Source: Escherichia phage FL31
DNA length: 64,000 nt
Sequence record: PP400782
Reading direction: 5' to 3' (one strand)
Part shown: piece after piece, positions 1-64,000 of the stretch
Layout of the letters: every line of letters starts with the position of its first letter
Numbering within the stretch: the stretch's first letter is position 1
Notes under the pieces: generated by a model
The model's database searches: none
What the model saw: the letters and a program-made list of their open reading frames with translations, nothing else
Told to the model about the DNA's origin: nothing
Position numbers and translations under genes: made by a program

Positions 1-236
1 CGAGTGGCTAATGTGAACTCAATAAAATCCAACATGTCATCTAATTCAAGAAGACCATACGCTTGAGACCTTTCACCTGGTCCTGGCCATTTCTTAATAT
101 AATACTGGATACCACGTGCATATGTTAAACGATACACACGTTCAAGTAATTTGTTGTCCTTATTTTTCTTAAGGATTTCCTGTTTTGTTTTAGTAGAACC
201 GATCGCAGCTATTTGGTTTAAAATATCTAAAATCAT
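1..236 (-). CDS. 30: ATP-dependent DNA ligase, N-terminal fragment (gene runs off window start)
   Basis: Minus-strand ATG at 234-236 overlapping upstream stop (ATGA); hand translation MILDILNQIAAIGSTKTKQEILKKNKDNKLLERVYRLTYARGIQYYIKKW matches T4 gp30 N-terminus. Confidence 0.8.
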   Translation of the reverse strand, partial: MILDILNQIAAIGSTKTKQEILKKNKDNKLLERVYRLTYARGIQYYIKKWPGPGERSQAYGLLELDDMLDFIEFTLAT

Positions 237-502
237 TTGATGTCCTCGATTTTGGTTACGGTTCTATTATAAGCCACTTCATCTAGAAGCGATTTCAGCG
301 TTTTCTGATAAGTGGTAATCCATTTACCGAGACCTTCAACATAGTATTCTGAAATGTAGATGAACCCTTGTTCAACACACTCTTTAAATATTTCTGCGTC
401 TTTTACTAAACGAAACAACGGCCAGTCTCGAAAGAACATGTTAACGTGACCGTAGTCACGCGTTGTGTTTTTGCCATCTGTAATATCATGAACTACAAAC
501 AT
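233..502 (-). CDS. hypothetical protein (89 aa)
   Basis: ORF track; stop overlaps ligase start; no recognisable motif. Confidence 0.5.
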   Translation of the reverse strand: MFVVHDITDGKNTTRDYGHVNMFFRDWPLFRLVKDAEIFKECVEQGFIYISEYYVEGLGKWITTYQKTLKSLLDEVAYNRTVTKIEDIK

Positions 503-511
503 AATTAACCC

Positions 512-1327
512 TTAACAATTTATAGACCAAGTCCATTTGGACGAATCTAAAGGAAAGTTTTGAATCGTCCACCATGGCTGCATATCGGTTGGTCCTGGAG
601 TTCGCCAGGTATACGGATTCGACGGAGCGCCGATTTGATTAGGCCATGCGCCTGGACTTGTTGCACCAGATTCTTTAAGCAAATCCGCCAATCGTTTTAA
701 AAGGTCTTCACGATCTGAATCTGAATTATGCTCAGGTGGAACCAAACGAGATTCAATATCATCCCACGTGTGTACACGTTGTGCAGTACGAGGAATGGCA
801 TCACGTTCACCACGAGCCAACCAATAAATCGGTACATTAAGAATTTCTGCCGCATGGTCACAGTGATGAGCTAAATCGTCAACGTAACAAATCACGTTAT
901 ATTTTGTTTTAGCTAGTTCAAATAATTGTTCCTTTGACGAATCATGACCACACATCATTACTTCAGAAAAAGCGCCTGGGAACAAAGCATTCAAATTAAA
1001 TTGTCTATTCAATCGAGCATCAATTGAATCACCTAGCGCCGTCACGGCTACAAAATTATAGTCTTCTTTTAGTTTATTGATAACTCGAAGAGCATCAGAA
1101 TAAGGCGCTAAGTAACGAATAAAATCAGAGCTATTATATTTTTCTATTAATTGTTTACCAAGGTTATCGTCGGTATTGAACAGTTTACCAGGAGAAATAA
1201 ATTTTTCGTCCTGAATCATTTTTAAAATATGTTCTAATGGAAGGTTATATTTTTGGGCAAAATAAGGAAGTCCAGATTGCCAGCTTAAACATACACCATC
1301 AATATCAGTCAAAATAGTAGGCTTCAT
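512..1327 (-). CDS. HAD-superfamily hydrolase/phosphatase-like protein (271 aa)
   Basis: N-terminal DIDGV (HAD motif I); Trp/Pro-rich C-terminal tail; motif-level call only. Confidence 0.5.
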   Translation of the reverse strand: MKPTILTDIDGVCLSWQSGLPYFAQKYNLPLEHILKMIQDEKFISPGKLFNTDDNLGKQLIEKYNSSDFIRYLAPYSDALRVINKLKEDYNFVAVTALGDSIDARLNRQFNLNALFPGAFSEVMMCGHDSSKEQLFELAKTKYNVICYVDDLAHHCDHAAEILNVPIYWLARGERDAIPRTAQRVHTWDDIESRLVPPEHNSDSDREDLLKRLADLLKESGATSPGAWPNQIGAPSNPYTWRTPGPTDMQPWWTIQNFPLDSSKWTWSINC

Positions 1328-1791
1328 AAAGAGTCTCTTAATAGGTTTAACACGTCAATAAATTCATCTTCAGTTAGTATTGTATCATCTTTTGTTAGGT
1401 GGCTGGCCATGCTGTGCTTCAAAATTTTTCCTTTAGAGGCTTGTAAGGCATCACGAAACCCCTTGTTTTGGATCGCGGCTTCAAAATATGCATTTGTGTA
1501 TAATTCTTTCCACGCTTCAGAGTATCTTGAAAATGGAACTCCTAACCAGAAGAGAGTCCCACGGTCCTGAGCTCTTGCGTAAGACCTTCCAGCTTGCTGT
1601 GCAGCCAATCCAGACAACCCAAATATACGTCTTTGTTGTTCAACATTTTTCACCTTACATCCTTGGAGAAATCCTTCAAGACCTCCGAATTGAATACCAT
1701 CCATAACAAAAGGCCATTGAGCAAAGTTACTTAATGCACATGATGGCCATTTGAAATTACTTCTTATTTCTAATTCAGACATCTTTAACAC
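1324..1791 (-). CDS. NADAR (YbiA/DUF1768)-like protein (155 aa)
   Basis: LSNFAQWPFVMDGIQFGGLEGFLQGCK resembles YbiA core FSNFAAWPIKVDGKTWPTSEHYFQAQKF; 4-nt overlap with downstream gene. Confidence 0.45.
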   Translation of the reverse strand: MLKMSELEIRSNFKWPSCALSNFAQWPFVMDGIQFGGLEGFLQGCKVKNVEQQRRIFGLSGLAAQQAGRSYARAQDRGTLFWLGVPFSRYSEAWKELYTNAYFEAAIQNKGFRDALQASKGKILKHSMASHLTKDDTILTEDEFIDVLNLLRDSL

Positions 1792-1993
1792 TTATAATTT
1801 CAACATCAGCCCAATGACCGTATCCAGGTATACGGTCTTCGATAGATAAATTTCTGTCATTTTTAGGCATTTTAATTGACGTAACGTATGGTTCTAAACG
1901 GTTTTCCGCGTAATATGGAAAAACGTCGGTTACACGATAAGTAACTTCAATCATTTCCGTACCAAACAATTTCTGCATCAGTTTCTTAAACAT
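1775..1993 (-). CDS. hypothetical protein (72 aa)
   Basis: ORF track, tightly packed in minus-strand operon. Confidence 0.45.
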   Translation of the reverse strand: MFKKLMQKLFGTEMIEVTYRVTDVFPYYAENRLEPYVTSIKMPKNDRNLSIEDRIPGYGHWADVEIISVKDV

Positions 1994-1994
1994 A

Positions 1995-2189
1995 TTATCC
2001 TCGCTTTAAACATTTGATTACAGACAGTTCTTGGCTCATGCGGACGTCTTCAGTTCCATCAACCCACAGGACTGCATAGGCTTCTTTAATTAAATTACCG
2101 TTAATTTTAAAAGCAGGTAAAACCTTTGAAATCATTCCGGGGATACCTATACCTTTTAACTGGACAGTTTGTGATAAGAATAGTTGCAT
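1995..2189 (-). CDS. hypothetical protein (64 aa)
   Basis: ORF track, abuts neighbours. Confidence 0.4.
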   Translation of the reverse strand: MQLFLSQTVQLKGIGIPGMISKVLPAFKINGNLIKEAYAVLWVDGTEDVRMSQELSVIKCLKRG

Positions 2190-2509
2190 TAGAACCTCAT
2201 CTGAAATCCGTGTGATTTAACATTACCGCCATAGATGTCAGAGGTATTGACTTCACGAGCGTCGCTAGGGTCGATGTTAATATCATGGTTGAGCTTAGTG
2301 ATTGCTAGGGTGTCACGACCATTGACTGTACGGAATTCTACTGGACAAACCACATCAGCATAAGCCTTAATGGATTCACGGGTGGGCTGTTTGTCGGCAG
2401 GAACATCTTTACCTGCTTTAGAGAAAACAACTTCACAGAAATTTTTACGAGTATCGAAATAAGTGGTCATAAACATAATATTTTCCTCAATGGAGGCCGA
2501 AGCCTCCAT
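2189..2509 (-). CDS. hypothetical protein (106 aa)
   Basis: ORF track; start may be an internal Met. Confidence 0.45.
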   Translation of the reverse strand: MEASASIEENIMFMTTYFDTRKNFCEVVFSKAGKDVPADKQPTRESIKAYADVVCPVEFRTVNGRDTLAITKLNHDINIDPSDAREVNTSDIYGGNVKSHGFQMRF

Positions 2510-2517
2510 TTTTAAGA

Positions 2518-2883
2518 TTAGATATCGAATTCATTCAGAACTACATCAAAGATTGCTTCCAGGTGTTCAGGTTTAGCTCGGTTGCTCAGGATGTGACGAA
2601 TCCAAGTTTTAACCAGAAGCTTACGATTAACACCGTTCCAGCAAGGATGAGTACCTAAATCACGTTGACGGAAATCGTCATCTAATGCAATTTTGAAGTT
2701 GGAACCTTCCATCGTGATTGAAACCGTGATGCCATTTTCAAATCGCATATAAACGTAGTTAGGAGTCATGCACTGTTCGATTTCACAAACTGTACCATTT
2801 TCGTGTTTCCATAAGCAAATAACTTCAGAAGAACCAGCGATACCGTTAGAAACATATTTACGTTCGAAGTTGATGTAGTTCAT
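2518..2883 (-). CDS. hypothetical protein (121 aa)
   Basis: ORF track; early-type promoter immediately upstream at 2913-2953. Confidence 0.5.
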   Translation of the reverse strand: MNYINFERKYVSNGIAGSSEVICLWKHENGTVCEIEQCMTPNYVYMRFENGITVSITMEGSNFKIALDDDFRQRDLGTHPCWNGVNRKLLVKTWIRHILSNRAKPEHLEAIFDVVLNEFDI

Positions 2884-2912
2884 TTTATTCTCCAGATGTT
2901 TAAGTTATTTGT

Positions 2913-2953
2913 TGGTACAGGACTATAATAACATAACCTGTACCAAAGTAAAC
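2913..2953 (-). promoter_or_regulatory. early-type promoter (GTTTAC -35, 17-nt spacer, TATTAT -10)
   Basis: Minus-strand read; 8-bp inverted repeat GGTACAGG/CCTGTACC flanks the -10. Confidence 0.5.
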
Positions 2954-2957
2954 ATTT

Positions 2958-3329
2958 TTATTTGATTTTTGTCCACTTAGCTGAATCAATAACACCTTTT
3001 GCTTTAATCTTCTCAATTAATGACTCTGCGCGATTTCTGGCATTTTCGTACCATACAACATCTTCAGAGTAACCAGTTTCTTCATCTTCGTAAGTTTTAG
3101 AACGAATACAGCCATAAACTGTAGAATTCAGACGGTAAATTTCACCAGTGAAAAAGTTTTCGATTTCGATATGATAACAAAAATCGTCTGAAGGGCCGTC
3201 AGGAGTTGTACAATAAACCACATCACCTTGAACTGAACGAACCATCCACTGTAACTCGTTAACAACTTGAGATTTATATCCATCATGGTCACGGCATTTA
3301 ATTGTAGCATTTAAATTGATAGTGTTCAT
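2958..3329 (-). CDS. hypothetical protein (123 aa)
   Basis: ORF track; early-type promoter upstream at 3362-3400. Confidence 0.5.
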   Translation of the reverse strand: MNTINLNATIKCRDHDGYKSQVVNELQWMVRSVQGDVVYCTTPDGPSDDFCYHIEIENFFTGEIYRLNSTVYGCIRSKTYEDEETGYSEDVVWYENARNRAESLIEKIKAKGVIDSAKWTKIK

Positions 3330-3361
3330 TTTATTCTCCGGTTGTTTTATTGATTAGGTGG

Positions 3362-3400
3362 TACAAGTCTATAGTAACACATCCTACAGGAGAGTAAACA
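3362..3400 (-). promoter_or_regulatory. early-type promoter (GTTTAC ... TACTAT)
   Basis: Minus-strand read, upstream of ORF 2958-3329. Confidence 0.45.
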
Positions 3401-3435
3401 TCTTTTTAAACTTTTTCTGCCCTAAACGCACAAAA

Positions 3436-3453
3436 GGGAGACCGAAGTCTCCC
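3436..3453 (-). terminator. intrinsic terminator hairpin with UUCG tetraloop
   Basis: GGGAGAC-UUCG-GUCUCCC on minus strand followed by UUUUG. Confidence 0.6.
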
Positions 3454-3458
3454 TAAAA

Positions 3459-3638
3459 TTATGCAACAACCTTTCCAAAACGAGAAGCATCATCTCGAAG
3501 AACTGCACGTGCTCTGCGCATGATCTTCTCAACTGTTTGATTAATACGAGAGTTCGACCCACGCTTGTATCCAGCGCGTTTAGAGGTACCATCAACTTTC
3601 TTTTCAACTGCTTTCTTTGCTTTAGCTTGTTTTGCCAT
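3459..3638 (-). CDS. small basic protein (59 aa), below ORF-track size cutoff
   Basis: Hand translation MAKQAKAKKAVEKKVDGTSKRAGYKRGSNSRINQTVEKIMRRARAVLRDDASRFGKVVA; followed by hairpin terminator 3436-3453. Confidence 0.4.
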   Translation of the reverse strand: MAKQAKAKKAVEKKVDGTSKRAGYKRGSNSRINQTVEKIMRRARAVLRDDASRFGKVVA

Positions 3639-3902
3639 TATAAATTCTCTTTAAATGAAAATGCAGGACTTATTGACATTGCCTGCGCAAGCCCTCAAGG
3701 GGAACATAGGTTTTGGATATTTAACGACAGGATAACCATAAACCTCGTCATCATACCAACCACGTCTTAGACAGATAACCTTTTTCTGACGCGTGATAGT
3801 ACAAAATACATTCAAGAGGTACACCGTAAAACTGCCGGGGACTTAAAACTATAATGATTCGCAAATCATTAATCAGACAGTTCGACGGCTCCTCGATTTA
3901 AC

Positions 3903-4151
3903 TTACTTTAGGGTAATAACAAAATGACGAACTGCTTTACGTGCGGCAGAAGCCAAAGGCTTAGCATATTTCAGTTCATCTTTTGCTTCCAGTTCAGAGG
4001 CCAAAGCTGCCTGGACCGGGTTCAGATGTTTGAAATATCGCAGGATTTCAAGAGCTTCGGCTTCAACATCGATAGATGCGCCATAGTTTTCGTGACCATT
4101 ATTCCATGCGTTACGTTGCAGTTCAAGAGCGTGTTGTAATTGTTTAATCAT
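3903..4151 (-). CDS. rIII: lysis inhibition accessory protein rIII
   Basis: 82 aa, MIKQLQHALELQRNAWNNGHENYGASIDVEAEALEILRYFKHLNP near-identical to T4 rIII. Confidence 0.9.
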   Translation of the reverse strand: MIKQLQHALELQRNAWNNGHENYGASIDVEAEALEILRYFKHLNPVQAALASELEAKDELKYAKPLASAARKAVRHFVITLK

Positions 4152-4267
4152 TTTAAATTCTCAATTCGAGATAATATTTAGTAACCACGTTTGTCTGAAT
4201 TTCACCTTCTTTCGACAAGTCTCTCAGTTGTAGGCTACCGCTTAGAAGAGTGTTCTCTTCATATAGT

Positions 4268-4275
4268 TATTTATA
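4268..4275 (-). promoter_or_regulatory. possible late promoter TATAAATA upstream of rIII
   Basis: Minus-strand TATAAATA about 115 nt upstream of rIII start. Confidence 0.4.
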
Positions 4276-4608
4276 TCACTTATAAAGACACGGAATAGCT
4301 TTATAGTGGCATGTTACGAATTTCTGTTTAATTTCTTTAGGTTGTTTAAGTCCCAAAGCCACAAATGGATGTGGAACATTTCGAATTTGTCCAACCGGTA
4401 GTGGAGTCAAATCACCGACTTCAACAAAACCTTCAGGAACATCAGGACCTACAGAATGAACTACACATAGTTCAGGAACTTCACCTTGAACACGTTTACC
4501 AATCACAAGTCCTGATTCGGTAACTTCTTCATCACCTGCTTGAGCGGGTTCAGAAACCAGAATAACATATTCACCAACAGCACGAATTGGGAGTTGTACT
4601 TCAGACAT
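4276..4608 (-). CDS. 31: co-chaperonin (GroES-like) gp31
   Basis: 110 aa, [34 protein letters not shown]...[14 protein letters not shown] matches T4 gp31. Confidence 0.92.
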
Positions 4609-4665
4609 CTTATTTCCTTGTTGTTTGACGATAGATTAATAATACCATACTATTCGTAAAGCATA

Positions 4666-4974
4666 TTACATAAGAAGCAAACGTTCTACCGGAGTACCAT
4701 CAACCGAAATTACTTTATCAAGACGGAAAGAACGCCACTGACCTAACTTGGTATCGAATGCTCGAACTGATTCACGAGGTTCATAACGAACTTCTGTTGC
4801 CGGATTGTTATTTTCATATTTGACTTCAAGTTCATCGCGGGAAGCAAACATAGTACGAACATCACCGTTAGCCTTTTCAAATACAACACAATGAACGCCT
4901 ACAGACAGAATAGTTTTAATACGTTCACGAAGAACCATAGTTTCTTGTTCAGTTAAAATCATATTATTCACCAC
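4666..4974 (-). CDS. hypothetical protein (102 aa)
   Basis: ORF track; between cd and 31. Confidence 0.5.
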   Translation of the reverse strand: MVNNMILTEQETMVLRERIKTILSVGVHCVVFEKANGDVRTMFASRDELEVKYENNNPATEVRYEPRESVRAFDTKLGQWRSFRLDKVISVDGTPVERLLLM

Positions 4975-5545
4975 AAAAGTTTCGGATTTGTTCCCAATTC
5001 AGAGAACGAAGATTATTACGAGAGTACTGAATTACTTCAATACCAGCTTGTTTAAGAATGTCTGCCCAATTTTCAGGAGACCGGTCATATAATTCTGCAT
5101 ATACAACCTTTTTAATGCCTGACTGTGTGATAGCTTTAGTGCAATCAGGACATGGAGAAAGTGTCGTATACAACGTAGCACCTTCAATAGAATTACCTTT
5201 GCGAGCTGCAAATAAAATTGCATTCAGTTCCGCATGGATTTCGTTATTAGCAGACCATGCACTATGAGCGGCCCGATGTTCTTTAGCCAAAACAAAATTA
5301 TCTGCCCGTCCAAATGCTGTAGTGCCTTCTTTATGACCAACAACGATGACCGGGCTTGGTTTATTCTTCAACCAGCCGTTTTCGGATGCATGTTCGCAAC
5401 AGTTAACGCCACCTGAAGGAGAGCCATTATAACCTGTAGAAATAATGCGTCCATCTTTTTCAATGACTGCGCCAACTTTCCATGAACAACATTTTGATTC
5501 TTGAGAAATCAGATATGCAATCTGAAGGTATGTGCTAGCTTTCAT
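4964..5545 (-). CDS. cd: dCMP deaminase
   Basis: 193 aa; zinc-binding HAELNAI and SPCPDCTKAI motifs; same length and position as T4 cd. Confidence 0.9.
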   Translation of the reverse strand: MKASTYLQIAYLISQESKCCSWKVGAVIEKDGRIISTGYNGSPSGGVNCCEHASENGWLKNKPSPVIVVGHKEGTTAFGRADNFVLAKEHRAAHSAWSANNEIHAELNAILFAARKGNSIEGATLYTTLSPCPDCTKAITQSGIKKVVYAELYDRSPENWADILKQAGIEVIQYSRNNLRSLNWEQIRNFCGE

Positions 5546-6537
5546 TATTGAACCTTATTAATATAAGTTAACAGCTCTTTAGTTTGTTCCCAACTGATGC
5601 ACGCATCGGTAACGGAAACGCCATAGGACATATTATCAGAAATTTTTTGATTTCCTTCATGTAGGAATGATTCTATCATAATTCCTTTGACCAAATCATT
5701 AGCTGCTAAATTTTTACCAATACCAATTTGATTGCTATAATGCCCAGCAGCGTTTGCATGGCTACAGTCAACCATTACATAATGATTCAGACCTACTGCC
5801 CTTGCTTTGTTAGAAGCTTCTTGAATATCAGAAGAATGATAGTTCGGACCGTTGGTCCCACCACGCAATACGATATGCGTATTCTGATTACCTTCAGCTT
5901 CAACAATGCCTACAGTACCATCGACGTCCATACCCATATACCGATGAGGCCAGGCGGCACTATACATCGCGTCTGTAGCTACTTTAATAGAACCATTGGT
6001 TGCGTTCTTGAAGCCTACGCACATCGGTAGACCTGAAGCAATTTCACGATGTGTCTGGCTTTCAGTAGTACGGGCGCCAATAGCAACCCATGAGAAAATA
6101 CCAGAAAGATACTTAATCGTGAATGGGTCTAATACTTCAGTTGCTAATGGAAGTCCCATACGTAGAAGTTTACGACACAATGTTCGTGCAACTATAAGAC
6201 CGTGGTTCATATCAAAACTTCCGTCAAGATATGGATCATTTACAAGACCTTTCCAACCTACGGTAGTTCGAGGCTTTTCAAAATAAACGCGCATCACTAA
6301 CAGAACATTAGGAAGACGAGTTTGAAGTTCAGCCAGACGTTTGCCGTATTCAACAGCAGCAATAGGGTCATGAATTGAACAAGGACCTACAACAATAAGT
6401 TTGCGTGGGTCTTCACCGTTCATAATCGAATTAACTTGTTCGCGATGAGAAGCCACTTGTGATGCGTAAGCTTCCGACAAAGGAATAATCTCAGCCAGTT
6501 CTTTTGGAGAAATAAGTTTTCCGACGACAGGTAACAT
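5545..6537 (-). CDS. 3-deoxy-D-arabino-heptulosonate-7-phosphate (DAHP) synthase-like protein, class I AroG/AroF/AroH type
   Basis: 330 aa; VVGPCSIHDP, MRVYFEKPRTTVGWKG, GARTTESQ, VGFKNAT, ILRGG, ESFLHEGNQ, SVTDAC align with E. coli AroG; stop overlaps cd start by 1 nt. Confidence 0.75.
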   Translation of the reverse strand: MLPVVGKLISPKELAEIIPLSEAYASQVASHREQVNSIMNGEDPRKLIVVGPCSIHDPIAAVEYGKRLAELQTRLPNVLLVMRVYFEKPRTTVGWKGLVNDPYLDGSFDMNHGLIVARTLCRKLLRMGLPLATEVLDPFTIKYLSGIFSWVAIGARTTESQTHREIASGLPMCVGFKNATNGSIKVATDAMYSAAWPHRYMGMDVDGTVGIVEAEGNQNTHIVLRGGTNGPNYHSSDIQEASNKARAVGLNHYVMVDCSHANAAGHYSNQIGIGKNLAANDLVKGIMIESFLHEGNQKISDNMSYGVSVTDACISWEQTKELLTYINKVQ

Positions 6538-6657
6538 AACAATCCTTAGGAGATATAAACAGATTCTGATTCAACAATACCTTTAACCGGATTAGACAGG
6601 CTAAGTTGGTAGTGCTCAGATTTATGACCATTCTCGATAGTAATGAGATAGCTCTCA

Positions 6658-6894
6658 TTATAGTGTTCCATATACTCGAGTTGCTTCAACAAGACCATCA
6701 CTGCCTAATTTAAGATTAGTAATTTGGTCACCATCTTTAGGATTAACGATTATGAGAAAAGAACGTGGAGATTCTTGAATAACTCGTAATGTTGCATCTT
6801 GGAAACGTTCAGACACTTTATTGATGAGTGCTTGAGCAAATTCTTTTACTTTAATCTGAAATTCGTGTACTGTAATTGGGTTTTCACTTAGCAT
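6658..6894 (-). CDS. hypothetical protein (78 aa)
   Basis: ORF track. Confidence 0.45.
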   Translation of the reverse strand: MLSENPITVHEFQIKVKEFAQALINKVSERFQDATLRVIQESPRSFLIIVNPKDGDQITNLKLGSDGLVEATRVYGTL

Positions 6895-6910
6895 TTCTAT
6901 TTCCTCATTT

Positions 6911-6950
6911 TGGTAGAGTCATCATATCACAACTCTACGGTGTTGTAAAC
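6911..6950 (-). promoter_or_regulatory. early-type promoter (GTTTAC ... TATGAT)
   Basis: Minus-strand read; 7-bp inverted repeat GTAGAGT/ACTCTAC flanks -10. Confidence 0.45.
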
Positions 6951-7226
6951 TTAAATTGCAAAACATTTAATTTCTTGTGAATCGAAATCAACTTCGCACT
7001 GAATTACTAGTTCAGCATCAAGTCCAAACACAACAATCACATGAGCCGAGCTGGGCAACAGTGTAACGGACACAGAATCCACTTGGTCAGGCACCAGCGT
7101 ATTCAAAACGTAGAGTAGTTCAGAGTGGATCTTAAGCTCTGTAGCCGTGTCCAGCTTATCAAAGAAATGATTTGCGATAATCTGACTAAAAACGACCTTT
7201 ACAATTTCAGAATATTTAGGGAACAT
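6951..7226 (-). CDS. hypothetical protein (91 aa)
   Basis: ORF track. Confidence 0.45.
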   Translation of the reverse strand: MFPKYSEIVKVVFSQIIANHFFDKLDTATELKIHSELLYVLNTLVPDQVDSVSVTLLPSSAHVIVVFGLDAELVIQCEVDFDSQEIKCFAI

Positions 7227-7233
7227 AATTACC

Positions 7234-7458
7234 TCAGTGTACAGTATTTACTTTAACTCGAACAACAAATTGCTCGGTCGGTTCGCCTACAGGAACAAAC
7301 TCTACATGATATTCACCTTTGTAACGAGTATTCAGATCATTACGAATTCCTGCGAGTTTGTTGATTAATGTAGGACTCATATTAAGTCCCACTAGTTTAC
7401 GAAGCATTTTGTATGCTTCATCTTCGATTTCATGATGTTTATCGTACATAGTTTTCAT
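7234..7458 (-). CDS. hypothetical protein (74 aa)
   Basis: ORF track. Confidence 0.45.
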   Translation of the reverse strand: MKTMYDKHHEIEDEAYKMLRKLVGLNMSPTLINKLAGIRNDLNTRYKGEYHVEFVPVGEPTEQFVVRVKVNTVH

Positions 7459-7629
7459 TTAACCATTCAATTGCCTGGTCGACGTTATCAAATATACCGC
7501 CGTCCAAACGTTCTTCATGCTCATAGTCCAGCACATCAATATCGAACTGTCCATTTACTAAAGGCCAGGCTACAAACAAATATTCTTTATGATGTTCGAT
7601 GGCCTCAATCACTTCATATAATCGTTTCA

Positions 7630-7630
<1 letters not shown>
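7439..7630 (-). CDS. hypothetical protein (63 aa)
   Basis: ORF track; abuts pseT start. Confidence 0.4.
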
Positions 7631-8716
<1,086 letters not shown>

Positions 8717-8717
<1 letters not shown>

Positions 8718-9016
8718 TATTTTATTCCTAAGAAAGTTTCAAGAATACGAATGTTATGCTCGCGCCGGTCTTTATTAATTTCAGCAACGTTTTTATTAAT
8801 TGACGTACTTCTAACGTTTGAAGAAATAAATTTAATCATATGACTTTTGAGTTGTTGCAAATCCAACCCTTTTTCTTTAGCAGCTTTACGAAGAGCTTTA
8901 CCTGCTTCATCTAGTGCCTTTGCTGCATCTTTGTCATAATTGACAAGTGACATTCCACGGCAGATATCAATATACTCATCAGACCGTTTGATGTAATTCT
9001 CTAGTAATGTTTTCAT
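8717..9016 (-). CDS. hypothetical protein (99 aa)
   Basis: ORF track; SD GAGGAAA upstream; early-type promoter 9037-9074. Confidence 0.5.
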
Positions 9017-9036
9017 CTAGATTTCCTCAATTATCC

Positions 9037-9074
9037 ATAGGAGCATTATACTCTGCTCCCGAGAGTTTGTAAAC
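9037..9074 (-). promoter_or_regulatory. early-type promoter (GTTTAC ... TATAAT)
   Basis: Minus-strand read; inverted repeat GGAGCA/TGCTCC flanks -10; near-duplicate of promoter at 38200-38237. Confidence 0.5.
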
Positions 9075-9298
9075 TATTTTACTAAAGATTCAATATACTC
9101 ATGAAGAGCTTTAGTAGCTACTGCCCACTTATTCTGATATTCATTTTTCAGATTAGCACGAGACTGAACTAACAAGCTGTCATTAGTCGGAGGCAAAGAT
9201 TCTAATCGTTGAATCTGGCGCCCATAAATCATAGCCGCCATTTCAGATTCATAGATAAGCCCTTTAATGTGTTCAAGCTGTTCTTTAGTCATTGGCAT
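9074..9298 (-). CDS. hypothetical protein (74 aa)
   Basis: ORF track. Confidence 0.45.
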   Translation of the reverse strand: MPMTKEQLEHIKGLIYESEMAAMIYGRQIQRLESLPPTNDSLLVQSRANLKNEYQNKWAVATKALHEYIESLVK

Positions 9299-9579
9299 TT
9301 TTCCTCTTTTAAACCACTACGATAATAACATAACATAGTCTTCTGGTCATGTACATATCTTTTTACGTCGTTTAACCAGATACGAAATTCTTGAGAGTCT
9401 TCAAATGGCATTCCAACCCACGGATTACCATCAATAACCTTTACTTGCCATTTCTGGTTGTATTCGGAAATAGGCGTAGGCCATGAAGGATGTAAAGTTT
9501 CTTTAGGGCTTACTGGCACATCCTGGGTACATCCAACTAGGAGACCAATAGATAATACAACTGCGGTTAATTTAATCAT
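9289..9579 (-). CDS. outer-membrane spanin (o-spanin lipoprotein), PseT.2-like
   Basis: 96 aa; signal peptide with lipobox LLVGC; immediately downstream of i-spanin, as in T4 pseT.3/pseT.2. Confidence 0.6.
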   Translation of the reverse strand: MIKLTAVVLSIGLLVGCTQDVPVSPKETLHPSWPTPISEYNQKWQVKVIDGNPWVGMPFEDSQEFRIWLNDVKRYVHDQKTMLCYYRSGLKEEKCQ

Positions 9580-9932
9580 TCTGAGAGCTTCCTGAGGTCT
9601 TCTGCAAAGGAATCGAAGGACCTGTTGATTTGTTTTTCGACCAATCCTGGTTTACTTGCCACCACGTTCTTCTTCTTCGAATCCTTACGGAGCTTTTCAT
9701 TTTCAGCCTTAAGTTGGTCAACTAAAACACGGTTCTTATAAGTCATTTCTTCGATTGACTGATATTGAACCTTGAAGTCGTCTAATACTTTAGCATTGTT
9801 TTTAGCAGTCTCTTTTACTGTAGCCAATTCAGTATTCAGCGAATCGACTTTATGGTTCAGAAATGCTATTGTTACAGTAGCAACAACCGCAAAAGCTGCC
9901 ACTACAATATATGATGCATTTACTTTAAGCAT
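9576..9932 (-). CDS. inner-membrane spanin (i-spanin), PseT.3-like
   Basis: 118 aa; N-terminal TM segment YIVVAAFAVVATVTIAFL then charged coiled-coil region. Confidence 0.6.
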   Translation of the reverse strand: MLKVNASYIVVAAFAVVATVTIAFLNHKVDSLNTELATVKETAKNNAKVLDDFKVQYQSIEEMTYKNRVLVDQLKAENEKLRKDSKKKNVVASKPGLVEKQINRSFDSFAEDLRKLSE

Positions 9933-10420
9933 GTTTGAATAATCTCAATGATTTCGTCTCGGGATAATCCATTGATAAGAACTGTTTTAGGCCCGTCAGT
10001 TTGGATTTTGTATGATTCAAACAATACACACAACTCTTCTGCTGTATGATATGGGCTTGAGATTCCGAGACGGTTGAATTTGTCGGTAAGAGGGTCGCAA
10101 ATGATGTAGAATTTGATACCTGCGATATGTACGTTTGGTTGACTAATATTAATGAACACATTAGCGTCATATTTAGTCAAATTGTTTTGAAGAAATTCTA
10201 CCATAGCATTAACTGCTTCCGGCATCGCTTCGCGTTTCTCTTCAGCGTATCGGGTGGAATACTCTTTTTGTTTTACTTTCTTTTTAAGATTTTTGGCCAG
10301 TGTAACACGTAGGTCAGTAAGATAACCAACTGGACGTCCTTTCTTAAAGACCCGGATTCCGTCAGTTGTGTCTCCAAAAGCGGTTACGACCATATCGTTA
10401 GTAATCAATTGCATATTCAT
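9920..10420 (-). CDS. alc: Alc-like protein (transcription termination on cytosine-containing DNA)
   Basis: Position between 63 and spanins as in T4; start moved to internal ATG (MNMQ...) because SD GAGGAG precedes it and the longer ORF would overlap promoter 10441-10480. Confidence 0.5.
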   Translation of the reverse strand: MNMQLITNDMVVTAFGDTTDGIRVFKKGRPVGYLTDLRVTLAKNLKKKVKQKEYSTRYAEEKREAMPEAVNAMVEFLQNNLTKYDANVFINISQPNVHIAGIKFYIICDPLTDKFNRLGISSPYHTAEELCVLFESYKIQTDGPKTVLINGLSRDEIIEIIQTCLK

Positions 10421-10440
10421 AATTTTCTCCTCGTATTGTT

Positions 10441-10480
10441 GATAAAAGCCATAGTAACACCTTCCTTGGTGTTTGTAAAC
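10441..10480 (-). promoter_or_regulatory. early-type promoter (GTTTAC ... TACTAT)
   Basis: Minus-strand read; between gene 63 stop and alc. Confidence 0.45.
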
Positions 10481-10482
10481 CA

Positions 10483-11616
<1,134 letters not shown>

Positions 11617-11627
11617 TCAGTTAGTTT

Positions 11628-11662
11628 TTTAAATTGTACCACAATCCTTGTGGTATGTAAAC
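11628..11662 (-). promoter_or_regulatory. early-type promoter (GTTTAC ... TACAAT) upstream of gene 63
   Basis: Minus-strand read; -35 overlaps denA stop codon. Confidence 0.4.
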
Positions 11663-12072
11663 TACTTTTTCTTATGTTGGATATTCCAAGGCGGGTTGAA
11701 CTTTTTGATAAAAAGCGGTTCTTCAAGGTCCATTGTTGCGATGGTCATTGAACCAAGTTCGTTGGTGACTGAAAGGTCAAAACATTGGCGGGCCCAGAAT
11801 TCAACCTTTTTGCCTTGCATTAAGGCATCCAAAATCATAAGTGATTTTCTTGAATCTGAAGTCTGGTCTTTTCGATTTATGGCTGTTCGATAATAGTTAA
11901 TGCGTTTCTTTAAATTCTTGGTTTTACCAATATACACAAGTTCGTCATCTATAGCAATAGCATATATGACATTTTTCTTATTAGGGACATCAACTGTTTT
12001 AATTGTTGCATCTTCTAATAGCTCCAATTCTGTATATTTAATAAAGGAATATTCGGCGGCGATATCTTTCAT
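11662..12072 (-). CDS. denA: endonuclease II
   Basis: 136 aa; GIY-YIG-like VYIGKTKNLKKRINYY; position between 63 and nrdB. Confidence 0.8.
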   Translation of the reverse strand: MKDIAAEYSFIKYTELELLEDATIKTVDVPNKKNVIYAIAIDDELVYIGKTKNLKKRINYYRTAINRKDQTSDSRKSLMILDALMQGKKVEFWARQCFDLSVTNELGSMTIATMDLEEPLFIKKFNPPWNIQHKKK

Positions 12073-12080
12073 AATAAAGT

Positions 12081-12094
12081 GGGACCGAAGTCCC
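12081..12094 (-). terminator. UUCG-tetraloop hairpin between nrdB and denA
   Basis: GGGAC-UUCG-GUCCC followed by U-rich tract. Confidence 0.45.
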
Positions 12095-12098
12095 GTCC

Positions 12099-12601
12099 TT
12101 AGAAATATTTTTTGTATGAATTGATTACATTTTGGTCTACATCATTATCAATTTGTGCGACAAGATAAGAACTGATTTCAACTTCCTGAGGAGCTGCTTG
12201 AACTAAATCAGAGTTCAGATATTCACGAATCCAAGGATACGGATGCTTGGTCGGAGCATCAGTAATTGGACATGGCAAACCACACTGTTTCATACGAGAC
12301 ACAGTCAAGTAATCAACAAAAGCACACATACTCTGCGTATTGATACCTGGACATGTACCATCTTTAAAGAGGTGTGCAGCCCATTCCTTCTCTTGACTAT
12401 TTACTTCCATAAAAATGTCAACTGCTTCTTGTTCACATTCTTTAGCAATTTGAACCCACTCATCACCGTCAGTACCAGATTGAAGTTGACGGATAATGTA
12501 CTGAGTACCCTTGAGATGGAGTTGTTCGTCACGAGCAATGAACTTCATAATCTTTGCATTACCTTCCATAATTTCCATGTTCTTATGGAAGTTAAAGGTA
12601 C
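12099..12601 (-). CDS. nrdB: ribonucleotide reductase small subunit NrdB, exon 2
   Basis: In-frame continuation ...TFNFHKNMEIMEGNAKIMKFIARDEQLHL... of NrdB; proposed 3' splice site after intron-terminal G at 12602. Confidence 0.75.
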
Positions 12602-13692
12602 CGTTATGTTCGATTGAGCTCGCTAATTCTCAACCCGTTCTCTTATGAACTGCTACATATTACTATGCAGACCAGACTATATCACAATCCCAGAGGGATT
12701 CTCCCCATTTCGAGTCGCTTGACCCTACGTCCGAAGACTAGTCGTTGAACCTTGCTTTGCAATTGTCGCCGTGCCATCGTTTATATGTTGATGGTGATAA
12801 ATCTTTCTTATCACAATATGGACAATTCAATTGAATTCTATTTGGATTTAATTTACATCTATCATTATGTTTTAGATAAAATCCAGGACCTTTACCAATG
12901 TGACCGCAGAAATCACATGTGATTTCTTTTTGTGCAGGATGGGTTCCGTTCTTAACCATTTCTAATGTTTTTGCTGATGTTCTTTTCTTATGGTCTTCTG
13001 ACAAGAAATGATGTGAACCGTCATTTACCCGTTTTGATTGAGTTTCTGACTGCATTTTACCACCGCAAAATACATGAGTACCTTCTTTTATAGCTGCAAT
13101 ATTGCGTTCTTTAACTTTTGCAATATGCTCAGCTTGTTGAAAATTATGTATACCTAATGCAACTCTATTTAAATTAGATTTACGCTGTATTTCACCGTCT
13201 AAAAGATGAAATGTACCATTTTCTATCTTAGATTTAATAGAGGCAATATTTTTAGCTCGTACTTCAGGGATATTAAAAATCTGGATTTCTCTAGATTTTG
13301 CGGCTTTAGAAGCTAATTCAGAAATTTCTTCAGGAGAATATTTCATTCTAAGCTTTATAGCGTGACAAGCCTGGTAATCTTTTTGAGCTAAATGTATATC
13401 ATAATGTTCCTGTATAGAAAGGCACATCAAATTATCTAAATCATTATTTTCACGGTTACCGTCTTTATGATGGATTTCGTATGTTCTTCCATCAGAATCT
13501 TTAGGTATAGGTCCGTTAGCATCTATCCAAATTTTTCTATAGTTCAATTGTGCATCCTCTTAAAAGTATAATCATATTTATATTATACTAATTAAAGGTG
13601 CAAGCAAAACCTTGGCTGCTAGTTTTCCTATAAAGGACTTTCCAGCAATTAAAGGAGTTTTCGATAAACGTTACCGTTTAAAGGCGCATTTT
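12602..13692 (-). mobile_element. group I self-splicing intron in nrdB carrying a homing endonuclease ORF (about 1091 nt)
   Basis: NrdB reading frame interrupted between RFYVSFA and (C)TFNFHK; exon 1 ends in U, intron ends in G; boundaries inferred by frame reconstruction, not by folding. Confidence 0.7.
12738..13547 (-). CDS. HNH homing endonuclease, I-TevIII-like, full length (269 aa)
   Basis: N-terminal HNH motif YEIHHKDGNRENNDLDNLMCLSIQEHYDIH; C-terminal Cys/His-rich region CDFCGH...CPYCDKK...WHGDNCK; lies inside nrdB intron. Confidence 0.8.
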   Translation of the reverse strand: MNYRKIWIDANGPIPKDSDGRTYEIHHKDGNRENNDLDNLMCLSIQEHYDIHLAQKDYQACHAIKLRMKYSPEEISELASKAAKSREIQIFNIPEVRAKNIASIKSKIENGTFHLLDGEIQRKSNLNRVALGIHNFQQAEHIAKVKERNIAAIKEGTHVFCGGKMQSETQSKRVNDGSHHFLSEDHKKRTSAKTLEMVKNGTHPAQKEITCDFCGHIGKGPGFYLKHNDRCKLNPNRIQLNCPYCDKKDLSPSTYKRWHGDNCKARFND

Positions 13693-14368
13693 ACGCAAAA
13701 GATACATAAAAACGAATAGCTTCTAAGGCATTAATAACGTGTAAACAGAGGTAAAGAGATTTCATTAAAGCACGTTTAGCTTCGGCTTCTTGTTTAATAG
13801 CTCGGTTTAAACGAAAATCAGCATCAGGAGATTCTTTAGCTAGTTCTACAAATTCTTTAGCATTTTCCCAATAACGAGTTTTAACCAGAACATCATCGTA
13901 ATATTTACCTATTGATTCAGCTCGTTTCATGATTGCTTCGTCTAATACAATCTCATCAAATACCTTAGATGGATCGGTATAAAGATTTCGCATAATATGA
14001 GTGTACGAACGAGAGTGAATAGTTTCACTGAATGTCCATGTTGCAACCCACGTATCTAATGAAGGGTCGGAAATCAGTGCCATAAGTACCGCAGATGGGG
14101 CCCTGCCTTGGATAGAATCTAATAATGATTGATACTTAAGATTGTTTGTAAAGATGTCCTGTTGGAACTGAGGAAGCTTATTGAACTGCGCAGAGTCCAA
14201 CATCAAGTTTACCTCTTCTGGGCGCCAGAAAAACGACAATTGCTTTTCAATAAGTTCTTCAAAAACTTTATGTCGCTGAATATCATAACGTGCGAGGCCA
14301 AGACCAGAACCAAAGAACATTGGTTCATTCAAAACATCGACTTGTTGTGTGTTAAAAACTGTACTCAT
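13693..14368 (-). CDS. nrdB: ribonucleotide reductase small subunit NrdB, exon 1
   Basis: MSTVFNTQQVDVLNEPMFFGSGLGLARYDIQRH...LHVINALEAIRFYVSFA matches NrdB; start placed at ATG matching T4 N-terminus. Confidence 0.8.
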
Positions 14369-14422
14369 TATATTTCTCACTTAGTTATTAACTCATCCAT
14401 GAGTAAATTATAATCAAAAGTC

Positions 14423-16678
14423 TTAAAGCTTACAAGCAGAACAATCTTCAGCTTTAGGTGTTTCTAATTCATAGTCATCTGTACCTGACCCATCACGGGT
14501 GTTATGATAGTAGAGGTTTTTTCCGCCAAAGTACCAGAAGTAAAGCAGATCGTCAAGCATTACTGACATTGGCACTTTACCTTTCTCAAATACTGCAGGG
14601 TCATAGTAAGTATTAGCAGAAGCAGATTGGCACACCCATTTCAACATGATAGCAACTTGGGTCAAATAAGGTTTATTACCTTTCTTAGCAAGTTTCCACG
14701 CGTAGTCGTAAAGACTCATGTTATGTTCTATATTAGGAACAACCTGTCGGAAGTTGCCTTCTTTAGATTCTTTAATACTTACTGGACCACGTGGGGGCTC
14801 AATCCCGTTTGTAGAGTTCGATACTTGACTGCTTGACTCACAAGGCATGAGTGCAGACAACGTTGAGTTACGAATTCCATGTTCTTTGAGTTCAGCTCGA
14901 AGTTCTTCCCAGTCACAGACATAGTTCGGGGCTGCGATTTGGTCAATCTTTTTATTGTACCAGTCGATAGGTAATTCGCCTCTAGACCATTTAGTGTCTG
15001 AATAATACTCACAAGGTCCTTTTTCTTTGGCGAGTTTGATTGATGCTTTGATAAGGCCATATTGCAATCTCTCGAACAATTCATGGGTCAAATCGTTAGC
15101 GTCTTCATATGAAGCAAAGTTAGAAGCTAACCATGCAGCATAGTTCGTCACACCAACACCAAGATTACGACGCTTTTTAGCTTTTAAAGCTTCTGGAACC
15201 GGATAATCTTGATAGTCTAACAGGTTATCAAGTGCACGTACTTGTACTTCAGCAAGTTCATTAATTTTATCTTGGTCTTGCCAATCAAATTTATCTAATA
15301 CAAAAGCAGATAATGTGCATAAACCAATTTCAGCATCAGGACCATTCACATCATTAGTTGGAATAGCGATTTCACAACATAAGTTACTCTGACGAATTGG
15401 AGCTTTTTCACGAATAAACGGAGTGTAGTTATTCGTGTTATCAACAAACTGTGGATAAATTCGAGCAGTGCCAGAACGTTCAGTCATGAACAATTCAAAG
15501 AGTTCTAGTGCTTTGATTCTTTTCTTTCTGATTGTTGGGTCTTTTTCAGCTTTCTCATAAAGCTCACGGAATTTATCTTGATCTTCAAAGAACGAGTAGT
15601 ATAGTTCGCCTGACATTTCGTGAGGGCTAAATAAAGTAATATAATCATTTTTACCAAGGCGTTCCATCATAAGGTCATTAATCTGAATTCCGTAGTCCAT
15701 ATGTCGAATACGGTTTTCATCCACGCCTTTGTTATTTTTCAGAACTAATAGGTTCTCTACTTCTAAGTGCCACATCGGATAATACGCTGTAGCAGCACCA
15801 CCACGAATACCGCCTTGAGAACAAGATTTTACTGCAGTTTGGAAATGTTTCCAGAATGGAATAACACCTGTATGTCGAACTTCACCCATACCGATCTTAG
15901 AACCTTCTGCACGAAGCATACCAACGTTGATACCAATACCAGCTCGTTTAGAAATATATTCAATAATTGATGCTGAAGTTTTGTTAATAGATTTTAACGA
16001 ATCACCGGCTTCAATAACTACACAACTAGAGAACTGGCGAGTCGGAGTACGAGCACCTGCCATAATTGGAGTTGGCAATGAAACTTGATGAGTAGAAACG
16101 GCATCATAAAAACGAATAATATGTTTCAAACGGTCATGAGTTTCGTCTTGGTGTAAGGCCATACCAATAGCCATGATAGCAAACTGCGGAGTTTCATAAA
16201 TCTTACCAGTTGTTTTATCTTTAACCAGGTATTTTTCTTTAAGCTGCATAGCACCAGCATAAGTCAGGTCAAAGTCTCGTTCATGTTTAATCTGTGAATC
16301 GAGATAAATGATTTCTTCTGCTGAATATTGAGACAACAGCTCAGGGTCATATTTGCCTTCATTAACACAGTAAGAAATATGGTCGATAAAAGCAGGTGGT
16401 TCAAACTGCTCATATACATCTTTACGAAGTGCAAACATTAGACCTTTGGCGGCGACATACTGATAATCAGGTTCTTCGACAGAAATCGAGTTAGCTGCAA
16501 CTTTAATACAAATCTTCTGAATATCTTTGGTGCTCATCCCATCAACCAGATGAGTCTTAATTTCTTCATACAATTCGTATGGGTCAATTTGTGTTCCTTC
16601 ACATTGCCAAGTTAAGACTTGAATAATTTTCTGTGCATCAAAATTTTGTGATACACCACTGCTCTTAGTTACTTGCAT
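14423..16678 (-). CDS. nrdA: ribonucleotide reductase large subunit NrdA
   Basis: Class Ia RNR alpha motifs (NLCCEIAIP, C-terminal CSACKL); start moved to ATG preceded by SD GAGGAA; no intron. Confidence 0.92.
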   Translation of the reverse strand: MQVTKSSGVSQNFDAQKIIQVLTWQCEGTQIDPYELYEEIKTHLVDGMSTKDIQKICIKVAANSISVEEPDYQYVAAKGLMFALRKDVYEQFEPPAFIDHISYCVNEGKYDPELLSQYSAEEIIYLDSQIKHERDFDLTYAGAMQLKEKYLVKDKTTGKIYETPQFAIMAIGMALHQDETHDRLKHIIRFYDAVSTHQVSLPTPIMAGARTPTRQFSSCVVIEAGDSLKSINKTSASIIEYISKRAGIGINVGMLRAEGSKIGMGEVRHTGVIPFWKHFQTAVKSCSQGGIRGGAATAYYPMWHLEVENLLVLKNNKGVDENRIRHMDYGIQINDLMMERLGKNDYITLFSPHEMSGELYYSFFEDQDKFRELYEKAEKDPTIRKKRIKALELFELFMTERSGTARIYPQFVDNTNNYTPFIREKAPIRQSNLCCEIAIPTNDVNGPDAEIGLCTLSAFVLDKFDWQDQDKINELAEVQVRALDNLLDYQDYPVPEALKAKKRRNLGVGVTNYAAWLASNFASYEDANDLTHELFERLQYGLIKASIKLAKEKGPCEYYSDTKWSRGELPIDWYNKKIDQIAAPNYVCDWEELRAELKEHGIRNSTLSALMPCESSSQVSNSTNGIEPPRGPVSIKESKEGNFRQVVPNIEHNMSLYDYAWKLAKKGNKPYLTQVAIMLKWVCQSASANTYYDPAVFEKGKVPMSVMLDDLLYFWYFGGKNLYYHNTRDGSGTDDYELETPKAEDCSACKL

Positions 16679-16764
16679 ATATTCCTCGGATAGATTGATA
16701 GACATTACTCCAAACGGGATAGTATTTATCCCGTTAATTTATTATACACTTTTAAACTGAAGCG

Positions 16765-17019
16765 TTAATTATTCTTAGCAATAATTTCTTTGTATTCTTT
16801 AGGAGTCAAGACCGTAATATCGAAATAAACCAATGGTTCTTTTTCCATACCGTAACCACCACAAAATTCGCGATATTCATAAATTCGTTCGTGTGAATGG
16901 CAAATGAATCGTTCACCTTTAACTGTGATTTCACTATTTGGTGAAGGGATATCCAGTTCACTTGGATTTTTCATTTCAAAAATTGTGGTGCCATATGAAT
17001 TAATAAAACGTAAAATCAT
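16765..17019 (-). CDS. hypothetical protein (84 aa)
   Basis: ORF track; between td and nrdA. Confidence 0.5.
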   Translation of the reverse strand: MILRFINSYGTTIFEMKNPSELDIPSPNSEITVKGERFICHSHERIYEYREFCGGYGMEKEPLVYFDITVLTPKEYKEIIAKNN

Positions 17020-17020
17020 T

Positions 17021-18716
<1,696 letters not shown>

Positions 18717-18778
18717 TTTATTCTCCTTCACTTTTGATTTGATAGGGCTACTATAACATAACCCTATCTGATTATACA

Positions 18779-19171
18779 CTACTTTTTAAAAGTTTTTTGC
18801 AAAAGTTTGATGATTTCGTCGACGTTGGTTTCATCTACGATACAATGGATTTTTGTTACACCTAAAGTTATACCTTCGTTAGTAGGTTGAGGCTTTACTA
18901 AATCTACCTCAGTAAAGTATTTGAACTCGTCATGATAAATCTCAAAATAAGTTTCAATTTCACCACCGGCAGAACATACCGTACCGTCTTCCATAGTTAC
19001 ACTTACTACGTTTGACGTATCGCTATCATAATCAGGTTCCATTCCGTTTACAACAAAACTAGGCCCGTGGAGTTCAATCAATTTTAACATCTTAGCGTTA
19101 TTGTGTGGTGCTTCTTGAACAAAGTCGTCTTTAAATAAAGGGTTAATGATATAAGATTTTCCGATTTTCAT
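18779..19171 (-). CDS. hypothetical protein (130 aa)
   Basis: ORF track; early promoter 19192-19229 upstream. Confidence 0.5.
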   Translation of the reverse strand: MKIGKSYIINPLFKDDFVQEAPHNNAKMLKLIELHGPSFVVNGMEPDYDSDTSNVVSVTMEDGTVCSAGGEIETYFEIYHDEFKYFTEVDLVKPQPTNEGITLGVTKIHCIVDETNVDEIIKLLQKTFKK

Positions 19172-19191
19172 TTTGATTTCCTCATGTTGTT

Positions 19192-19229
19192 GATAGGTCT
19201 ATACTAACACATCCAGGTAAGAAGTAAAC
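19192..19229 (-). promoter_or_regulatory. early-type promoter (GTTTAC ... TAGTAT)
   Basis: Minus-strand read; directly downstream of gene 32 terminator. Confidence 0.5.
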
Positions 19230-19260
19230 AACTTTTTCGGCAATTTACAGATACTCAAAA

Positions 19261-19278
19261 GGGAGACCGAAGTCTCCC
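19261..19278 (-). terminator. intrinsic terminator after gene 32
   Basis: GGGAGAC-UUCG-GUCUCCC then UUUUGAG, 6 nt after gene 32 stop. Confidence 0.65.
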
Positions 19279-19284
19279 AATTTA

Positions 19285-20184
19285 TTATAGACCAGCTAAC
19301 AGGTCATCGAGGTCGCCATCGTCAGAAGACGAGGAACTCATGAAGTCATCTTCAGTTTTTGCAGAACCAAAGGCTTCCATGTCTTTATCAAAATCGTCAA
19401 GGTCAGAAGCAACTTTATCTGCAACAGAAGCTGCTGCGGCTGCTGCACCACCAAGAGCGGCAGTACCAAGAACTTGATTAAATTTAGTATTCAATTCTTC
19501 AAACGATTTGAACTTATCTTTAGAAGTCATTTCAGAAAGGTCAACCATTTGTTCGAACAATTCTTTCTGGAAAGATTCATCATCAATGTTTGGAATCGCA
19601 GATTGATTCAGGAATTTAGATTCGTCGTAGTTACTGAAACCAGAAACCTGTTTAACTTTCAGCACAAAGTTAGCACCTTCCCATGGGCAAGTTACATCAA
19701 CAGGAGTTTCACCCATTTCAGTATCGACTGCAATCATTGCATTGATTTTGTCCCAAATCTTTTTACCGAAACGATATTTGAATACTTTACCTTCATTATC
19801 TGGAGCTTGAGGGTCTTTAACAACCAGAATATTAGCCCAATAAGAAGTTTTACGTTTCAGTTGAGAATATTCAGTTTTGTTGGTATTGTACAGGTCATTT
19901 TTACTAATGTACTGACATACAGGACAAGAGTCATAATCGCCGTGTGTAGATGAACAGGTTTCAATATACCATTTACCATTTTTCTTGAACCCGTGGTTAA
20001 CAAGAATTGTAAACGGAAGTGCGTCATCTGTTTTTGCCGGCAGGAAACGAATTACCGCTTGACCATTACCGGATGCATCGAGTTTCAGCTTCCATTCACC
20101 TTTATCTTCTGAAGAGAAACCTTTGTTACCATTCAGTTTAGCCATCTGAGCTGCGAGGTCTGCGGTACTTTTACGTTTAAACAT
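19285..20184 (-). CDS. 32: single-stranded DNA-binding protein gp32
   Basis: 299 aa; [36 protein letters not shown]..., zinc-site cysteines and acidic C-terminus match T4 gp32. Confidence 0.95.
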
Positions 20185-20230
20185 TTTATTTGCCTTTATT
20201 TAGATTATTAATTAAATTTTACAGTTGGTT

Positions 20231-20254
20231 GCTACGACACTTATACCTCGTAGC
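20231..20254 (-). promoter_or_regulatory. gene 32 mRNA leader hairpin (candidate autoregulatory operator/pseudoknot) followed by A/U-rich leader
   Basis: Minus-strand RNA GCUACGA-GGUAUAAGUG-UCGUAGC about 45-70 nt upstream of gene 32 start. Confidence 0.5.
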
Positions 20255-20264
20255 TGGTATGTTT

Positions 20265-20272
20265 TATTTATA
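20265..20272 (-). promoter_or_regulatory. late promoter TATAAATA upstream of gene 32
   Basis: Plus strand tatttata = minus TATAAATA, about 80 nt upstream of gene 32. Confidence 0.6.
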
Positions 20273-20301
20273 CGGTAATTCTAACACAGATAAAATAAAG
20301 C

Positions 20302-20955
20302 TTAATACTTACATGATTTGATTGTTTCTATGAACAATTTCTTAGCAGCATTTCCATCGATTTGAAGTATTTTTCGATATGCCTTTAATTTGATAGAATA
20401 ATTTTGCCAGACTAAGTTATCGGTGAGTTCGTCGTGCTTATCTATAATATTCAAAAATGAGTCCAACAATAAGAAAGTCTCAAATGAAATTATATTGCTT
20501 TGTAGCAATTTGAATATGTAGCTCGACTGAACGTTGTTATTATAATCAAATATCTCTTGAAGCGCACTAACTTCAACTTTCTTACTGAAATAGTAGATGT
20601 TACGTACGTCTTCAGCAAACGTCTCTTTAGCTTGTTTGAGACGTCCAATATATTCCCTATAGAAAACTAATGCATCAGCGTCTGATATCTCACCAATCCA
20701 TGCGTCTTGGTTAGCAACTAAGTTGCTTATGAATATCAAGGTGAGTTCCTTCAATTTATATTTCTCTGCTAGTTTTTCAAAGAAATATTTATCTCGGCGT
20801 TTTTGATACGCATTATCCGAAACACGCATGCACCAGTTATATTTGATTACGTCATACCGACCATTAAAATGTTGTTTGCACATCAAGTATAGTTTGTATA
20901 CCGATTTTCCGTTAATATAACGTTCTCCATCAGGAGGCATGCGTATTTTAATCAT
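20302..20955 (-). CDS. 59: helicase loader gp59
   Basis: 217 aa; near-identical in length and sequence to T4 gp59. Confidence 0.88.
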   Translation of the reverse strand: MIKIRMPPDGERYINGKSVYKLYLMCKQHFNGRYDVIKYNWCMRVSDNAYQKRRDKYFFEKLAEKYKLKELTLIFISNLVANQDAWIGEISDADALVFYREYIGRLKQAKETFAEDVRNIYYFSKKVEVSALQEIFDYNNNVQSSYIFKLLQSNIISFETFLLLDSFLNIIDKHDELTDNLVWQNYSIKLKAYRKILQIDGNAAKKLFIETIKSCKY

Positions 20956-21290
20956 AATAAGAAATCTAACGTATTAGTTTTTTCACCACGAGCAACTGAC
21001 GGGCGAAGCATGTTTTCGTCAATTGCTTCGCTTGTAATTTTTTCAACAATTCCTGTAGGAATAAATTTAGCAAATTGTGTTTCCGGAATAGAATTTTCTT
21101 CCAAGAAAGCAGTTGTTGCTTCTAAATAAGACATACCAAATTGTTCAACCATAGATTCGATAATGAATCCGTTTTCTTGCCGGTCAAGCAATTTAGCGAT
21201 ATCATCTTTATCGTGTTTTACTGCTAATTCTTGTTCAGATAAACCGGCCTCATCAACCGGTTTAATATCACTTAGTGAAAACTGTGTCAT
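20952..21290 (-). CDS. 33: late transcription co-activator gp33
   Basis: 112 aa as T4 gp33; position between 59 and dsbA; 4-nt overlap with 59. Confidence 0.7.
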   Translation of the reverse strand: MTQFSLSDIKPVDEAGLSEQELAVKHDKDDIAKLLDRQENGFIIESMVEQFGMSYLEATTAFLEENSIPETQFAKFIPTGIVEKITSEAIDENMLRPSVARGEKTNTLDFLL

Positions 21291-21537
21291 AAAGCTCGAC
21301 TACCTCTTCGTTTTCAGCTTCAAATTGGTCACGAGCGTCTTTATGATAAAGAGCTAACAAACGATTAAACATTTTTCCATCGACACCAAGCTCTTCTTTA
21401 GCACGAGTACGAATGTCTTTAATCAGTTCATTATAACCAGAAATTTTAAGTTTGTTATCGGAAGCTTCCTTGACTAGTTTAGCCAGTTCTTCACCGTGCA
21501 CATCTTGATTAAATTCAACTGCTTCTTTCTTAGCCAT
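21268..21537 (-). CDS. dsbA: dsDNA-binding protein DsbA
   Basis: MAKKEAVEF... start chosen to match T4 DsbA N-terminus; position between 33 and rnh. Confidence 0.7.
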   Translation of the reverse strand: MAKKEAVEFNQDVHGEELAKLVKEASDNKLKISGYNELIKDIRTRAKEELGVDGKMFNRLLALYHKDARDQFEAENEEVVELYDTVFTK

Positions 21538-21544
21538 GTTTACC

Positions 21545-22462
21545 TCAGAATTCATTAATTACACTTGTTAATTTAGAAAGACCAGATTTTACAAAATATG
21601 AATAAATCTTGCCTTTAGGTTGTTGTTTATATGAGTTATAATACTCTATAATGGTTGAAGCAATATTATCAGGGATATAATCAAAATCAATGAGAACCAA
21701 ATTTTCTTGATACCGTTTATATTCTTCTGCACTTAATAATACTTCAGCTTGAGAACGATCGTTGGCAATTGCTTCAATAATCGTTGTTTTCATGCTCGGA
21801 GTTCGTTCACCATCAACTCTGGTAAACCAGAAATCGCCACGAACTCGAACAGATGCAACACCATCCTTACGGTCGCCTTTAAGAATTTTAGTCATGCAAT
21901 CAATTTCAGCAGAACCGTTCTTAATTTTAACCCATTTTTTCTGTGGTGGCGACCACTGTTTAACGTTAGGATATTTGTGTAATTGTGTAAAGTCACCATC
22001 TGATGCAACAATACATACCTTATGACCAGCTAATGACAAATATTTAGTTAATACACCGATATGGTCGTCCGCTTCATACTTGTCAATATCCATTACAACG
22101 TATGGCATGTATTTCTTAATCTCATCAACAACTTGATGGAGTGCAGTAAAATATCCTTCCCAATCCCACTTTGAAGCTTCACGATCGGTTTTACGATTTT
22201 TCTTATAATAGTAAGCAAAGTCACGACGCCAATAACCTGAAGTAGCATTATCCATACACAATACAAATTTTGTATAGCCTTGCTTACGGAACATCACTAC
22301 GTTTTTACGAATTGAATTCAAGATTACATGTCGAACCATTGGAACAGTAATTTTATCACCGTCTTCAAAGTTGTTTAATGCGGCTGCTAATGCAATGTTA
22401 CTAAAGTCAGCAAGTGCAATACCTTCTTTGTAATCTTCATCCAACATCATTTCTAAATCCAT
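21545..22462 (-). CDS. rnh: RNase H (5'-3' exonuclease, FEN-1 family)
   Basis: 305 aa; MDLEMMLDEDYKEG...YWRRDFAYYYKKNRK...SDGDFTQLHKYPNVKQW matches T4 RNase H. Confidence 0.92.
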   Translation of the reverse strand: MDLEMMLDEDYKEGIALADFSNIALAAALNNFEDGDKITVPMVRHVILNSIRKNVVMFRKQGYTKFVLCMDNATSGYWRRDFAYYYKKNRKTDREASKWDWEGYFTALHQVVDEIKKYMPYVVMDIDKYEADDHIGVLTKYLSLAGHKVCIVASDGDFTQLHKYPNVKQWSPPQKKWVKIKNGSAEIDCMTKILKGDRKDGVASVRVRGDFWFTRVDGERTPSMKTTIIEAIANDRSQAEVLLSAEEYKRYQENLVLIDFDYIPDNIASTIIEYYNSYKQQPKGKIYSYFVKSGLSKLTSVINEF

Positions 22463-22487
22463 ATGAACCTCTTGTTCAGTTAGTCAA

Positions 22488-22525
22488 CTTGGACTATAGT
22501 AACATACTAGTTCGAAAGCGTAAAT
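22488..22525 (-). promoter_or_regulatory. early-type promoter (ATTTAC ... TACTAT) for rnh, divergent from gene 34 late promoter
   Basis: Minus-strand read in the rnh-34 divergent region. Confidence 0.4.
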
Positions 22526-22540
22526 AGTCTTTTACTCATT

Positions 22541-22548
22541 TATAAATA
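22541..22548 (+). promoter_or_regulatory. late promoter TATAAATA for gene 34
   Basis: Exact TATAAATA 35 nt upstream of gene 34 ATG. Confidence 0.75.
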
Positions 22549-22582
22549 GTAAAATAGAACACATAATGATAAGAGGACTACC

Positions 22583-25500
22583 ATGGTTGACATCAAACGT
22601 AAGTTCAGGGCCGAAGATGGTCTTGACGCAGGCGGTGATAAGATAGTTAACGTTGCGCTTGCTGACCGCACAGTTGGCACCGATGGCGTGAACGTTGACT
22701 TTTTGGTGCAAGAAAACACCGTACAGAATTATGACGATACGCGCGCGTATACAAAAGATTTTATTGTTCTTTATGATAATCGTTTTTATCAAGCTTTAAG
22801 CGATATTCCAGCTCCGGCAGGCCCTTTCTCTTTGGGTAAATGGAAGGCAACTCGTACAGATGCAGATTGGATTACAGTTCAAGGCGGAGATTTCCAATTA
22901 TCAGTAGGTAACTCTATTGCGGTTGATACTTCAGCTGGCACTGATATTAATTTCACTTTGCCTCAAAATCCTTTAGATGGCGATACAGTTATTTTGTCTG
23001 ATATTGGCGGTAGAGTAGGCTATGTAAAAGTTCAAATTACTGCAGCGGCTCAAAGTATTGTAAACTTTAGAGGACAACAGGTTCGTTCAGTTTTAATGAC
23101 GCACCCAAAATCTAAAATGGTCTTCATTTTTAGCAACCGCCTATGGCAAATGTATATTTCTGATTATGAACGTAATGCAGTCACAGTAACTCCTGCTAAG
23201 CCGTATCAGGCGCAACCTAACGATTTTATCATTCGTCGTTTTACATCAGCCGCTCCTATTAATATTACATTGCCTCGCAATGCTAATAATGGCGATATTA
23301 TTAATTTAGTTGATTTAGACAAATTAAACCCGTTATATCACACAATTGTCAAAACTTACGATGATACAACTTCTATACGAGAAGCTGGTGTTCATGTAGC
23401 AGAAGGACGTAATACTGCGGAAGCGTTCTTTGTTTATGATTCTGCTAATAGCTTATGGCGTGTTTGGGAAGGTGACCAGAAATCTCGTTTACGTATAGTT
23501 CGTAATGATACTGATTTACGCCCTAATGAAGAAGTTCTTGTGTTTGGAACTAATAATGATACAATCTCGACGGTAAATCTTACTTTGCCTACAGATATTT
23601 TGTCTGGCGATACTGTTAAAATATCGTTGAATTATATGCGTAAAGGGCAAACTGTAAAAATTAAAGCTGCTGAAGGCGATACAATTGCTACCAGTATTTC
23701 TTTATTACAGTTCCCAAAACGTTCAGAGTATCCACCTGATGCACAATGGGTTTCTGTTAGTGAGCTGGAATTTAATGGCGATACTTCGTATGTACCTGTA
23801 CTTGAGTTAGCTTATATAGAAGATTATTCATCTGAAACAAAATATTGGGTAGTTCAACAAAACACTGTAACCGTCGAACGAGTCGATGCATCGAGCAATA
23901 CAACTCGAGCTCGTTTAGGTGTTATTGCTCTTGCTTCTCAAGAGCAAGCAAATGTTGATTTAGAAAATGCTCCTGGTAAAGAACTGGCTATTACTCCGGA
24001 AACATTAGCAAATCGTACAGCAACTGAAACTCGTCGTGGTATTGCTCGTATTGCAACAACTGCACAAGTTAACCAGAATACCGATTTTGCATTCCAGGAT
24101 GATTTGATTATTTCTCCTAAGAAATTGAACGAACGTACAGCAACTGAAACCCGTAGAGGTGTTGCTGAAGTTGCAACTCAGGCTGAAACTAATGCTGGCA
24201 CAGATGATACCACTATTATTACTCCTAAGAAATTGGATGCCCGTCAAGGTTCTGAAGTTTTATCCGGTATTGTAAAATACACATCTACGACTGGTACTAC
24301 AGCTGCTACTATTCGTGGTAATGCTGGGACTAACGTTTATAACAAATCCGTAGATAATTTAACTATTTCTCCAAAGGCTCTTGACCAGTATAAAGCTACC
24401 CCTACTCAACAGGGCTCAGTAATTCTTGCTATTGAAAGCGAAGTTATCGCTGGCGAATCACAAGCTGGTTGGGCTAATGCTGTAGTGACCCCTGAAACTC
24501 TGCATAAGAAAACTTCTACTGATGGACGTATTGGTTTAATTGAAATTGCTACGCAAGCAGAAACTAACACTGGAACTGATTATACTAGAGCAGTAACGCC
24601 TAAGACGTTAAATGATAGGAAAGCTACGGAAGGATTATCTGGTATAGCCGAAATTGCTACGCAAGTTGAATTTGATACTGGAACTGATGATACTCGTATC
24701 TCAACTCCACTGAAAATTAAAACTCATTTTGATTCTTCTGACCGTACCAGTGTTAATTCTGATTCCGGACTTATTGAAGAAGGAACCTTGTGGAACCATT
24801 ATACTCTTGATATTTCTAAAGCAAATGAAACACAACGTGGTACACTTCGTGTAGCGACCCAAGCTGAATCTAATGCAGGAACTTTAGATGACGTTCTTAT
24901 TACTCCTAAAAAGCTTTTAGGGACTAAGTCCACTGAAACATCTGAAGGTGTAATTAAGGTTGCTACTCAAGATGAAACTGTAACGGGAACTTCCACTAAT
25001 ACTGCTGTATCACCTAAGAATTTAAAATGGATTGTTCAATCAGAACCATCATGGACTGCTACTACAGCAATTCGTGGATTCGTTAAAACTTCGTCTGGTT
25101 CTATTACATTCGTTGGTAATGATACAGTTGGTTCAACACAACCTTTAGAATCATATGAAAAAAATAGCTATGCTATATCTCCATATGAATTAAACCGTGT
25201 ACTTGCTAACTATTTGCCATTAAAAGCAAAAGCAGCTGATAGTAATTTGTTAGATGGTCTAGATTCTCTTCAGTTCATCCGTAGAGACATCGACCAGACG
25301 GTTAATGGTTCTTTAAGTCTTACTAAACAGACCAACCTGAGTGCCCCTTTGGTATCTACAAGCACCGCTTCTTTTGGTTCCGAAGCATCTGTTACTCGTA
25401 GATTAACTCTTAATGACTCTAGCGGTTCCGAAATAGTTTTCACTAAAGGAACCCAATCTCTTAGTAATAAAGAGAATTTCGTTGTTAGAGTATGGGGTAA

Positions 25501-26416
25501 TAGCGCTACAGATGGTGCCCGCGATACAGTATTTGAAGCGGGTGACGAAACCGGATACCATTTCTATTCTCAGCGCGCTGCTGATAATAAAGTATCATTT
25601 AATATTAATGGAACACTTTATTCAACAGGTATTGTTTCTACAAATGGATTAAATGTTACAGGTGTTTCTACCTTTACCGGGTCTATTAGTGCTACAGGCG
25701 AAATTGTTTCTAGTTCTCCTATTGCATTCAGAGCTATTAACGGTAACTATGGTGTTATGCTTTATAACGCTGGTAACAGTTCTTATATTGCATTAACTAA
25801 CTCAGGTGACCAGACCGGGACGTTTAATAACTTACGCCCGATCACGATTAACAACGCCACAGGCTTAGTTCGTCTTGACAATGGTGTTCAAATCACAAGT
25901 GGTGCAACAATAACTACCGGCGGGTTAACTGTAAATAACAGAATTATTTCTAACGGCGTTAAAACTGCCACGGTTTATACCGATAAACCAACAGCTTCTA
26001 CTGTAGGTTTTTGGTCTATTGACATTAACGATTCTGCTGTATATAGCCAATTCCCTGGATACTGGACGCGTGATAACAAAGGTAACCGTGACCAAGAAAT
26101 TAAATATCCTGGTACTTTGACTCAATTCGGCAATAGCTTAGATTCGCTTTATCAGGATTGGATTTGTTATCCTACGGGTGCAAATGGTGGTAGTATTCGT
26201 TATACTCGTACCTGGCAGAAAAATAAAGATGCTTGGACTTCATTTGCAATGGTATTTGATAGTGGCAACCCACCTTCACCTAGCGATGTCGGTGCTATCC
26301 CATCTGATAATGCTGTTATTGGAAACCTTACTGTTCGAGACTTCTTACAATTAGGAAATGTGAGAATTGTTCCAGACCCGGTTAACAAAACAGTTAAATT
26401 TATATGGGTTGAATAA
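22583..26416 (+). CDS. 34: long tail fibre proximal subunit gp34
   Basis: 1277 aa; MVDIKRKFRAEDGLDAGGDKIVNVALADRTVGTDGVNVDFLVQENTVQ matches T4 gp34; TATAAATA late promoter 22541-22548. Confidence 0.95.
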   Translation: MVDIKRKFRAEDGLDAGGDKIVNVALADRTVGTDGVNVDFLVQENTVQNYDDTRAYTKDFIVLYDNRFYQALSDIPAPAGPFSLGKWKATRTDADWITVQGGDFQLSVGNSIAVDTSAGTDINFTLPQNPLDGDTVILSDIGGRVGYVKVQITAAAQSIVNFRGQQVRSVLMTHPKSKMVFIFSNRLWQMYISDYERNAVTVTPAKPYQAQPNDFIIRRFTSAAPINITLPRNANNGDIINLVDLDKLNPLYHTIVKTYDDTTSIREAGVHVAEGRNTAEAFFVYDSANSLWRVWEGDQKSRLRIVRNDTDLRPNEEVLVFGTNNDTISTVNLTLPTDILSGDTVKISLNYMRKGQTVKIKAAEGDTIATSISLLQFPKRSEYPPDAQWVSVSELEFNGDTSYVPVLELAYIEDYSSETKYWVVQQNTVTVERVDASSNTTRARLGVIALASQEQANVDLENAPGKELAITPETLANRTATETRRGIARIATTAQVNQNTDFAFQDDLIISPKKLNERTATETRRGVAEVATQAETNAGTDDTTIITPKKLDARQGSEVLSGIVKYTSTTGTTAATIRGNAGTNVYNKSVDNLTISPKALDQYKATPTQQGSVILAIESEVIAGESQAGWANAVVTPETLHKKTSTDGRIGLIEIATQAETNTGTDYTRAVTPKTLNDRKATEGLSGIAEIATQVEFDTGTDDTRISTPLKIKTHFDSSDRTSVNSDSGLIEEGTLWNHYTLDISKANETQRGTLRVATQAESNAGTLDDVLITPKKLLGTKSTETSEGVIKVATQDETVTGTSTNTAVSPKNLKWIVQSEPSWTATTAIRGFVKTSSGSITFVGNDTVGSTQPLESYEKNSYAISPYELNRVLANYLPLKAKAADSNLLDGLDSLQFIRRDIDQTVNGSLSLTKQTNLSAPLVSTSTASFGSEASVTRRLTLNDSSGSEIVFTKGTQSLSNKENFVVRVWGNSATDGARDTVFEAGDETGYHFYSQRAADNKVSFNINGTLYSTGIVSTNGLNVTGVSTFTGSISATGEIVSSSPIAFRAINGNYGVMLYNAGNSSYIALTNSGDQTGTFNNLRPITINNATGLVRLDNGVQITSGATITTGGLTVNNRIISNGVKTATVYTDKPTASTVGFWSIDINDSAVYSQFPGYWTRDNKGNRDQEIKYPGTLTQFGNSLDSLYQDWICYPTGANGGSIRYTRTWQKNKDAWTSFAMVFDSGNPPSPSDVGAIPSDNAVIGNLTVRDFLQLGNVRIVPDPVNKTVKFIWVE
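23990..25030 (+). repeat. internal tandem repeats in gp34 coding sequence (about 8 copies of a roughly 36-45 aa fibre repeat)
   Basis: Reiterated TATETRRGxAxxATxAExNxGTDxTxxxTPKKL units in the translation. Confidence 0.6.
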
Positions 26417-26424
26417 GAGGTTAT

Positions 26425-27549
26425 ATGGAAAAATTTATGGCAAGGTTTGGACATGGATACGTCCAAACGCCGTTTTTATCGGAAAGCAATTCAGTTAGAT
26501 TTAAGCTAAGTATAGCGGGTTCATGCCCGCTTTCAACAACTAATCCGTATATTTTGTTCCAAAACGAGCCTTTAGGGTTGCAGTCTTTTGGTATTGGACT
26601 AAATGTTAGGGTGATAAATCCTGAAAATGGAACTATAGTTGATAGTAAATTATACAATTTTGCGCCTACAAATAATGCAACTTCGGCAGCGTTTATTTCG
26701 TTTGTTAATACATACGCGGATAATTTCATTTTCGCATTTATTTCTAATAACAAATTTAATTTGCCACCAGAAATAATTGAATGGTTTAAAGCTGCTGGGA
26801 GTTCAGTTATACCGTCAATTGAAGTTGCTAGTCTTGTTGATATTTCATATTCAGCGTTTTATGTTTCAGGTAAAAATACTATTGCATTAGAACACATAAA
26901 ATACAGTAATAAGAAAACAATTTCTGATTACGCAACTCCATTAGATATTGTATATGACTCTATTGCTGATATAGGTGCTACCGGCTATCCTAGACGCACA
27001 TATGAAGCTCTAGAAACGTTTTTATCTCCTGTTGGAGGAACTAACAATGAAATAAAAAGGATGCCTACATCATCCCTTGTTACTCCTATCGCAAACTATG
27101 GATTAAAGCCTACAGATTTTCTTTATTTGAAATTTCAATTAATGGCTGATGAAGAATTATTAGAGGAAGGAACCACAAGACTTTCAATTCGTTTCTTTAA
27201 GTCTCCATCTAGCTCTCCTATATCATCTAAAGATATAAACTTTGATGGAACTGCTGGTGAATGGAAGTTATACGAAGAATATGTTGAAATACCAGCCGAA
27301 GCTGATGGCTTTACGGTATATTGTTACCGTACGGCCCCAGTCGGTCAAGGTGGACTAAGAAATGTTATTTTCACTGAAGTATCATGTAACGGAAGTATAG
27401 CAAAACCTGCCGAGTTTGGTATAAACGGTATTCGTGTTAATTACATTGATGAATCATTAACCGGTAATGATATAATGGACTTGCCTACTCAGTTATCTAA
27501 CGACACAGGTAAGGTATTTGGGCAGGAATTTAAAGAGTACACAGAATAA
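26425..27549 (+). CDS. 35: long tail fibre hinge protein gp35
   Basis: 374 aa; MEKFMARFGHGYVQTPFLSESNSVRFKLSIAGSCPLST matches T4 gp35; SD AAGAGG. Confidence 0.88.
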   Translation: MEKFMARFGHGYVQTPFLSESNSVRFKLSIAGSCPLSTTNPYILFQNEPLGLQSFGIGLNVRVINPENGTIVDSKLYNFAPTNNATSAAFISFVNTYADNFIFAFISNNKFNLPPEIIEWFKAAGSSVIPSIEVASLVDISYSAFYVSGKNTIALEHIKYSNKKTISDYATPLDIVYDSIADIGATGYPRRTYEALETFLSPVGGTNNEIKRMPTSSLVTPIANYGLKPTDFLYLKFQLMADEELLEEGTTRLSIRFFKSPSSSPISSKDINFDGTAGEWKLYEEYVEIPAEADGFTVYCYRTAPVGQGGLRNVIFTEVSCNGSIAKPAEFGINGIRVNYIDESLTGNDIMDLPTQLSNDTGKVFGQEFKEYTE

Positions 27550-27550
27550 A

Positions 27551-27566
27551 GGAGACTTCGGTCTCC
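27551..27566 (+). terminator. intrinsic terminator after gene 35
   Basis: GGAGAC-UUCG-GUCUCC followed by UUUU. Confidence 0.65.
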
Positions 27567-27574
27567 TTTTCGCG

Positions 27575-27582
27575 TATAAATA
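27575..27582 (+). promoter_or_regulatory. late promoter TATAAATA for gene 36
   Basis: Exact TATAAATA between terminator hairpin and gene 36 SD. Confidence 0.7.
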
Positions 27583-27608
27583 CTTTAATATTAATAAGGA
27601 GACACGAA

Positions 27609-28265
27609 ATGGCCGATTTAAAAGCCGGAAGTACAGTTGGTGGTTCCGTCATATGGCATCAAGGCAATTTTCCTTTAATGCCAGCTGGCGATGACATCCT
27701 ATATAAAACATTTAAATTATACACCGAATATAACAAGCCAAAAGCGGCTGATAACGATTTCGTATCTAAAGCAAATGGTGGGACATATCTCAAAAAGGTA
27801 ATCTTTAACGAAGGTGTTGCAGTCAAAACAGCAGATGACCAAACGAATGGCATTTTTTCTGGCGGTGGTGACGCCGCGACATTCGACCAAACAAACATGG
27901 ATATTGTTTCGTGGTATGGTATTGGGTTTAAATCATCTCAAGGTACAGGTGAAAGAACTGTTGTAATTGATACTCGCACCGGTAATATAAGTTCTAAAGG
28001 CGTTATTGAAGCATCTCAATTCAGAGCCACAACGTTAGCACCTTTAAATAATTACGACCTTACTCGCAAAGATTATGTTGATAGTCAAATAAATACAGTT
28101 AATGCTAATGCAAACAGTCGTGTACTCCGTTCAGGAGATACGATGACCGGCGCGCTAACCGCCCCAAACTTTTTCTCACAGAATCCTGCATCTCAACCCT
28201 CGCATGTTCCACGATTTGACCAAATTGTTATTAAGGATTCTGTTCAAGATTTCGGCTATTATTAA
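27609..28265 (+). CDS. 36: long tail fibre distal connector gp36
   Basis: 218 aa; position and size as T4 gp36; late promoter TATAAATA 27575-27582 and SD AAGGAG. Confidence 0.85.
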   Translation: MADLKAGSTVGGSVIWHQGNFPLMPAGDDILYKTFKLYTEYNKPKAADNDFVSKANGGTYLKKVIFNEGVAVKTADDQTNGIFSGGGDAATFDQTNMDIVSWYGIGFKSSQGTGERTVVIDTRTGNISSKGVIEASQFRATTLAPLNNYDLTRKDYVDSQINTVNANANSRVLRSGDTMTGALTAPNFFSQNPASQPSHVPRFDQIVIKDSVQDFGYY

Positions 28266-28273
28266 GAGGACTT

Positions 28274-31200
28274 ATGGCTACTTTAAAACAAATACAATTT
28301 AAAAGAAGCAAAACTGCAGGAGCACGTCCTGCCGCTTCAGTATTAGCCGAAGGTGAATTGGCTATAAACTTAAAAGACCGTGTACTTTTTACTAAAGATG
28401 ACCAAGGAAATATTATTGATCTGGGTTTTGCTAAAGGTGGTAGTATTGACGGGAATGTTATTCATACTGGCAATTATAACCAAACTGGCGATTATACTTT
28501 AAATGGCACCTTCACTCAGACAGGTAATTTTAATTTAACCGGTATTGCTCGAGTAACTCGTGATATTATTGCCGCTGGGCAGATTATGACTGAAGGCGGA
28601 GAACTTATTACAAAAAGTTCAGGTACAGCGCATGTTCGTTTTCATGATTCAGCTAATCGTGAACGTGGAATCATTTATGCCCCGGCTAATGATGGATTAA
28701 CTACGCAAGTAGTTAATATCCGCGTTCAAGACTACGCCGCCGGTGATGAAAGCACCTATGCATTTTCAGGCAGTGGCCTATTTACTTCACCTGAAGTATC
28801 AGCATGGAAATCTATGTCAACTCCTCAGATTTTGACAAATAGAGTTATTACTAATAATAAATCTACGAGCGATTATGATATTTATTCTATGGCAGACAAC
28901 GTTCCATTGTCTGAAAGCACTACTGCTATTAATCATCTCCGTGTTATGCGCAATGCTGTAGACGCTGGTGTATTCCATGAAGTTAAAGATAATGATGGAA
29001 TAACTTGGTATACCGGAGATGGCTTAGACACTTATCTTTGGTCGTTTACCTGGTCCGGCGGATTGAAAGCAGGCCATTCTATTTCTGTTGGTACTCCTGG
29101 TGGCAATAAAGGATACTCTGAATTAGGGACTGCTTCAATTTCTCTTGGCGATAATGATACCGGGCTAAAATGGCATCAGGATGGATATTATTTCAGCGTC
29201 AATAATGGAACGAAAACATTTTTATTTAGCCCTAGCGAAACAACTAGCCTAAGAAAATTTGTAGCTGGATATTCTACTAATGGAACAGATTTAACTACTC
29301 CTCCGACTGAAAACTATGCATTAGCCACTGTTGTTACTTACCATGATAATAACGCGTATGGTGACGGTCAAACTCTTTTAGGTTATTATCAGGGCGGTAA
29401 TTATCACCACTATTTCCGCGGTAAGGGTACTACAAACATTAATACTCATGGCGGTTTGTTAGTTACTCCTGGTAATATTGACGTTATTGGTGGTTCTGTT
29501 AATATCGATGGTAGAAATAATTCTTCTACACTGATGTTTAGAGGTAACACAACTGGTGCTAGTTCAGTTGATAATATGACAATTTCTGTATGGGGTAATA
29601 CGTTTACTAATCCTAGTGTAGGTAATCGTAAAAACGTTATGGAAATTTCTGACGCAACTAGTTGGATGAGCTATATTCAAAGACTTACTACTGGTGAAGT
29701 AGAAATGAACGTCAATGGTTCATTTGAATCATCTGGTGTTACTGCTGGAAATAGAGGAGTTCACACAACAGGCGAAATTTCATCCGGAGCAGTGAATGCG
29801 CTTCGCATTTGGAATGCAGATTATGGAGCTATTTTTAGACGTTCAGAAGGCAGTCTTCATATTATTCCAACTGCTTATGGTGAAGGTAAACATGGTGATA
29901 TCGGTCCACTTCGCCCGTTTAGTATGGCTTTAGATACCGGTAAAGTTACTATTCCAGATTTACAATCAAGTTACAATACGTTTGCTGCTAACGGTTATAT
30001 TAAATTTGTTGGTCATGGAGCGGGTGCCGGCGGTTATGACATTCAATATGCTCAAGCGGCCCCTATTTTCCAGGAAATTGATGATGATGCTATAAGCAAA
30101 TATTATCCTATTGTTAAACAGAAGTTTTTAAACGGCAAAGCTGTTTGGTCTTTAGGTACTGAAATTAATTCGGGTACATTCGTTATTCATCATCTGAAAG
30201 AAGATGGTTCACAAGGCCATACGTCTCGTTTTAATCAGGACGGTACTGTTAACTTCCCGGGTAACGTTCAAGTTGGTGGTGGCAGAGCTATTATTGCTGA
30301 AAATGGTAACATTTTCTCTGATATCTGGGAAACATTTACTTCAGCTGGAGACACTACAAATATTCGTGATGCGATAGCTACTCGTGTTTCTAAAGAAGGT
30401 GACACGATGACTGGTAAATTGACTTTATCTGCTGGAAATGATGCCCTTGTTTTAACTGCAGGCGTGGGTGCTTCATCGCACATCCGTAGCGATGTAGGTG
30501 GTACAGGTAACTGGTATATAGGCAAAGGCGGCGGCGATAATGGTCTAGGTTTTTACAGTTACATTACACAAGGCGGTGTATACATAACAAATAATGGCGA
30601 AATATCGCTTTCTCCTCAAGGTCAAGGAACATTTAATTTTAATAGAGACCGCCTTCATATAAACGGTACACAATGGGTTGCGCATAAATCTGGCGCCTGG
30701 GGTGACCAATGGGGTTTAGAAGCTCCTATATTTGTAGATTTTGGATCCGTCAGCAATGACTGCTATTATCCTATTATTAAAGGAAAATCTGGTATTACTA
30801 ACGAAGGATATTTTTCCGGCGTAGATTTTGGTATGCGACGCATTACTAATACCTGGGCGCAAGGTATTATTCGTGTAGGTAACCAGGAAAATGGCCATGA
30901 CCCACAGGCTGTCTATGAATTCAATCATAACGGCACTTTTTATTCTCCTAACATGGTTCAAACCGGCGCAAAACTATCAGCTGGTGGTGGTGACCCGGTA
31001 TGGACTGGACCGTGTCTTGTTATTGGTGATAATGACACTGGGTTAGTTCATGGCGGTGACGGCCGAATCAATATGGTTGCCAATGGTATACATATTGCAA
31101 ACTGGGGAGCAGGCTATCAATCTCATCCTGGGCTTTGGGATTCAACCGGTGCTTTTTGGACAGAAGTTGGAAGAGCTATCGTTTCTCATGGGCATCTCGT

Positions 31201-31585
31201 TCAGGCAAATGATAGTTATTCAACGTTTGTCCGTGATGTTTATGTCCGTTCTGATATTCGTGTTAAAAAAGACCTTGTTAAATTTGAAAATGCTTCTGAG
31301 AAGCTTTCTAAAATTAACGGTTACACTTATATGCAGAAGCGAGGCCTAGATGAAGAAGGTAATCAGAAATGGGAACCTAACGCCGGTTTGATAGCTCAAG
31401 AAGTTCAAGCTATTTTGCCTGAATTAGTTGAAGGTGACCCTGATGGCGAAGCTTTACTTCGTTTGAACTATAACGGTGTAATTGGTTTAAATACAGCTGC
31501 AATCAATGAGCATACTGCAGAAATTGCGGAACTTAAATCAGAAATTGAAGAACTTAAAGCATTAGTTAAATCATTGTTAAAATAA
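28274..31585 (+). CDS. 37: long tail fibre distal subunit gp37 with C-terminal intramolecular chaperone domain
   Basis: 1103 aa; N-terminus [52 protein letters not shown] matches T4 gp37. Confidence 0.92.
31250..31585 (+). other. gp37 C-terminal intramolecular chaperone / autoproteolytic (peptidase S74-like) domain
   Basis: SDIRVKKDL...[13 protein letters not shown]...[15 protein letters not shown]...[26 protein letters not shown] resembles endosialidase and T5 pb1 C-terminal chaperone domains. Confidence 0.6.
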
Positions 31586-31590
31586 TAAGA

Positions 31591-31604
31591 GGGGCTTCGG
31601 CCCC
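31591..31604 (+). terminator. GC-rich UUCG hairpin between genes 37 and 38 (attenuator or RNA-stability element)
   Basis: GGGGC-UUCG-GCCCC; no strong U tract, overlaps SD region of gene 38. Confidence 0.4.
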
Positions 31605-31616
31605 TTGGAGGTTTAT

Positions 31617-32390
31617 ATGGCAGTAACAGGACCATGGGTAGGATCGTCTGCAGTAGTTAATACAGGACAAAATTGGATGGGTGGCGCGGCCCAACGATTA
31701 AGAATGGGCATTCCGTTTTGGATGAGTAATATGATAGGTCGATCTGTTGAAATAATTCACACGCTTGGAGCAGACCATAACTTCAATGGCCAATGGTTCC
31801 GAGATAGATGTTTTGAGGCAGGTAGTGCACCTATAGTGTTTAATATCACTGGAGATTTAGTATCATATTCTAAAGATGTTCCTTTATTCTTCATGTACGG
31901 AGATACACCAAATGAATATGTTACTTTGAATATTCATGGTGGAGTTCATATGTGGGGACGAGGTGGTAACGGTACTGTAAACGGAAACCCAGGTACAAAT
32001 GGCGGCGATGTAATCCAAAATGATATCGGCGGAAGACTTCGTATTTGGAACTATGGCGTTATTGCATCAGGCGGCGGTGGTGGTGGTGCAGTGTCATTAC
32101 AGAATAGCTGGGCGCCAAATGCTACAGCAGGTGGCGGTGGTGGTAGACCATTTGGCCTCGGCGGCGGTGGCGTTAATTGGCCGGGTGGTAATGCTAGTTA
32201 TGACGCCCCGGGCGGTGCCGGTTACACTTCCCAATTCGGCGGAGGCAATGGTGGTGATGCTGGAGGTCGGGGCGGAGATGGATGGGGTAATCACTTATCT
32301 AGATCTGGCGGTGGTGCTCCTGGCAGAGCAGTATTCGGAAGTTCACCGTCATGGGGTGCTACAGGCACAATCTACGGCTCCTGGATTTAA
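31617..32390 (+). CDS. 38: receptor-recognising adhesin gp38 (T2/T6 type)
   Basis: Start at ATG 31617 preceded by GGAGG (ORF track used upstream TTG); [36 protein letters not shown] plus Gly-rich blocks match T2-type gp38. Confidence 0.8.
31950..32345 (+). repeat. glycine-rich motifs (GGY codon runs) alternating with variable segments in gp38
   Basis: [49 protein letters not shown] in translation; ggcggtggtggt runs in DNA. Confidence 0.7.
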
Positions 32391-32408
32391 ACGATAATAC
32401 CTCTCAAT

Positions 32409-32416
32409 TATAAATA
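32409..32416 (+). promoter_or_regulatory. late promoter TATAAATA for holin t
   Basis: Exact TATAAATA 20 nt upstream of t ATG. Confidence 0.7.
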
Positions 32417-32435
32417 TTGATAAATGGGAGGTAAT

Positions 32436-33095
32436 ATGGCAGCACCAAAAGTATCATTTTCGCCTAGTGATATTTTATTTGGGTTGCTAGACCGCATTTT
32501 CAAAGATAACGCCTCTGGAAATATTCTTATTTCCAGAGTTGCTGTTGTAGTTCTTTTGTTCCTAATGGCACTAATATGGTACAAAGGGAATATTTTTATG
32601 GATTATTACGTGAGGTCGAAATATGATACTTACACAGAAGTAATTCAAAAAGAAAGAAATACACGATTTGAATCTGCGGCTTTAGAACAACTACAAATAG
32701 TCCACGTCACATCAAGGGCGGATTTTAGTTCGGTGTATTCTTTCAGACCTAAAAATCTAAATTATTTCGTCGACCTTATTGCGTATGAAGGTAAGTTACC
32801 TAGCACAGTAACTGAAAAATCTATGGGAGGATTTCCTGTCGATAAAACGACAGCAGAATATTCGGTCCATTTAAGTGGACTTCACTTTACTTCTAAAACA
32901 GATTTTGCTTTCTTACCTACCAAATCAAAAACTCCGGAACTGGCATATATGTATAGTTGTCCTTACTTCAATTTGGATAACATATATGCTGGAACTGTTT
33001 CTATGTATTGGTATAAGGGGTCAGATGTGTTAAATGAAGAACGCTTGGCCGCAATATGCAACCAAGCTGCAAGGATATTAGGGCGGGCTAAATAA
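32436..33095 (+). CDS. t: holin / lysis inhibition sensor T
   Basis: MAAPKVSFSPSDILFGLLDRIFKDNASG...RVAVVVLLFLMALIWY...CNQAARILGRAK matches T4 holin; SD GGGAGG; late promoter 32409-32416. Confidence 0.95.
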   Translation: MAAPKVSFSPSDILFGLLDRIFKDNASGNILISRVAVVVLLFLMALIWYKGNIFMDYYVRSKYDTYTEVIQKERNTRFESAALEQLQIVHVTSRADFSSVYSFRPKNLNYFVDLIAYEGKLPSTVTEKSMGGFPVDKTTAEYSVHLSGLHFTSKTDFAFLPTKSKTPELAYMYSCPYFNLDNIYAGTVSMYWYKGSDVLNEERLAAICNQAARILGRAK

Positions 33096-33368
33096 TTAGT
33101 TGTTAGAATACATCGTCAAATGGCGATAAATATTTTCAAAACCTTCATTGAATTCACTAATCAGTGTTTTCTTTTCTTCGGCAGTTAAATTTGTAATTAG
33201 TTTTCTGAACGAATTCTGATTTAGCTGCCGACCATCTTTTTTAATTCCAATCTCATTCAAGAATCCGATGAAATTTGCTCGGTCTTCAACAATATCTTCC
33301 CTCGAGAATTTAATCAAAATAGAAGCAACCGTAATAATTTCACGTACAATTTCAATATCTTTATTCAT
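33096..33368 (-). CDS. asiA: anti-sigma70 protein AsiA
   Basis: 90 aa; MNKDIEIVREIITVASILIKFSREDIVEDRANFIGFLNEIGIK matches T4 AsiA. Confidence 0.92.
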   Translation of the reverse strand: MNKDIEIVREIITVASILIKFSREDIVEDRANFIGFLNEIGIKKDGRQLNQNSFRKLITNLTAEEKKTLISEFNEGFENIYRHLTMYSNN

Positions 33369-33414
33369 AACGTTTTATTCATTCCATTTGGTTGATATGA
33401 GTATAGTACCATTA

Positions 33415-33576
33415 TCAGTGTTGATTGTAAACAGCTTTTTCTACACTTTTAACGTAATCAGTGTAGTCTTCCTGTTCATACGAGTGTAAGGCCAAGAACG
33501 TGGCTAATAGTTCATTATAGACTAAAGCCTCACGCTCACGTTCTGCCTCTACTACGTTCTGAAGATTATGGCTCAT
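33415..33576 (-). CDS. hypothetical small protein (53 aa)
   Basis: ORF track, start moved to internal ATG to avoid overlap. Confidence 0.35.
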   Translation of the reverse strand: MSHNLQNVVEAEREREALVYNELLATFLALHSYEQEDYTDYVKSVEKAVYNQH

Positions 33577-33577
33577 A

Positions 33578-33865
33578 TCATTCCTTATAACTATCAATGT
33601 AGTCCTGTATGTCAAAGAATGACATTTCATATTCTAGGACATTAAGAGCCCGTTCTTCAGTATAGTCAGAACCAAATACGATAGTGATTTCACCAGGCTT
33701 CATATGATTGAAATCGACACTAAAAGGAATACGAGAACATACTTCGTCTGCCATATCTGCAACAACACTACGATATACTTCTCGGTTAACCTGATAAAGC
33801 TCTGCAAGTTCTTCGCAACGAATAACAAGTTCAGTGGCAGGATTTTCTTTTATTTTAGTAAGCAT
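33578..33865 (-). CDS. acidic small protein (95 aa), possible Arn-like anti-restriction protein
   Basis: About 20 acidic versus 9 basic residues; T4 arn (92 aa) lies in this interval; no sequence-level confirmation. Confidence 0.45.
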   Translation of the reverse strand: MLTKIKENPATELVIRCEELAELYQVNREVYRSVVADMADEVCSRIPFSVDFNHMKPGEITIVFGSDYTEERALNVLEYEMSFFDIQDYIDSYKE

Positions 33866-33939
33866 AGTCTTTACCCTTATGTTTTTGTTTACGTTTAGAT
33901 TGAAGTTCTGATTTCTTCTTGTCCTTATGGACAGAAGCC

Positions 33940-34167
33940 TTATTGAAATCGTGTTTTGCTACAAGATTGTTCATAATGATTTATAACCTCATTTAAACAT
34001 TTATCGGTAAAAGAAAACTTTTTAGCCACAGAACATTCGATGATGTGTTCTTTCAAATCTTTAGAGTCAGTATAACCCATCTCAGTAATAAAGTGGCGAA
34101 TTAAAGCTTTATTCTTATCATTAACAGAATTAAAATAATCTGCTTTAGAATCAATTATTCTCATCAT
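33940..34167 (-). CDS. hypothetical protein (75 aa)
   Basis: ORF track. Confidence 0.45.
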   Translation of the reverse strand: MMRIIDSKADYFNSVNDKNKALIRHFITEMGYTDSKDLKEHIIECSVAKKFSFTDKCLNEVINHYEQSCSKTRFQ

Positions 34168-34432
34168 CTAATTTCCTTAATTGATATTGCAACGAGCTAA
34201 TAATTTCTTCGTTCATTTTAATATACATGTCGCGCAAGAAAGGTTTTAACCCATCACGAATAATTGCCAACGTATCACCTTTACATAAATTAACCAAATA
34301 AGGATGATCTAAAGCATCCCAACCCGGCTGATTAGCATACATACCATAGTTTTCTTCCATCATATGATTAAGACGTTTGATATCTTGGATACGTGATTCA
34401 ATAGCATCTTTCTGGAGTTGTTTAATATTCAT
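34151..34432 (-). CDS. hypothetical protein (93 aa)
   Basis: ORF track. Confidence 0.45.
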   Translation of the reverse strand: MNIKQLQKDAIESRIQDIKRLNHMMEENYGMYANQPGWDALDHPYLVNLCKGDTLAIIRDGLKPFLRDMYIKMNEEIISSLQYQLRKLDDENN

Positions 34433-34893
34433 TAATAAAGGTCCTCTGAATAAAGTTCTTTCTCACTTCCACCACGTTCAATATGTACCTGTCCAGCATA
34501 CGTTGCAATAATCATTGCTTCTTCACGAGTCCAGTAATTAGAGTATTGGTCGATAAAGCCTTGGTCATCGCCACAAACTTGTTGCGAGACTAATTGAGGA
34601 CCAACTATATCAAGTACTTCAGCCATATCTTTAGAGTAATGACGAACTCCAGGAATAACCAGAGTTCCACCGCTCTTCAATTTAAACCTATTAGCTGCAC
34701 ATACTATAACACGTTGAACTTTTTGGTCATTATTCCAATAGCACGTTTGCCAACAGATTTCAGGAACTTCATTCATTATATCATCAGCAGAATAATTATA
34801 ACCGTAGGACTGGAATTTTTCTGCTAGACTTTCAGGAGTCTCACGAGACAAGGCCAAATCTAATAGCTCTAAACGTTCTTTAAATGATTTCAT
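34432..34893 (-). CDS. hypothetical protein (153 aa)
   Basis: ORF track; conserved-looking blocks [34 protein letters not shown]; function unknown. Confidence 0.5.
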
Positions 34894-35219
34894 TTAAACC
34901 ATTCCTTAATACGTTGCCAAATAGATTTTTGTGCTTGTTTATTTACACCAATCGAACGAATAACCGGTTGTGACTGCTGGTATTCTTTGTAATCTTCTTT
35001 ATAGATTTCGTAAGGTGCATCAACAAATGAACTGATCGCTGCCATGTAGTTTTTACGAAGGCCAAATGGCGCGTCATTATTTTCACGAATAACCGTATAT
35101 TGGCCTGCTTTAATCTTTACAATTGTCCCTAAATAAGCCCCGTGGTACCAAATATCCCATCCTTCCTGAGTAGGTTCTGCACATTTACGAAGTTCGTTAA
35201 TAATATTCAGCTTATTCAT
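34890..35219 (-). CDS. hypothetical protein (109 aa)
   Basis: ORF track; 4-nt overlap with upstream gene. Confidence 0.5.
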
Positions 35220-35229
35220 TATGTATTCC

Positions 35230-35862
35230 TCACAGTACGTTAGTTACAAGGGTAATGATTTCTTTGGACACATTAGGGAAGTCAATGTAAGTATATTTAC
35301 CACCGATCTTAATCTTAACATCATTTTCAAGAGAAGTAAACAGCTTTGATTCAGTTTCTGACATGTTGTATGCAAAGATTCTAAGAGCGCCATCTCGACG
35401 AATTTCGATCTGACGAATACCTAGAACTCGTTTTGCAAATCGAACTTCCAAGTTACTACGGTTTTCACCAATTTCCTTAACTTCAACTTTATCTTTAATA
35501 TTTTCAAAAACAAAGTTTGCTAGTTCATGCATTTCAGGAGTAACTCCACGTGCTTTTCTAGTGTTACGTTTCTGAAGAAGTTCTGGAGCATTTTCTTGAG
35601 CAAATAGGTCTGCAGCTTTTTGGATAATATTCATTGCTTCGCCTGTTGCTACAAGTCCATCACCAGATTTTTCGACTAAACCTTTCTTAATCAATACACC
35701 AATGTTAGAGTTAACAACCGATGCATTGTATTCTGCTTCCAGAGCTTCACGGACATTGGCAGCAGTGGTGAAGTTGTTCTTAATGATATAAACCATTATT
35801 GCAGCAGTTTTTTCATTCAGAACGTTTTCAGAAGCTTTGATGATGTAAGTAACTTTAGACAT
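35230..35862 (-). CDS. motA: middle-transcription activator MotA
   Basis: 210 aa; MSKVTYIIKASENVLNEKTAAIMVYIIKNNFTTAANVRE...NSNIGVLIKKGLVEKSGDGL matches T4 MotA. Confidence 0.88.
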   Translation of the reverse strand: MSKVTYIIKASENVLNEKTAAIMVYIIKNNFTTAANVREALEAEYNASVVNSNIGVLIKKGLVEKSGDGLVATGEAMNIIQKAADLFAQENAPELLQKRNTRKARGVTPEMHELANFVFENIKDKVEVKEIGENRSNLEVRFAKRVLGIRQIEIRRDGALRIFAYNMSETESKLFTSLENDVKIKIGGKYTYIDFPNVSKEIITLVTNVL

Positions 35863-35892
35863 TTTATTTCTCCAATTTGGTTGTTTTGTTTT

Positions 35893-35930
35893 GATAGGTC
35901 TATAATATCATGTTTGAAGCACATGTAAAC
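35893..35930 (-). promoter_or_regulatory. early-type promoter (GTTTAC ... TATTAT) upstream of motA
   Basis: Minus-strand read; directly downstream of gene 52 terminator. Confidence 0.5.
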
Positions 35931-35955
35931 TGTTTTGTGAGAAAAATGCACAAAA

Positions 35956-35971
35956 GGGAGCCGAAGCTCCC
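35956..35971 (-). terminator. intrinsic terminator after gene 52
   Basis: GGGAGC-UUCG-GCUCCC then UUUUGUG. Confidence 0.6.
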
Positions 35972-36047
35972 TAATCATGTTTGTCCAACCAATACAGCCA
36001 AATCACTAGTGCAGCTATTGCACCGAGAAATCCTAAGGCTAGGGCAC

Positions 36048-37373
36048 TCAAAGTGCCTCCAAGTCTTTAGTGTACTCTGTCACAACATCAGTAGACTTCC
36101 AATACTCATTTTCTTCTTTCTTAGCTTTAGCTTCTTCTGCCAGTTTACGTGCTTCATCGGAAGTGATATGGAAGATATTAAGACCTACCAGTTTATCGAC
36201 ATGTTCTTTATACATTTCGATTTGTGCTAGCTCTTCAGTCAAAGCTTTACGGGTCTTGCCTTGAATCACAATTTCACCGTTGATAACTTTTTTGATGAAG
36301 TGTGCCTTAGCAAAAGCCAGTTTAAATGCTTTTTCAGATTCAAGGATTTTGTTATCAATACGTTTCTGAACGTAAGTCTTACGGACTTCAACAAAATCTT
36401 TGATTAAGTCCACTACGTTATCGTAGACCGCTAATTTACCCTTTTCATTAATCACTGTGATGTTTTGTGAACGACGTTCGATGAGACTAAAATCTTTCAT
36501 GATTTTTTCATGACGTAGCTCTTCATCATCAGGAAGCGAGTACTCTTTACGGAACTTCACCTTAAACCCAAAGCCGTGTTCACCGCAATCATCTTCCCAT
36601 GAGATTAGACCTTTGTCTTCCAACGGGTCAAGAACCTTACTCACATACGTTTCACGGTCGAATTTATATGGGATTTCAGTTATCTGCATTTGAGTGCGAG
36701 ATGTGAACTTATATGTTCCGTGAATCTCATAACGCCCATCAACTTCATGTACTTCGCCATGGAATTCCGGGAATTCAACTTTTGGCTTAGTGACATTTTT
36801 ACCTTGAAGAGCTTGTAATACAGCCTTTTTGACTGATTTAAAACTATGAGGCAGAATATTTGTTGCGTAACCGGTTGCAATACCAGATACACCATTCAAA
36901 AGAACTGTCGGAATAATAGGAAGATAGAATTTTGGCGGAATGTGTTCTTTATCTTCATGAGCTGGAGCATATTCAGTATCTTTATATACGTTATAGAAAT
37001 TTTTACTTACACGAGCAAAAATATAACGAGATGCTGCAGCCTTTTGGACTGTTCTAGAACCAAAGTTGCCTTGGCCATCTAACAGTGGATAGTTGTTATT
37101 CCATGTGTTAGCCATCAATGCACCTGCATCTTGTGCAGAAGATTCACCATGGTGATAACCTAAATCTGCAACACCTCCTGCAATTGACGCAAGTTTATGA
37201 AATTTTTCTTTATTACCACGAGCCAAATCTAATGCACGATGAACCACAAAACGTTGAACCGGCTTAAATCCATCAATCATGTTCGGGATTGCACGGTTTT
37301 CAACGGTGTACATCGCATATGCTAAGGCTTCGTTATCAATAATACTTTTTAGATTACGAGAATTCAATTGCAT
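36048..37373 (-). CDS. 52: DNA topoisomerase II medium subunit gp52 (GyrA-like)
   Basis: 441 aa; ALAYAMYTVENRAIPNMIDGFKPVQRFVVHRAL... matches T4 gp52. Confidence 0.92.
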   Translation of the reverse strand: MQLNSRNLKSIIDNEALAYAMYTVENRAIPNMIDGFKPVQRFVVHRALDLARGNKEKFHKLASIAGGVADLGYHHGESSAQDAGALMANTWNNNYPLLDGQGNFGSRTVQKAAASRYIFARVSKNFYNVYKDTEYAPAHEDKEHIPPKFYLPIIPTVLLNGVSGIATGYATNILPHSFKSVKKAVLQALQGKNVTKPKVEFPEFHGEVHEVDGRYEIHGTYKFTSRTQMQITEIPYKFDRETYVSKVLDPLEDKGLISWEDDCGEHGFGFKVKFRKEYSLPDDEELRHEKIMKDFSLIERRSQNITVINEKGKLAVYDNVVDLIKDFVEVRKTYVQKRIDNKILESEKAFKLAFAKAHFIKKVINGEIVIQGKTRKALTEELAQIEMYKEHVDKLVGLNIFHITSDEARKLAEEAKAKKEENEYWKSTDVVTEYTKDLEAL

Positions 37374-37377
37374 ATTT

Positions 37378-37518
37378 TCACCATATTAATGAATGAATAA
37401 CCATTATAACATCTGAAATGAAAAGCACTACTTGGACTAGTCCAAACATCACACCATAGTACAGAACCGTAAGCAACAACAAGAGCCCGAAGGCTCCTGC
37501 TAAGATTTTCTTAATCAT
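37378..37518 (-). CDS. small hydrophobic membrane protein (46 aa)
   Basis: Hand translation MIKKILAGAFGLLLLLTVLYYGVMFGLVQVVLFISDVIMVIHSLIW; start overlaps upstream stop. Confidence 0.4.
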   Translation of the reverse strand: MIKKILAGAFGLLLLLTVLYYGVMFGLVQVVLFISDVIMVIHSLIW

Positions 37519-37664
37519 TACTCGCCTTTTAACACGTTAAGAAGAGCTAAGACCGCTAAGGTACCTTGTGATATGGCCTGTTGAAATACTGTTGTTTCGC
37601 CTGTAACTAAAGTGTTAACGAATAAAAACGACCAACACAGCAATGCAATAATCCATGCTACCAT
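37518..37664 (-). CDS. small hydrophobic membrane protein (48 aa), possibly ac-like
   Basis: Hand translation MVAWIIALLCWSFLFVNTLVTGETTVFQQAISQGTLAVLALLNVLKGE; SD GAGGT upstream. Confidence 0.4.
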   Translation of the reverse strand: MVAWIIALLCWSFLFVNTLVTGETTVFQQAISQGTLAVLALLNVLKGE

Positions 37665-37716
37665 TTTAATTACCTCAAAAATAAATTAAAGGCCTAACTT
37701 AATAGGCCTGTATAAA

Positions 37717-38163
37717 TTAATAACTCTGCAGAATGAATTTGAAATTATCTGCCAGAAGACGGTTCATTTCAGTGAGTGTTTGATATTCTGATGTATGGTT
37801 GCGAGTGAATGCCAGAGCCAATTGACCTTTACCATAACCAGTGGTCAGTGGTTTCATGTTCTTAGCTGCAACAAAGATTACATCATATTCAATATTGTTA
37901 GTGCCCATGGTACGGGCTAGTTGCGAACGGCCTTGACGAATGTGAGAAAGAATTGCATCCAACCCTTGTTTAGAACGTTGACGTCCTACAAAGAACCGTG
38001 CTGCTACTTGTCGCCAATCGGATGAACCTTTAACAAAGAAGTAAAAACCTTCACGAGAACGAAACTCTTTAGAAACTTCGGAACCGTATTCGCCATTACG
38101 AACTACTGCAACAACTTCACCGCCAACTGCCAGAAGGTCTTTACGAGTTAAATATTTGGACAT
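37717..38163 (-). CDS. ndd: nucleoid disruption protein Ndd
   Basis: 148 aa; [30 protein letters not shown]...[40 protein letters not shown] matches recalled T4 Ndd. Confidence 0.65.
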
Positions 38164-38199
38164 GCTAATTTCCTCAATTGATTAATGTTTTTGTAATCC

Positions 38200-38237
38200 A
38201 TGAGAGCATTATACTCTGCTCTCAAGAGTTTGTACAA
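38200..38237 (-). promoter_or_regulatory. early-type promoter (TTGTAC ... TATAAT) upstream of ndd
   Basis: Minus-strand read; inverted repeat GAGAGCA/TGCTCTC flanks -10. Confidence 0.5.
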
Positions 38238-38239
38238 TT

Positions 38240-38440
38240 TTATTCGGCCATATCAGAACGTTCAAAAAGCTCTTCAACAGTTAAACATTCAGTGTCATCT
38301 TCAATAAAGAATCGAGTCCAACACGTTGGGGCGATACAGTTATGAGTTTGTCCGGCGATAGAAGCTACACGAATAAGCTGCTGACCATTATTCAGAACAA
38401 ATTTTTCACCAATTTCAACATCTTTAAAAAGCTTAGCCAT
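38240..38440 (-). CDS. hypothetical protein (66 aa)
   Basis: ORF track; promoter 38463-38498 upstream. Confidence 0.45.
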   Translation of the reverse strand: MAKLFKDVEIGEKFVLNNGQQLIRVASIAGQTHNCIAPTCWTRFFIEDDTECLTVEELFERSDMAE

Positions 38441-38462
38441 TTTGTGTTCCTCATGTTTCAGT

Positions 38463-38498
38463 AAGACTACTATACCATAATCCTACCGTGATGTAAAC
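38463..38498 (-). promoter_or_regulatory. early-type promoter (GTTTAC ... TATAGT)
   Basis: Minus-strand read. Confidence 0.45.
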
Positions 38499-38690
38499 AA
38501 TTAAATTACATTAAAATATGTTAAAGCCAACCATGTTCCAGTGAACGAACATGCAATGTAAAAAACCGTATCACAAATTGTTCTTAGTACAATAAGAAGT
38601 GCATTTTTCATAAGTACCTCAACACAATTGAAAATATTATACAAATCATTGGGATACTAAGCAACCATATTCCTATCCACATTTTAGAGC

Positions 38691-38954
38691 TCATATCTCA
38701 ACTTCCGCGAGTTCCATATATCCTTTGTTGATAACCTCTTTAAGGTCTTTAGAAAGGATAACACTAAAATGGTCGTTCATATGTCCGTTAACTAAACGAG
38801 TTATTTCGGCTTCAGATGACATATAAGGCACGTCTGAGTCCCAGTGAGATAGTCCCAAATGGGTATAAATCATCCCTTCGTCATCTGCGGTGTTGTACAT
38901 TGAAACAAATTCGCCTGTTACTTTATGTTTTGCGTAGAAAAATTTAAATTTCAT
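38691..38954 (-). CDS. hypothetical protein (87 aa)
   Basis: ORF track; promoter 38971-39010 upstream. Confidence 0.45.
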   Translation of the reverse strand: MKFKFFYAKHKVTGEFVSMYNTADDEGMIYTHLGLSHWDSDVPYMSSEAEITRLVNGHMNDHFSVILSKDLKEVINKGYMELAEVEI

Positions 38955-38970
38955 GATGTTATCCTCTTTT

Positions 38971-39010
38971 AGATAGGACTACTATATCATAGTCCTACTT
39001 AGTTGTAAAC
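38971..39010 (-). promoter_or_regulatory. early-type promoter (GTTTAC ... TATAGT)
   Basis: Minus-strand read; inverted repeat TAGGACTA/TAGTCCTA flanks -10. Confidence 0.5.
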
Positions 39011-39022
39011 ACTTTTATGAAA

Positions 39023-39580
39023 TTAAAGATGAAGATACCACCCGTTGTAGTTGCTCTTGCGGACGATTTTCTTTAGGTCTTCATGGTCTCCCACGAACTT
39101 TATAGAATAAGAGAAGACGTCAGGTGAGGTTTCTTTGACATCTAATATAATAATACAATCTGCGACTCGATGATTCAAGAAGGGCCCTATGTTGATTCCG
39201 TTGCCACCCGGATAATCACCACCGTATCCTGTGGTAACCGAAATCCATTTCGAATCCATCTGATGGGTCTTTACTTCTACGCGTAGACCACAGTACTTAG
39301 GATGAGCTAAAACGTCCCATGCATACGTGTACGGGTCTTCTACGTCTTCATTACCTTTATTAACATATCCGTCTAGCCAATTTGCTACTACATACTCTGC
39401 AAAGACTGCAACCTTACAACGTCGAACAACGTCTTCTTTTATTTGACCTGGATCTTGTTTCAACGAGTACCGAGCAGTATCAGCAATCTTAACCTTCATT
39501 TCGCTAGTCAAAAACTCATTCGACAGGATAAATGTCGGAAGACTCTTCAGCCTCAACAGTCCCAAGTTCGTCTTTACCAT
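39023..39580 (-). CDS. denB: possible endonuclease IV (DenB)
   Basis: Assigned by position (two genes from rIIB) and size (185 aa from internal ATG); no catalytic motif recognised. Confidence 0.35.
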   Translation of the reverse strand: MVKTNLGLLRLKSLPTFILSNEFLTSEMKVKIADTARYSLKQDPGQIKEDVVRRCKVAVFAEYVVANWLDGYVNKGNEDVEDPYTYAWDVLAHPKYCGLRVEVKTHQMDSKWISVTTGYGGDYPGGNGINIGPFLNHRVADCIIILDVKETSPDVFSYSIKFVGDHEDLKKIVRKSNYNGWYLHL

Positions 39581-39803
39581 AGATACCTCTGATGTGTAGT
39601 TCGCCAAAATAAATGCGGTCACCTTCTTCAAGATATTCAGCATCTACCGGTGGGATTTCAATAACAACTTCGTCGCATTCTAACCAGCCGTAGTGTGCAT
39701 CACCAGGATGTTTTACCAATTTAGCACAATAAACTGATTTACACTTATGATGACCACGAAGATTAGCAATTTTGGATTCTGATACGTCAAATGGATGAAT
39801 CAT
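39516..39803 (-). CDS. hypothetical protein (95 aa)
   Basis: ORF track; Cys/His-containing; adjacent to rIIB. Confidence 0.4.
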   Translation of the reverse strand: MIHPFDVSESKIANLRGHHKCKSVYCAKLVKHPGDAHYGWLECDEVVIEIPPVDAEYLEEGDRIYFGELHIRGIYGKDELGTVEAEESSDIYPVE

Positions 39804-39823
39804 AATTACCCCTAAAGAAAAAA

Positions 39824-39839
39824 GGGGACCGAAGTCCCC
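39824..39839 (-). terminator. intrinsic terminator after rIIB
   Basis: GGGGAC-UUCG-GUCCCC then UUUUUUCUUU. Confidence 0.65.
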
Positions 39840-39844
39840 AATTA

Positions 39845-40771
39845 TTATTCTGCAAATAATTCAGTAACGTCTGAAATTACTTCGTAACGACAAGTACGCA
39901 TCTTAGCATCGCCATAGTCAACTGGGATAGATACAACATCACGTGGATGAACTTTAACTTTCACAACTTTATCTGAGCTTGAACCAAAGTGGCGAATATA
40001 AGATTTAGCACAAACGTGGAGACCGCGAGAACAGGTTTGAGTATCATCGTCGTTAACTCGAGTACGAGGCATTGAAACAACTTTACCTGGGGAGTTATCA
40101 AATGTACCACTATAGCAGTCTAAATAGTCCTTACGAACTACTTTCCACGCATAGAAATGACCATCTTCAGTGATTTCAATATCGTTTGCAACCAAGAAGT
40201 CGAATAAACGTTGTACAGCTTTTTCGCTTGGGTTTTCTAACAGGTTTTCAAGGAATGGCAGATAGAATTTAAAGTCTTCGCCTTTTTCCATAGAATCAAT
40301 AATACGATTAACCAGGCCAGAACGAATCTCTATACCTTGATAAAATAAACTACCACCTTCAATAACAACATTACCGTCAACAAACTTACTAATAGCTTTC
40401 TTGATGTTAATAAGTTCGACAGCTTTACTAAGGTTTCCTGCGACCAGATTAGCTTTAATTTCTTCAAAATTTGCATGACTTGATGGAGTCGCATTGTATG
40501 CTACGCGTCCTTCAATAATTGAAATAAATTTAGATGACGCATTCCATACGATTTCAGGACGATGGCCGCCGATAATAGGTTCATCATTTTCTGGAACTTC
40601 TTCAACTTTCGAAGTCTCATCTTCGGCTTTAAAATTCTTAACAATCTTACGAAGAGTATCTGTTGAAATGTCAAAGTAATCGGCAATTTCTTTACGGGTC
40701 CATTTGCCTGATTCAACCAGGCCGTAAGCTTCTAACTGTTCTTCTTGGGACAAGCATTTGATATTGTACAT
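39845..40771 (-). CDS. rIIB: rIIB protein
   Basis: 308 aa; MYNIKCL..., FYLPFLENLLENPSEKAVQRLFDFLVANDIEITEDGHFYAWKVV, MPRTRVNDDDTQTCSRGLHVC match T4 rIIB. Confidence 0.92.
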   Translation of the reverse strand: MYNIKCLSQEEQLEAYGLVESGKWTRKEIADYFDISTDTLRKIVKNFKAEDETSKVEEVPENDEPIIGGHRPEIVWNASSKFISIIEGRVAYNATPSSHANFEEIKANLVAGNLSKAVELINIKKAISKFVDGNVVIEGGSLFYQGIEIRSGLVNRIIDSMEKGEDFKFYLPFLENLLENPSEKAVQRLFDFLVANDIEITEDGHFYAWKVVRKDYLDCYSGTFDNSPGKVVSMPRTRVNDDDTQTCSRGLHVCAKSYIRHFGSSSDKVVKVKVHPRDVVSIPVDYGDAKMRTCRYEVISDVTELFAE

Positions 40772-40780
40772 AATGTTTCC

Positions 40781-42994
40781 TTATTTGGCCGCTTCCACGG
40801 CCTTCATGAATTTAACGATTTGAGCGACCTGTTCTTTTGAAAGAGTACCACGTCGTCCCATGTATTCTGACACAATATGATAATTGGTTTCGAATTCGAT
40901 AACCATTTTATCATCATTATCGTAAGCATTATCTTTAAGCTTATCGAAAATTTTAGCACACAATTCTAACTTCTTATTCAGGTCTCTGTTATCAGCACCT
41001 GCGAATCGATTCCATCCCCAACGATTATTTACTGTTGAGAGTTTTGCAAAGTCTTTACTGATTTCTTTGTTCTTAGAGCTAAAATACTTACTAAGGAAGT
41101 TAAGCTCTTCATTACGAGTAATATGATTCAAATAAGGCTGTGCTCTACGACTTGGTGATACATACTCATCATAATCCACTTTATCGATTAGCGTAATATA
41201 GTCATTAATTGATTTTTCGAACAAGCATTCTACTTCACCAAGTTTACGAACTTTCTTAGCAATCTGTGGACGAACTACAGTGAACTCTTTAATACCTGAC
41301 AAATCAGCAATACGGGTCAAGAAATTGGAGTCATAGTTCAACCAACCTTTATCTGAGTCAAGACATTCAGCATTAGAACGATTACGAACTATAGCATAAC
41401 CTTGGATTTCATCTGCTTCACTTGCCGGAATAAAGAGGTCTTCTGATACCCAAACATCGTTTTCATTCTTAAAGAATCGATGAGCACTTGGGGATTTAGG
41501 ACGAGGCTCATTAGTCCGTTTCCTGACTTCAATCCATGGCTTAACGATTTGTAAAAGCTCTGAAGTCTTGTACATGTTAATGTTGTCGCCATCAAAGATA
41601 CCTTTAAGGCGTTCCAGAAGTTTCATTGCATCTTCGTCTGTAGGGTCAACGAATAGTACGCTTTTACCAAAACCGCGTGGAACTTTACCAGTTAATTTAA
41701 CCTCGTCTTTAGACATTTCAATTGAATTAAGAGCTCGCATTAATGGAACGCGTCCCTTAACGTCGTCAATAACAATTTCAACGTTTTTAATGTTAATGCC
41801 AATCAGGCTGTTAATTGAAATGGTTGATGATGAGCTACCACTTTCACGAATACGACGAAGACGAGGGGATTCAACGATATCGTATACGACGCCAAGATTA
41901 CACCACTCAGGCCCCATTTTAAAACGTTTGTACAACTCGGAATAAGTTAGTTGTTCTTTAGAGTATTTCAGTGATTCAATATTAGACCCAGCCTTTTCCA
42001 TGTATTTACGAGCGGTATAGCCAAGAGAATCAATTTCACGGAACACACGACGTGGGTATTTACAATCAATCCATTTCTTAGAATCTTCAGCGAACAATTT
42101 AGCATCGATTTCTGCAACGCGTTTATGGATATTTGCTACTGTACGTTTATCAAATGACAACGCTTCACGAGACGGGGCTACATCTAGTTCACCCATAGGG
42201 AATTTAATATAAGCTGTAGTGCATCGCGTCATCATCCATGTTTGTTCTTTAATAACACTTCCGATTGGATATACAATACCACCATAAACAGCCATGATAT
42301 TACCACGTTCACCCCATGGAGCTTCCTTGGCCAAATAAACGTCATCGAATTCCGGGAAGTATTTGATATCTTTAACACCGCGAACTTCTGCAATATCACC
42401 TAGAGGACGCATAACATATGCAATTTCGGATGCGAACTTTTCAAAATCTTCTGGATTAACCGGTACAACTACTTCTACACCCGTACGGTCATCAGGGCCC
42501 ATCTTATCTACAAAGGTTGGCTTAATTTGTGGACCTGTGTCATCTTGGTAGATTACGTAACCACGAACTTCACCATTATGATAAGAAGTAATGTTAAACG
42601 TATCGGTATATGCTAGTGGAGCTTTAGAGCCGAGTCCGAAACCACCAATGAAATCGTTACTCGATGTTTTAGTTGAAGCAAAATATGAGTTATAGATTCC
42701 TGGCTCTTCATCATTACCACGAATAGTGAAATCACTCATACCAGGACCAAAGTCTCGAACTACAAAACGTGGGTCTAAACGACCTGGAGCCTGAACAATA
42801 AACTTATCAGTGCAACCATTAAGAATTTGTCCATCGATACAGTTTGTGATTAATTCACGTACACAAGCCAATTCTTTGTTTGTATAAAGGTCATTAGACA
42901 AAATCTTATAAACTTTACTATTGCCTTGAATAGTAAATGCTGTGCTTTTACCACCAGAACCAATAATCGTTTCTTTAGCCGTTTCAATAATCAT
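40781..42994 (-). CDS. rIIA: rIIA protein
   Basis: 737 aa; N-terminal ATPase-like region ELITNCIDGQ...DFGPGMS...GGFGLGSKAP; size and position as T4 rIIA. Confidence 0.92.
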   Translation of the reverse strand: MIIETAKETIIGSGGKSTAFTIQGNSKVYKILSNDLYTNKELACVRELITNCIDGQILNGCTDKFIVQAPGRLDPRFVVRDFGPGMSDFTIRGNDEEPGIYNSYFASTKTSSNDFIGGFGLGSKAPLAYTDTFNITSYHNGEVRGYVIYQDDTGPQIKPTFVDKMGPDDRTGVEVVVPVNPEDFEKFASEIAYVMRPLGDIAEVRGVKDIKYFPEFDDVYLAKEAPWGERGNIMAVYGGIVYPIGSVIKEQTWMMTRCTTAYIKFPMGELDVAPSREALSFDKRTVANIHKRVAEIDAKLFAEDSKKWIDCKYPRRVFREIDSLGYTARKYMEKAGSNIESLKYSKEQLTYSELYKRFKMGPEWCNLGVVYDIVESPRLRRIRESGSSSSTISINSLIGINIKNVEIVIDDVKGRVPLMRALNSIEMSKDEVKLTGKVPRGFGKSVLFVDPTDEDAMKLLERLKGIFDGDNINMYKTSELLQIVKPWIEVRKRTNEPRPKSPSAHRFFKNENDVWVSEDLFIPASEADEIQGYAIVRNRSNAECLDSDKGWLNYDSNFLTRIADLSGIKEFTVVRPQIAKKVRKLGEVECLFEKSINDYITLIDKVDYDEYVSPSRRAQPYLNHITRNEELNFLSKYFSSKNKEISKDFAKLSTVNNRWGWNRFAGADNRDLNKKLELCAKIFDKLKDNAYDNDDKMVIEFETNYHIVSEYMGRRGTLSKEQVAQIVKFMKAVEAAK

Positions 42995-43006
42995 ATTTTT
43001 CTCTCA

Positions 43007-43207
43007 TCACAAGTTACGTTTAAAAATTTCTGCCACTTCGAGAAGTTCTTCTTTAGTAGCTGTATCGGTTTGTATTTTATATCGAATTTCTTTAAAGCGT
43101 TCTTTAAAGGACTCTGCTGACTCGATATCAAAAAATCTTTGGATAAGCCGGAATTCCCGGAGCACTGCTTTATCAAAAAGTTCCAAGTCCACATTATATG
43201 TTCTCAT
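43007..43207 (-). CDS. hypothetical protein (66 aa), rIIA.1-like
   Basis: ORF track; position upstream of rIIA. Confidence 0.5.
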   Translation of the reverse strand: MRTYNVDLELFDKAVLREFRLIQRFFDIESAESFKERFKEIRYKIQTDTATKEELLEVAEIFKRNL

Positions 43208-43299
43208 AATATTCTCTTCAGTAGATTCCTAGGGCACTATTACTAAAGACCATATAATCTATCATCTTATGTGTAATAGTGCCTCAGGCGATTCAGGAT

Positions 43300-44400
43300 T
43301 TACGCTGTGAAGATTTTATCCCACATCGCAACAACCGCATCTCGGTTATACTTCTTCCATACTGCTTCAGCACGTTTAACTCGAGCTTCGTATGTGTCAG
43401 TGAATTCTAATACAGCTTTTGTGTAAAGCGCAACTACTTCTTTCTTAGGAGTAGAGGAATCAATTTCTACACGCACAGTATCTGGGTCATATTCGAATGT
43501 CGCGTGCGGATAATCCTTAAAAACTAACTGGATTACAGGGACACCTTTAGAGATGGCTTCAATAGAACTATTCTCTACCGTACCTGTGTCAGGACACGTA
43601 TTAATAAGTGCTTTAGCTGTTTTAAGACGTTCCATGATTTCACTGTGTGGAGCATCAATAATAACAGGATATTTAGCTGGTGGCGCCCATTTGCTTGGAC
43701 AGTATCCTGCACCATTTTCGCCTAGTGCTTTAATCGCTTCAAGAGCAACATCAGTACGACGCATTTTAGTGTCATAACGTTGTGCACTAATAATCAGATC
43801 CGTCGCCGGAAGAACTTCAGGTTTCTCATTCAAACAAATAACCGGATAATCTTCGGCTTCAAACAACGGATTTGCTCGCCAATAATCATAATCAATTTTG
43901 TCAGTCAGACCTGAAGTCATATAACAATATTTGCGTTCAAATTCACGGAAGGCTTTAGTAGGAGCATAACTCTTACCACCGTTCTTATGAATTTGAATAG
44001 TCTGGTCCCAAATTTGAACAATGCCACGAGATACCGGTTCAAATGGTGTTGCCATAAAATTCTTATGAACTTTAGAGAGACCCGCGTCTTTAATTGCCTG
44101 AACGGTTAGTTTGGTCGGTTCCATTGTAACAACGAAATCATACTCATTAATGCCGGCTAGTTCAACAATCTTACGAGCCATAGTATAACTCATACCTAGA
44201 CTGAATTTAGTCAGATGACCAACAGGATGATGATTAACCTTCCAGTCACCAAACGTGTCATTATCAAAGCCGATATAATCAATATCAGCACCGATGGACA
44301 CAAGATATTTCAACACATTTAAATGTACTGCTTCAAGACCACCTTGTACACGTTCTGGGTTAAATGGGACTGCGCGAGATGGGATAAACATAACTTTCAT
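43300..44400 (-). CDS. putative GT-B fold glycosyltransferase (366 aa)
   Basis: C-terminal half has the GT4-type E-x7-E-like segment GTVENSSIEAISKGVPVIQ; lies between rIIA.1 and gene 39. Confidence 0.5.
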   Translation of the reverse strand: MKVMFIPSRAVPFNPERVQGGLEAVHLNVLKYLVSIGADIDYIGFDNDTFGDWKVNHHPVGHLTKFSLGMSYTMARKIVELAGINEYDFVVTMEPTKLTVQAIKDAGLSKVHKNFMATPFEPVSRGIVQIWDQTIQIHKNGGKSYAPTKAFREFERKYCYMTSGLTDKIDYDYWRANPLFEAEDYPVICLNEKPEVLPATDLIISAQRYDTKMRRTDVALEAIKALGENGAGYCPSKWAPPAKYPVIIDAPHSEIMERLKTAKALINTCPDTGTVENSSIEAISKGVPVIQLVFKDYPHATFEYDPDTVRVEIDSSTPKKEVVALYTKAVLEFTDTYEARVKRAEAVWKKYNRDAVVAMWDKIFTA

Positions 44401-44426
44401 AATTAAGCCTTATTAAAATTAAAATG

Positions 44427-44444
44427 AAGCTCCCGAAGGAGCTT
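44427..44444 (-). terminator. UUCG hairpin overlapping gene 39 stop codon
   Basis: AAGCUCC-UUCG-GGAGCUU then U/A-rich tract. Confidence 0.45.
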
Positions 44445-46260
44445 AGGACATCCATTCTTTACGAAGTTCTGAATCATCACCCAACAACATTTCAAAGAGT
44501 TCTTTCCAATTTTCAGGAAGTTTAACTACGTCGTACACAGGGTTCTGAATCATTTCACGATACTCTGACTTTTCAAGGGAGCCTAATCCCTTGATGTATC
44601 GAATACTATGCTTAGGCAGTGTATCTTTAACTTCTTCATACTCAGCTACAGTATAAAACCATTTTTGAGTTTTGCCAATTTGTGCAATAATTACAGGTGT
44701 TTTAACAAAGCGAATACGTCCTTGTTCAAACAATTCAGGCCAATTACTAAAGAAAGCAAGCAAAGCAGGATAAATACTTCCAAGACCGTCATGATCGGCA
44801 TCGGTCATAATTGCAATATTACGATAGTTCGTATTCTCTGCCTTTTCACCAAGAATAAGACCTGTGATAGCACAGATATCGAAGAGCTCTTTGTTCTTCA
44901 TCATATCAGCATATGACATACCCCAGCTATTCATCACCTTACCACGTAGTGGGAATCCGCCGTGTAGTTCACGGTCACGAACATCAATGAGATAACCAAT
45001 TGCAGAATCACCTTCTGTTAAAAACAATGTCGTATCTGCATCTTTACCACATTGGTTAGCTTTAATATGCTTATGAACCTTAGCTTTAGTTGCCTTTTTA
45101 GCTGCTTTAGTTTCTGCAGCCTTTTCTGCCGCCAATTTACGAGCTAATGCTGCTTCAACAATAGGCATAATCAAGGCTTCGTTTTTAAGAAGTGCTTGAG
45201 CAATTTTCTTAGCATCTAATTGGATATGATTACGAATATCACCATACGTTGACGTTAAACGTTCTTTAGTCTGAGAATCAAAACGCATGTTGCTCATGTC
45301 TCTAATAAACATCAACATTGTGAGACATTCTTTAACACGAGCTTTAGTGACTTCAATACCCTTATATTTCTTTTTAATACCCGGCAAAAGATGTTCGCAG
45401 ATATCGTCCATTACACATTCAACATGATGTCCACCATTTTTAGTATGGATATTATTCACATAAGTTAAATGACGGAAGCCATCTGGTGATGTTGTGAATG
45501 CTATAGAGACTTTATCATTTTCTTGAATGATGTTATCTTCACCAAATTGTTTAGCAAATCGTTTAAAATTACCGTCAACCTTTTTACCATTAAATGTGAA
45601 CTTGATATCAGGATAAACGACTGCCAATGTTTGAAGTCGGTCTAAAGTAATATCTAAATAAATTTGAGATAAATTATGCTCTTCAAATGAAGAGAAATCA
45701 GGAGTGAAGATTACTTTAGTGCCTTTATCTTTAGATTTCTTAGAAGACCATGATTTGTTTTCCATTCCGTTTGAACAGTTAACAGTGATTTCGTTTTCGC
45801 CATCTGACGTGATGCCTGTAAACAACGTAGAGAAGATATTAGTTAAACTACTTCCGACGCCGTTCATACCACCAGTCTTGCGTTCAGAATCATCACCAAA
45901 GTTACCACCAGCCTTTGGAATAGTCCAGGCTGCTACAGGCCCAGGAATTTGTTCACCTGTTTGGTCGGTAACTAAACCTTGAGGAATACCACGTCCGTTA
46001 TCTTCCACCGAAACTTGATTATTTTTAATTTGCACATCAATTTTATTTGCAAACTTAAATGATGTACGAATAGCTTCATCAACCGAGTTGTCAATAATCT
46101 CATCGATTAATTTAACCAGACCAGGAACATATTCAACTTGTTGATATTTACCAAACAAAAAACGCTCATGTGCTTCTTTAGCAGAAGAACCAATATACAT
46201 ACCACTACGTTTCTTAATATGTTCTACATCTGACAATACCTTAATTTCATTTTTAATCAT
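44443..46260 (-). CDS. 39: DNA topoisomerase II large subunit gp39 (fused 39+60, GyrB-like ATPase plus Toprim)
   Basis: 605 aa continuous ORF; ...NSVDEAI..., DNGRGIP, GGMNGVGSSL ATPase motifs. Confidence 0.92.
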   Translation of the reverse strand: MIKNEIKVLSDVEHIKKRSGMYIGSSAKEAHERFLFGKYQQVEYVPGLVKLIDEIIDNSVDEAIRTSFKFANKIDVQIKNNQVSVEDNGRGIPQGLVTDQTGEQIPGPVAAWTIPKAGGNFGDDSERKTGGMNGVGSSLTNIFSTLFTGITSDGENEITVNCSNGMENKSWSSKKSKDKGTKVIFTPDFSSFEEHNLSQIYLDITLDRLQTLAVVYPDIKFTFNGKKVDGNFKRFAKQFGEDNIIQENDKVSIAFTTSPDGFRHLTYVNNIHTKNGGHHVECVMDDICEHLLPGIKKKYKGIEVTKARVKECLTMLMFIRDMSNMRFDSQTKERLTSTYGDIRNHIQLDAKKIAQALLKNEALIMPIVEAALARKLAAEKAAETKAAKKATKAKVHKHIKANQCGKDADTTLFLTEGDSAIGYLIDVRDRELHGGFPLRGKVMNSWGMSYADMMKNKELFDICAITGLILGEKAENTNYRNIAIMTDADHDGLGSIYPALLAFFSNWPELFEQGRIRFVKTPVIIAQIGKTQKWFYTVAEYEEVKDTLPKHSIRYIKGLGSLEKSEYREMIQNPVYDVVKLPENWKELFEMLLGDDSELRKEWMS

Positions 46261-46277
46261 GTTGTCTCCTCGTTATG

Positions 46278-46310
46278 AAGGTATTCTATCATCCGAAATC
46301 TAAAGCAAAA
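46278..46310 (-). promoter_or_regulatory. possible MotA-dependent middle promoter for gene 39
   Basis: Minus-strand TGCTTTA (MotA-box-like) 14 nt upstream of TAGAAT -10-like hexamer. Confidence 0.3.
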
Positions 46311-46325
46311 AGGGCCGAAGCCCTT
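46310..46325 (-). terminator. intrinsic terminator upstream of gene 39
   Basis: AAGGGC-UUCG-GCCCUU then UUUGCUUU. Confidence 0.55.
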
Positions 46326-46746
46326 ATTTAAATTTAATTTTCTGAAGTGCATCAATTGCAGCCAAACGTCCTTGTTCACTTTTAACTGTAATGACCACAT
46401 CGCCTGATACGATCACCGAACCATCAACAAATTCTATAGAGCCTTTTTTGAAATCGACAGCTGTATCTGGTTCCGGAACTTCTTCAAAGAATTTAAATTC
46501 TGCACCATAAATTAGAATATCACCTTGCATACTAATGATTGTACGTCCAGGTCCATCGGTTTCAGCGGCAATCATTGAAACACCGTAACCAATCATCTCT
46601 TCTACAATAAAATCTCTTGATAATAAAACTGTATGCAGAGTAGTGTTAAGACGTTTACCAGTCGTATTAAGAATTCTCAAGAAATTATCTTCCTGTCCTT
46701 TGATAATACGATATTTCTTACCAACTTCAAAACCTTTAAAAGCCAT
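46324..46746 (-). CDS. hypothetical protein (140 aa)
   Basis: ORF track; terminator hairpin 46310-46325 immediately downstream. Confidence 0.5.
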   Translation of the reverse strand: MAFKGFEVGKKYRIIKGQEDNFLRILNTTGKRLNTTLHTVLLSRDFIVEEMIGYGVSMIAAETDGPGRTIISMQGDILIYGAEFKFFEEVPEPDTAVDFKKGSIEFVDGSVIVSGDVVITVKSEQGRLAAIDALQKIKFK

Positions 46747-46748
46747 AA

Positions 46749-46928
46749 TTAACCCTTCTTAAGTAAGTCGTAAAAACCACCGTTCACATGTTTAGGAGCA
46801 GAAACCCGACGAGTAGACAGACGATGACATTCAGGGCAAACATCGTTTTCTCGTTCAGAAATCCTTTTAATTTTTTCATATTCATGTCCGCAATCTTCAG
46901 ATTGGCATTTATAGTCGTATAACGGCAT
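46749..46928 (-). CDS. small zinc-ribbon protein (59 aa)
   Basis: Hand translation MPLYDYKCQSEDCGHEYEKIKRISERENDVCPECHRLSTRRVSAPKHVNGGFYDLLKKG with CxxC...CxxC. Confidence 0.45.
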   Translation of the reverse strand: MPLYDYKCQSEDCGHEYEKIKRISERENDVCPECHRLSTRRVSAPKHVNGGFYDLLKKG

Positions 46929-46930
46929 TA

Positions 46931-47359
46931 TTATTCCTTAAAATGTGCTTTCAACATTTGATACAAAGACCATGCCTGGTCGTTATTTTCGATAGTAATC
47001 GTCATCACCGGAAATTCAGACAATTCGTCAAGTTCACTAGAATCTTGCTCTTCGGACGCTTGATACGGATTTCCAACTTCGTCAAAGAACTCTGCTTCAT
47101 TCGTGGAAAGCCAGATAAAGTTTTCATCAAGAATATCACCGCCTGTTGCGTATCCAACCATGCCGGTAGATGTCACAATTTTAGTAGGACGACCAAGATG
47201 GTCAACATCTAATACTTTAAATGGTTCCATGCCAAGACGTCGTGCATAAATCCCATTATCAGTATGGTCTTTAATAAACTCTTCTTGGGCACGTTTATCT
47301 TTAAATTGGTACCACGAGTTAACGCGGAATTTATTAGCCATTAGTAAGTTTCCTTCCAA
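46931..47359 (-). CDS. hypothetical acidic protein (142 aa)
   Basis: ORF track; size and position compatible with T4 goF but not verified. Confidence 0.5.
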
Positions 47360-47568
47360 TAAGTTGTACCGTTTTCAGTGATTTCACGGAAGATACCATA
47401 GATAGGCATTTCATCACCAAGTTTTTCGTAAACGTAAACCACTTCGGTGTAGCATAAAAATCCGGTCCAGCTTTTCTGTACAACAACTAAATCAGGATTA
47501 AACAGAACATCTTCAAACTCATCGATGTTTGAATCAGTAGTTACGTTTTTAATGATTTGACGTTTCAT
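47341..47568 (-). CDS. hypothetical protein (75 aa)
   Basis: ORF track; promoter 47588-47626 upstream. Confidence 0.45.
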
Positions 47569-47587
47569 AATATTCTCCTCTTGTTTT

Positions 47588-47626
47588 GATAGGTCTATAG
47601 TATCATAGACTATAGTTGTTGTACAT
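47588..47626 (-). promoter_or_regulatory. early-type promoter (ATGTAC ... TACTAT)
   Basis: Minus-strand read. Confidence 0.4.
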
Positions 47627-48150
47627 CATTTTAGCAAAATAAAATCAACTTGTTCTGCCAATGAACGTCTAAACATTAATTGACAACTTCCGAGGATGAA
47701 ATCAGGTGCTTCATAGACCGCGATGTAGTATCCTTTAGCTTTCAAGAGTTCAACATCTACCTGGTCATCAAACCATGCATAAACCGCGTCAACGCTTTCA
47801 AATCCAAAATAGAACCCTTGAGCCCAATCTTCACTCAATTCAAATGTGTACTCAATTCTATGGTATCTTAAGATATTTTGTTCAAGAAGTTTGTCTTCAT
47901 TTACTGTAGGACGATTAGGGACATTATAGTTGTCGCCGTGATGGTAGAAGTTACCTGAGAGTATTCCATGCTTATCAAGGAACTCCCATGTTTCTTCAGA
48001 GTTGTCAGTGCCGGACCAACCATAAGGTGAGCGAGGTTCTTTATTCCAAGAGGTTTCCCAAATTCTGACGGCTTTACCGTCTTCGATAGCAATTCCTGGT
48101 AATGATTCACGTTGAGTACAAAAACTACGTTCTACGCGGTAAACTAACAT
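47626..48150 (-). CDS. hypothetical protein (174 aa)
   Basis: ORF track; SD GAGGAG; promoter 48164-48205 upstream. Confidence 0.55.
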   Translation of the reverse strand: MLVYRVERSFCTQRESLPGIAIEDGKAVRIWETSWNKEPRSPYGWSGTDNSEETWEFLDKHGILSGNFYHHGDNYNVPNRPTVNEDKLLEQNILRYHRIEYTFELSEDWAQGFYFGFESVDAVYAWFDDQVDVELLKAKGYYIAVYEAPDFILGSCQLMFRRSLAEQVDFILLK

Positions 48151-48163
48151 ATTATTCTCCTCT

Positions 48164-48205
48164 GGTTGATATGGTTATAATATCAAAACCAGAGGAGAAG
48201 TAAAC
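48164..48205 (-). promoter_or_regulatory. early-type promoter (GTTTAC ... TATTAT)
   Basis: Minus-strand read; 10-bp inverted repeat TCCTCTGGTT/AACCAGAGGA whose downstream arm contains the SD of ORF 47626-48150. Confidence 0.5.
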
Positions 48206-48209
48206 AACT

Positions 48210-48629
48210 TTATGCGAAAGCAGCTGGGCTATATTTTTTAATTTGGAATTCAGGAACTACCATGAACTGACCAGCGAAAACGATGTTATAAAGCTTAACA
48301 CCATCTTCTACCCAACGGTCGCTAATAAATCCGGCGATTTGCTTAGTTTTCCATGGCGTTCCATCAGTTGCCGCAGCAATAGTGAATTCATGGTCTTTTT
48401 CAACAGAAACTGATCTGCATAGTCCCCATTTGAACGCTTTTTCTTCTGGCTCAATGAACTGGCTTGAGACGTAGCCAATATTACCATTAGCATCACGAAC
48501 TTTAACTTGGTTACGACCAAAAACCGGATCACTCACAGAAAGAACTTCAACCAACTTCCCGGCAACTTTAGAGCGAGAAGCAACAGATACATATACGTAA
48601 TCACCTGTAGAGAGATTTACAATATTCAT
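48210..48629 (-). CDS. paralogue A of tandem gene family (139 aa)
   Basis: Shares SASRSKxAGxLVEV, FKWxLC and GFISDxWVEDGxKLYNIVFxGxFxVV blocks with paralogue B. Confidence 0.55.
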   Translation of the reverse strand: MNIVNLSTGDYVYVSVASRSKVAGKLVEVLSVSDPVFGRNQVKVRDANGNIGYVSSQFIEPEEKAFKWGLCRSVSVEKDHEFTIAAATDGTPWKTKQIAGFISDRWVEDGVKLYNIVFAGQFMVVPEFQIKKYSPAAFA

Positions 48630-48638
48630 AATAATTCC

Positions 48639-49094
48639 TTAAGCTTTACGAGGAGACACGTAGCGAGTGATTTCAGATTCTTTAACAACTCGGAAGTCAC
48701 CTAAGAATACGATATTGTATAACTTTTCACCATCTTCAACCCATTGGTCACTGATGAAGCCGCACATAATATCAGTTTTGTTTGGATAACCATATTCGTC
48801 GATGAAATCAAATTCTTTATCAGTCCGGAATTCAACGCCTTTGCAAAGGGCCCATTTGAACTGTACATTAGGTTCAGTAGAAGCAAAATGAGCGCTCACA
48901 TGAGTTTCCAAGAATTTAGGACTTACGTAAGCGTACTGAGTTTCAGTTTTTCCAGAACTAGGAATGATTCGAACTTTAACTTCTTTAACACGACCAGTAC
49001 CATTAGTACGAAGTCCTACCACTTCAACTAGACGACCTGCAGCTTTAGAACGAGATGCAGACGATACACGCTTAATTTCACCAATAGTAATCAT
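48639..49094 (-). CDS. paralogue B of tandem gene family (151 aa from internal start)
   Basis: Start moved to ATG (MITIGEIK) because promoter 49118-49154 overlaps the longer ORF; SD AGAGAG. Confidence 0.55.
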   Translation of the reverse strand: MITIGEIKRVSSASRSKAAGRLVEVVGLRTNGTGRVKEVKVRIIPSSGKTETQYAYVSPKFLETHVSAHFASTEPNVQFKWALCKGVEFRTDKEFDFIDEYGYPNKTDIMCGFISDQWVEDGEKLYNIVFLGDFRVVKESEITRYVSPRKA

Positions 49095-49117
49095 AATTTC
49101 TCTCTCTTTGTTTAAGT

Positions 49118-49154
49118 TGAATTCATTATACTCCATCCGTCCTTGGATGTACAA
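49118..49154 (-). promoter_or_regulatory. early-type promoter (TTGTAC ... TATAAT) for paralogue B
   Basis: Minus-strand read; near-duplicate of promoter at 49672-49712. Confidence 0.45.
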
Positions 49155-49156
49155 CA

Positions 49157-49651
49157 TTAATTAAGGATATTAACCACAGCACTACGTGGAACTACACTAA
49201 AATCACCTGCATGAACTACGTTCAGAAGTTCAACACCGTCTTCAATCCACTGATCAGTTACCCATCCATTTACTGGACCAGCGAATGGGCGTCGAATTGA
49301 AACATATTTACACAACAAATCAGTAGGCTCAATAGGCTTAATCAGAGTACCGTACATACAAGCGATATCCATATCAATACAGATATCTTTAACGGGTTCT
49401 ACTTCTTCAATCAACAGTTCAAAGTCGGTGCTTGGAATGGCGGTAGTAGAAATTGTACCATATGAATTTTTAATTTCTAAGAATAACCAAGGGCCTTCGG
49501 CTTGTTTGATGAAGTTAACAATAGTGAAACTATTACCTTGAGTGGCGCCTAAAATTTCACAAAACTTTTCATAAGCTCGCACTGAAGCACCGTACCAGTT
49601 AATTTGTTTTTCGTCTTTCAGGATGTAAGTAGCCGTAGTATTGATATTCAT
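49157..49651 (-). CDS. paralogue C of tandem gene family (164 aa)
   Basis: C-terminal GWVTDQWIEDGVELLNVVHAGDFSVVP matches the conserved C-terminal block of A and B. Confidence 0.55.
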   Translation of the reverse strand: MNINTTATYILKDEKQINWYGASVRAYEKFCEILGATQGNSFTIVNFIKQAEGPWLFLEIKNSYGTISTTAIPSTDFELLIEEVEPVKDICIDMDIACMYGTLIKPIEPTDLLCKYVSIRRPFAGPVNGWVTDQWIEDGVELLNVVHAGDFSVVPRSAVVNILN

Positions 49652-49671
49652 AATGTTTTTCCTGTTTGGTT

Positions 49672-49712
49672 AGGATAGAAAGATTATACTCCAACCGTCC
49701 TTGGTTGTAAAC
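49672..49712 (-). promoter_or_regulatory. early-type promoter (GTTTAC ... TATAAT) for paralogue C
   Basis: Minus-strand read. Confidence 0.45.
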
Positions 49713-49717
49713 TGGTT

Positions 49718-50395
49718 TTATCGCTGTTTTACACTTAACGGGTCAGGATTCTCAGGGACATCTTCAAGGCCAAGCGCATAACGCTGAGCATATTTTAACA
49801 TCAAAATATCTTTAGCACAATCATGAATACTATCATGGGCAACGAATCCTTTTAGCGCACCCATCGGTAATGGACACATACTTAATCCTCGTGTCAACGA
49901 GTAAGCTTCGATTGCCGTACGAATATCGCGTTGAGCCCAGAATTTAACAGGTTCTAATTTATCGGTATCAATATCTGGTTCAAGAACACCTTCATCACGA
50001 TAGAGGTCACGAATCAAATCGACCAAGATCGGGAAGTCAAAGCTCATACCACGGCACCACATCTGTGATTTCCATTGGTCAACTTTATTAGCTCGACAAT
50101 AATCTAAAAAGATTTTAATGCCTTCAAGCGTAGTGACATCGTCTTCAGACGGGGCCAAGTTTTTACGCGCTTCCGCCGATTGTTCTTTCCACCATTTCAT
50201 AGTGGATTTAGCGAAAACTCGCTTCCCTTTCTGAGAAGCTAAATTAAATTTAATTCGCTTACCTCGTTGAACAAGTTCTTCAAATGATTCAACAACTTCA
50301 GGGTCGGAATTATATGCAATAACCGCAAGATCAATAACAGCCGCTTTTGATGTATTGCCGAATGTTTCAAAATCTATAATAACATCAGTGCTCAT
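49718..50395 (-). CDS. dexA: exonuclease A (DEDD-type 3'-5' exonuclease)
   Basis: 225 aa; N-terminal IIDFETFG exo motif; adjacent to dda as in T4. Confidence 0.8.
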   Translation of the reverse strand: MSTDVIIDFETFGNTSKAAVIDLAVIAYNSDPEVVESFEELVQRGKRIKFNLASQKGKRVFAKSTMKWWKEQSAEARKNLAPSEDDVTTLEGIKIFLDYCRANKVDQWKSQMWCRGMSFDFPILVDLIRDLYRDEGVLEPDIDTDKLEPVKFWAQRDIRTAIEAYSLTRGLSMCPLPMGALKGFVAHDSIHDCAKDILMLKYAQRYALGLEDVPENPDPLSVKQR

Positions 50396-50404
50396 AATTT
50401 TCTC

Positions 50405-51718
50405 TCAAATAAAATGGACGTCAAAACGACCACGAGTTGTGCCGACATACAATAACTGTTTAGCTAGTTCTGAATCGGCATAATGGATACACGGTGTATA
50501 AACAAAGGCAGTGTCAACAGACATACCCTGGGCCTTATGGAAGGTTGATACTGGTAGTGCCTTCACCTTAGTGAACATACGTTTAGCATCCCAGAATTCG
50601 CTCCATGGAGCTTTACCACCTTTATTCCAGAATTTGTATGTTTCTGCGGTCTTAGCCAAAAACAAATTGAATTTATAAAGCTCTTCTTCAGAAGAAATAA
50701 CCTTTATATCTTCGCGGATGTATTCTTCATCATCCCCATATGTTTCTACTGTAAGATTCCAGTATCGTATCATATATTCGCCTGAAACACCACGCGCTTT
50801 AACGAATGTAGACGTTTCTACAGCATCTCGAATACGAACGAATTGCCCGTTATTGAAAAGCATTTCGGTCATATTTTTACCGTCTAGCTTATATGTCTTA
50901 GTAAATGGCTCTTGTAGAACAATGACTTCATCTTTAATAAATGGTTTTTCTGTTTCAAGAAGTTTTCGGCGAATAATTGAATTTAACTTGTCCACCGACT
51001 TATTTGTGAATGCCATCATTCGATTTTCGAAAAGGTCTTCAGGAGTTTTAACAACGTTAAAATAGTTCATCATATACGATTTAAGGTCTGTATATCCATG
51101 AACACCGTGCCCATCAACTACTTTATCGTAAATCCATTTGCCATTACGAATATCAGTCGCAACATCAATAATTGGTGCATTGCTACGTTTAACTTCTGTA
51201 AGGTTGCATTGCACGAAGTCTTTGTGAGTGAAGAAAGGACTTAGATACGCAGTTGATTCGCCTGGGTCTACCGGACGGATCTGGCATCGGTCGCCGATTC
51301 CAATTACTGTACACCATTTAGGGATACTAGCTAACATTATTTTAAACAGAGAACGGTCGCACATTGACGCTTCATCAAATAACAGTACACGACACAAGGC
51401 TAAGTCGGGAACCTTTTTCTGTTCAAACAATACGTTTTCTTCGTATGTAGTTGGGTTGATTTTAAGAATGCTATGAATAGTCGATGCTTCTTGACCCGCA
51501 AGTTTGCTTAGAACCTTTTTAGCAGCATGTGTAGGGGCTGCTAAAATAATACCTGATTCTCCAGAAGAAATAAGGGCTTCAACGATGAATCTAGTAAGGG
51601 TTGTTTTACCTGTACCAGCAGGCCCGTTAATAGTTACGTGATGTTTCTTTTCTTTAATAGCGTTCATAACAACGTTGAAGGCGTTTTTCTGGCCTTCAGT
51701 CAAATCATCAAATGTCAT
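50405..51718 (-). CDS. dda: Dda DNA helicase (SF1B)
   Basis: 437 aa; MTFDDLTEGQKNAFNVVMNAIKEKKHHVTINGPAGTGKTTL, Walker B LLFDEASM; matches T4 Dda. Confidence 0.93.
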   Translation of the reverse strand: MTFDDLTEGQKNAFNVVMNAIKEKKHHVTINGPAGTGKTTLTRFIVEALISSGESGIILAAPTHAAKKVLSKLAGQEASTIHSILKINPTTYEENVLFEQKKVPDLALCRVLLFDEASMCDRSLFKIMLASIPKWCTVIGIGDRCQIRPVDPGESTAYLSPFFTHKDFVQCNLTEVKRSNAPIIDVATDIRNGKWIYDKVVDGHGVHGYTDLKSYMMNYFNVVKTPEDLFENRMMAFTNKSVDKLNSIIRRKLLETEKPFIKDEVIVLQEPFTKTYKLDGKNMTEMLFNNGQFVRIRDAVETSTFVKARGVSGEYMIRYWNLTVETYGDDEEYIREDIKVISSEEELYKFNLFLAKTAETYKFWNKGGKAPWSEFWDAKRMFTKVKALPVSTFHKAQGMSVDTAFVYTPCIHYADSELAKQLLYVGTTRGRFDVHFI

Positions 51719-52026
51719 CGTAAAGTCCCTGCAATTGGAATACTAACAATATGGCCTGTGTCCAGAATTCGTTGATACAATCTTTGCGTCTCCGCATCTA
51801 GTTTAACGTGTTTCATTTCAAGCTTATTAAACCAGAACTTACGCGGAGTTTCGACCATTCTTAGAACTCCCATTTTTAAATCTGTTTTATACTGTGTTTT
51901 CAAAGTATCGAAAACTTTATCTGCAATATCCTTTCTAAAAAATACTGCAGGACGATGCTCATCAAGTGGAACCGGGACAGTAAATCCTTCCATATCTCGA
52001 TAAACTATTGCATATACATAAACCAT
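51715..52026 (-). CDS. hypothetical protein (103 aa), dda.1-like
   Basis: ORF track; 4-nt overlap with dda. Confidence 0.5.
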   Translation of the reverse strand: MVYVYAIVYRDMEGFTVPVPLDEHRPAVFFRKDIADKVFDTLKTQYKTDLKMGVLRMVETPRKFWFNKLEMKHVKLDAETQRLYQRILDTGHIVSIPIAGTLR

Positions 52027-52028
52027 AA

Positions 52029-52775
52029 TTAACCTTTAATCAGTTGGAATAATGATGCGCTAAGTGGTAAGCCACGTTTCAATTTTAATTTACCAATGAA
52101 ACCAATCTTTTCAAAACGTTGCAGACCTTGGATAACTTTATCATATGTATCGAAAAGCGATTCAGCGTCAGTTAATTTAGTTTTAGTTTTCCAGTCAGAG
52201 CCTTTAAGAAGAACGTTGAGTTTAGTAAGTTCATGGCCTTCTGCTTGATGTGAGCCATTAATGCGTGCTTTCAAAGCAACAATTCTAAGTTTAGATTCGT
52301 TAGATAAATGTTGATTTTTCATCATGTTCGCCATATGCTTAACACGATTTTCACGTTTTGCTCGGATTTTTAAAATAGTATCATAAACCTTTTTAATTTG
52401 GGTCCATTTCTTCTCGTCGAGATTAAGTTTCTCTACTTTACGGACAGAAGGATTAGCAATACGTCTTGCAACAGCGTCACGTTTCTCAATAAGTTCTTCT
52501 AATGTTAAATCAGAACGAGCCGTGTTATATTTTTTCTTAACTGGGATAACATTACCTTTAATGTAGCCTATATCGTTATTAAAACGTTCTAAGGATAATT
52601 TCTCACCTTCAACAGAGTTATTAAAAGATTCACCTGAGTAAGCGCAGACCTTTTGATCAAGAATGTTTTTAAGGTAATTAAAGTCTAAGTTAAAATCCTT
52701 AGAGCGTCTCTTCGCAGAAGCTCTGGTGTGGTCAAGACGACGATTGATTTTGTTAATTTTATTATTTGATAACAT
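52029..52775 (-). CDS. srd: Srd-like protein (248 aa)
   Basis: Assigned by position between dda.1 and mod genes and size; sequence not independently recognised. Confidence 0.4.
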   Translation of the reverse strand: MLSNNKINKINRRLDHTRASAKRRSKDFNLDFNYLKNILDQKVCAYSGESFNNSVEGEKLSLERFNNDIGYIKGNVIPVKKKYNTARSDLTLEELIEKRDAVARRIANPSVRKVEKLNLDEKKWTQIKKVYDTILKIRAKRENRVKHMANMMKNQHLSNESKLRIVALKARINGSHQAEGHELTKLNVLLKGSDWKTKTKLTDAESLFDTYDKVIQGLQRFEKIGFIGKLKLKRGLPLSASLFQLIKG

Positions 52776-52814
52776 AATATTTTCCTCTGTCTTACGGACG
52801 TTAGGTCATTTAGC

Positions 52815-52853
52815 TGATAAGTTTATAATATCATGCCCTCAGGTAGTGTACAC
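52815..52853 (-). promoter_or_regulatory. early-type promoter (TGTACA ... TATTAT) upstream of srd-like gene
   Basis: Minus-strand read. Confidence 0.4.
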
Positions 52854-52927
52854 TCCTTTTTCATAAAATGCTTTAATTTTTTATGTGTTATAATGGTTCT
52901 GAGTTCCATCCGGTTATTCCAATCCAG

Positions 52928-53536
52928 TCAGTAACTGACAATAGTCAGATTCCAGATTGTATAATTTCCATCTTGAATAATAGAATCTACACGCAGTGTA
53001 GTCCCTATAGGGAGCATAAATTCACATTCGTCAGATATAAGTCTAGCATTAGACCGTCTTGTCGCTTCAGGGAAAGCTCCATTGAACTCACAAGATGGCG
53101 CAGCCAGAATCATGTTAAGCATATGTTCACGGAAGTTGAAAGCAAATGGTGCATCTTTGATGCAGAACATATTAAATGTTCCGTAAAAATTATACGAAGC
53201 AAAGTTACGTGCTACACCGAACACTGGGCTGAAGCTCATTACTCTGTCAAATTTAATAATACTACCAATGCCTTTATCATCGAGTGTGGCCATAGTTTTC
53301 TTAGAGATTCCACGATACATTGTCTCAGGAACAGAAGACGTCCAATTTCTACGAACGATTGAACTTAACTCCTGTTGAATACAATCTGGCTTGTTTTCCA
53401 TACACTGCCACAATACACTTTGTTCAATGTCGCTGAATTGACTATCAATTTCGTACTGCAATACATCTTGATATTCGGGGTTTTGAGCACGACGAACCAT
53501 TTCTTCAATTTCACACTCGTTATACGGCATAAACAT
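52928..53536 (-). CDS. modA: Mod-family ADP-ribosyltransferase (202 aa), ModA-like
   Basis: R-S-E motif candidates: MYRGIS (Arg), SFSPV (Ser), ISDECEF (Glu-x-Glu); paralogous to adjacent gene; T4 order. Confidence 0.55.
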   Translation of the reverse strand: MFMPYNECEIEEMVRRAQNPEYQDVLQYEIDSQFSDIEQSVLWQCMENKPDCIQQELSSIVRRNWTSSVPETMYRGISKKTMATLDDKGIGSIIKFDRVMSFSPVFGVARNFASYNFYGTFNMFCIKDAPFAFNFREHMLNMILAAPSCEFNGAFPEATRRSNARLISDECEFMLPIGTTLRVDSIIQDGNYTIWNLTIVSY

Positions 53537-53554
53537 TTAGGTTTCTCCTGTGGT

Positions 53555-53594
53555 TGATAAAGGTATAGTATCATCATCGGAAGAGTTTGTACAC
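53555..53594 (-). promoter_or_regulatory. early-type promoter (TGTACA ... TACTAT) between the two mod genes
   Basis: Minus-strand read. Confidence 0.4.
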
Positions 53595-54175
53595 TAAAAA
53601 TTCAACATTTTCAAATGAATGATTTTGTATAATCTAGATAAAGGGTCATATTCTAAGTCTTCAATTTCCACAATCTCAAATCTAGAGATACCTGAGACCA
53701 TGTACTCTTGTTCAGATTCAATCATATCTAGGACGTCAACACGCTTTTCTTCCATAACATGCTTAGGGTTCTTTCCGGCGAGTACAATGTTAATCATGTT
53801 TTGGTAGTAATCAAAAATGAATGGAGCATTCCTGAGACTAAGAATAGTGTACGTCTGATATTCCCATCTCCCAGAGAATTGACGAGCTGTACTGAAATCA
53901 GTTGTGAACGATGTTACTCGTCCAGGAGACCAATGGCATCCAACAGAAAGAAGAGAAAGACGTTCTACTTCTTCTGGAGTTACACCACGGTAGAGTTCTA
54001 CTGGTACTGTAGAAGTCATATGCTTACGAACAAGATGGTCTAATTCATAGTGGAAATCCGGGTCTTCCTTAGAATCAGTGCAAGCCCAGAGAATGTTTTG
54101 TTCTTGGCGGGTGAATTTGCTATCAATAAGATTTGTTAGGTATTCACGTTCTTGAAGTTCAGATTGACATGTCAT
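53594..54175 (-). CDS. modB: Mod-family ADP-ribosyltransferase (193 aa), ModB-like
   Basis: R-S-E motif candidates: LYRGV, FSTARQ, ESEQEYMV; shares ILW(A/Q)C..., YRG, F(I/A)F(D/N)... blocks with ModA-like gene. Confidence 0.55.
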   Translation of the reverse strand: MTCQSELQEREYLTNLIDSKFTRQEQNILWACTDSKEDPDFHYELDHLVRKHMTSTVPVELYRGVTPEEVERLSLLSVGCHWSPGRVTSFTTDFSTARQFSGRWEYQTYTILSLRNAPFIFDYYQNMINIVLAGKNPKHVMEEKRVDVLDMIESEQEYMVSGISRFEIVEIEDLEYDPLSRLYKIIHLKMLNF

Positions 54176-54192
54176 GATAGACCTCCATTTAA

Positions 54193-54231
54193 AGATAAGC
54201 CTATCATAACATGAGAGGAGGGAATGTAAAC
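54193..54231 (-). promoter_or_regulatory. early-type promoter (GTTTAC ... TATGAT) upstream of modB-like gene
   Basis: Minus-strand read. Confidence 0.45.
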
Positions 54232-54391
54232 TACTTTTTAAGCTTTCCTACTAAAGGTCCATCAGGGCCAGGTTGTTCTAACATGAATAACGATGCTTTA
54301 AAAAGCAATGTCAACCCTTTCACCATTCGATACCATGTCTCAAAGTCTTTTTCCTTGATTTCTAGTAAGAATTTCTCTTTCAATTTCTCTT

Positions 54392-54580
54392 TCATTTCCA
54401 AGGACTCCATGGCGGAGGGTCGTCATAATAAGAGGCAAGGTCTTTCAGGGCTTCAACAGGTAAACTAAAGCCATGACGCTGTATAATACTATCTAGTTCA
54501 TCAACAAGTTCACTACGATGCACTTTAGGAGCCTCAACTTCAGGCTCGTCAAACATACTCATAAGGTCCATATTACTCAC
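54392..54580 (-). CDS. hypothetical protein (62 aa)
   Basis: ORF track. Confidence 0.4.
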   Translation of the reverse strand: MSNMDLMSMFDEPEVEAPKVHRSELVDELDSIIQRHGFSLPVEALKDLASYYDDPPPWSPWK

Positions 54581-55037
54581 CTAAATAAAAACTAGGCTGC
54601 TCGGAGAATGTTTCTAGCGCTACACCTTTTGTCTTAAAAAATTTCCAAATAGCTCGTTGCAAATGGATTAAATCTGCTAATGATGTAATAAAGTATTTTT
54701 TGGCAAAATACTTATGGTCTCGCTTTTCAAACAAGTCTAAACGCTTTTCAGGATTCACATAAACGGCATTTTCCGTAGATTCATAACCTAAGTCCTTTAT
54801 GCCTTCTTCAAGACTAAACGGAGAATTTTTAGAACGAGTAATAGCTCCAACTCGCTCTACACGAATTTTGTAACCTTTAGGAATCTGCAATTTGCAGAAT
54901 TCTTCTACGATATATTGCGGATTATTTAGACTTTTGTTAATGAGAATAGCTATTTCTAGTGGAGTCTTATCTTCCACTGGTATATGTTTAAATGACTTGG
55001 CTTCAAGCAAATACATTTTAAATAGCATAGCATCCAT
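54573..55037 (-). CDS. hypothetical protein (154 aa)
   Basis: ORF track. Confidence 0.5.
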   Translation of the reverse strand: MDAMLFKMYLLEAKSFKHIPVEDKTPLEIAILINKSLNNPQYIVEEFCKLQIPKGYKIRVERVGAITRSKNSPFSLEEGIKDLGYESTENAVYVNPEKRLDLFEKRDHKYFAKKYFITSLADLIHLQRAIWKFFKTKGVALETFSEQPSFYLGE

Positions 55038-55243
55038 TATAATTTCCTCGATGGTTCACCCATATAAAGTTTTACAATACGTTCGCCTTCATCTTCGACG
55101 AGCTTTTCTTCATGTTTCTGGAATTCTTTAGCCATATTCTCTTCAAGAACATCCAGCCAATCTTCTGGACCGACACCATCGTCCCAGCTTTTAAACCATT
55201 TAACTATCTTGTTCATTCGCAGCTCCCTGAGCTTGAACCACAA
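55037..55243 (-). CDS. hypothetical protein (68 aa)
   Basis: ORF track; start overlaps upstream stop. Confidence 0.4.
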   Translation of the reverse strand: MWFKLRELRMNKIVKWFKSWDDGVGPEDWLDVLEENMAKEFQKHEEKLVEDEGERIVKLYMGEPSRKL

Positions 55244-55426
55244 TCAGAATAACTTGACCCAGAATCACCAGGCCAAGACGATACGTATGAATGATTATAA
55301 CTTGAAGAGCTTGAAGCATTAACCTGTTTTGTTTTTGGACGAACAACTTCTTCCATCATTCCATCACCGATATATTCCCAACTTTTTTCGTGTGTATCAG
55401 GAATAGGCATCATACCTTCGCCTGGT

Positions 55427-55654
55427 TTAACAGCAAACAACTTCTTCAGTATCGTAAGCATTAATTGTTCCTCGAACAAAACGAACACCACCATCATCCC
55501 AACGGATTTCGGCATTAAATTTGACGTCTTCACCATCCATCATGAATGAGTGTACGACTACATCATCGTAATATCCAAGACCGTACTTTAATGAAACTTC
55601 TTGAGCAATCAAAGCACCTAATGTGTTATTAGGTTTAATCCAACGATTTAACAT
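55427..55654 (-). CDS. hypothetical protein (75 aa from internal start)
   Basis: Start at ATG (MLNRWIK) preceded by SD GAGGAG and promoter 55672-55712; overlaps alternative-frame ORF 55213-55536. Confidence 0.4.
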   Translation of the reverse strand: MLNRWIKPNNTLGALIAQEVSLKYGLGYYDDVVVHSFMMDGEDVKFNAEIRWDDGGVRFVRGTINAYDTEEVVCC

Positions 55655-55671
55655 ATTGTTCTCCTCTTGAG

Positions 55672-55712
55672 TAAGTAAGAATATCTTAACACAGTTTTTA
55701 GCGGTTGTAAAC
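55672..55712 (-). promoter_or_regulatory. early-type promoter (GTTTAC ... TAAGAT)
   Basis: Minus-strand read; downstream of soc terminator. Confidence 0.4.
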
Positions 55713-55726
55713 TGTAGAAACAAAAA

Positions 55727-55748
55727 AAGGAATCCCGAAGGATTCCTT
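55727..55748 (-). terminator. intrinsic terminator after soc
   Basis: AAGGAAUCC-UUCG-GGAUUCCUU then UUUUUUG; 9-bp stem. Confidence 0.7.
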
Positions 55749-55755
55749 AAATTAT

Positions 55756-55992
55756 TTAACCACTTACTGGTGTAGGGGTAAACATTGCAGCGTTCTTAGT
55801 TTTCCAGTCAGCTGCATCAGAAACTACAGTAGAATAAGCTGCCTTTTCTGATGGAAAGATTTGGTAATGAGAATCTGCAATCCGATGTTCGTTTGAATAA
55901 ATCTCAAACGGTACAGAAACTTCCATACCTTTAACTTCTTTGCCTTCACCAGCAGGATGCGTAAAGGTTTTGATATTAACGTAACCACCCAT
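55756..55992 (-). CDS. soc: small outer capsid protein Soc
   Basis: 78 aa; GYVNIKTF...HYQIFPSEKAAYSTV matches T4 Soc; late promoter 56024-56031; terminator 55727-55748. Confidence 0.88.
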   Translation of the reverse strand: MGGYVNIKTFTHPAGEGKEVKGMEVSVPFEIYSNEHRIADSHYQIFPSEKAAYSTVVSDAADWKTKNAAMFTPTPVSG

Positions 55993-55994
55993 AA

Positions 55995-56219
55995 TTAACT
56001 CCTTTGTTGTTTAATTACAGGTGTATTTATAATGAATTTCTTCGGGACAATAAAATATCCGAATTTAGCTAATATAACAACATCACCGTTAATTATTACC
56101 GGAGAATAATCATCTGGAGTATTAAATTTCCAGTGGAGTCTAGTATTATATCCATCAGAGCCGAATGCTTTATTAGCCGGTCTCCCGGCTTTTTGCCATG
56201 CATAAAAATCAAGTTTCAT
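55995..56219 (-). CDS. hypothetical protein (74 aa; alternative longer start at 56333)
   Basis: ORF track frame; short form MKLDFYAWQKAGRPANK chosen because upstream region is occupied by another frame coupled to gene 56. Confidence 0.35.
   Translation of the reverse strand: MKLDFYAWQKAGRPANKAFGSDGYNTRLHWKFNTPDDYSPVIINGDVVILAKFGYFIVPKKFIINTPVIKQQRS
56024..56031 (-). promoter_or_regulatory. late promoter TATAAATA upstream of soc
   Basis: Minus-strand TATAAATA about 32 nt upstream of soc ATG. Confidence 0.6.
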
Positions 56220-56382
56220 TTGCAACCCAATCAACCACATGTAGATGGTCTGATAATTGACTAACATGCTGAAGCTGATTAGACAGGAGCTTACAAATAA
56301 GCTCACTGTTATCATTTTTAAATAGTTGGTCAATACGTTTCTTATGAGCTTTCTTAAGCTGACGTTTATTTAAACGAGCCAT
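56209..56382 (-). CDS. small basic protein (57 aa)
   Basis: Hand translation MARLNKRQLKKAHKKRIDQLFKNDNSELICKLLSNQLQHVSQLSDHLHVVDWVANET; ATG overlaps gene 56 stop (TAATG). Confidence 0.35.
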   Translation of the reverse strand: MARLNKRQLKKAHKKRIDQLFKNDNSELICKLLSNQLQHVSQLSDHLHVVDWVANET

Positions 56383-56903
56383 TAATAACCTCGGTCTTGA
56401 CGAGCAAAGTTTTCAGCATTCTTCAGATAATACAGTTTAAAGATTTCTTCGGCAGAAAGACCCAGACCTTGGAACATGTTCAGAACGAAGTGCAGAATAT
56501 CAATCATTTCGAATTTAATTTCGAGCTGGTCTTCAGGAGACAGTTCATCAATACGACGATTACGATATTCAGCATGTTGTGCTTTCCATGGCTTCCACAC
56601 AGAGCTGGCAGCTTTTTCACCGTTGGACATACCACCAAGTGAAGTCAGCAGTTCACGAAATTCATCATCAATATAATCTTTCTGATTACGCAGCCAATCA
56701 ACAACATCGCCAGCAGTGGCCAATTCATCAGGATGTTTGTTATGTTCAGGCTTGTCATTTGCCAAACGAACCTGTAAAGATTTCTGCATATCAAGCATTA
56801 CCTGCAGTGGGTCTTTATCTTCGTGAATCAGAGCATTAAAATAAGCTTCTTCTGCTTTATCAACACCAGAAATAAGTTGTGAACATTCGTTAAAGTGTGC
56901 CAT
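56382..56903 (-). CDS. 56: dCTPase/dUTPase gp56 (MazG-like)
   Basis: MAHFNECSQLISGVDKAEEAYF...DPLQVMLDMQKSLQVRLAN...ELATAGDVVDWLRNQKDYIDDEFRELLTSLG matches T4 gp56; start at ATG after SD AAGGA. Confidence 0.88.
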   Translation of the reverse strand: MAHFNECSQLISGVDKAEEAYFNALIHEDKDPLQVMLDMQKSLQVRLANDKPEHNKHPDELATAGDVVDWLRNQKDYIDDEFRELLTSLGGMSNGEKAASSVWKPWKAQHAEYRNRRIDELSPEDQLEIKFEMIDILHFVLNMFQGLGLSAEEIFKLYYLKNAENFARQDRGY

Positions 56904-56991
56904 TATTTTTCCTTTCAATTCAGTATAAGAGAGTTAATTCTAACATTAATTTTATAAAGCGTAATAAATAATAGGTAACTAAGGAGATATC

Positions 56992-57189
56992 ATGTTTAAA
57001 CTTCCATCGTTAATCAACGCTATTAAAGGCAATAAAAAGAAAACTGCTATCGCTGCAATAGTTGTAGGTGGCATTATTTCATGGAACTTCGGGATTGCAC
57101 CATTGCTAGTTGCCCATGGTGTTATGGTTCCTTCTGTTCCATTGGATACTGTAGTTGATTTGGCCTTTGCTATTATAGGGCTTGTTTAA
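56992..57189 (+). CDS. small hydrophobic protein (65 aa) on the opposite strand, convergent with primase
   Basis: Strong SD AAGGAG 5 nt before ATG; predicted TM segment TAIAAIVVGGIISWNFGIAPLLVAHGV; lies in the only sizeable gap between 56 and 61. Confidence 0.45.
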   Translation: MFKLPSLINAIKGNKKKTAIAAIVVGGIISWNFGIAPLLVAHGVMVPSVPLDTVVDLAFAIIGLV

Positions 57190-58208
57190 ATCTTCGAATA
57201 ACGAGATAATCTCATTTTAGCATGCAACCCACTTGAAATATTCTGTTTCATATATTCTAAAATTTCTTGTGGTGTTGCATTTTCTTTCATTACCATATCA
57301 TTCACATCCTTTGATCTCCATGGAGCTCGATCCCAGAACATGACACGTTCGCCTGCATCAACTAATCGCTTCATGCGAGCTATAGTATCCGGATGCCTAG
57401 GTTCATTATCCATTACCCATACCCGACGTTCTTTAAACGGTACCACATCTAAATCTATTGAGCCGCCTGTAATAGCGATTGCATTGGGTATGAATAAACT
57501 ATCAATAGGGCCTTCCATTACCCAGACGTCCCCTTCCTTAACACGTTCAACACCATAAATTTTTGTTGCAGACTCAAACGCTTTAATAGTGATATATTTC
57601 TGAGGAGCATCTTTACGAAGTGCACGTCCTTGGAATGACTCGGCCTTCCCATCTTTATTAAAAATAGGAATCACTAAACGTGGTTCGGGGATCTCTTTCT
57701 TATACGTACCAGGTTGAATCTTGTTGACCAATTTGGGCCATTCTAATGTGAACCATAATCTGTTCCACGATTCTTTAGGAATACACCGAGACTTAACATA
57801 TTTCACAATAGGATGCTCTTCAGGCAACTTGTCCAGACGAGAACAAGACGGCAAAGAATTTATAGTCTTTTTCTCTGGCTCTGGCTTAGCTTCAGGAACC
57901 TTTTCAATCTTTGGTTCCATTCTAGCTTTTTCTTTACGAACTTCCATTAGATATTCGCGATAAAGCTCTTCATCATACTCCTTTAAGTATCCGGAAATTG
58001 TATTGTGGTATTGACAGTTATAGCAATGTACATTACCAGGAGTACCGCCATAATACCAACCGCGAGCTTTCATTGCATCTGTCTGAGAGTCGCCACAAAC
58101 TGGACATCGAAATGTTAATTTAAATGTGCTTGAATTATTGATTTGTCTAAAACGAGGTAGGTGAGAAAACGCACGATAAGCAAATTCATTATCTATCCAT
58201 TCAGCCAT
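57186..58208 (-). CDS. 61: DNA primase gp61
   Basis: 340 aa; WIDNEFAYRA, zinc ribbon CPVCGDS...CYNC, Toprim ITGGSIDLDVVPFKERRVWVMDNEPRHPDT match T4 gp61. Confidence 0.93.
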   Translation of the reverse strand: MAEWIDNEFAYRAFSHLPRFRQINNSSTFKLTFRCPVCGDSQTDAMKARGWYYGGTPGNVHCYNCQYHNTISGYLKEYDEELYREYLMEVRKEKARMEPKIEKVPEAKPEPEKKTINSLPSCSRLDKLPEEHPIVKYVKSRCIPKESWNRLWFTLEWPKLVNKIQPGTYKKEIPEPRLVIPIFNKDGKAESFQGRALRKDAPQKYITIKAFESATKIYGVERVKEGDVWVMEGPIDSLFIPNAIAITGGSIDLDVVPFKERRVWVMDNEPRHPDTIARMKRLVDAGERVMFWDRAPWRSKDVNDMVMKENATPQEILEYMKQNISSGLHAKMRLSRYSKI

Positions 58209-58247
58209 AGTATTCTCCAGAGGCCTTAAATTAATAAGGCCATCTTA

Positions 58248-58742
58248 TCACAACTTATTAATATTTACTTTAATTCGCTTTCTTTTCTTGGAAGGAATTT
58301 GTTCGGGACCTTTATTTACGACTGCACCTGTAGTAGTTCCTGATGCAATAGCTTGAGGACTGCCACCTGAATCACCAGCAACCATATCCTCAAATAAAGG
58401 GAGTTCTTTAAATATTTCTTTCTGCTGTTCTTCGGTAATGTTATAGCGTGAAGCTACAGCACTCCAAGCAGACATCATTGAGGCCATTCCATTAAGACCT
58501 GGAACAGTGCTCATCATTCGCTTCATTGAACGAACTGAAGCATGAAAAGGTGTATAAGCCGCTTTCTCTTCAGGAGTGGAAGGGCGTTTAAGAACACTTC
58601 CACGTTCATCGATGATTTTGGCTTCGTATGCTTTCCATTCGGTAAAAGGTTTTTGCATTAGTCGAATAAACTTATATGCATAAACAGAATCTATTGCAGT
58701 GTTAATAATACCCATAGGTACCTCCTGAGTATATTTAATCAA
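58248..58742 (-). CDS. hypothetical protein (164 aa)
   Basis: ORF track; basic C-terminal tail KKRKRIK. Confidence 0.5.
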   Translation of the reverse strand: MIKYTQEVPMGIINTAIDSVYAYKFIRLMQKPFTEWKAYEAKIIDERGSVLKRPSTPEEKAAYTPFHASVRSMKRMMSTVPGLNGMASMMSAWSAVASRYNITEEQQKEIFKELPLFEDMVAGDSGGSPQAIASGTTTGAVVNKGPEQIPSKKRKRIKVNINKL

Positions 58743-58932
58743 TTACAAAGATTGCTTTGTCACCATTTATATCTGTGACTTCATATGTAGTGCCTTCATA
58801 CTGTGGAATATTCCAAATTACACCATCATTAGCTTTTACGCTAATATGGCATTGGTGTTTTGAAACAACTTCATAATCTTCAAAACTTGTAAAAACACTA
58901 ATTTTAGAACCAGTGCAAATTGCAGTAGTCAT
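58735..58932 (-). CDS. hypothetical protein (65 aa)
   Basis: ORF track. Confidence 0.4.
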   Translation of the reverse strand: MTTAICTGSKISVFTSFEDYEVVSKHQCHISVKANDGVIWNIPQYEGTTYEVTDINGDKAIFVID

Positions 58933-58933
58933 T

Positions 58934-59593
58934 TTAACCTCGATTCATAAATGCATTAAATATTTGGTCATCAACAGAAATTTCTAATTCGACTTCAATT
59001 GCTTCAGCCTTTTCTTCAGGTGGTAATTCGTATCCACACACTACAATTTTTTCATCGATATCAAAATATACAGAAGCAATACGATTAATGTTATTTTCAG
59101 TTAAGTCCAAATCAACATCAACATCTTTTTGGCCTACACTTAGAGGATAACTAATACGGGTTATTTTATTATCTTTAACAAAGAGTCCACCAACATACTC
59201 TGTACTGCGTTTGAAGTTTACACGTTTCCGAATTGAAAGATATGATACATCTTTACCGTGAGCTCGGCTCATAGGACATAATGAATAGCTAGAATAAGAG
59301 ATGTCAAATCCTACACCTTCAATATGAGCCAACGCGTCATGATTAAACCAATTATAATCATATGCCAAATCCATTATATTGTAATATGTGAAAGGCACTG
59401 GATTAACATCATATGTTGTACCTTTAAAATCAGCCCAGGCAACGATTTCGTTATCTTTAACAATTACAAAAATTACACCAATATGGTATCCGTTATTATT
59501 TTCATTCGGCGTTATATTATAACATTGTGCATTAGGAAATTTACCATATTTAAATGGTGCGTTTTTGTGCATGTAATAAATCATATTATTCAC
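58934..59593 (-). CDS. hypothetical protein (219 aa)
   Basis: ORF track. Confidence 0.5.
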   Translation of the reverse strand: MNNMIYYMHKNAPFKYGKFPNAQCYNITPNENNNGYHIGVIFVIVKDNEIVAWADFKGTTYDVNPVPFTYYNIMDLAYDYNWFNHDALAHIEGVGFDISYSSYSLCPMSRAHGKDVSYLSIRKRVNFKRSTEYVGGLFVKDNKITRISYPLSVGQKDVDVDLDLTENNINRIASVYFDIDEKIVVCGYELPPEEKAEAIEVELEISVDDQIFNAFMNRG

Positions 59594-59879
59594 CTGTGAT
59601 TTCGGTTACGATATCTTTGTTATCGAAATTAGGGTCACAATACAAAACATAGTTGTACTGCATAATACCGCCAGACTTAAGTTGTTCAACAACTTTATTA
59701 ACCATGTTAGGACGGTCTCGTTTAGTGATGTTCATGATATCAGAGAAGATTTGTTGTTCAACCTCTTCTTGATTTGCAGTCATTGACCACTCACAGAGGT
59801 CTTTATCATAACCTGCCGTAACTGGAGCCGGTGCACATGATACTGCAAGTAAGATTGCTGCCAATGATAACTTTTTCAT
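59586..59879 (-). CDS. sp: spackle periplasmic protein Sp (superinfection exclusion / lysozyme inhibitor)
   Basis: 97 aa; signal peptide MKKLSLAAILLAVSCA then GYDKDLCEWSMTA...GGIMQYNYVLYCDPNFDNK matches T4 Sp. Confidence 0.82.
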   Translation of the reverse strand: MKKLSLAAILLAVSCAPAPVTAGYDKDLCEWSMTANQEEVEQQIFSDIMNITKRDRPNMVNKVVEQLKSGGIMQYNYVLYCDPNFDNKDIVTEITGE

Positions 59880-59899
59880 TTTAACTCCTTAGTTGATTT

Positions 59900-59938
59900 G
59901 ATAGGACTACTATACTATAGTCCATCTATAATGTAAAC
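59900..59938 (-). promoter_or_regulatory. early-type promoter (GTTTAC ... TATAGT) upstream of sp
   Basis: Minus-strand read; inverted repeat GGACTAT/ATAGTCC around -10. Confidence 0.5.
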
Positions 59939-59942
59939 AAGT

Positions 59943-60191
59943 TTATTCTTTTTCGCGAATAATAATTACTTGTTGAGGCTGCTGAGCCGATTTCTTTTCG
60001 GCAACGATAGACCAAATTAAAGTTCCAATCCAACCAACCATCGTCCAGTTAAAGAGTAAAGATACAAAGAAGATTGCTGTTGTGCTTTTTGTGCCACGAA
60101 TAAGTGCGATTACCCAAGGCAACATGTAAATGATGATTGAACCAATACCTGCGATTAAAACTGCTACTGAACTAGCTACGAATAATTCCAT
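59943..60191 (-). CDS. small integral membrane protein (82 aa)
   Basis: Two predicted TM segments (VAVLIAGIGSIIIYMLPWVIALI, IFFVSLLFNWTMVGWIGTLIWSIV). Confidence 0.5.
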   Translation of the reverse strand: MELFVASSVAVLIAGIGSIIIYMLPWVIALIRGTKSTTAIFFVSLLFNWTMVGWIGTLIWSIVAEKKSAQQPQQVIIIREKE

Positions 60192-60252
60192 GTTAATTTC
60201 CTCTTGATTTGTTATGTTTATAGTATCTTGTTTTAACTTTGGTGTAAACCAA

Positions 60253-60621
60253 TTAATTAAATTTGTTTAAACGTTCAATACACTGGACGTAGTTATTCGC
60301 GATTTGTTTCTGGGTAGGCTCTTTACCAGTTGTTTCAACATAGCGAATGAATGCGATTTCAGTGGCCTGTAGACAATGTTCTTTAACGCGTTGTTCTTTT
60401 GACAATGCTACAGTATCAGAGTCACGATAACGTTGAGCATGGGCATCAGCTTGAATCATTCGATTACCTACAGTAACCGGGTCTTCCACTTCAACTTTAG
60501 GTTGGTCATACTGTTTAACATTCGGATTGTAAATTAATTGGCCAACGTTATTAGGGATAAAGCCATGGGCACCACATCCGGTTAATCCAAATACCATTGC
60601 TAAAGCGATTAATTTTTTCAT
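60253..60621 (-). CDS. putative lipoprotein (122 aa)
   Basis: Signal peptide with lipobox MKKLIALAMVFGLTGC. Confidence 0.5.
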   Translation of the reverse strand: MKKLIALAMVFGLTGCGAHGFIPNNVGQLIYNPNVKQYDQPKVEVEDPVTVGNRMIQADAHAQRYRDSDTVALSKEQRVKEHCLQATEIAFIRYVETTGKEPTQKQIANNYVQCIERLNKFN

Positions 60622-60639
60622 TTCAATTTCCTCTGTAGT

Positions 60640-60679
60640 TGATAGAAAGATAGTAACACAGTATGTGGTGCTTGTAAAC
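60640..60679 (-). promoter_or_regulatory. early-type promoter (GTTTAC ... TACTAT)
   Basis: Minus-strand read; between dmd and lipoprotein gene. Confidence 0.45.
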
Positions 60680-60692
60680 AGTTATTTTAAAA

Positions 60693-60881
60693 TTATTGAA
60701 AACCTGCTTCGAAAACTTTCTCGTCATTAATAAATGCTTTAACTAATGCTTTGTTCACTTCAGCAAGTTGTACCGTAACCCACTCGATTTCTTCGCGATC
60801 ACCTGATAACATGATATCTTTAGTGAACATCTCACCGCTTTTAAACCAACCGATAAAAGTAACTTTAGTTAATTTGCTCAT
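60693..60881 (-). CDS. dmd: Dmd antitoxin (inhibitor of host RnlA/LsoA RNases)
   Basis: MSKLTKVTFIGWFKSGEMFTKDIM...EVNKALVKAFINDEKV matches T4 Dmd; ATG overlaps upstream stop (ATGA). Confidence 0.75.
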   Translation of the reverse strand: MSKLTKVTFIGWFKSGEMFTKDIMLSGDREEIEWVTVQLAEVNKALVKAFINDEKVFEAGFQ

Positions 60882-61195
60882 ATTTCCTCGCAAAATGCCC
60901 ATTCAGCGTGATAAACTGTAGCGCCTTTAGTATCATTCATTTGAACTACATCTACCGGAGAAATTACTCGATAGAGACGTGGTTCACCTCCATAAGAGCG
61001 TGCTGCTCGTCCTGCATAAATCTTTGCTAAACCGATATCTTCAGTAAAGAATACACGATCCAAGTTTTTCTTACGTCCAGTTTCAGACAGAACTCCTGTT
61101 TCTTCAGGAGGACAAAGCATGTTTTCGATGTTAGCTGAACTACTTGAACCGTGATAAAAAATCTTAAATTCTGCTTTACAATCGATGGTTTTCAT
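60878..61195 (-). CDS. hypothetical protein (105 aa) translationally coupled to dmd
   Basis: ORF track; contains FYHGSSS followed by Tyr/Arg-rich segment; promoter 61209-61249 upstream; no T4 counterpart recalled here. Confidence 0.5.
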   Translation of the reverse strand: MKTIDCKAEFKIFYHGSSSSANIENMLCPPEETGVLSETGRKKNLDRVFFTEDIGLAKIYAGRAARSYGGEPRLYRVISPVDVVQMNDTKGATVYHAEWAFCEEI

Positions 61196-61208
61196 TTTGT
61201 TCTCCAGT

Positions 61209-61249
61209 AGTTGATAGGTCTATAATAACACAACTACTGGAGAAGTAAA
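61209..61249 (-). promoter_or_regulatory. early-type promoter (GTTTAC ... TATTAT) for the 105-aa ORF/dmd pair
   Basis: Minus-strand read; 9-bp inverted repeat CCAGTAGTT/AACTACTGG, downstream arm overlapping the SD. Confidence 0.5.
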
Positions 61250-61250
61250 C

Positions 61251-61625
61251 TTAAAAACGTAATTTAGATACATCTGCGTTGATTTCGGTTTGGTTTGCGT
61301 CGTATGCAATTAAACGAACCGCTTTAGATGGGTCATTCAATGCATAGAAATGATGGAACATTGCTCGAACGATATCACCATTTACGAGTTCTACCTGGAT
61401 AGGAGAACCTTTTTCGAGTTGGAAATGTTCATAAGCTTTGATGGTTCGCAGATAATCAAGTTTTTGATTTCCGGCTCCAACAATTTGTACGATACGTTTG
61501 CCCATGTTTTCCATACGAGATACAATAGTTTTAGGAGCAAGAATAACGTAGGTTGCCAGCGGAGAAACTACTTCAACAGTTGTGTTTTCGGTGATTGCAG
61601 TAAAAATTGCTTGAGACATATTCAT
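61251..61625 (-). CDS. hypothetical protein (124 aa)
   Basis: ORF track; own promoter 61645-61684; no T4 counterpart recalled between dmd and 41. Confidence 0.5.
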   Translation of the reverse strand: MNMSQAIFTAITENTTVEVVSPLATYVILAPKTIVSRMENMGKRIVQIVGAGNQKLDYLRTIKAYEHFQLEKGSPIQVELVNGDIVRAMFHHFYALNDPSKAVRLIAYDANQTEINADVSKLRF

Positions 61626-61644
61626 AATGTTTTCCTCTTGGTTT

Positions 61645-61684
61645 GTGTAAGTACATCATATCATGCCTAGAGGAAGATGTAAAC
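61645..61684 (-). promoter_or_regulatory. early-type promoter (GTTTAC ... TATGAT) for the 124-aa ORF
   Basis: Minus-strand read; directly downstream of gene 41 terminator. Confidence 0.45.
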
Positions 61685-61688
61685 CCCG

Positions 61689-61710
61689 AAAGGAGACCGA
61701 AGTCTCCTTT
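61689..61710. terminator. hairpin after gene 41, potentially bidirectional
   Basis: AAAGGAGAC-loop-GUCUCCUUU; U tract follows on plus strand, UUUCGGGG on minus strand. Confidence 0.55.
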
Positions 61711-61713
61711 TTA

Positions 61714-63156
61714 TTAAAATTTTAACTCATTGGCTAAGCTATCTAGGTCAGCACGTGTTGCTTTGGCTTTACCTACGCGTTCCGTACGATTCACCTCTGC
61801 CTGACGCATCTGAGCACCTGCGTTTTCATTTACTGTGTTAGGTGTGTTCATGCCTTCTTGCTCAATCTCAACCCATTTCTGGTTGCCTTTACGTACACCC
61901 ATCAGGAATTTATTCCACTTATTCTTATCACCATATCGTGATTTGATTTGTTTGATAAGTTGTTGTTCAGCTTGTGCAAGTTCTTCGGTTTCAATTACAG
62001 CCAACATGAAATCTGCCGTTGCTGGTAAACCTGCTGATTCTGCGATATCACTCATGTTCATGTCTGAAGCATCCCATGCTGCACGTCCTACTTGAGCTGC
62101 AGTCCATAGAACTGTTTCAGATTCTACTGCTAATGCACGAAGTTCTTCTGCGATAGCTTTAACTAATGTGTAGCTATTTTCAGTGTAAACTCTGATACGA
62201 CAAGACCCACAAATACCTAAGTAATCAACCATGATTACAGATGGCACAAAGTTCTTCTTAAGTTTTAACTCATTAAGCAATGCACGAAATGTATTAGCGT
62301 TAGCTCCACCAGTAGGATACTGTTTAACTACTAAACGTCCTAATGTTGTTTTTGAACGCCATTTTTCCATCTTGGCTTTATATTCAGCATAAGATACGTT
62401 ACCATCATCGATATCATCGAGTGATACGTCAAGCATGTTTGCATCTATACGCTTAGCACAAACTTCTTCAGCCATTTCCATGGAAATATAAAGAACATTA
62501 TGACCTGTTTGAAGATAATCTGCAGCAAGTGAACAAAGGCCTAAAGATTTACCGACGTTAACACCGGCCATTAAAACGTTTAGTGTACCTGTTTCAGCAC
62601 CACCTTTAGTGATTTTATTCAAAATGTTTAATTTGAACGGGACCTTACGTGCTTTATTTAGATAAGAAAGCCAGCGTGCTTCGTAGTCTTCCATCCAGTC
62701 ATGTCCAACATAACTATCGAACGAAATTGAAAGTGCTTGACGCATAATATCAGGAATAGCTCCTACGTCAGGCATTTTCTTGTTACGTTGTTCTGGAGGT
62801 AGTTCAGCATTAGACTGAATCTCAATGATTTTGGACGTAGCATTATACATCGCTTTTTGCTGGACATATTTCTCAGTTTCTTTAACCAACCATTCGTGGT
62901 CTTCAGGAGTATCAGCCAATTTTTCAATTAGGTCTGAAGTTCCTTTATATTCGGCTTCAGTTAAAGAACTGTTATCTAAAGCCACCTTTAACGCATTGAT
63001 AGATGGCATTGCATTATATTCGTTAACGTGGCTCTTTATAATTTTAAAGACATTTTTTGCCGGTCCACGCTCAAAATACTCAGAATCCATATAAGGCCAG
63101 ACCTTAGAAAAATAAGCCTGGTCATATACTAGATGAGACAAAATAATTTCTACCAC
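61714..63156 (-). CDS. 41: replicative DNA helicase gp41 (DnaB-like)
   Basis: 480 aa; Walker A GVNVGKS, DnaB-family helicase blocks. Confidence 0.9.
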   Translation of the reverse strand: MVEIILSHLVYDQAYFSKVWPYMDSEYFERGPAKNVFKIIKSHVNEYNAMPSINALKVALDNSSLTEAEYKGTSDLIEKLADTPEDHEWLVKETEKYVQQKAMYNATSKIIEIQSNAELPPEQRNKKMPDVGAIPDIMRQALSISFDSYVGHDWMEDYEARWLSYLNKARKVPFKLNILNKITKGGAETGTLNVLMAGVNVGKSLGLCSLAADYLQTGHNVLYISMEMAEEVCAKRIDANMLDVSLDDIDDGNVSYAEYKAKMEKWRSKTTLGRLVVKQYPTGGANANTFRALLNELKLKKNFVPSVIMVDYLGICGSCRIRVYTENSYTLVKAIAEELRALAVESETVLWTAAQVGRAAWDASDMNMSDIAESAGLPATADFMLAVIETEELAQAEQQLIKQIKSRYGDKNKWNKFLMGVRKGNQKWVEIEQEGMNTPNTVNENAGAQMRQAEVNRTERVGKAKATRADLDSLANELKF

Positions 63157-63165
63157 GATAACTCC

Positions 63166-63528
63166 TTAAAAGAATTTAAATTTTTTCTTGGTCCGTTCAT
63201 TAAAAGCTTGTTGTACTTGCATTGTAACACATTTTTCAACATGTGGTGCAAGTTCTGCTTTTCTGTCCTGGTCAAGAACTGCAAAGTCCATTACGATTTT
63301 ACCATCAACCCAGTCTAGTTTTGTAATATAGACTATATGATGAGAACCATCTTCAAGCGTAATCAGAATCTCTTGAATGACATTTTCCATTGCTGAACGG
63401 ACAATTTTAAGAGATTCATTAAACACTCGTTCTTTGCGAATGTCTTCCCCTTCCGAAGAAGGGGATTCATCAACGATTTCTAGATTTAAATCATCGAGAT
63501 TATTCATCGAAATCTTCCATTTCGTCAA
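63166..63528 (-). CDS. 40: hypothetical protein (120 aa), gene 40 position
   Basis: Position between 41 and uvsX as T4 gene 40; no independent motif. Confidence 0.4.
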   Translation of the reverse strand: MTKWKISMNNLDDLNLEIVDESPSSEGEDIRKERVFNESLKIVRSAMENVIQEILITLEDGSHHIVYITKLDWVDGKIVMDFAVLDQDRKAELAPHVEKCVTMQVQQAFNERTKKKFKFF

Positions 63529-64000
63529 GGTCGTTTTCTATATCTGCTGCAGACGGAGCATCAGAAGTTTTAACCGGAACTTTAGTTGTTGCTTTGCAAT
63601 TAATAAGGTCGTTAACAGCGTCATCAACTTCTTTAATAGAAGAGATAGCACCTAGTTTATATTTAGTTTCAATTGCATCTCGGAAAGGTTTGTGTTTAAA
63701 CAACGGTCCCCAGAATTCTACACAATCAGTAGCTTTAGCACGCCATGATTTTTCTTCACGAATCATTTCGCCTGTTTCTTCGTCAAGGAATTCACGAGCA
63801 TACCACCCGGCTTTAGGCTTAACTACAAAACCAATTTCAGTTGCCATTTCTAACAAGCCACTGAATGGGTCAATACCGCCATCAAAATTAACCGTGATCG
63901 GGAAAGTAGATTTCTCTTTAACTGTACGAGATTTTTCTGCTTTCAACGTGAAGTCATAACCGGTCAATTCAGTGCCATCTTTAACCTGACGTTTAGAGAT
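63500..64000 (-). CDS. uvsX: UvsX recombinase, C-terminal part (gene continues beyond window end)
   Basis: Frame open to window edge; acidic C-terminus ...DIENDLDEMEDFDE and position next to 40/41. Confidence 0.65.
   Translation of the reverse strand: MSKRQVKDGTELTGYDFTLKAEKSRTVKEKSTFPITVNFDGGIDPFSGLLEMATEIGFVVKPKAGWYAREFLDEETGEMIREEKSWRAKATDCVEFWGPLFKHKPFRDAIETKYKLGAISSIKEVDDAVNDLINCKATTKVPVKTSDAPSAADIENDLDEMEDFDE

Follow-up and report, generated by a model that had tools for sequence, protein, structure and literature searches.

The window analysed here (64,000 nucleotides of Escherichia phage FL31, sequence record PP400782) carries an intact orthologue of the T4 gene adfN (gene 30.3), whose product belongs to the phage branch of the NADAR superfamily and is a minimal form consisting of the core alone. 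Family membership, fold, catalytic residues, an open frame and a pattern of purifying selection can all be read directly from this DNA. The enzymatic activity, the guanine specificity and the role in counter-defence would carry over from published work on the T4 protein, to which the product is 96% identical and like which this allele would be expected to behave. Taken together, it is very probable that the phage's AdfN reverses the ADP-ribosylation of guanines that the bacterial toxin DarT1 inflicts on phage DNA.

The adfN Locus and Its Surroundings

The original prediction had placed an open reading frame at 1324-1791; it is present on the minus strand, with its 5' end corrected by 9 nt. The ORF list of the window gives the frame as 1324..1791 and, if a GTG is taken as start, 155 aa, position 1791 being the end of an in-frame GTG that lies upstream of the adfN ATG. 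The ATG at 1782 (MSELEI..., 152 aa) is more likely to be the start than the GTG, because the T4 and Bas46 orthologues, both genes of 459 nt, align from that ATG without indels. The features of the gene are the following:

1324..1782, minus strand: adfN (gene 30.3), encoding a 152-aa phage-type NADAR protein; start codon ATG at 1780-1782, stop codon TGA at 1324-1326
1654..1737, minus strand: N-terminal NADAR core motif (ALSNF...EGFLQ..K), residues 16-43, from the family alignment and the profile alignment to YbiA
1675-1677, minus strand: codon of the catalytic E36, read from the sequence
1654-1656, minus strand: codon of the catalytic K43, read from the sequence
1414..1416, minus strand: codon of H123, a histidine on the last beta-strand (strand 120-123 of the model), invariant in the family
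1327..1371, minus strand: C-terminal residues 138-152, intact here; the model puts the last helix at 138-151

The genes around adfN lie on the same strand and are closely packed: its stop (TGA, 1324..1326) shares the sequence ATGA with the ATG of gene 30.2, and at its other end the stop of gene 30.4 overlaps its start by 8 nt. Their order is that of the T4 30-to-cd region (ligase, 30.1, 30.2, 30.3, 30.4 ... rIII, 31, cd). A scan of positions 1..5000 for promoter and terminator consensus sequences gave counts not above shuffled expectation and no minus-strand terminator; on the operon boundaries it is otherwise silent. Within adfN, T4 has an internal out-of-frame ORF called 30.3', equivalent to about 1419..1646 (minus strand) of the window, whose frame meets a stop after 34 codons both here and in Bas46. 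This ORF is not conserved and probably does not represent a true gene, and 30.3' was rejected as a second product of the locus since the stop codon breaks its frame in both phages.

Over its first 4,700 bases the window is 96.5% identical to the BASEL phage Bas46 (ChristianSchoenbein, Mosigvirus); with RB69 the figure for these bases is about 95%. Gene 30.5 (1995..2189, minus strand) is found here and in Bas46 but is missing from this place in RB69, which makes for a minor mosaic difference among phages of the genus. The gene for dCMP deaminase is followed immediately by a full-length gene for a type-I DAHP synthase (5545..6537, minus strand; TIGR00034 aroFGH, 427 bits with a cutoff of 173; PF00793, E=6e-75), the first enzyme of aromatic amino-acid synthesis. 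Bas46 has it too, as a 'putative aldolase', while small cd.x ORFs occupy the site in T4 and RB69. In T4 and Bas46 the gene of the ADP-ribosyltransferase Alt lies five genes from adfN, past 30.2, 30.1, ligase and alt.1, a location just beyond the left end of the window, so that an enzyme that adds ADP-ribose and one that removes it are near neighbours in these two phages.

Family Membership, Fold, and Proposed Mechanism

The AdfN sequence matches the Pfam family PF08010 (Bacteriophage protein GP30.3) with E=2.1e-69 and 232 bits, the gathering cutoff being 36, over positions 1-138 of a profile of 138; such a match is far beyond chance. It also matches PHROG 652. A search with PF08719 (NADAR, DUF1768), which had been proposed as a check, is negative if taken literally, since AdfN as a single sequence gives no match to that profile at E<=1 and its direct match is to the sister family PF08010. 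The link to PF08719 is nonetheless valid at the level of the family, though not for the single sequence, because 23 of 60 full-length gp30.3 homologues match the profile (best E=1.5e-7) and AdfN alone does not. Similarly, a PDB sequence search with AdfN alone returned nothing relevant, and E. coli YbiA (PDB 2b3w) was found only through a family profile made from the alignment of the 60 homologues (E=0.009, over the SNFA...E..Q..K segment).

The original prediction of a NADAR (YbiA-like) protein is borne out by the PF08010 match, the predicted fold and the catalytic residues. Its NADAR-like core is found in the product as ALSNFAQWPFVMDGIQFGGLEGFLQGCK, and the two features whose absence it had named as fatal are both there: the predicted structure is that of the NADAR/YbiA fold, a helical core flanked by small sheets, and E36 and K43 are present and, like H123, invariant in the 60-sequence alignment. 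All the residues that are invariant in that alignment are kept here, and the profile alignment pairs E36 and K43 with E48 and K55 of YbiA. The protein consists of the core domain only: of its 152 aa, 15 precede the core motif, and there is no N-terminal extension.

In a DarTG1 host, the DarT1 toxin would ADP-ribosylate guanines in the phage DNA and block its replication. AdfN would then hydrolyze the N-glycosidic bond between ADP-ribose and guanine, yielding free ADP-ribose and a restored base, and with the base restored the phage could replicate. The residues E36, K43 and H123 would together form the ribose-binding catalytic centre, and full activity would require the C-terminal helix.

Most of this scheme has an experimental counterpart in T4. 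The gp30.3 proteins of phages have been treated as a separate NADAR family, a bioinformatic classification that two papers trace to de Souza and Aravind in 2012 (PMC11543638, PMC11125620), and phage NADARs are now counted as one of four NADAR families (PMC12945103, 2026). Purified T4 gp30.3 hydrolyzes guanine-ADPr and not thymine-ADPr (PMC11125620, 2024). The gene was renamed adfN in a subsequent study, which found that T4 and T2 need it to resist DarTG1 and that it is enough to make RB69 resistant, and in which purified AdfN alone stripped ADPr from DNA in vitro (PMC11825919, 2025). The T4 AdfN mutants E36A and K43A are impaired: both substitutions, as well as an RB69-type truncation, reduce rescue in vivo, and E36A abolishes ADPr removal in vitro (PMC11825919). 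DarTG2 is not countered by AdfN (PMC11825919). The proposed reversal of DarT-type DNA ADP-ribosylation consequently stands for guanine-ADPr (DarT1/DarTG1), as shown for T4 AdfN, and fails for thymine-ADPr, the DarT2 modification (PMC11825919, PMC11125620).

There is, however, a complication. T4 gp30.3 gives no rescue from DarT1 toxicity in uninfected cells (PMC11125620, PMC11825919), and the full effect of AdfN is seen only in T-even infection, non-T-even phages being only partly rescued; a T-even factor is said to be needed (PMC11825919). These two results imply that the mechanism in vivo has some additional requirement.

The Neighboring Gene 30.2

The gene that overlaps the end of adfN has two parts:

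512..1327, minus strand: gene 30.2, encoding a HAD-superfamily hydrolase core (about residues 1-195) followed by a W/P-rich tail that is disordered and hypervariable; the gene starts with an ATG that shares the sequence ATGA with the stop of adfN
512..742, minus strand: the W/P-rich C-terminal tail of gp30.2, about 70 residues, with pLDDT below 50 for most of residues 227-271

The predicted structure of gp30.2 is a Rossmann-like HAD fold with a cap, and the four HAD motifs (DxD, T/S, K, DD) are represented by D8, D10, K132, D150 and D151, which are invariant among 48 homologues, and by T96, which is nearly so. Comparison with curated HAD profiles gave no match above threshold, and a literature search on gp30.2 returned nothing relevant. 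The tail is hypervariable, with 40% nucleotide identity to T4 as against 77% for the HAD core; a GIEYL..QPT ending is common in gp30.2 relatives, and the RB69-type tail of this phage is without it.

The original prediction had seen in the ORF at 512-1327 a HAD-type phosphatase, operonic with adfN, that could process the released ADP-ribose. The ORF, its HAD-type character and its operonic position are upheld by the fold, the motifs and the ATGA overlap; the processing of ADP-ribose is unsupported, both because the pairing of the two genes is not conserved outside T4/RB69-type phages and because of the chemistry of HAD enzymes. The substrates of HAD phosphatases are phosphomonoesters, and no such group is present in free, intact ADP-ribose: it is a pyrophosphate diester, which would have to be cleaved by a Nudix enzyme before any HAD phosphomonoester chemistry could follow.

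We regard it as very unlikely, for these and other reasons, that AdfN and gp30.2 form a two-enzyme module, whether gp30.2 dephosphorylates or detoxifies the released product or, in a variant of the idea, is the T-even factor for full AdfN activity. The ATGA overlap of the two genes does recur in T4 and in Bas46, the catalytic motif set and the fold of gp30.2 are complete, and the literature calls for an extra T-even factor (PMC11825919). Moreover, the Straboviridae genomes with 30.3 and those with 30.2 are almost the same set (1,510 and 1,439 records), but this co-occurrence is equally well explained if both are simply near-core genes of the Straboviridae. A survey of 80 viral loci with gp30.3 homologues speaks against the module: 59 of them (four of which end early downstream) have no 30.2 within about 4 kb, and the two genes lie 0.7-1.7 kb apart in seven more. 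Direct adjacency is found in T4/RB69-type relatives (at least 84% identity) and in one locus with 48% identity. Among the Straboviridae genomes with both genes, Aeromonas phage B614 has them more than 100 kb from each other. The neighbors in the 80 loci were also clustered; no conserved partner emerged, and the idea that the gp30.3 family has one was rejected. Finally, removal of ADPr from DNA in vitro needs AdfN alone (PMC11825919). Very unlikely, too, is the more specific proposal that the T-even-specific factor behind full AdfN activity in vivo is the translationally coupled gp30.2 with its disordered and hypervariable tail, which might bring AdfN to replicating phage DNA or stabilise it there, or else remove a product.

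AdfN Compared with Other NADAR Proteins

The role assigned to YbiA is the hydrolysis of riboflavin intermediates. It is very unlikely that AdfN is, in the same manner, a metabolite-repair N-glycosidase acting on such intermediates, or that it is a general hydrolase with a main natural substrate different from DarT1-modified DNA, such as guanine-ADP-ribosylated RNA or the products of the phage's own ADP-ribosyltransferases. E. coli YbiA and AdfN do have their fold and N-terminal motif in common, a phage NADAR also removes G-ADPr from RNA in vitro (PMC12945103), and the gene of the ADP-ribosyltransferase Alt is only a few genes off in T4 and Bas46. Alt, however, is annotated as a mono-ADP-ribosyltransferase acting on the host RNA polymerase, that is, on protein and not on guanine bases. 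Furthermore, the deletion of adfN in T4 and T2 has as its phenotype a specific loss of DarTG1 resistance (PMC11825919), and the glutamate on the last strand that defines YbiA is replaced by histidine throughout the phage family (our alignment; PMC11125620).

This last-strand position separates these NADAR types, the histidine being the phage signature, as opposed to glutamate in the YbiA type and aspartate in the DarG1 type (PMC11125620, PMC11543638, PMC12945103). E. coli YbiA (2b3w) and the Phytophthora NADAR (8bau), with 18-20% identity to AdfN, have the glutamate, and DarG1 proteins (e.g., the Geobacter lovleyi NADAR 8bat and the E. coli C7 NADAR) the aspartate, where AdfN has His123. AdfN further differs from DarG1 in that it has neither an N-terminal extension nor an adjoining DarT1 toxin (the six neighboring ORFs scanned gave no ADP-ribosyltransferase match, and adfN is flanked by 30.4 and 30.2), and in that its T4 orthologue is unable to replace DarG1 in uninfected cells.

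An Intact Allele in an RB69-Like Genome

The protein encoded here is identical to T4 gp30.3 at 146 of 152 residues (96%) with no indels, and it resembles it also in its length, its E36/K43/H123 set, its place between 30.4 and 30.2 and its overlapping junctions. The six substitutions (K11R, E89P, I120V, M125I, H128G and D139A) are conservative to moderate and spare E36, K43 and H123; two of the positions concerned, H128 and D139, are close to where the last strand lies and the C-terminal helix begins. There are four differences from the Bas46 orthologue. Nucleotide similarity to Bas46 is lower across adfN (93.5%) than across neighbors such as 30.2 and 30.5 (about 98-99%). Compared with T4, the DNA of adfN is 89% identical, with 51 nucleotide differences, and 43 codons are changed, 37 synonymously and 6 non-synonymously, which indicates that the gene has been under long-standing purifying selection. 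A recent transfer as the source of the 96% protein identity to T4 was rejected because the DNA identity is only 89% and synonymous codon changes outnumber the others 37 to 6.

That the gene is intact is of note in an RB69-like window, given that the 30.3 of RB69 is broken. The two phages have a genus-level genome background in common and 95% DNA identity across the gene. RB69 alone has a single extra T, in column 429 of the alignment, which is gene position 411 and falls between window positions 1371 and 1372; translation of its gp30.3 ends after T137 and the last 15 residues are lost. This insertion at nucleotide 411 has been reported to truncate 15 residues and to make RB69 uniquely sensitive to DarTG1 (PMC11825919). 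The insertion is absent from the window, where adfN reads through to the overlapping start of 30.2. The exact RB69 frameshift sequence and its intact counterpart both had zero matches in IMG/VR, so that this search is silent on the frequency of the broken allele. In several T-even genomes or contigs, gp30.3 occurs as truncated fragments of 86-126 aa, or PF08010 is fused to PF11097, PF06919, PF06019 or PF26911. These forms look like frameshift or deletion derivatives, and with gp30.3 fragmented in other T-even genomes RB69 may not be the only phage to have lost adfN.

That the copy described here is itself decayed and non-functional, as in RB69, is extremely improbable: the window is indeed RB69-like (95% DNA identity for adfN, 96-99% for other shared genes save rIII, 30.4 and 30.6, at 74-90%) and truncated or fused PF08010 fragments do exist in other T-even genomes, but its 152 codons are open without the RB69 insertion, its invariant residues are all kept and its substitutions follow the pattern of purifying selection.

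AdfA and the Anti-DarT1 Repertoire

The window also contains the other published anti-DarT1 factor:

58937..59584, minus strand: adfA (gene 61.2), matching PF23813 (AdfA) with E=1.8e-119

Its product is 99% identical to RB69 gp61.2 and has R164, where T4 has histidine. The R164 form of AdfA is reported to be inactive, as against the H164 form, yet Bas46, the nearest relative, and Bas47, which both have R164, are reported as DarTG1-resistant (PMC11825919). The phage thus differs from T4, a Tequatrovirus with H164 AdfA, in being a Mosigvirus (RB69 group) with R164 AdfA. Since its AdfA is of the inactive type, the phage presumably relies on AdfN against DarTG1, and AdfN would be the chief factor of this kind here, just as in Bas46 and Bas47.

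Discussion

The role of adfN has already been demonstrated experimentally in T4, and the finding adds nothing new in this respect: the family goes back to a bioinformatic definition of 2012, for which PMC11543638 gives the citation, and its action against DarTG1 was demonstrated in 2024-2025. In practice the finding is of use for annotation and prediction. With an intact adfN and an inactive-type adfA (R164), the phage should resist DarTG1 through AdfN alone, unlike RB69, and the state of adfN and adfA is a useful marker in choosing or engineering T4-like phages for use on DarTG1 hosts. The finding also touches on the identity of the additional T-even factor that AdfN needs in vivo.

Follow-up and report, generated by a model that had tools for sequence, protein, structure and literature searches.

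What are the sites that recur between the early genes of Escherichia phage FL31, and why are so many of them symmetrical around the −10 element? The DNA analysed (PP400782; a 64,000-nt stretch, hereafter the window) comes from a T4-like coliphage with ~98% identity to phages JM17 and mogra. An earlier note had described the sites as an early-promoter cassette, which proved correct: they are T4-type σ70 early promoters (Pe). They have the classical strong T4 early promoter sequence (−35 GTTTAC, a 17–18 nt spacer, TGn, −10 TAnnnT and an A/T-rich upstream element), match T4 in strand and in position before early-gene orthologues, and show no difference from T4 in the promoter itself. The −10 element claimed in the note stood only in part. 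The strict pattern GTTTAC-N17/18-TAT[ATG][AG]T has 12 matches in the window, exclusively on the minus strand (0.23 expected; shuffle maximum, 2), a 50-fold enrichment over chance confined to the early-gene strand, and the proposed number of at least 20 sites was reached only by relaxing the −10 element to TAnnnT. This gave 21 exact copies, to which one with a variant −35 (TTGTAC, 38237–38232) is added; every copy is on the minus strand, and nearly all immediately precede an early gene. The copy at 35341 lies within the motA coding sequence without a downstream start.

TGn is present at 16 of 20 sites, and the region upstream is 73% A+T, compared with 62% in the background. The downstream motif AGNCCTATCAA, said to follow often, is exact at only 4 of the 21 sites (7 of 21 with up to two mismatches); the conserved positions after the −10 element are C4, T6, A7, C9 and A11. 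The downstream ORFs are T4 early genes, and many of the promoters have orthologues among the known T4 early promoters (30.7, 30.8, cd.2, alc, rnlA, motA, asiA, ndd, sp and modB), including the one named Pe133295 in the T4 record, where +1 is the seventh base after the −10 element of the cd.2 promoter. Five window promoters precede ORFs without a T4 homologue. The stop codon of the upstream gene usually lies 2–7 nt before the −35 element, so that the promoter and its ~20-nt leader occupy the whole intergenic space.

The dyads are genuine, and each is specific to its copy. In all eight copies named previously, the arms of an inverted repeat lie in the spacer and past the −10 element, over 14 bp (61250), 13 bp (48205), 10 bp (2953), 7–8 bp (6950, 39010 and 38217) or 5–6 bp (9074 and 59938), and, folded as RNA, these segments reach z-scores of −2.6 to −7.3 relative to dinucleotide-shuffled sequences (Table 1). 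As had been proposed, the arms differ between copies while the symmetry is kept: the duplex of each window spacer with its own leader averages −9.46 kcal/mol, compared with −6.50 ± 0.44 kcal/mol after derangement. T4's own promoters carry the same kind of dyads (−11.31 versus −6.84 ± 0.38 kcal/mol), and 67 pooled non-redundant promoters gave a helix score of 6.88 versus 4.68 ± 0.13, with 0 of 20,000 derangements reaching the observed value in each of the three sets. A fixed-register helix in all 55 unselected promoters with 18-nt spacers was better than 500 of 500 shuffles and every slid register. Such complementarity was not found at 114 ribosome-binding sites without an upstream promoter (z −1.0, versus 7.7 at promoter-bearing ones). 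Inverted repeats specific to their copy occur at about half of the promoters, and approximately half lack any spacer/leader dyad (e.g. 60679, 60249, 55712, 19229, 11662 and 10480).

Table 1. Early promoters of the window and associated hairpins (all minus strand; SD and opening values are predicted)
Promoter	Extent	Downstream gene	Class	Elements, arms and fold
61684	61655–61684	novel ORF 61251–61625	a, weak	−35 61684–61679, −10 61660–61655; anti-SD TTCCTCT (within 61666–61675) / AGAGGAA (within 61632–61641); z −1.4; ddG_open +4.3
61250	61200–61250	ORF 60878–61195	a	−35 61250–61245, −10 61227–61222; TTCTCCAGTAGTTG 61231–61244 / CAACTACTGGAGAA 61200–61213, over SD; 14 bp, −21.7 kcal/mol, z −5.5; P(SD unpaired) 0.00 read-through vs 0.74 own transcript
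60679	60650–60679	imm.1-like ORF 60253–60621		no spacer/leader dyad
60249	60220–60249	imm homologue 59943–60191		no dyad
59938	59899–59938	sp 59586–59879	b, imperfect	around −10; core GGACT 59919–59923 / AGTCC 59904–59908; z −2.6
55712	55683–55712	mrh.2-like ORF		no spacer dyad; UUCG terminator hairpin closely upstream
54231	54173–54231	modB-like gene 53594–54175	a, variant	hairpin 54173–54208, −10 hexamer and flanks paired with SD/AUG region; z −2.8; ddG_open +14.8
49712	49683–49712	motB.1-like ORF 49157–49651		only short hairpin within spacer
48205	48155–48205	ORF 47626–48150	a	−35 48205–48200, −10 48182–48177; TTCTCCTCTGGTT 48187–48199 / AACCAGAGGAGAA 48155–48167, over SD; 13 bp, −23.9 kcal/mol, z −7.3; ddG_open +16.7
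39010	38970–39010	novel ORF 38691–38954	b	TAGGACT in spacer (within 38991–39001) / AGTCCTA immediately 3′ of −10 (within 38970–38980); z −3.0
38498	38459–38498	ndd.1-like ORF 38240–38440	b	CGGTAGGATT 38479–38488 / AGTCTTACTG 38459–38468, two G·U pairs; z −3.2
38217 (variant)	38201–38237	ndd 37717–38163	b	−35 TTGTAC 38232–38237, −10 38208–38213; TGAGAGC 38218–38224 / GCTCTCA 38201–38207; z −3.4; paralogue of 9074 cassette and T4 7215 cassette, with compensatory changes
35930	35902–35930	motA 35230–35862		no spacer/leader dyad
33432	33403–33432	90-aa ORF 33096–33368 (asiA by position)		no dyad
19229	19201–19229	frd.2-like ORF 18779–19171		no significant dyad
11662	11633–11662	rnlA 10483–11607		hairpin entirely in spacer (CCACA..TGTGG)
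10480	10451–10480	alc 9920–10420		in-spacer hairpin ACACC..GGTGT; lacks spacer/SD dyad of alc promoters in other lineages
9074	9039–9074	novel ORF 8717–9016	b	GGGAGC 9055–9060 / GCTCC(T) 9039–9044; z −2.6
6950	6913–6950	cd.2 6658–6894 (T4 Pe133295 orthologue)	b	GTAGAGT(T) 6931–6938 / (G)ACTCTAC 6913–6920; z −3.4
3399	3335–3399	30.8 2958–3329	a, short	TCTCC right after −35 (3389–3393) / GGAGA of SD (3335–3339); P(SD unpaired) 0.00 read-through vs 0.83 own transcript
2953	2912–2953	30.7 2518–2883	b-like	TTGGTACAGG 2937–2946 / CCTGTACCAA 2912–2921; 10 bp, z −4.5; SD unmasked, 17 nt farther downstream
Terminator/UUCG hairpins closely upstream of promoters	61692–61707, 55727–55748, 46310–46325, 44427–44444			terminator scan

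The dyads fall into two classes. In class a (61250, 48205, 61684 and 3399, with a variant at 54231), the 3′ arm lies over the SD, whereas in class b (2953, 6950, 9074, 38217, 38498, 39010 and 59938) the stem is flush against the −10 element and the SD is unmasked. The statement that the downstream arm frequently overlaps the SD was too broad, because of the eight named copies it applies only to 48164 and 61209; at each of the remaining six, the 3′ arm stops 3–17 nt 5′ of the SD. For 16 class-a promoters drawn from several phages, opening the SD and AUG is predicted to cost 13.3 kcal/mol in read-through RNA and 2.6 kcal/mol in the promoter's own RNA, a mean rise of 10.7 kcal/mol, compared with 1.0 kcal/mol at ribosome-binding sites without an upstream promoter. 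The idea that the SD is hidden in read-through RNA and free in the promoter's own RNA fared differently from copy to copy: folding supports it at 61250, 48205 and 54231, where the predicted cost rises by 15–17 kcal/mol, and weakly at 61684, 3399, 39010 and 55712 (a rise of 3 to 4 kcal/mol), but the SD is uncovered at 2913, 6911, 9037, 38200, 38971 and 59900, the class-b change (+1.3 kcal/mol) being at baseline. Since class b is the commoner of the two among the copies cited and leaves the SD uncovered, SD sequestration accounts for only a minority of them.

Two features point to selection acting on the sense RNA. The internal mismatches in the strong helices are six G·T and no A·C, and folding is more stable for the sense than for the antisense strand (p 0.009). 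After control for composition, this asymmetry is retained in class b (−2.67 versus −0.64 kcal/mol, p 0.004); in class a alone it is not significant. Leaders from +1 to the AUG are free of internal helices (mean z −0.27; 0 of 67 above 2), whereas pairing of spacer with leader has a mean z of 2.69 (29 of 67 above 2). Because transcription starts ~7 nt past the −10 element, the 5′ arm is never within the promoter's own transcript, and the hairpin can thus arise only in read-through transcripts begun at promoters farther upstream.

The symmetry also outlasts the sequences that compose it. Orthologues of the 30.7 promoter keep the dyad with new arms (GGTACAGG/CCTGTACC, GGTGAGAGTCT/AGACTCTCACC and CTCCGTTGTAT/ATACAACGGAG), and the alc promoter has a dyad of 7–17 bp in eight of nine lineages, with compensatory changes at five predicted pairs; in other genera, both promoters retain a 7–17 bp dyad with unrelated arms. 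Classes a and b substitute for each other at orthologous alc promoters, which hints that the two classes may share some function other than SD masking. These observations bear on the view that the dyads are a functionless by-product of quasi-palindrome templated mutation, which perfects chance inverted repeats in unconstrained sequence. Such mutagenesis is documented for T4 rII, and many arms are indeed perfect across 10–15 bp. However, the leaders show no excess of helices, the geometry is fixed at orthologous promoters across genera despite unrelated arms, the preferred register sets the stem flush with the extended −10 element, and only the sense strand tolerates wobble pairs, all of which make this origin extremely improbable.

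We consider it rather probable that the spacer and post-−10 positions of these early promoters encode hairpins specific to read-through RNA, with class a masking the SD. The positions of the promoter that are free in sequence would encode an RNA hairpin in about half of the promoters, and this would form solely in transcripts arriving from upstream promoters. In class a, an anti-SD stretch right after the −35 element would serve as the 5′ arm and the SD as the 3′ arm, masking the ribosome-binding site in read-through RNA, so that the promoter-proximal gene would be translated essentially from its own early transcript alone. Class b would place a hairpin between the two cistrons, after the stop codon of the first and before the SD of the second, with RNA stability, insulation or processing as candidate roles. 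The promoters, the complementarity specific to each copy, its conservation with changed arms and the strand asymmetry of the RNA are shown directly, and from there we infer hairpin formation in vivo and a consequent drop in translation. Bona fide terminators lie 5′ of some promoters, which counts against this explanation, as do the unmasked SD of class b, the promoters that lack a dyad and the non-significant strand asymmetry of class a alone. No T4 5′-end or ribosome-profiling dataset was found in the searchable literature.

The logic proposed for class a is that of T4 e, soc, 49 and I-TevI, in which longer transcripts hold the SD and/or AUG in a helix and the promoter's own transcript, without the 5′ strand of that helix, is translated (PMC3014915). 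The class-a cassettes have exactly that promoter-inside-hairpin geometry, but the T4 genes have late (gp55) promoters and late-only translation, whereas the FL31 promoter is an early σ70 promoter; class b differs further in leaving the SD unmasked. If gated likewise, class a is predicted to confer early-only, promoter-autonomous translation. Two reviews of T4 mention 'additional regions of consensus' and do not mention complementarity between spacer and leader (PMC2988021, PMC1524935).

Masking of the SD in read-through RNA could also serve translational coupling, if a ribosome ending the upstream gene melted the 5′ arm and the downstream gene were then translated in step with it. The position of the upstream stop codon, in most cases 2–7 nt before the −35 element, fits this scheme, and the class-a 5′ arm begins just 8–17 nt (median 12) past the first base of that codon; hairpin-mediated coupling is, moreover, a well-known mechanism. 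However, a ribosome at a stop codon unwinds only ~8–12 nt downstream and would therefore open at most the outer 0–4 bp of a 13–14 bp stem, and class-b stems, beginning 13–16 nt after the stop, are beyond its reach. Coupling is thus quite unlikely.

An alternative at the level of transcription, which we regard as unlikely, is that the stem-loop terminates or attenuates incoming upstream transcription, making each gene dependent on its own promoter. Intrinsic termination is disfavoured by loops of at least 17 nt, as found in class a. Moreover, of 33 strong helices from the window, from T4 and from relatives, none has at least 5 T in the 8 nt past the stem, and the terminator scan flagged UUCG hairpins 5′ of certain promoters but no dyad straddling the −10 element. 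T4 intrinsic terminators and UUCG-tetraloop hairpins are likewise intergenic RNA hairpins on the early strand; the FL31 dyads differ from them in having loops of 6–17 nt that hold the −10 element and in lacking both a tetraloop and a U-run. A class-a gene left untranslated could, by inference, also provoke Rho-dependent polarity. Termination or attenuation is the published interpretation of the PeSLs of phi1/RB49, where one stem-loop lowered lacZ expression like a strong terminator (Arbiol et al. 2010); in the RB49 examples 3201 and 9482, the stems straddle or follow the −10 element and T-runs come after them. The lacZ drop, however, does not distinguish termination from SD masking.

The PeSL cassettes of phi1/RB49, PST/T4 and nt-1/KVP40 (Arbiol et al. 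2010; Comeau et al. 2014) are, with the hairpin gating of T4 e, soc and I-TevI, the known systems closest to the FL31 sites. PeSL cassettes, too, are repeated intergenic units of AT-rich region, σ70-type early promoter, stem-loop, SD and start codon, in which the stem-loop may sit between the −35 and −10 elements or overlap the latter. They differ in that RB49 stems consist of a G-run and a C-run followed by T-runs, whereas FL31 arms are unrelated in sequence with no T-run after any; the T4/PST stem-loops are placed 'just upstream' of the promoter in the published figure legend, whereas FL31 dyads straddle the −10 element; and SD masking was not proposed in those studies.

PeSL cassettes adjoin variable ORFs and homology breakpoints, and PeSL-mediated recombination has been demonstrated experimentally in phi1/RB49 (PMC2839356). 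The palindromes might act in DNA rather than RNA, either by forming cruciforms or by serving as hot-spots of recombination or strand switching, and so drive the modular shuffling of promoter-plus-ORF cassettes. At the 48205 cassette, inter-phage homology stops exactly at the cassette edges (the −35 element or ATG); the promoters of ORFs without a T4 homologue fit the same picture, as does the T4 record, which marks 133300–133313 as 'inverted complement of previously reported sequence', a segment that coincides exactly with the loop enclosed by the two dyad arms at the cd.2 promoter. We nevertheless regard a DNA-level role as very unlikely, because the helices contain G·T but not A·C mismatches, the sense strand is stabler beyond composition, class-a arms target the SD, equally unconstrained leaders lack internal palindromes, and cassette recombination requires only a shared promoter consensus and no dyad.

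The strict motif GTTTAC-N17/18-TAT[ATG][AG]T matches 12 times in the window, always on the minus strand, against 0.23 matches expected by chance; relaxing the -10 to TAnnnT yields 21 sites, again all on the minus strand, and one additional copy has the -35 variant TTGTAC. Of 20 sites, 16 have an extended -10 (TGn), against a TG dinucleotide frequency of 7%, and the A+T content is 73% over the 23 nt that precede the -35, compared with 62% in the background. Twenty sites directly precede an SD and a start codon in the same orientation. Most of the ORFs are homologues of T4 early genes, the genes behind the promoters being 30.7, 30.8, cd.2, alc, rnlA, frd.2, motA, ndd, ndd.1, modB, mrh.2, sp and the imm homologues; T4 promoters, including the annotated Pe133295, occupy corresponding places, and five window promoters precede ORFs absent from T4. 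The motif is that of the T4 early promoter described in reviews (PMC2988021, PMC1524935). Judged from their sequence, the sites are thus ordinary T4-type sigma-70 early promoters, already known as such. They were separated from shuffled sequence only by the T4-specific motif, unlike in a scan with the generic sigma-70 consensus (70 found versus 65.5 expected in shuffles). The motif AGNCCTATCAA, which the earlier note had placed after the -10, is exact in only four sites, but its core (C4, T6, A7, C9 and A11) is conserved. A7 agrees with the start site implied by T4's annotated Pe133295, and +1 was taken as the seventh base after the -10, consistent with that promoter. The motA coding sequence contains a full GTTTAC-N18-TAAGAT with no start codon downstream, present either by chance or as an internal promoter.

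For the dyads, each promoter spacer was paired with its own -10-to-AUG segment and with that segment of every other promoter, a deranged-pair control that preserves both composition and promoter consensus. In the window (n = 20), the own duplex energy was -9.46 kcal/mol versus -6.50 ± 0.44 for deranged pairs, and in T4 (n = 35) it was -11.31 versus -6.84 ± 0.38; neither value was reached in 20,000 derangements. The same holds for the helix score of 67 non-redundant promoters pooled from the window, T4 and ten other loci (6.88 versus 4.68 ± 0.13; 0/20,000), 33 of which have a helix of at least 6 bp. The dyad symmetry reported in the earlier note is therefore real and statistically strong, and a spacer/leader dyad is absent from about half of the promoters. 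Ribosome-binding sites without an early promoter upstream showed no pairing excess (n = 114, z -1.0), compared with a z of 7.7 for promoter-bearing sites in identical fixed windows. When 11 window cassettes were folded as RNA, 10 gave z scores between -2.6 and -7.3, the exception being promoter 61684 (z -1.4).

The dyads fall into two main classes (see the table). In class a, the 5' arm begins directly after the -35 and holds an anti-SD stretch (TTCTCC...), and the 3' arm holds the SD of the next gene; T4 examples are the promoters of regB, alc, denV, nrdC.8 and ndd.4. At promoter 54231, the 5' arm is formed by the -10 itself and pairs with ...CTATCATG..., a stretch that includes the start codon. 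In class b, the stem directly abuts the extended -10, the base next to the hexamer on its downstream side being paired to spacer position 14. Among all 55 unselected promoters with 18-nt spacers, this register had 49.7% paired cells versus 42.6 ± 1.7 in shuffles (0/500) and a covariation score of 0.273 versus 0.183, and it outperformed every slid register. Class-b promoters favour the non-consensus -10 TATAGT. Its last bases join the pairing, so that the stem reaches into the hexamer; in RNA folds it measures 10-12 bp and closes a 6-nt loop. The quality of the -10 thus seems to be traded against hairpin stability. A third, weaker class of hairpins lies wholly within the spacer, with the recurrent core CCACA-AGGA-TGTGG and the covarying variants ACACC..GGTGT, ACACA..TGTGT and ACGCCA..TGGTGT; such helices are mildly enriched (mean z 0.57; z >2 in 12 of 67 promoters). 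In most cases, only 2-7 nt separate the stop codon of the upstream gene from the -35, and therefore a hairpin must be written into the free positions of the promoter.

Coordinates of promoters, hairpins and neighbouring features (window positions unless T4 is named; promoters are called by their minus-strand coordinates)
Feature	Coordinates	Detail
Class-a promoter	61250	14-bp stem
Class-a promoter	48205	13-bp stem
Class-a promoter	61684	7-bp stem
Class-a promoter	3399	5-bp stem
Cassette of promoter 48205	48150-48205	
Hairpin of promoter 54231 (modB-like)	54173-54208	5' arm, -10 hexamer TATGAT and flanks
Class-b promoters	2953, 6950, 9074, 38217, 38498, 39010, 59938	
TATAGT -10 elements, window	59909-59914, 38981-38986, 38469-38474	
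Promoters with TATAGT -10, T4	20612, 57990	
In-spacer hairpin	11640-11656	promoter 11662
In-spacer hairpin	10457-10472	promoter 10480
In-spacer hairpin	49689-49704	
Promoters with in-spacer hairpins, T4 (L001-L003)	2458, 50973, 167086	
Promoter copy with -35 TTGTAC	38237	
Promoter-like match inside motA	35312-35341	
Segment between cd.2 dyad arms, window	6921-6934	
Orthologous segment, T4 NC_000866	133300-133313	L002 8300-8313
UUCG hairpins with T-runs	61692-61707, 55727-55748, 46310-46325, 44427-44444	minus strand
alc	9920-10420	
nrdB region	12738-14380	
td	17021-17881	
ORF behind promoter 33432	start 33368	
imm and imm.1 homologues	59943-60621	
Promoter-led ORFs beside imm homologues	60878-61195, 61251-61625	

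The consequence for the ribosome-binding site differs between the classes. We computed the cost of opening the SD and AUG in read-through RNA, that is, in transcripts entering from upstream, and in promoter-initiated RNA. For class a (n = 16), the cost was 13.3 kcal/mol in read-through RNA and 2.6 in the promoter's own transcript (difference, +10.7), whereas it was 3.7 and 2.4 for class b (n = 17; +1.3), 6.1 and 3.2 for promoters with no spacer dyad (n = 34; +3.0) and 5.3 and 4.3 for sites with no promoter upstream (n = 113; +1.0). Within the window, the rise was +15.3, +16.7 and +14.8 kcal/mol at 61250, 48205 and 54231, respectively, +3 to +4 at 61684, 39010, 3399 and 55712, and approximately zero at the remaining class-b sites. 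The probability that the SD is unpaired in read-through RNA was 0.00 for 61250, 48205 and 3399; in the promoter's own transcript, SD accessibility was 0.54-0.83. Thus, predicted SD masking is well supported computationally for class a and not for class b. The sequestration proposed in the earlier note holds for a minority of promoters, including only two of the eight copies named there. Coupling by terminating ribosomes was set aside: counted from the stop codon, the stem starts at 8-17 nt in class a and at 13-16 nt in class b, a marginal geometry that leaves little room for melting.

Several observations bear on whether the dyads act as RNA or as DNA. The internal mismatches of the strong helices comprise six G.T and no A.C, and folding is more stable for the sense than for the antisense strand (-17.3 versus -15.3 kcal/mol, p 0.009). 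A purely compositional origin of this asymmetry was rejected for class b, where the gap survives a composition-matched control (-2.67 versus -0.64, p 0.004); for class a alone, the asymmetry was not significant. The promoters' own leaders, from +1 to AUG, lack internal helices (mean z -0.27, none >2), and spacer-by-leader pairing reaches a mean z of 2.69. The structure therefore exists only in RNA entering from upstream, and the helix-free leaders also argue against a mere build-up of palindromes in unconstrained DNA. Taken together, the embedded dyads are, as predicted structures, a conserved RNA-level feature limited to read-through transcripts. An Rfam search of the whole window found no matching family. 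The cd.2 promoter of T4 provides a separate observation: a 14-bp segment that is exactly the loop, -10 included, between the dyad arms carries the GenBank note 'inverted complement of previously reported sequence; corrects the early promoter Pe133295'. This inversion may be an old sequencing artefact at the hairpin or a real flip between inverted repeats.

The dyads are retained while their arms change. The gene 30.7 promoter has three different dyads at one place: GGTACAGG/CCTGTACC in the window, T4 and a close relative, GGTGAGAGTCT/AGACTCTCACC in Erwinia phage Virsaitis27, and CTCCGTTGTAT/ATACAACGGAG in a Karamvirus-like contig, where the SD is covered. The alc promoter carries a 7-17 bp dyad of class a or class b, with unrelated arms, in eight of nine lineages (T4, EcS1, Virsaitis27, Karamvirus, Kanagawavirus, Jiaodavirus, Marfavirus and Serratia phage 92A1), the exception being the window's own promoter. 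RNAalifold analysis of six alc lineages recovered the spacer-SD helix with compensatory changes in five pairs. Compensatory substitutions also distinguish paralogous cassettes (GGGAGC/GCTCC at 9074, TGAGAGC/GCTCTCA at 38217 and GGGACC/GGTCCC at T4 7215). Among the searches for further loci, a MotA-based one returned two near-identical loci only, and an IMG/VR scan for AGTTGTTTAC-N17/18-TANNAT was set aside because it gave mostly single chance matches in unrelated contigs.

The closest described element is the PeSL (promoter-early stem-loop) cassette, in which stem-loops lie between the promoter boxes or overlap the -10 and have been read as terminators and recombination sites (Arbiol 2010; Comeau 2014). 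The window cassettes resemble PeSLs in their AT-rich upstream region, sigma-70-type early promoter, SD, start codon and many intergenic copies, and also, in the promoters that have a dyad, in a stable stem-loop in or near the promoter. However, by sequence criteria the window stems lack terminator or attenuator features. No T-run follows any of 33 strong stems, and a terminator scan that found UUCG hairpins upstream of some promoters flagged none of the dyads; we thus rejected an intrinsic (Rho-independent) terminator reading on sequence grounds. In RB49 cassettes retrieved for comparison, by contrast, T-runs follow the stems, and in the T4/PST pair the published stem-loops are placed upstream of the promoter. 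PeSL-type stem-loops of T-even phages should not be presumed to be terminators. The UUCG-tetraloop hairpins followed by T-runs, such as GGAGAC-TTCG-GTCTCC+TTT after gene 41, are true terminator-like elements, not to be confused with the -10-straddling dyads; early promoters 61684 and 55712 each have one a short distance upstream. As for recombination, in the one cassette compared, that of promoter 48205, homology ends at the ATG in ST2 (L143) and just before the -35 in Shigella phage Sf25 (L144); the cassette of Sf25 is a different one, with a 13-bp dyad of its own, ATCAGTAGTTGAT/ATCAACTACTGAT. This pattern fits promoter cassettes acting as recombination joints.

The masking logic predicted for class a is that of the T4 genes e, soc, 49 and I-TevI, where the SD/AUG is paired in longer transcripts and an embedded promoter yields an open RNA (PMC3014915). 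Class a alone shares the predicted pairing of the SD and/or AUG in upstream transcripts; as in those genes, transcription from the embedded promoter would begin downstream of the helix's 5' strand, which here lies in the spacer, and the own transcript is predicted to be open. However, those promoters are late (gp55, TATAAATA) and serve late-only translation, whereas the window promoters are sigma-70 early promoters. The searchable literature yielded only late-promoter cases and the PeSL papers, and no prior account of early-promoter/SD hairpins in T4; an older account is possible. The promoters themselves, the PeSL architecture and the late-promoter masking logic are all known.

We tentatively propose that early promoters across the Tevenvirinae may also serve as the 5' half of RNA structures that form conditionally, which would tie translation of the promoter-proximal, immediate-early genes strictly to the firing of a gene's own promoter; after early shut-off, the read-through and middle-mode transcripts still running across these genes would be translationally silent at them, and RNA structure would shield their GGAG motifs from RegB. 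Such a hard-wired temporal gate would be the mirror image of that of e, soc and I-TevI. In T4, the system to which work on phage gene regulation refers, the abrupt stop of early expression and the cutting by RegB of only some GGAG sites are poorly explained; the gate, if true, could help explain the RegB resistance of GGAG sites in longer transcripts. GGAG-containing SDs were not enriched among SD-masking promoters (11/16 versus 26/51, p 0.26). If a large share of early promoters carry the 5' arm of a hairpin that silences the following gene in read-through RNA, the sequence by itself would link the choice of promoter to translation, for dozens of genes in many genera. The -10-flush hairpins of class b would constitute a second class of read-through-only RNA elements. 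A practical consequence for annotation and phage engineering is that the sequence of promoter spacers in these phages is not free.

Over an 8-kb sample, the window shares 97-98% identity with T4-like coliphages, JM17 and mogra among them. In the ORF map, the genes are arranged as in T4: 30.x, cd, pseT, alc, rnlA, nrd, td, frd, 32, 59, 33 and rnh, then the tail-fibre genes 34-38 on the plus strand, asiA, motA, 52, ndd, rIIB, rIIA, 39, motB, dexA, dda, mod, 61 and 41, with the early genes on the minus strand. The 90-aa ORF behind promoter 33432 matches asiA by position and length. The alc region is mosaic relative to T4: Alc is approximately 53% identical to T4 Alc and 100% identical to that of Escherichia phage mobillu, although nearby gene 30.7 is 93% identical to that of T4. 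The td gene is a single uninterrupted ORF of 286 codons, without the intron and I-TevI present in T4, and the nrdB region appears as two ORFs (269 and 229 codons) with approximately 140 bp between them, possibly an intron or an insertion. Homologues of imm (64% identity) and imm.1 (32%), each preceded by its own early promoter, lie between gene 41 and sp, whereas T4 imm and imm.1 adjoin genes 42 and 43; the two promoter-led ORFs beside them have no T4 homologue.

Follow-up and report, generated by a model that had tools for sequence, protein, structure and literature searches.

A predicted type I-alpha DAHP synthase with a remodelled inhibitor site between pseT and cd in Mosigvirus phage FL31 and other T4-like phages

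In E. coli AroG, Asp6 and Asp7 of the neighbouring subunit touch the bound phenylalanine. Q151/Q152 and S180/S181 contact the main chain of the effector, D155 is a stabiliser of the inhibitor site, and the changes P150L, S180F and F209A/S give feedback-resistant AroG (PMC9529685). In AroF, removal of Ile11 results in a feedback-resistant enzyme (PMC10729320). In T4-like phages, DAHP synthases make up phrog_5045, which PHROGs places in the class 'moron, auxiliary metabolic gene and host takeover', and the homologue of Kanagawavirus KLB31 was proposed in 2025 as an amino-acid auxiliary metabolic gene (PMC11845039). That proposal was the sole mention of a phage DAHP synthase in our full-text literature search, which found no functional study of one, and the Mosigvirus papers that we examined do not mention the enzyme. 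The gene is already known by annotation and as a protein family, and a supply of aromatic amino acids has already been proposed for it in print.

Mosigvirus genomes are also described for the sugars on their DNA, which carries mono-, di- and tri-arabinosyl 5-hydroxycytosine (PMC13326640, PMC13390438). The UDP-arabinofuranose donor is made from ribulose-5-phosphate via arabinose-5-phosphate isomerase, AfhE and AfhF (PMC13326640, PMC13390438), a published pathway that is complete without a DAHP synthase (PMC13326640). Thomas et al. 2018 (PMC6024577) is the source for RB69 ORF003c, encoded between rIIA and the topoisomerase gene, as candidate DNA arabinosyltransferase.

We analysed 64,000 nt of Escherichia phage FL31 (record PP400782), hereafter the window. 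The window is Mosigvirus sequence, 97–98% identical over 5–24 kb to Bas46/ChristianSchoenbein, mobillu, the O157 typing phages and others. The features around the DAHP synthase gene are as follows.

4964..5545, minus strand: cd, dCMP deaminase, directly downstream of the DAHP synthase gene (Pfam dCMP_cyt_deam_1, E = 2.9e-26; so annotated in relatives).
5543..5547, minus strand: TAATG, stop/start overlap of the DAHP synthase gene and cd (read from the sequence).
5545..6537, minus strand: predicted DAHP synthase gene, type I-alpha, T4-like-phage clade; 330 aa, ATG start (ORF, profiles, residues, AF2 model).
5549..6642, minus strand: 1094-bp segment present in FL31 and missing from RB69 (blastn of the window against RB69).
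6543..6547, minus strand: Shine-Dalgarno-like AAGGA, 5 nt before the DAHP synthase ATG and sharing bases with the 41-aa ORF's stop codon (read from the sequence).
6546..6671, minus strand: 41-aa ORF resembling the C-terminal half of a cd.2-type gene, of which it is a diverged copy (phrog_15876; phrog_1504 positions 44–76).
6658..6894, minus strand: cd.2 homologue, the upstream neighbour (Pfam DUF7320; phrog_1504; synteny with RB69 cd.2).
6921..6949, minus strand: sigma-70-like match, TTTACA-17-TATGAT with TG, upstream of cd.2 (consensus match).
7630..8529: pseT, upstream of the DAHP synthase gene (Pfam).
7913..7937, minus strand: MotA-box-like middle-promoter match inside pseT, pointing to the DAHP synthase gene (consensus match).

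The first-pass annotation of this DNA had described a 330-aa ORF with the signature blocks of a class I DAHP synthase, its stop codon overlapping the start of cd. Indeed, the ORF lies at 5545..6537 on the minus strand, and its translation contains every block: GPCSIHDP, MRVYFEKPRTTVGWKG, GARTTESQ, VGFKN, LRGG, EGNQ and TDAC. The overlap was also found, with the TAA of the DAHP synthase gene (5547-5545) and the ATG of cd (5545-5543) having one base in common within TAATG at 5543..5547. It is ordinary, because overlaps of 1 or 4 nt are the norm for adjacent same-strand genes in the annotation of phage Bas46 (98% identical). The cd.2 gene, the 41-aa ORF, the DAHP synthase gene and cd form a compact same-strand run of early/middle-type genes in a pre-replicative nucleotide-metabolism region, where the Bas46 annotation places cd, pseT, nrdAB, td and frd around the DAHP synthase gene. 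Located between cd.2 and the DAHP synthase gene, within the segment missing from RB69, the 41-aa ORF has an annotated counterpart in Bas46 (bas46_0049) and resembles the cd.2 of Kanagawavirus and Marfavirus more than that of its own phage. The sigma-70-like site at 6949-6921 is at most a possible start of a cd.2-DAHP synthase-cd transcript, since promoter-like sites are no more frequent in the window than in shuffled sequence. MotA-box-like matches numbered 12 in the window compared with 3.5 expected.

The encoded protein is almost certainly a type I-alpha (class I) DAHP synthase, as judged from profiles, residues and predicted fold. It matched Pfam DAHP_synth_1 (PF00793; E = 5.7e-75; 252.1 bits, cut-off 25.5), NCBIfam TIGR00034 aroFGH (427.5 bits, cut-off 173.2) and NF009395 (455.2 bits, cut-off 343), and PHROG 5045 over its full length (E = 5.9e-182), with no match to the KdsA (KDO8P synthase) models in NCBIfam at E ≤ 0.01. 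For residue comparison, E. coli AroG, AroF and AroH were aligned with 119 database homologues of more than 300 aa; AroG numbering is used. The metal ligands (C61, H268, E302 and D326), the PEP residues (R92, K97, A164, R165, K186 and R234) and the erythrose-4-phosphate (E4P) motif K97-P98-R99-T100 (KPRT) were invariant in all 25 phage-clade and all 97 bacterial sequences examined. In agreement, an AF2 model (pLDDT 92, pTM 0.92) matched the E. coli and N. meningitidis DAH7PS structures (1QR7, 1GG1, 4HSN and others) with TM 0.94–0.96 and rmsd 1.4–1.7 Å. The predicted fold is a (beta/alpha)8 barrel with N-terminal helices and the beta6a/6b hairpin, two extra strands at 198–214. With KPRT unchanged, the catalytic residues complete and no KdsA family match, a KdsA or an enzyme of altered substrate was ruled out. 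The first-pass assignment to class I DAHP synthase rather than KdsA is upheld, and the alignment to E. coli AroG that it called for showed all metal and PEP residues kept.

The same cannot be said of the label 'AroG-type'. Bit scores were under the cut-off for both the AroG equivalog NF006723 (364.1 bits, cut-off 568) and the AroH equivalog NF009396 (385.7 bits, cut-off 463), an AroF-named model not being among the NCBIfam models listed. The closest solved structure by sequence in a PDB search was E. coli AroF (6agm, E = 1.3e-104), with 353 bits for AroF compared with 309 for AroG, and the residue at AroG-211 is an AroF-like Gly. By these measures the phage enzyme is nearer AroF than AroG.

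Using the 330-aa protein in tblastn, we found matches in 212 of 50,697 phage records. Most of these (139) had at least 95% identity and were Mosigvirus; many of them already bear the annotation AroG, aroF, DAHP synthase or phospho-2-dehydro-3-deoxyheptonate aldolase, and the protein of vB_EcoM-172859UKE1 is 100% identical to that of FL31. A further 47 records had 60–80% identity (Kanagawavirus, Winklervirus, Marfavirus, other Klebsiella phages and EcS1), and 26 were lower still, including Bragavirus of Proteus. The same pseT–cd slot is used in at least five T4-like genera, namely Mosigvirus, Marfavirus, Winklervirus, Bragavirus and Kanagawavirus. The flanking 5 kb was matched by 833 records and spanned by only 139; therefore, T4/T2/T6-type phages are without the gene and about nine-tenths of Mosigvirus records have it. 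The supposition that this is not a common annotated feature of T-even genomes thus fails for Mosigvirus and several T4-like genera, where the gene is both common and annotated, and stands only for T4/T2/T6-type phages.

RB69 is one of the exceptions. Its pseT–cd interval holds only the small T4-like ORFs cd.2, cd.3 and cd.4, with cd adjoining cd.2, and the segment that FL31 has in addition is flanked by the direct repeat TAATGA[G/A]AGCTA at its junctions. Since RB69 is without the gene, the DAHP synthase gene is dispensable. As RB69, about one in ten Mosigvirus records and T4-type phages are all without it, any benefit must be conditional.

The phage enzymes form a clade restricted to T4-like phages of Enterobacterales, and its 25 sequences were monophyletic in 100 of 100 neighbour-joining (NJ) bootstraps. 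Their closest bacterial proteins are about 50–55% identical and spread over several phyla, and GC3 of the FL31 gene (29%) is close to that of cd (27%) and pseT (32%) compared with 50–57% in the aroF, aroG and aroH genes of E. coli. Recent capture from a host was ruled out, because bacterial homologues reach about 55% identity at most, those most similar belong to several phyla and the composition is fully phage-like. Between genera the enzyme is 59–77% identical, values that fall within those of its neighbours cd, gene 31 and pseT, and comparison with these three genes gave no signal of recent transfer between phage genera except for the cd.2 fragment (the 41-aa ORF). The dN/dS ratio was 0.04 against Bas46, where there are only nine differences, and 0.17 between Entb_45 and PEi26 (Kanagawavirus). 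These comparisons indicate that the DAHP synthase is an old, selected phage resident under purifying selection.

The phage clade differs from bacterial enzymes at the N-terminus and in the inhibitor site. Before AroG P19, phage-clade proteins have 8–12 residues compared with at least 16 in the 97 bacterial homologues, and they are without the residues aligned to AroG 2–9 and AroF 2–10 (about nine N-terminal residues). Comparison of the 25 phage and 97 bacterial sequences gave 13 clade-specific substitutions, eight of them within the segments 144–156, 175–181 and 205–223. Four of the 13 positions (Q151K, D155G, S180P and F209Y) are in the nine-residue inhibitor-site list taken from PMC9529685 (hypergeometric p = 1.3e-4), and the inhibitor site of the clade is changed further by P150I. 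At positions 150/151/180/209, 23 of the 25 phage-clade sequences have IKPY; bacterial sequences have PQSF in 88 of 97 cases and IKPY in none of the 97. D155G is likewise clade-specific in this comparison. Among the bacteria, positions 151, 155, 180 and 209 are 97–100% conserved and P150 is 93% conserved. In IMG/VR, DAHP synthases are encoded on 121 viral contigs, and many of these contigs are giant-virus MAG bins with a canonical bacterial-type site. Among 80 viral-contig DAHP synthases from IMG/VR, IKPY was present only in the five with the phage-clade N-terminal truncation, of which at least three come from genomes of about 170 kb, including EcS1.

The phage protein therefore does not have the isozyme-type effector site, i.e. 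P150, Q151, D155, S180 and F209 together with the N-terminal segment. From an altered allosteric site beside an unchanged active site, and from the N-terminal loss, we infer that inhibition by aromatic amino acids has been lost; insensitivity of the phage DAHP synthase to Tyr, Phe and Trp is fairly likely. The first-pass suggestion of a feedback-insensitive enzyme agrees with the rebuilt inhibitor site and the truncation, and survives as a prediction. The characterised resistant mutants, which carry Ala, Phe or Leu, are not equivalent to the Lys, Pro and Tyr found here. Because the beta6a/6b hairpin, part of the effector site, is kept in the AF2 model and the pocket residues P147, L179 and G211 are AroF-like, the modelled pocket may persist, binding Tyr weakly or another ligand. 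This change to the inhibitor site throughout the clade is the only new point of our analysis, and a small addition to what is known of the family.

Our best reading, held with some confidence, is that the encoded enzyme is constitutively active and feeds the infected cell's shikimate pathway. Presumably made in the early or middle phase of infection, it would condense PEP and E4P to DAHP, the reaction that opens this pathway, and Tyr, Phe and Trp, which throttle the three host isozymes, would not inhibit it. After shut-off of host gene expression, PEP and E4P would still flow to DAHP and, via surviving host enzymes, to chorismate. This could supply aromatic amino acids for phage protein synthesis and possibly chorismate-derived cofactors (folate and quinone precursors). 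As a physiological rationale, precursor supply after host shut-off is plausible but tentative. In this scheme we infer enzyme activity, lost feedback inhibition, expression timing and physiological benefit alike. If correct, the phage protein is potentially a natural, evolution-tested deregulated type I-alpha DAHP synthase, a type sought in the metabolic engineering of aromatic compounds. It also offers a way to ask why a supply of amino-acid precursors is found in some virulent T4-like phages and not in close relatives such as RB69, a question that is testable because natural presence/absence pairs exist within one genus.

An ordinary Tyr-regulated, AroF-like isozyme that simply adds enzyme dosage, with the site substitutions as neutral drift in the phage lineage, is the alternative that survives best, though it is unlikely. 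AroF is the closest relative, Gly at 211 is a Tyr-type determinant, P147 and L179 are as in AroF, and the hairpin is kept in the AF2 model. However, positions that are 97–100% conserved in 97 bacteria are fixed differently across phage genera only 58–77% identical to the FL31 protein, which therefore argues for selection and not drift, and AroF is desensitised by alteration of an N-terminal segment that the phage protein does not have.

We give less weight still to the idea that the rebuilt pocket now serves another ligand, probably an anionic one. A more positive pocket is expected because Lys151 is gained and Asp155 and acidic N-terminal residues are lost, and candidate ligands are chorismate, prephenate or a phage-specific nucleotide or sugar-phosphate. 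Under such control, shikimate entry or the drain on PEP and E4P would track the metabolic state of the phage and not host aromatic pools.

The first-pass annotation had raised a role in making an unusual sugar with the glycosyltransferase at 43300–44400, and had proposed a survey for their co-occurrence. The ORF at 43300..44400 that encodes the glycosyltransferase shares 99% identity with RB69 ORF003c, and the isomerase, AfhE and AfhF genes lie between the DNA polymerase gene and uvsX, just past the window end. RB69 has the arabinose module and ORF003c, and its DAHP synthase gene is missing. Among phage records, 275 had arabinose-5-phosphate isomerase compared with 212 for DAHP synthase. Klebsiella-phage records included 25 with DAHP synthase and at most three with an isomerase match, and 57 Acinetobacter-phage records had the isomerase. 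Four records named for Acinetobacter matched the DAHP synthase; these derive from metagenomes, and the two inspected are short 'phage MD-2021a' contigs. With exceptions in both directions (RB69 and Acinetobacter phages on one side, Klebsiella phages on the other), the link to DNA arabinosylation was ruled out and the suggested co-occurrence with the arabinosylation module was not borne out. The overlap between isomerase and DAHP synthase that these records do show follows the shared ancestry of the enterobacterial T4-like genera.

These exceptions also weigh against the enzyme acting mainly as an irreversible sink for E4P and/or PEP that re-routes central carbon, with DAHP as a by-product, which we regard as improbable. 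The transketolase reaction, for example, would then be pulled towards pentose phosphates for nucleotides and arabinose. Such a role would fit a gene located among nucleotide-metabolism genes (cd, pseT, nrdAB, td and frd), and many carriers also divert ribulose-5-phosphate to UDP-arabinose (PMC13326640). However, removal of E4P would also starve the transaldolase step that gives further pentoses; moreover, carriers without the arabinose module exist (Klebsiella phages), as do arabinosylating phages without DAHP synthase (RB69 and Acinetobacter phages).

Very little probability attaches to the unusual sugar itself, e.g. an octulosonate made from arabinose-5-phosphate and used by the 43300–44400 glycosyltransferase for DNA or surface modification. 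E. coli DAHP synthase does take pentose-5-phosphates, albeit poorly, the phage makes arabinose-5-phosphate, and most Mosigvirus genomes carry both genes. Yet the near-identical ORF003c is present in RB69, which has arabinosylated DNA and no DAHP synthase, the E4P-binding KPRT is unchanged with no KdsA family match, and the arabinosyl modifications have their complete donor pathway without DAHP synthase (PMC13326640, PMC13390438). Least credible of all is a non-catalytic or moonlighting remnant, given catalytic residues invariant across the clade, dN/dS well below 1 and a fold fully kept in the AF2 model.

Returning to the feedback-insensitive shikimate-pathway enzyme that we favour, its closest E. 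coli counterpart is the Tyr-sensitive AroF (PDB 6AGM/6AGL). The two have in common the type I-alpha family, the fold and the catalytic, PEP and E4P residues, and they are alike in Pro at 147 and in Gly at AroG-211, the Tyr/Phe-discriminating position. In contrast, AroF residues 2–10 are without counterpart in the phage protein, AroG positions 150/151/155/180/209 are I, K, G, P and Y in the phage and P, Q, D, S and F in AroF, and the phage protein has two short internal deletions near its C-terminus. The corrected distance between the two proteins was 0.77 in the NJ analysis. Compared with the feedback-resistant alleles of the Phe-sensitive E. coli AroG (P150L, S180F, F209A/S and Q151 variants), the phage enzyme is altered at the same positions, but its natural Ile, Lys, Pro and Tyr differ from the engineered residues and are accompanied by an N-terminal truncation. 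KDO8P synthase (KdsA) has Pfam PF00793 and PEP-aldol chemistry in common with the phage enzyme, which differs in its KPRT motif, its metal-binding Cys and its I-alpha decorations at the N-terminus and hairpin. Finally, there is no difference from PHROG 5045, the GenBank 'phospho-2-dehydro-3-deoxyheptonate aldolase' of T4-like phages: the FL31 gene is the same gene as that of the named carriers, which include the O157 typing phages, Shf125875, Bas46, HY126, PEi20/26, X20, phiP4-3 and KLB31.

The DAHP synthase gene and the 41-aa ORF next to it make up a 1094-bp segment that is missing in RB69 (region 5549-6671 of the window, compared with 8237-8255 of the RB69 locus), and in the window this segment is flanked by a direct repeat, TAATGA[G/A]AGCTA. 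The 41-aa ORF is a piece of a cd.2-type gene, and it aligns better with the cd.2 genes of Kanagawavirus and Marfavirus (alignment scores of 60-71) than with the phage's own cd.2 (score of 30). This pattern suggests one of two histories: Mosigvirus acquired the cassette from a different T4-like lineage through microhomology recombination, or the cassette was deleted from RB69 exactly between the two repeat copies.

In the NJ tree, the phage clade had as its closest neighbour P0115, a 374-aa protein from a JGI metagenome. Its N-terminus is long, with 45 residues ahead of the position of AroG Pro19, and its inhibitor site (A, G, P and H at positions 150, 151, 180 and 209 in AroG numbering) represents a third pattern besides PQSF and IKPY. 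Aeromonas phage HJ05 (79-kb genome, unclassified below Caudoviricetes) does not appear T4-like; it encodes a 38%-identical DAHP synthase at 4899-6062, surrounded by unannotated genes, which may be an independent acquisition. Type I-alpha DAHP synthases were also encoded on 121 contigs listed as viral in IMG/VR, many of which are giant-virus MAG bins; these enzymes may be genuinely viral or may reflect contaminated bins. The inhibitor site was read in 80 of these enzymes (loci L015-L094) and was the canonical PQSF in 68; position 151 was His in five and Glu in one, and position 150 was Ala in two.

The whole window was searched for a MotA-box-like middle-promoter pattern (TGCTTNA-N11-13-TANNNT), giving 12 matches compared with 3.5 expected, a number reached in none of 100 shuffles. 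Most were on the strand of the early and middle genes, for example:

4639-4663, minus strand, pattern match
7913-7937, minus strand, pattern match
9906-9931, minus strand, pattern match
17934-17957, minus strand, pattern match

On the same strand, a 99-aa ORF adjoining pseT (8717-9016) is the counterpart of bas46_0056, annotated in phage ChristianSchoenbein as a 'putative homing endonuclease'.

A glycosyltransferase ORF is located further along the window:

43300-44400, minus strand, 366-aa ORF, flanked by rIIA.1 and the gene for the large subunit of topoisomerase

Its PHROG match is phrog_8302 ('unknown function'), and it shares 99% identity with RB69 ORF003c, a proposed DNA arabinosyltransferase. 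At its far end (63500-64000) the window stops within uvsX, shortly before the arabinosyl-5-hydroxycytosine cluster comprising genes for an arabinose-5-P isomerase, a bifunctional kinase/nucleotidyltransferase, a phosphatase and a ThyA-like 5-hydroxy-dCMP synthase, together with a thymidylate-kinase-like gene; the corresponding region in O157 typing phage 3 is 10942-17491 of the compared locus (L002).

Follow-up and report, generated by a model that had tools for sequence, protein, structure and literature searches.

A very probable full-length RB3-type mobile group I intron encoding I-TevIII in the nrdB gene of Escherichia phage FL31

Here, we report that the nrdB gene of Escherichia phage FL31 is interrupted on the minus strand at 12602..13692 by what is, with high confidence, the full-length RB3-type mobile group I intron of T-even nrdB. 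Coordinates refer to the window, i.e., the whole 64,000-nt stretch of FL31 DNA that was analysed. The insert has exact boundaries against an intronless allele, a complete phage-type group I core and an intact I-TevIII reading frame, and nothing in the sequence speaks against this reading. The RB3 version of the intron was described in 1991 (Eddy and Gold) and characterised in 2007 (Robbins et al., PMC1865063). RB3 I-TevIII is experimentally active: it cleaves intronless nrdB and makes the intron mobile (PMC1865063).

Results

Exons and intron boundaries

13693..14368, (-) strand: nrdB exon 1, 676 nt, last base U at 13693
12602..13692, (-) strand: nrdB group I intron, 1091 nt, terminal G at 12602, boundaries fixed against the intronless nrdB of RB32
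12099..12601, (-) strand: nrdB exon 2, 503 nt including the stop codon

The nrdB frame opens at 14368 (minus strand) and reads ...ALEAIRFYVSFA before the insert. Exon 1 ends with ...CGT TTT TAT GTA TCT TTT GCG T, i.e., RFYVSFA and the first base of a Cys codon; left unspliced, this frame runs past 13693 into a stop codon two bases into the intron. Exon 2 begins with GT ACC TTT AAC TTC CAT AAG (C-TFNFHK) and has no proper start at the intron junction; from 12601 the frame continues as (C)TFNFHKNMEIMEGNAK to its end at 12099. When 14368..13693 is joined to 12601..12099, a 1179-nt in-frame CDS for a 392-aa NrdB is obtained, with the spliced-exon junction (13693|12601) reading ...UUUGCGU|GUACCUUU in RNA letters.

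Alignment with the intronless nrdB of RB32, which is continuous exactly across the insertion point (...TTTTGCAT|GTACCTTTAAC), places the insertion between ...TTTTGC(G/A)T and GTACCTTTAAC. Because RB32 nrdB is continuous exactly at this junction, the coordinates 12602-13692 that an earlier, sequence-only reading had given for the intron are correct to the base, the NrdB frame being restored. That reading had also put a U at the end of exon 1 and a G at the end of the intron, and these are the bases at 13693 and 12602, respectively.

Group I ribozyme core

13599..13692, (-) strand: 5' half of the ribozyme core (intron side of P1, P2, 5' strand of P3, P4, P5, 5' strands of P6 and P6a)
13684..13687, (-) strand: internal guide, the intron side of P1, inside the 5' core half
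12602..12761, (-) strand: 3' half of the ribozyme core, first part (3' strands of P6a and P6, P7, P7.1, P7.2, 3' strand of P3)
within 12602..12761, (-) strand: 3' half of the ribozyme core, rest (P8, 3' strand of P7, P9, P9.1, P9.2, terminal G)

Fourteen helices were written out in window coordinates (P1, P2, P3, P4, P5, P6, P6a, P7, P7.1, P7.2, P8, P9, P9.1 and P9.2). The sequence-only reading had proposed a P1-P9 fold of the minus-strand RNA as the check on its claim, and the core is present: 70 of the 70 proposed pairs in the 14 helices, through P9.2 and with the P3/P7 pseudoknot included, are standard pairs. In P1, the exon GCGU pairs with the intron GCGC (positions 6-9), which puts a U(-1).G6 wobble at the 5' splice site. 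The presence of P7.1/P7.2 extensions is consistent with subgroup IA2, the phage-type subgroup that includes the T4 introns.

Across four phages (window, S16, T4 and PD112), 99.6% of cells pair, compared with 35-45% when the partners are slid by 1-3 columns, a control that favours a structure drawn, as ours was, from the window sequence itself. Compensatory changes on both sides of a pair, from A-U to G-C, are found in P2 in S16 and in P9 in T4. The covariation is modest, with four sequences and two compensated pairs, and the observed score was reached in 30 of 500 shuffles. The minimum free energy (MFE) fold of a construct without the ORF recovers P1, P4/P5, P6a, P7, P7.2, P8, P9, P9.1 and P9.2. 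Please note that P3 and P7 form a pseudoknot and cannot be displayed together in a single-sequence MFE fold, where the P3 strand is paired otherwise; hence P3 was placed manually and from the Rfam alignment.

An Rfam search of the whole window at gathering thresholds returned no match. In a permissive search, RF00028 was found at 12653..12889 with 35.4 bits (E 5.7e-7; gathering score 50), the 3' core (J6/7, P7, P3', P8 and P9) aligning well and the 5' half being forced into the ORF. Its score falls short of 50 because, with 837 nt inserted in P6a, the model misplaces the 5' half. The T4 and S16 loci likewise gave no RF00028 match at the gathering score, due to the ORF insert in P6a, as in the window. 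In contrast, the ORF-less nrdB intron of PD112 clears this threshold with 68.6 bits (E 7.4e-16). The other sub-threshold Rfam matches in the region (rseX, mir-1, ceN113, ceN81 and Atu_L1; E 0.5-8) were taken as chance. A blastn search with the 3' core found similar cores in hundreds of unrelated phages (Staphylococcus, Pseudomonas and T7-like), two of them annotated Intron_gpI.

The homologous T4 nrdB intron self-splices. By analogy, the phage-type group I core at 12602..13692 would be expected to self-splice in a guanosine-dependent manner.

I-TevIII reading frame and protein

12738..13547, (-) strand: I-TevIII ORF, 269 aa, TTG start, looped out of P6a
13404..13538, (-) strand: HNH nuclease domain, residues 4-48 (Pfam HNH_3, E 6e-13), with H26, H27, N39 and H48 present
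12855..12917, (-) strand: zinc finger 1, CX2CX12HX3C, residues 211-231
12759..12824, (-) strand: zinc finger 2, CX2CX13HX3C, residues 242-263

The complete 269-aa HNH ORF and the Cys/His-rich C terminus claimed from the sequence alone were both borne out, the former by the HNH_3 match at residues 4-48 and the latter by two CX2CX12-13HX3C motifs beginning at residues 211 and 242. The ORF and the ribozyme share sequence: the last 24 nt of the ORF overlap the 3' strands of P6a/P6, J6/7 and the 5' strand of P7, and the TAG stop codon straddles the P7/P7.1 junction.

The protein is identical to RB3 I-TevIII at 268 of 269 residues in a gapless alignment. The H26, H27, N39 and H48 of the I-TevIII H-N-H motif have been mutated to probe their catalytic role and are functionally required, and disrupting either zinc finger (C211/C214 or C242/C245) lowers DNA binding and cleavage (PMC1865063); all of these residues are intact in the window ORF. 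The sole difference from RB3 is at residue 23 (codon 13479..13481), three positions before the catalytic H26, which is Y in the window and D in RB3. The distant Salmonella phage S16 has Y23 as well, as do many other phages, and among the phage records listed, at least 13 agree with the window protein throughout, apart from the TTG start (Leu in tblastn); it is therefore RB3, with D23, that is the unusual one. Compared with S16 I-TevIII, the window protein has 89.6% amino acid identity and a dN/dS of 0.11, indicating that the ORF is kept by purifying selection.

A Pfam match to FlgM (anti-sigma-28) at I-TevIII residues 74-114 (13206..13328; 26.2 bits against a cutoff of 25, E 9e-6) was set aside as compositional similarity in the helical Lys/Ser/Ala-rich linker between the HNH domain and the zinc fingers; we propose no anti-sigma role.

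Expression signals upstream of I-TevIII

13575..13582, (-) strand: T4 late-promoter box TATAAATA, within the 5' arm and loop of the hairpin by which the ribosome binding site is sequestered
13551..13602, (-) strand: RNA hairpin pairing AAGAGGA with CCUUU (MFE -16.5 kcal/mol, z = -3.3)
13583..13602, (-) strand: putative I-TevIII operator, intron positions 91-110, 15 of 20 nt identical by local alignment to the homing site at the exon junction

The ribosome binding site AAGAGGA (13555..13561) lies 7 nt before the TTG start. For the intron endonucleases of T4, the ribosome binding site is masked in the long transcripts made in the early and middle periods and is freed in late transcripts, whose start lies inside the hairpin; the late promoter and hairpin of the window I-TevIII have the same regulatory design (PMC2988022). 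Just upstream of the late promoter, the sequence TGCACCTTTAATTAGTATAA resembles the homing site TGTACCTTTAACTTCCATAA (15/20 identical). A putative autorepression operator for I-TevIII has been mentioned in a review (PMC2988022), and 13583..13602 is a candidate that fits this proposal.

Homing signature

12571..13870, (-) strand: inferred homing/co-conversion tract, about 1.3 kb and about 99.4% identical to RB3, with flanking nrdB at about 80%

The RB3 intron lies in the same gene at the same insertion site and has the same length (1091 nt by alignment), with 1087 of 1091 nt identical; the differences are the D23 for Y23 change and three silent changes. Identity to RB3 is 85.5% in exon 1, 99.6% in the intron and 80.1% in exon 2, and within the exons the differences are unevenly placed. 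They are dense up to exon-1 position 498, only four fall in the last 178 nt of exon 1, and exon 2 is free of them for its first 31 nt, beyond which they are dense again. The RB3-like tract is thus asymmetric, extending about 178 nt into exon 1 and about 31 nt into exon 2, i.e., it is longer on the side on which I-TevIII cuts. From this pattern of differences, the RB3-like block around the intron most likely reflects homing with exon co-conversion. A 99.6% identical intron in nrdB backgrounds that differ by 15-20%, together with such a tract, would imply recent horizontal transfer.

The sequence-only reading had called the intron an active mobile element. RB3 identity, purifying selection and the homing signature argue for this rather than demonstrate it; on these grounds, FL31 I-TevIII probably cleaves intronless nrdB and drives homing.

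Genes around nrdB and in the wider window

14423..16705, (-) strand: nrdA, uninterrupted, 760 aa
17021..17881, (-) strand: td, uninterrupted, 286 aa, with no intron and no I-TevI

An intronless td, as claimed earlier, does set the window apart from T4: td is a single 286-aa ORF here, whereas T4 td carries an intron with I-TevI. The same claim for nrdA is right as far as the single 760-aa ORF goes, but it marks no difference from T4, whose nrdA has no intron either. The broader claim of an intron complement different from that of T4 thus stands at td and nrdB, nrdA being the same; the third T4 intron is in nrdD (PMC1865063), which lies outside the window. No nrdD was found within the 64,000 nt, which end at a DnaB-like helicase ORF, so the full intron complement is not readable from the window. 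We take the helicase ORF to be gene 41, and the window presumably runs from the pseT/rnlA region to the tail-fibre and rII genes (assigned by size and position), then to gene 39 and gene 41.

A 605-aa ORF (44443..46260, (-) strand) was considered as NrdD and rejected, being the topoisomerase II large subunit (gene 39). Gene 39 in the window is a single ORF with no split; in T4 this topoisomerase region is divided between genes 39 and 60, which flank mobA, and gene 60 has a translational bypass. Similarly, a 136-aa GIY-YIG ORF downstream of nrdB (11662..12072) was rejected as a second homing endonuclease, since this ORF is DenA (endonuclease II), which is likewise found in RB3 and T4.

Neither mobE nor nrdB.1 is present between nrdA and nrdB in the window, where the spacer (14369..14422) is only 54 nt long. 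Between td and nrdA, an 84-aa ORF (16765..17019, (-) strand) stands alone; T4 and RB3 have nrdA.1 and nrdA.2 at this place, and phage PTE-Eco05 is arranged like the window.

Discussion

Proposed mechanism and alternative readings

Taken as the RB3-type mobile intron, the element would work as follows. The nrdB pre-mRNA would fold into the phage-type group I core with P7.1/P7.2 extensions, and guanosine-initiated self-splicing would cut after the U of the P1 U.G pair and after the terminal G, joining the exons into the mRNA for the 392-aa NrdB; this part is argued from the T4 intron. I-TevIII would have its own late promoter, and in the long transcripts of the early and middle periods the hairpin would hide its ribosome binding site, so that translation would take place mainly late in infection. 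In a mixed infection, the enzyme would cut the intronless allele, which would be repaired from the intron-bearing genome, the intron and adjacent exon sequence being copied in. Cleavage, homing and late expression are likewise expected by analogy with the experiments on RB3 and T4.

It could be asked whether the intron splices with an endonuclease that is no longer effective, either Y23 or expression being impaired, in which case it would be a resident, vertically inherited intron. We consider this very unlikely. Residue 23 does differ from that of the only biochemically tested protein, that of RB3, but Y23 is the residue of the distant S16, and the 13 or more listed records that match the window protein carry it too. 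Decayed nrdB introns do exist in nature, both with the T4-type deletion and as ORF-less mini-introns, and even the RB3 enzyme has low catalytic efficiency and 4.3% homing (Robbins et al.), homing having gone undetected by Eddy and Gold (PMC1865063). In FL31, however, all residues shown to be necessary are intact, the dN/dS of 0.11 indicates purifying selection, and the near-identical intron across 15-20% divergent nrdB backgrounds, with its co-conversion tract, implies recent horizontal transfer.

There is next to no chance that a free-standing HNH gene has turned nrdB into a split gene or pseudogene, with no RNA splicing. Such a reading follows the automatic annotation of the closest relatives (two nrdB CDSs and a homing endonuclease), and genes in pieces do occur nearby, the nrdA of PTE-Eco05 being annotated in two pieces around a homing endonuclease gene. 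The insert in nrdB, however, has a complete group I core with the U.G at the 5' splice site and the terminal G, and taking it out restores the frame at the very point where intronless alleles run on unbroken; exon 1 alone would stop two bases into the intron, and exon 2 would lack a proper start. Moreover, the RB3 and T4 records give nrdB as a joined CDS, and self-splicing of the homologous T4 intron is established knowledge.

Just as negligible is the possibility that the intron spread in trans through a neighbouring free-standing endonuclease rather than through its own ORF, as is documented for mobE and the T4 nrdB intron (PMC2790892) and as the mobE beside nrdB in RB3 might suggest, since FL31 has no mobE in its 54-nt nrdA-nrdB spacer and the high-identity tract is centred on the intron and stops short of the 5' end of nrdB, where MobE nicks (PMC2790892).

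Significance

The RB3-type mobile intron in FL31 is real but ordinary, an already characterised element with I-TevIII, and it leaves current understanding unchanged. The full-length I-TevIII ORF is present in 87 public phage records, other records keep only the C-terminal third, like T4, and in the phage collection many nrdB alleles are intronless and some have ORF-less introns of about 300 nt; the element is therefore already known and common. Its main value is for annotation. One spliced nrdB with an intron-encoded I-TevIII is correct, and many GenBank relatives, the nearest included, carry two nrdB fragments and a 'homing endonuclease' or 'hypothetical protein'. The locus also provides a clear example of homing in nature, with a conserved intron, exons diverged by 15-20% and an asymmetric co-conversion tract.

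A mildly new angle is that the Y23 enzyme of many phages differs from the D23 enzyme that was studied biochemically. It is conceivable, though unlikely, that Y23 is the natural consensus form and that the D23 enzyme of RB3 is slightly impaired, which might help to explain the low efficiency and the weak or undetected homing of RB3. FL31, with neither mobE nor the td intron, would offer a clean natural background for homing driven by I-TevIII alone.

Comparison with known systems

The closest counterpart is the RB3 intron. Besides its length and insertion site, it shares with the window a 269-aa I-TevIII with a TTG start, which sits at the same place in the intron and has identical HNH and zinc-finger residues. 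The late promoter, the hairpin and the ribosome binding site that precede the ORF are shared as well. It differs in its surroundings, as RB3 has mobE between nrdA and nrdB and the window does not; T4, like RB3, carries this free-standing HNH endonuclease gene between the two.

The T4 nrdB intron (598 nt) has the same insertion site and a near-identical ribozyme core, with the compensated pair in P9 differing from the window. It keeps the first ~21 codons and the C-terminal third of the I-TevIII ORF and lacks 491 nt of it, including the HNH motif; the sequence-only reading was right that T4 has a truncated version. The window has those 491 nt, so its intron is the intact form, free of the T4-type internal HNH deletion of about 0.5 kb. 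The T4 intron is immobile alone and depends on mobE (PMC1865063, PMC2790892).

In phage vB_vPM_PD112, a mini-intron of about 304 nt (in region 484..806 of the PD112 locus) sits at the same nrdB insertion site, and its core differs from that of the window by a 2-nt indel only. It has no ORF, which looks to have been deleted between two copies of a short direct repeat; in the window these are:

13545..13551, (-) strand: direct repeat ACAATTG, copy 1, 7 nt, at the ORF start and including the TTG start codon
12760..12766, (-) strand: direct repeat ACAATTG, copy 2, 7 nt, near the ORF end

The apparent PD112 deletion between these repeats suggests a simple route to ORF loss.

The td/I-TevI and nrdD/I-TevII introns are alike in having a phage-type group I core in a gene of nucleotide metabolism and an endonuclease ORF looped out from a peripheral helix, and they too are under late-promoter and hairpin control (PMC2988022). 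They differ in their host genes and in their enzymes: I-TevI and I-TevII are GIY-YIG enzymes, I-TevI being a monomer, and not HNH dimers.

Over 14 kb, the window is about 97% identical to its nearest relatives, PTE-Eco05 and JM17, which have the same nrdB intron. In their annotation, nrdA falls into two pieces on either side of a gene for a 236-aa endonuclease that has an I-HmuI NUMOD-like domain, and their td is split by an intron with a homing endonuclease, whereas both genes are intact in the window (regions 6426..9585 and 9928..11804 of the PTE-Eco05 locus were compared with window 14423..17881). It is thus against these two phages, rather than against T4, that the intactness of nrdA is informative. 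Among phages that are about 97% identical, the content of introns and homing endonucleases (nrdB intron, td intron, nrdA insertion and mobE) varies.
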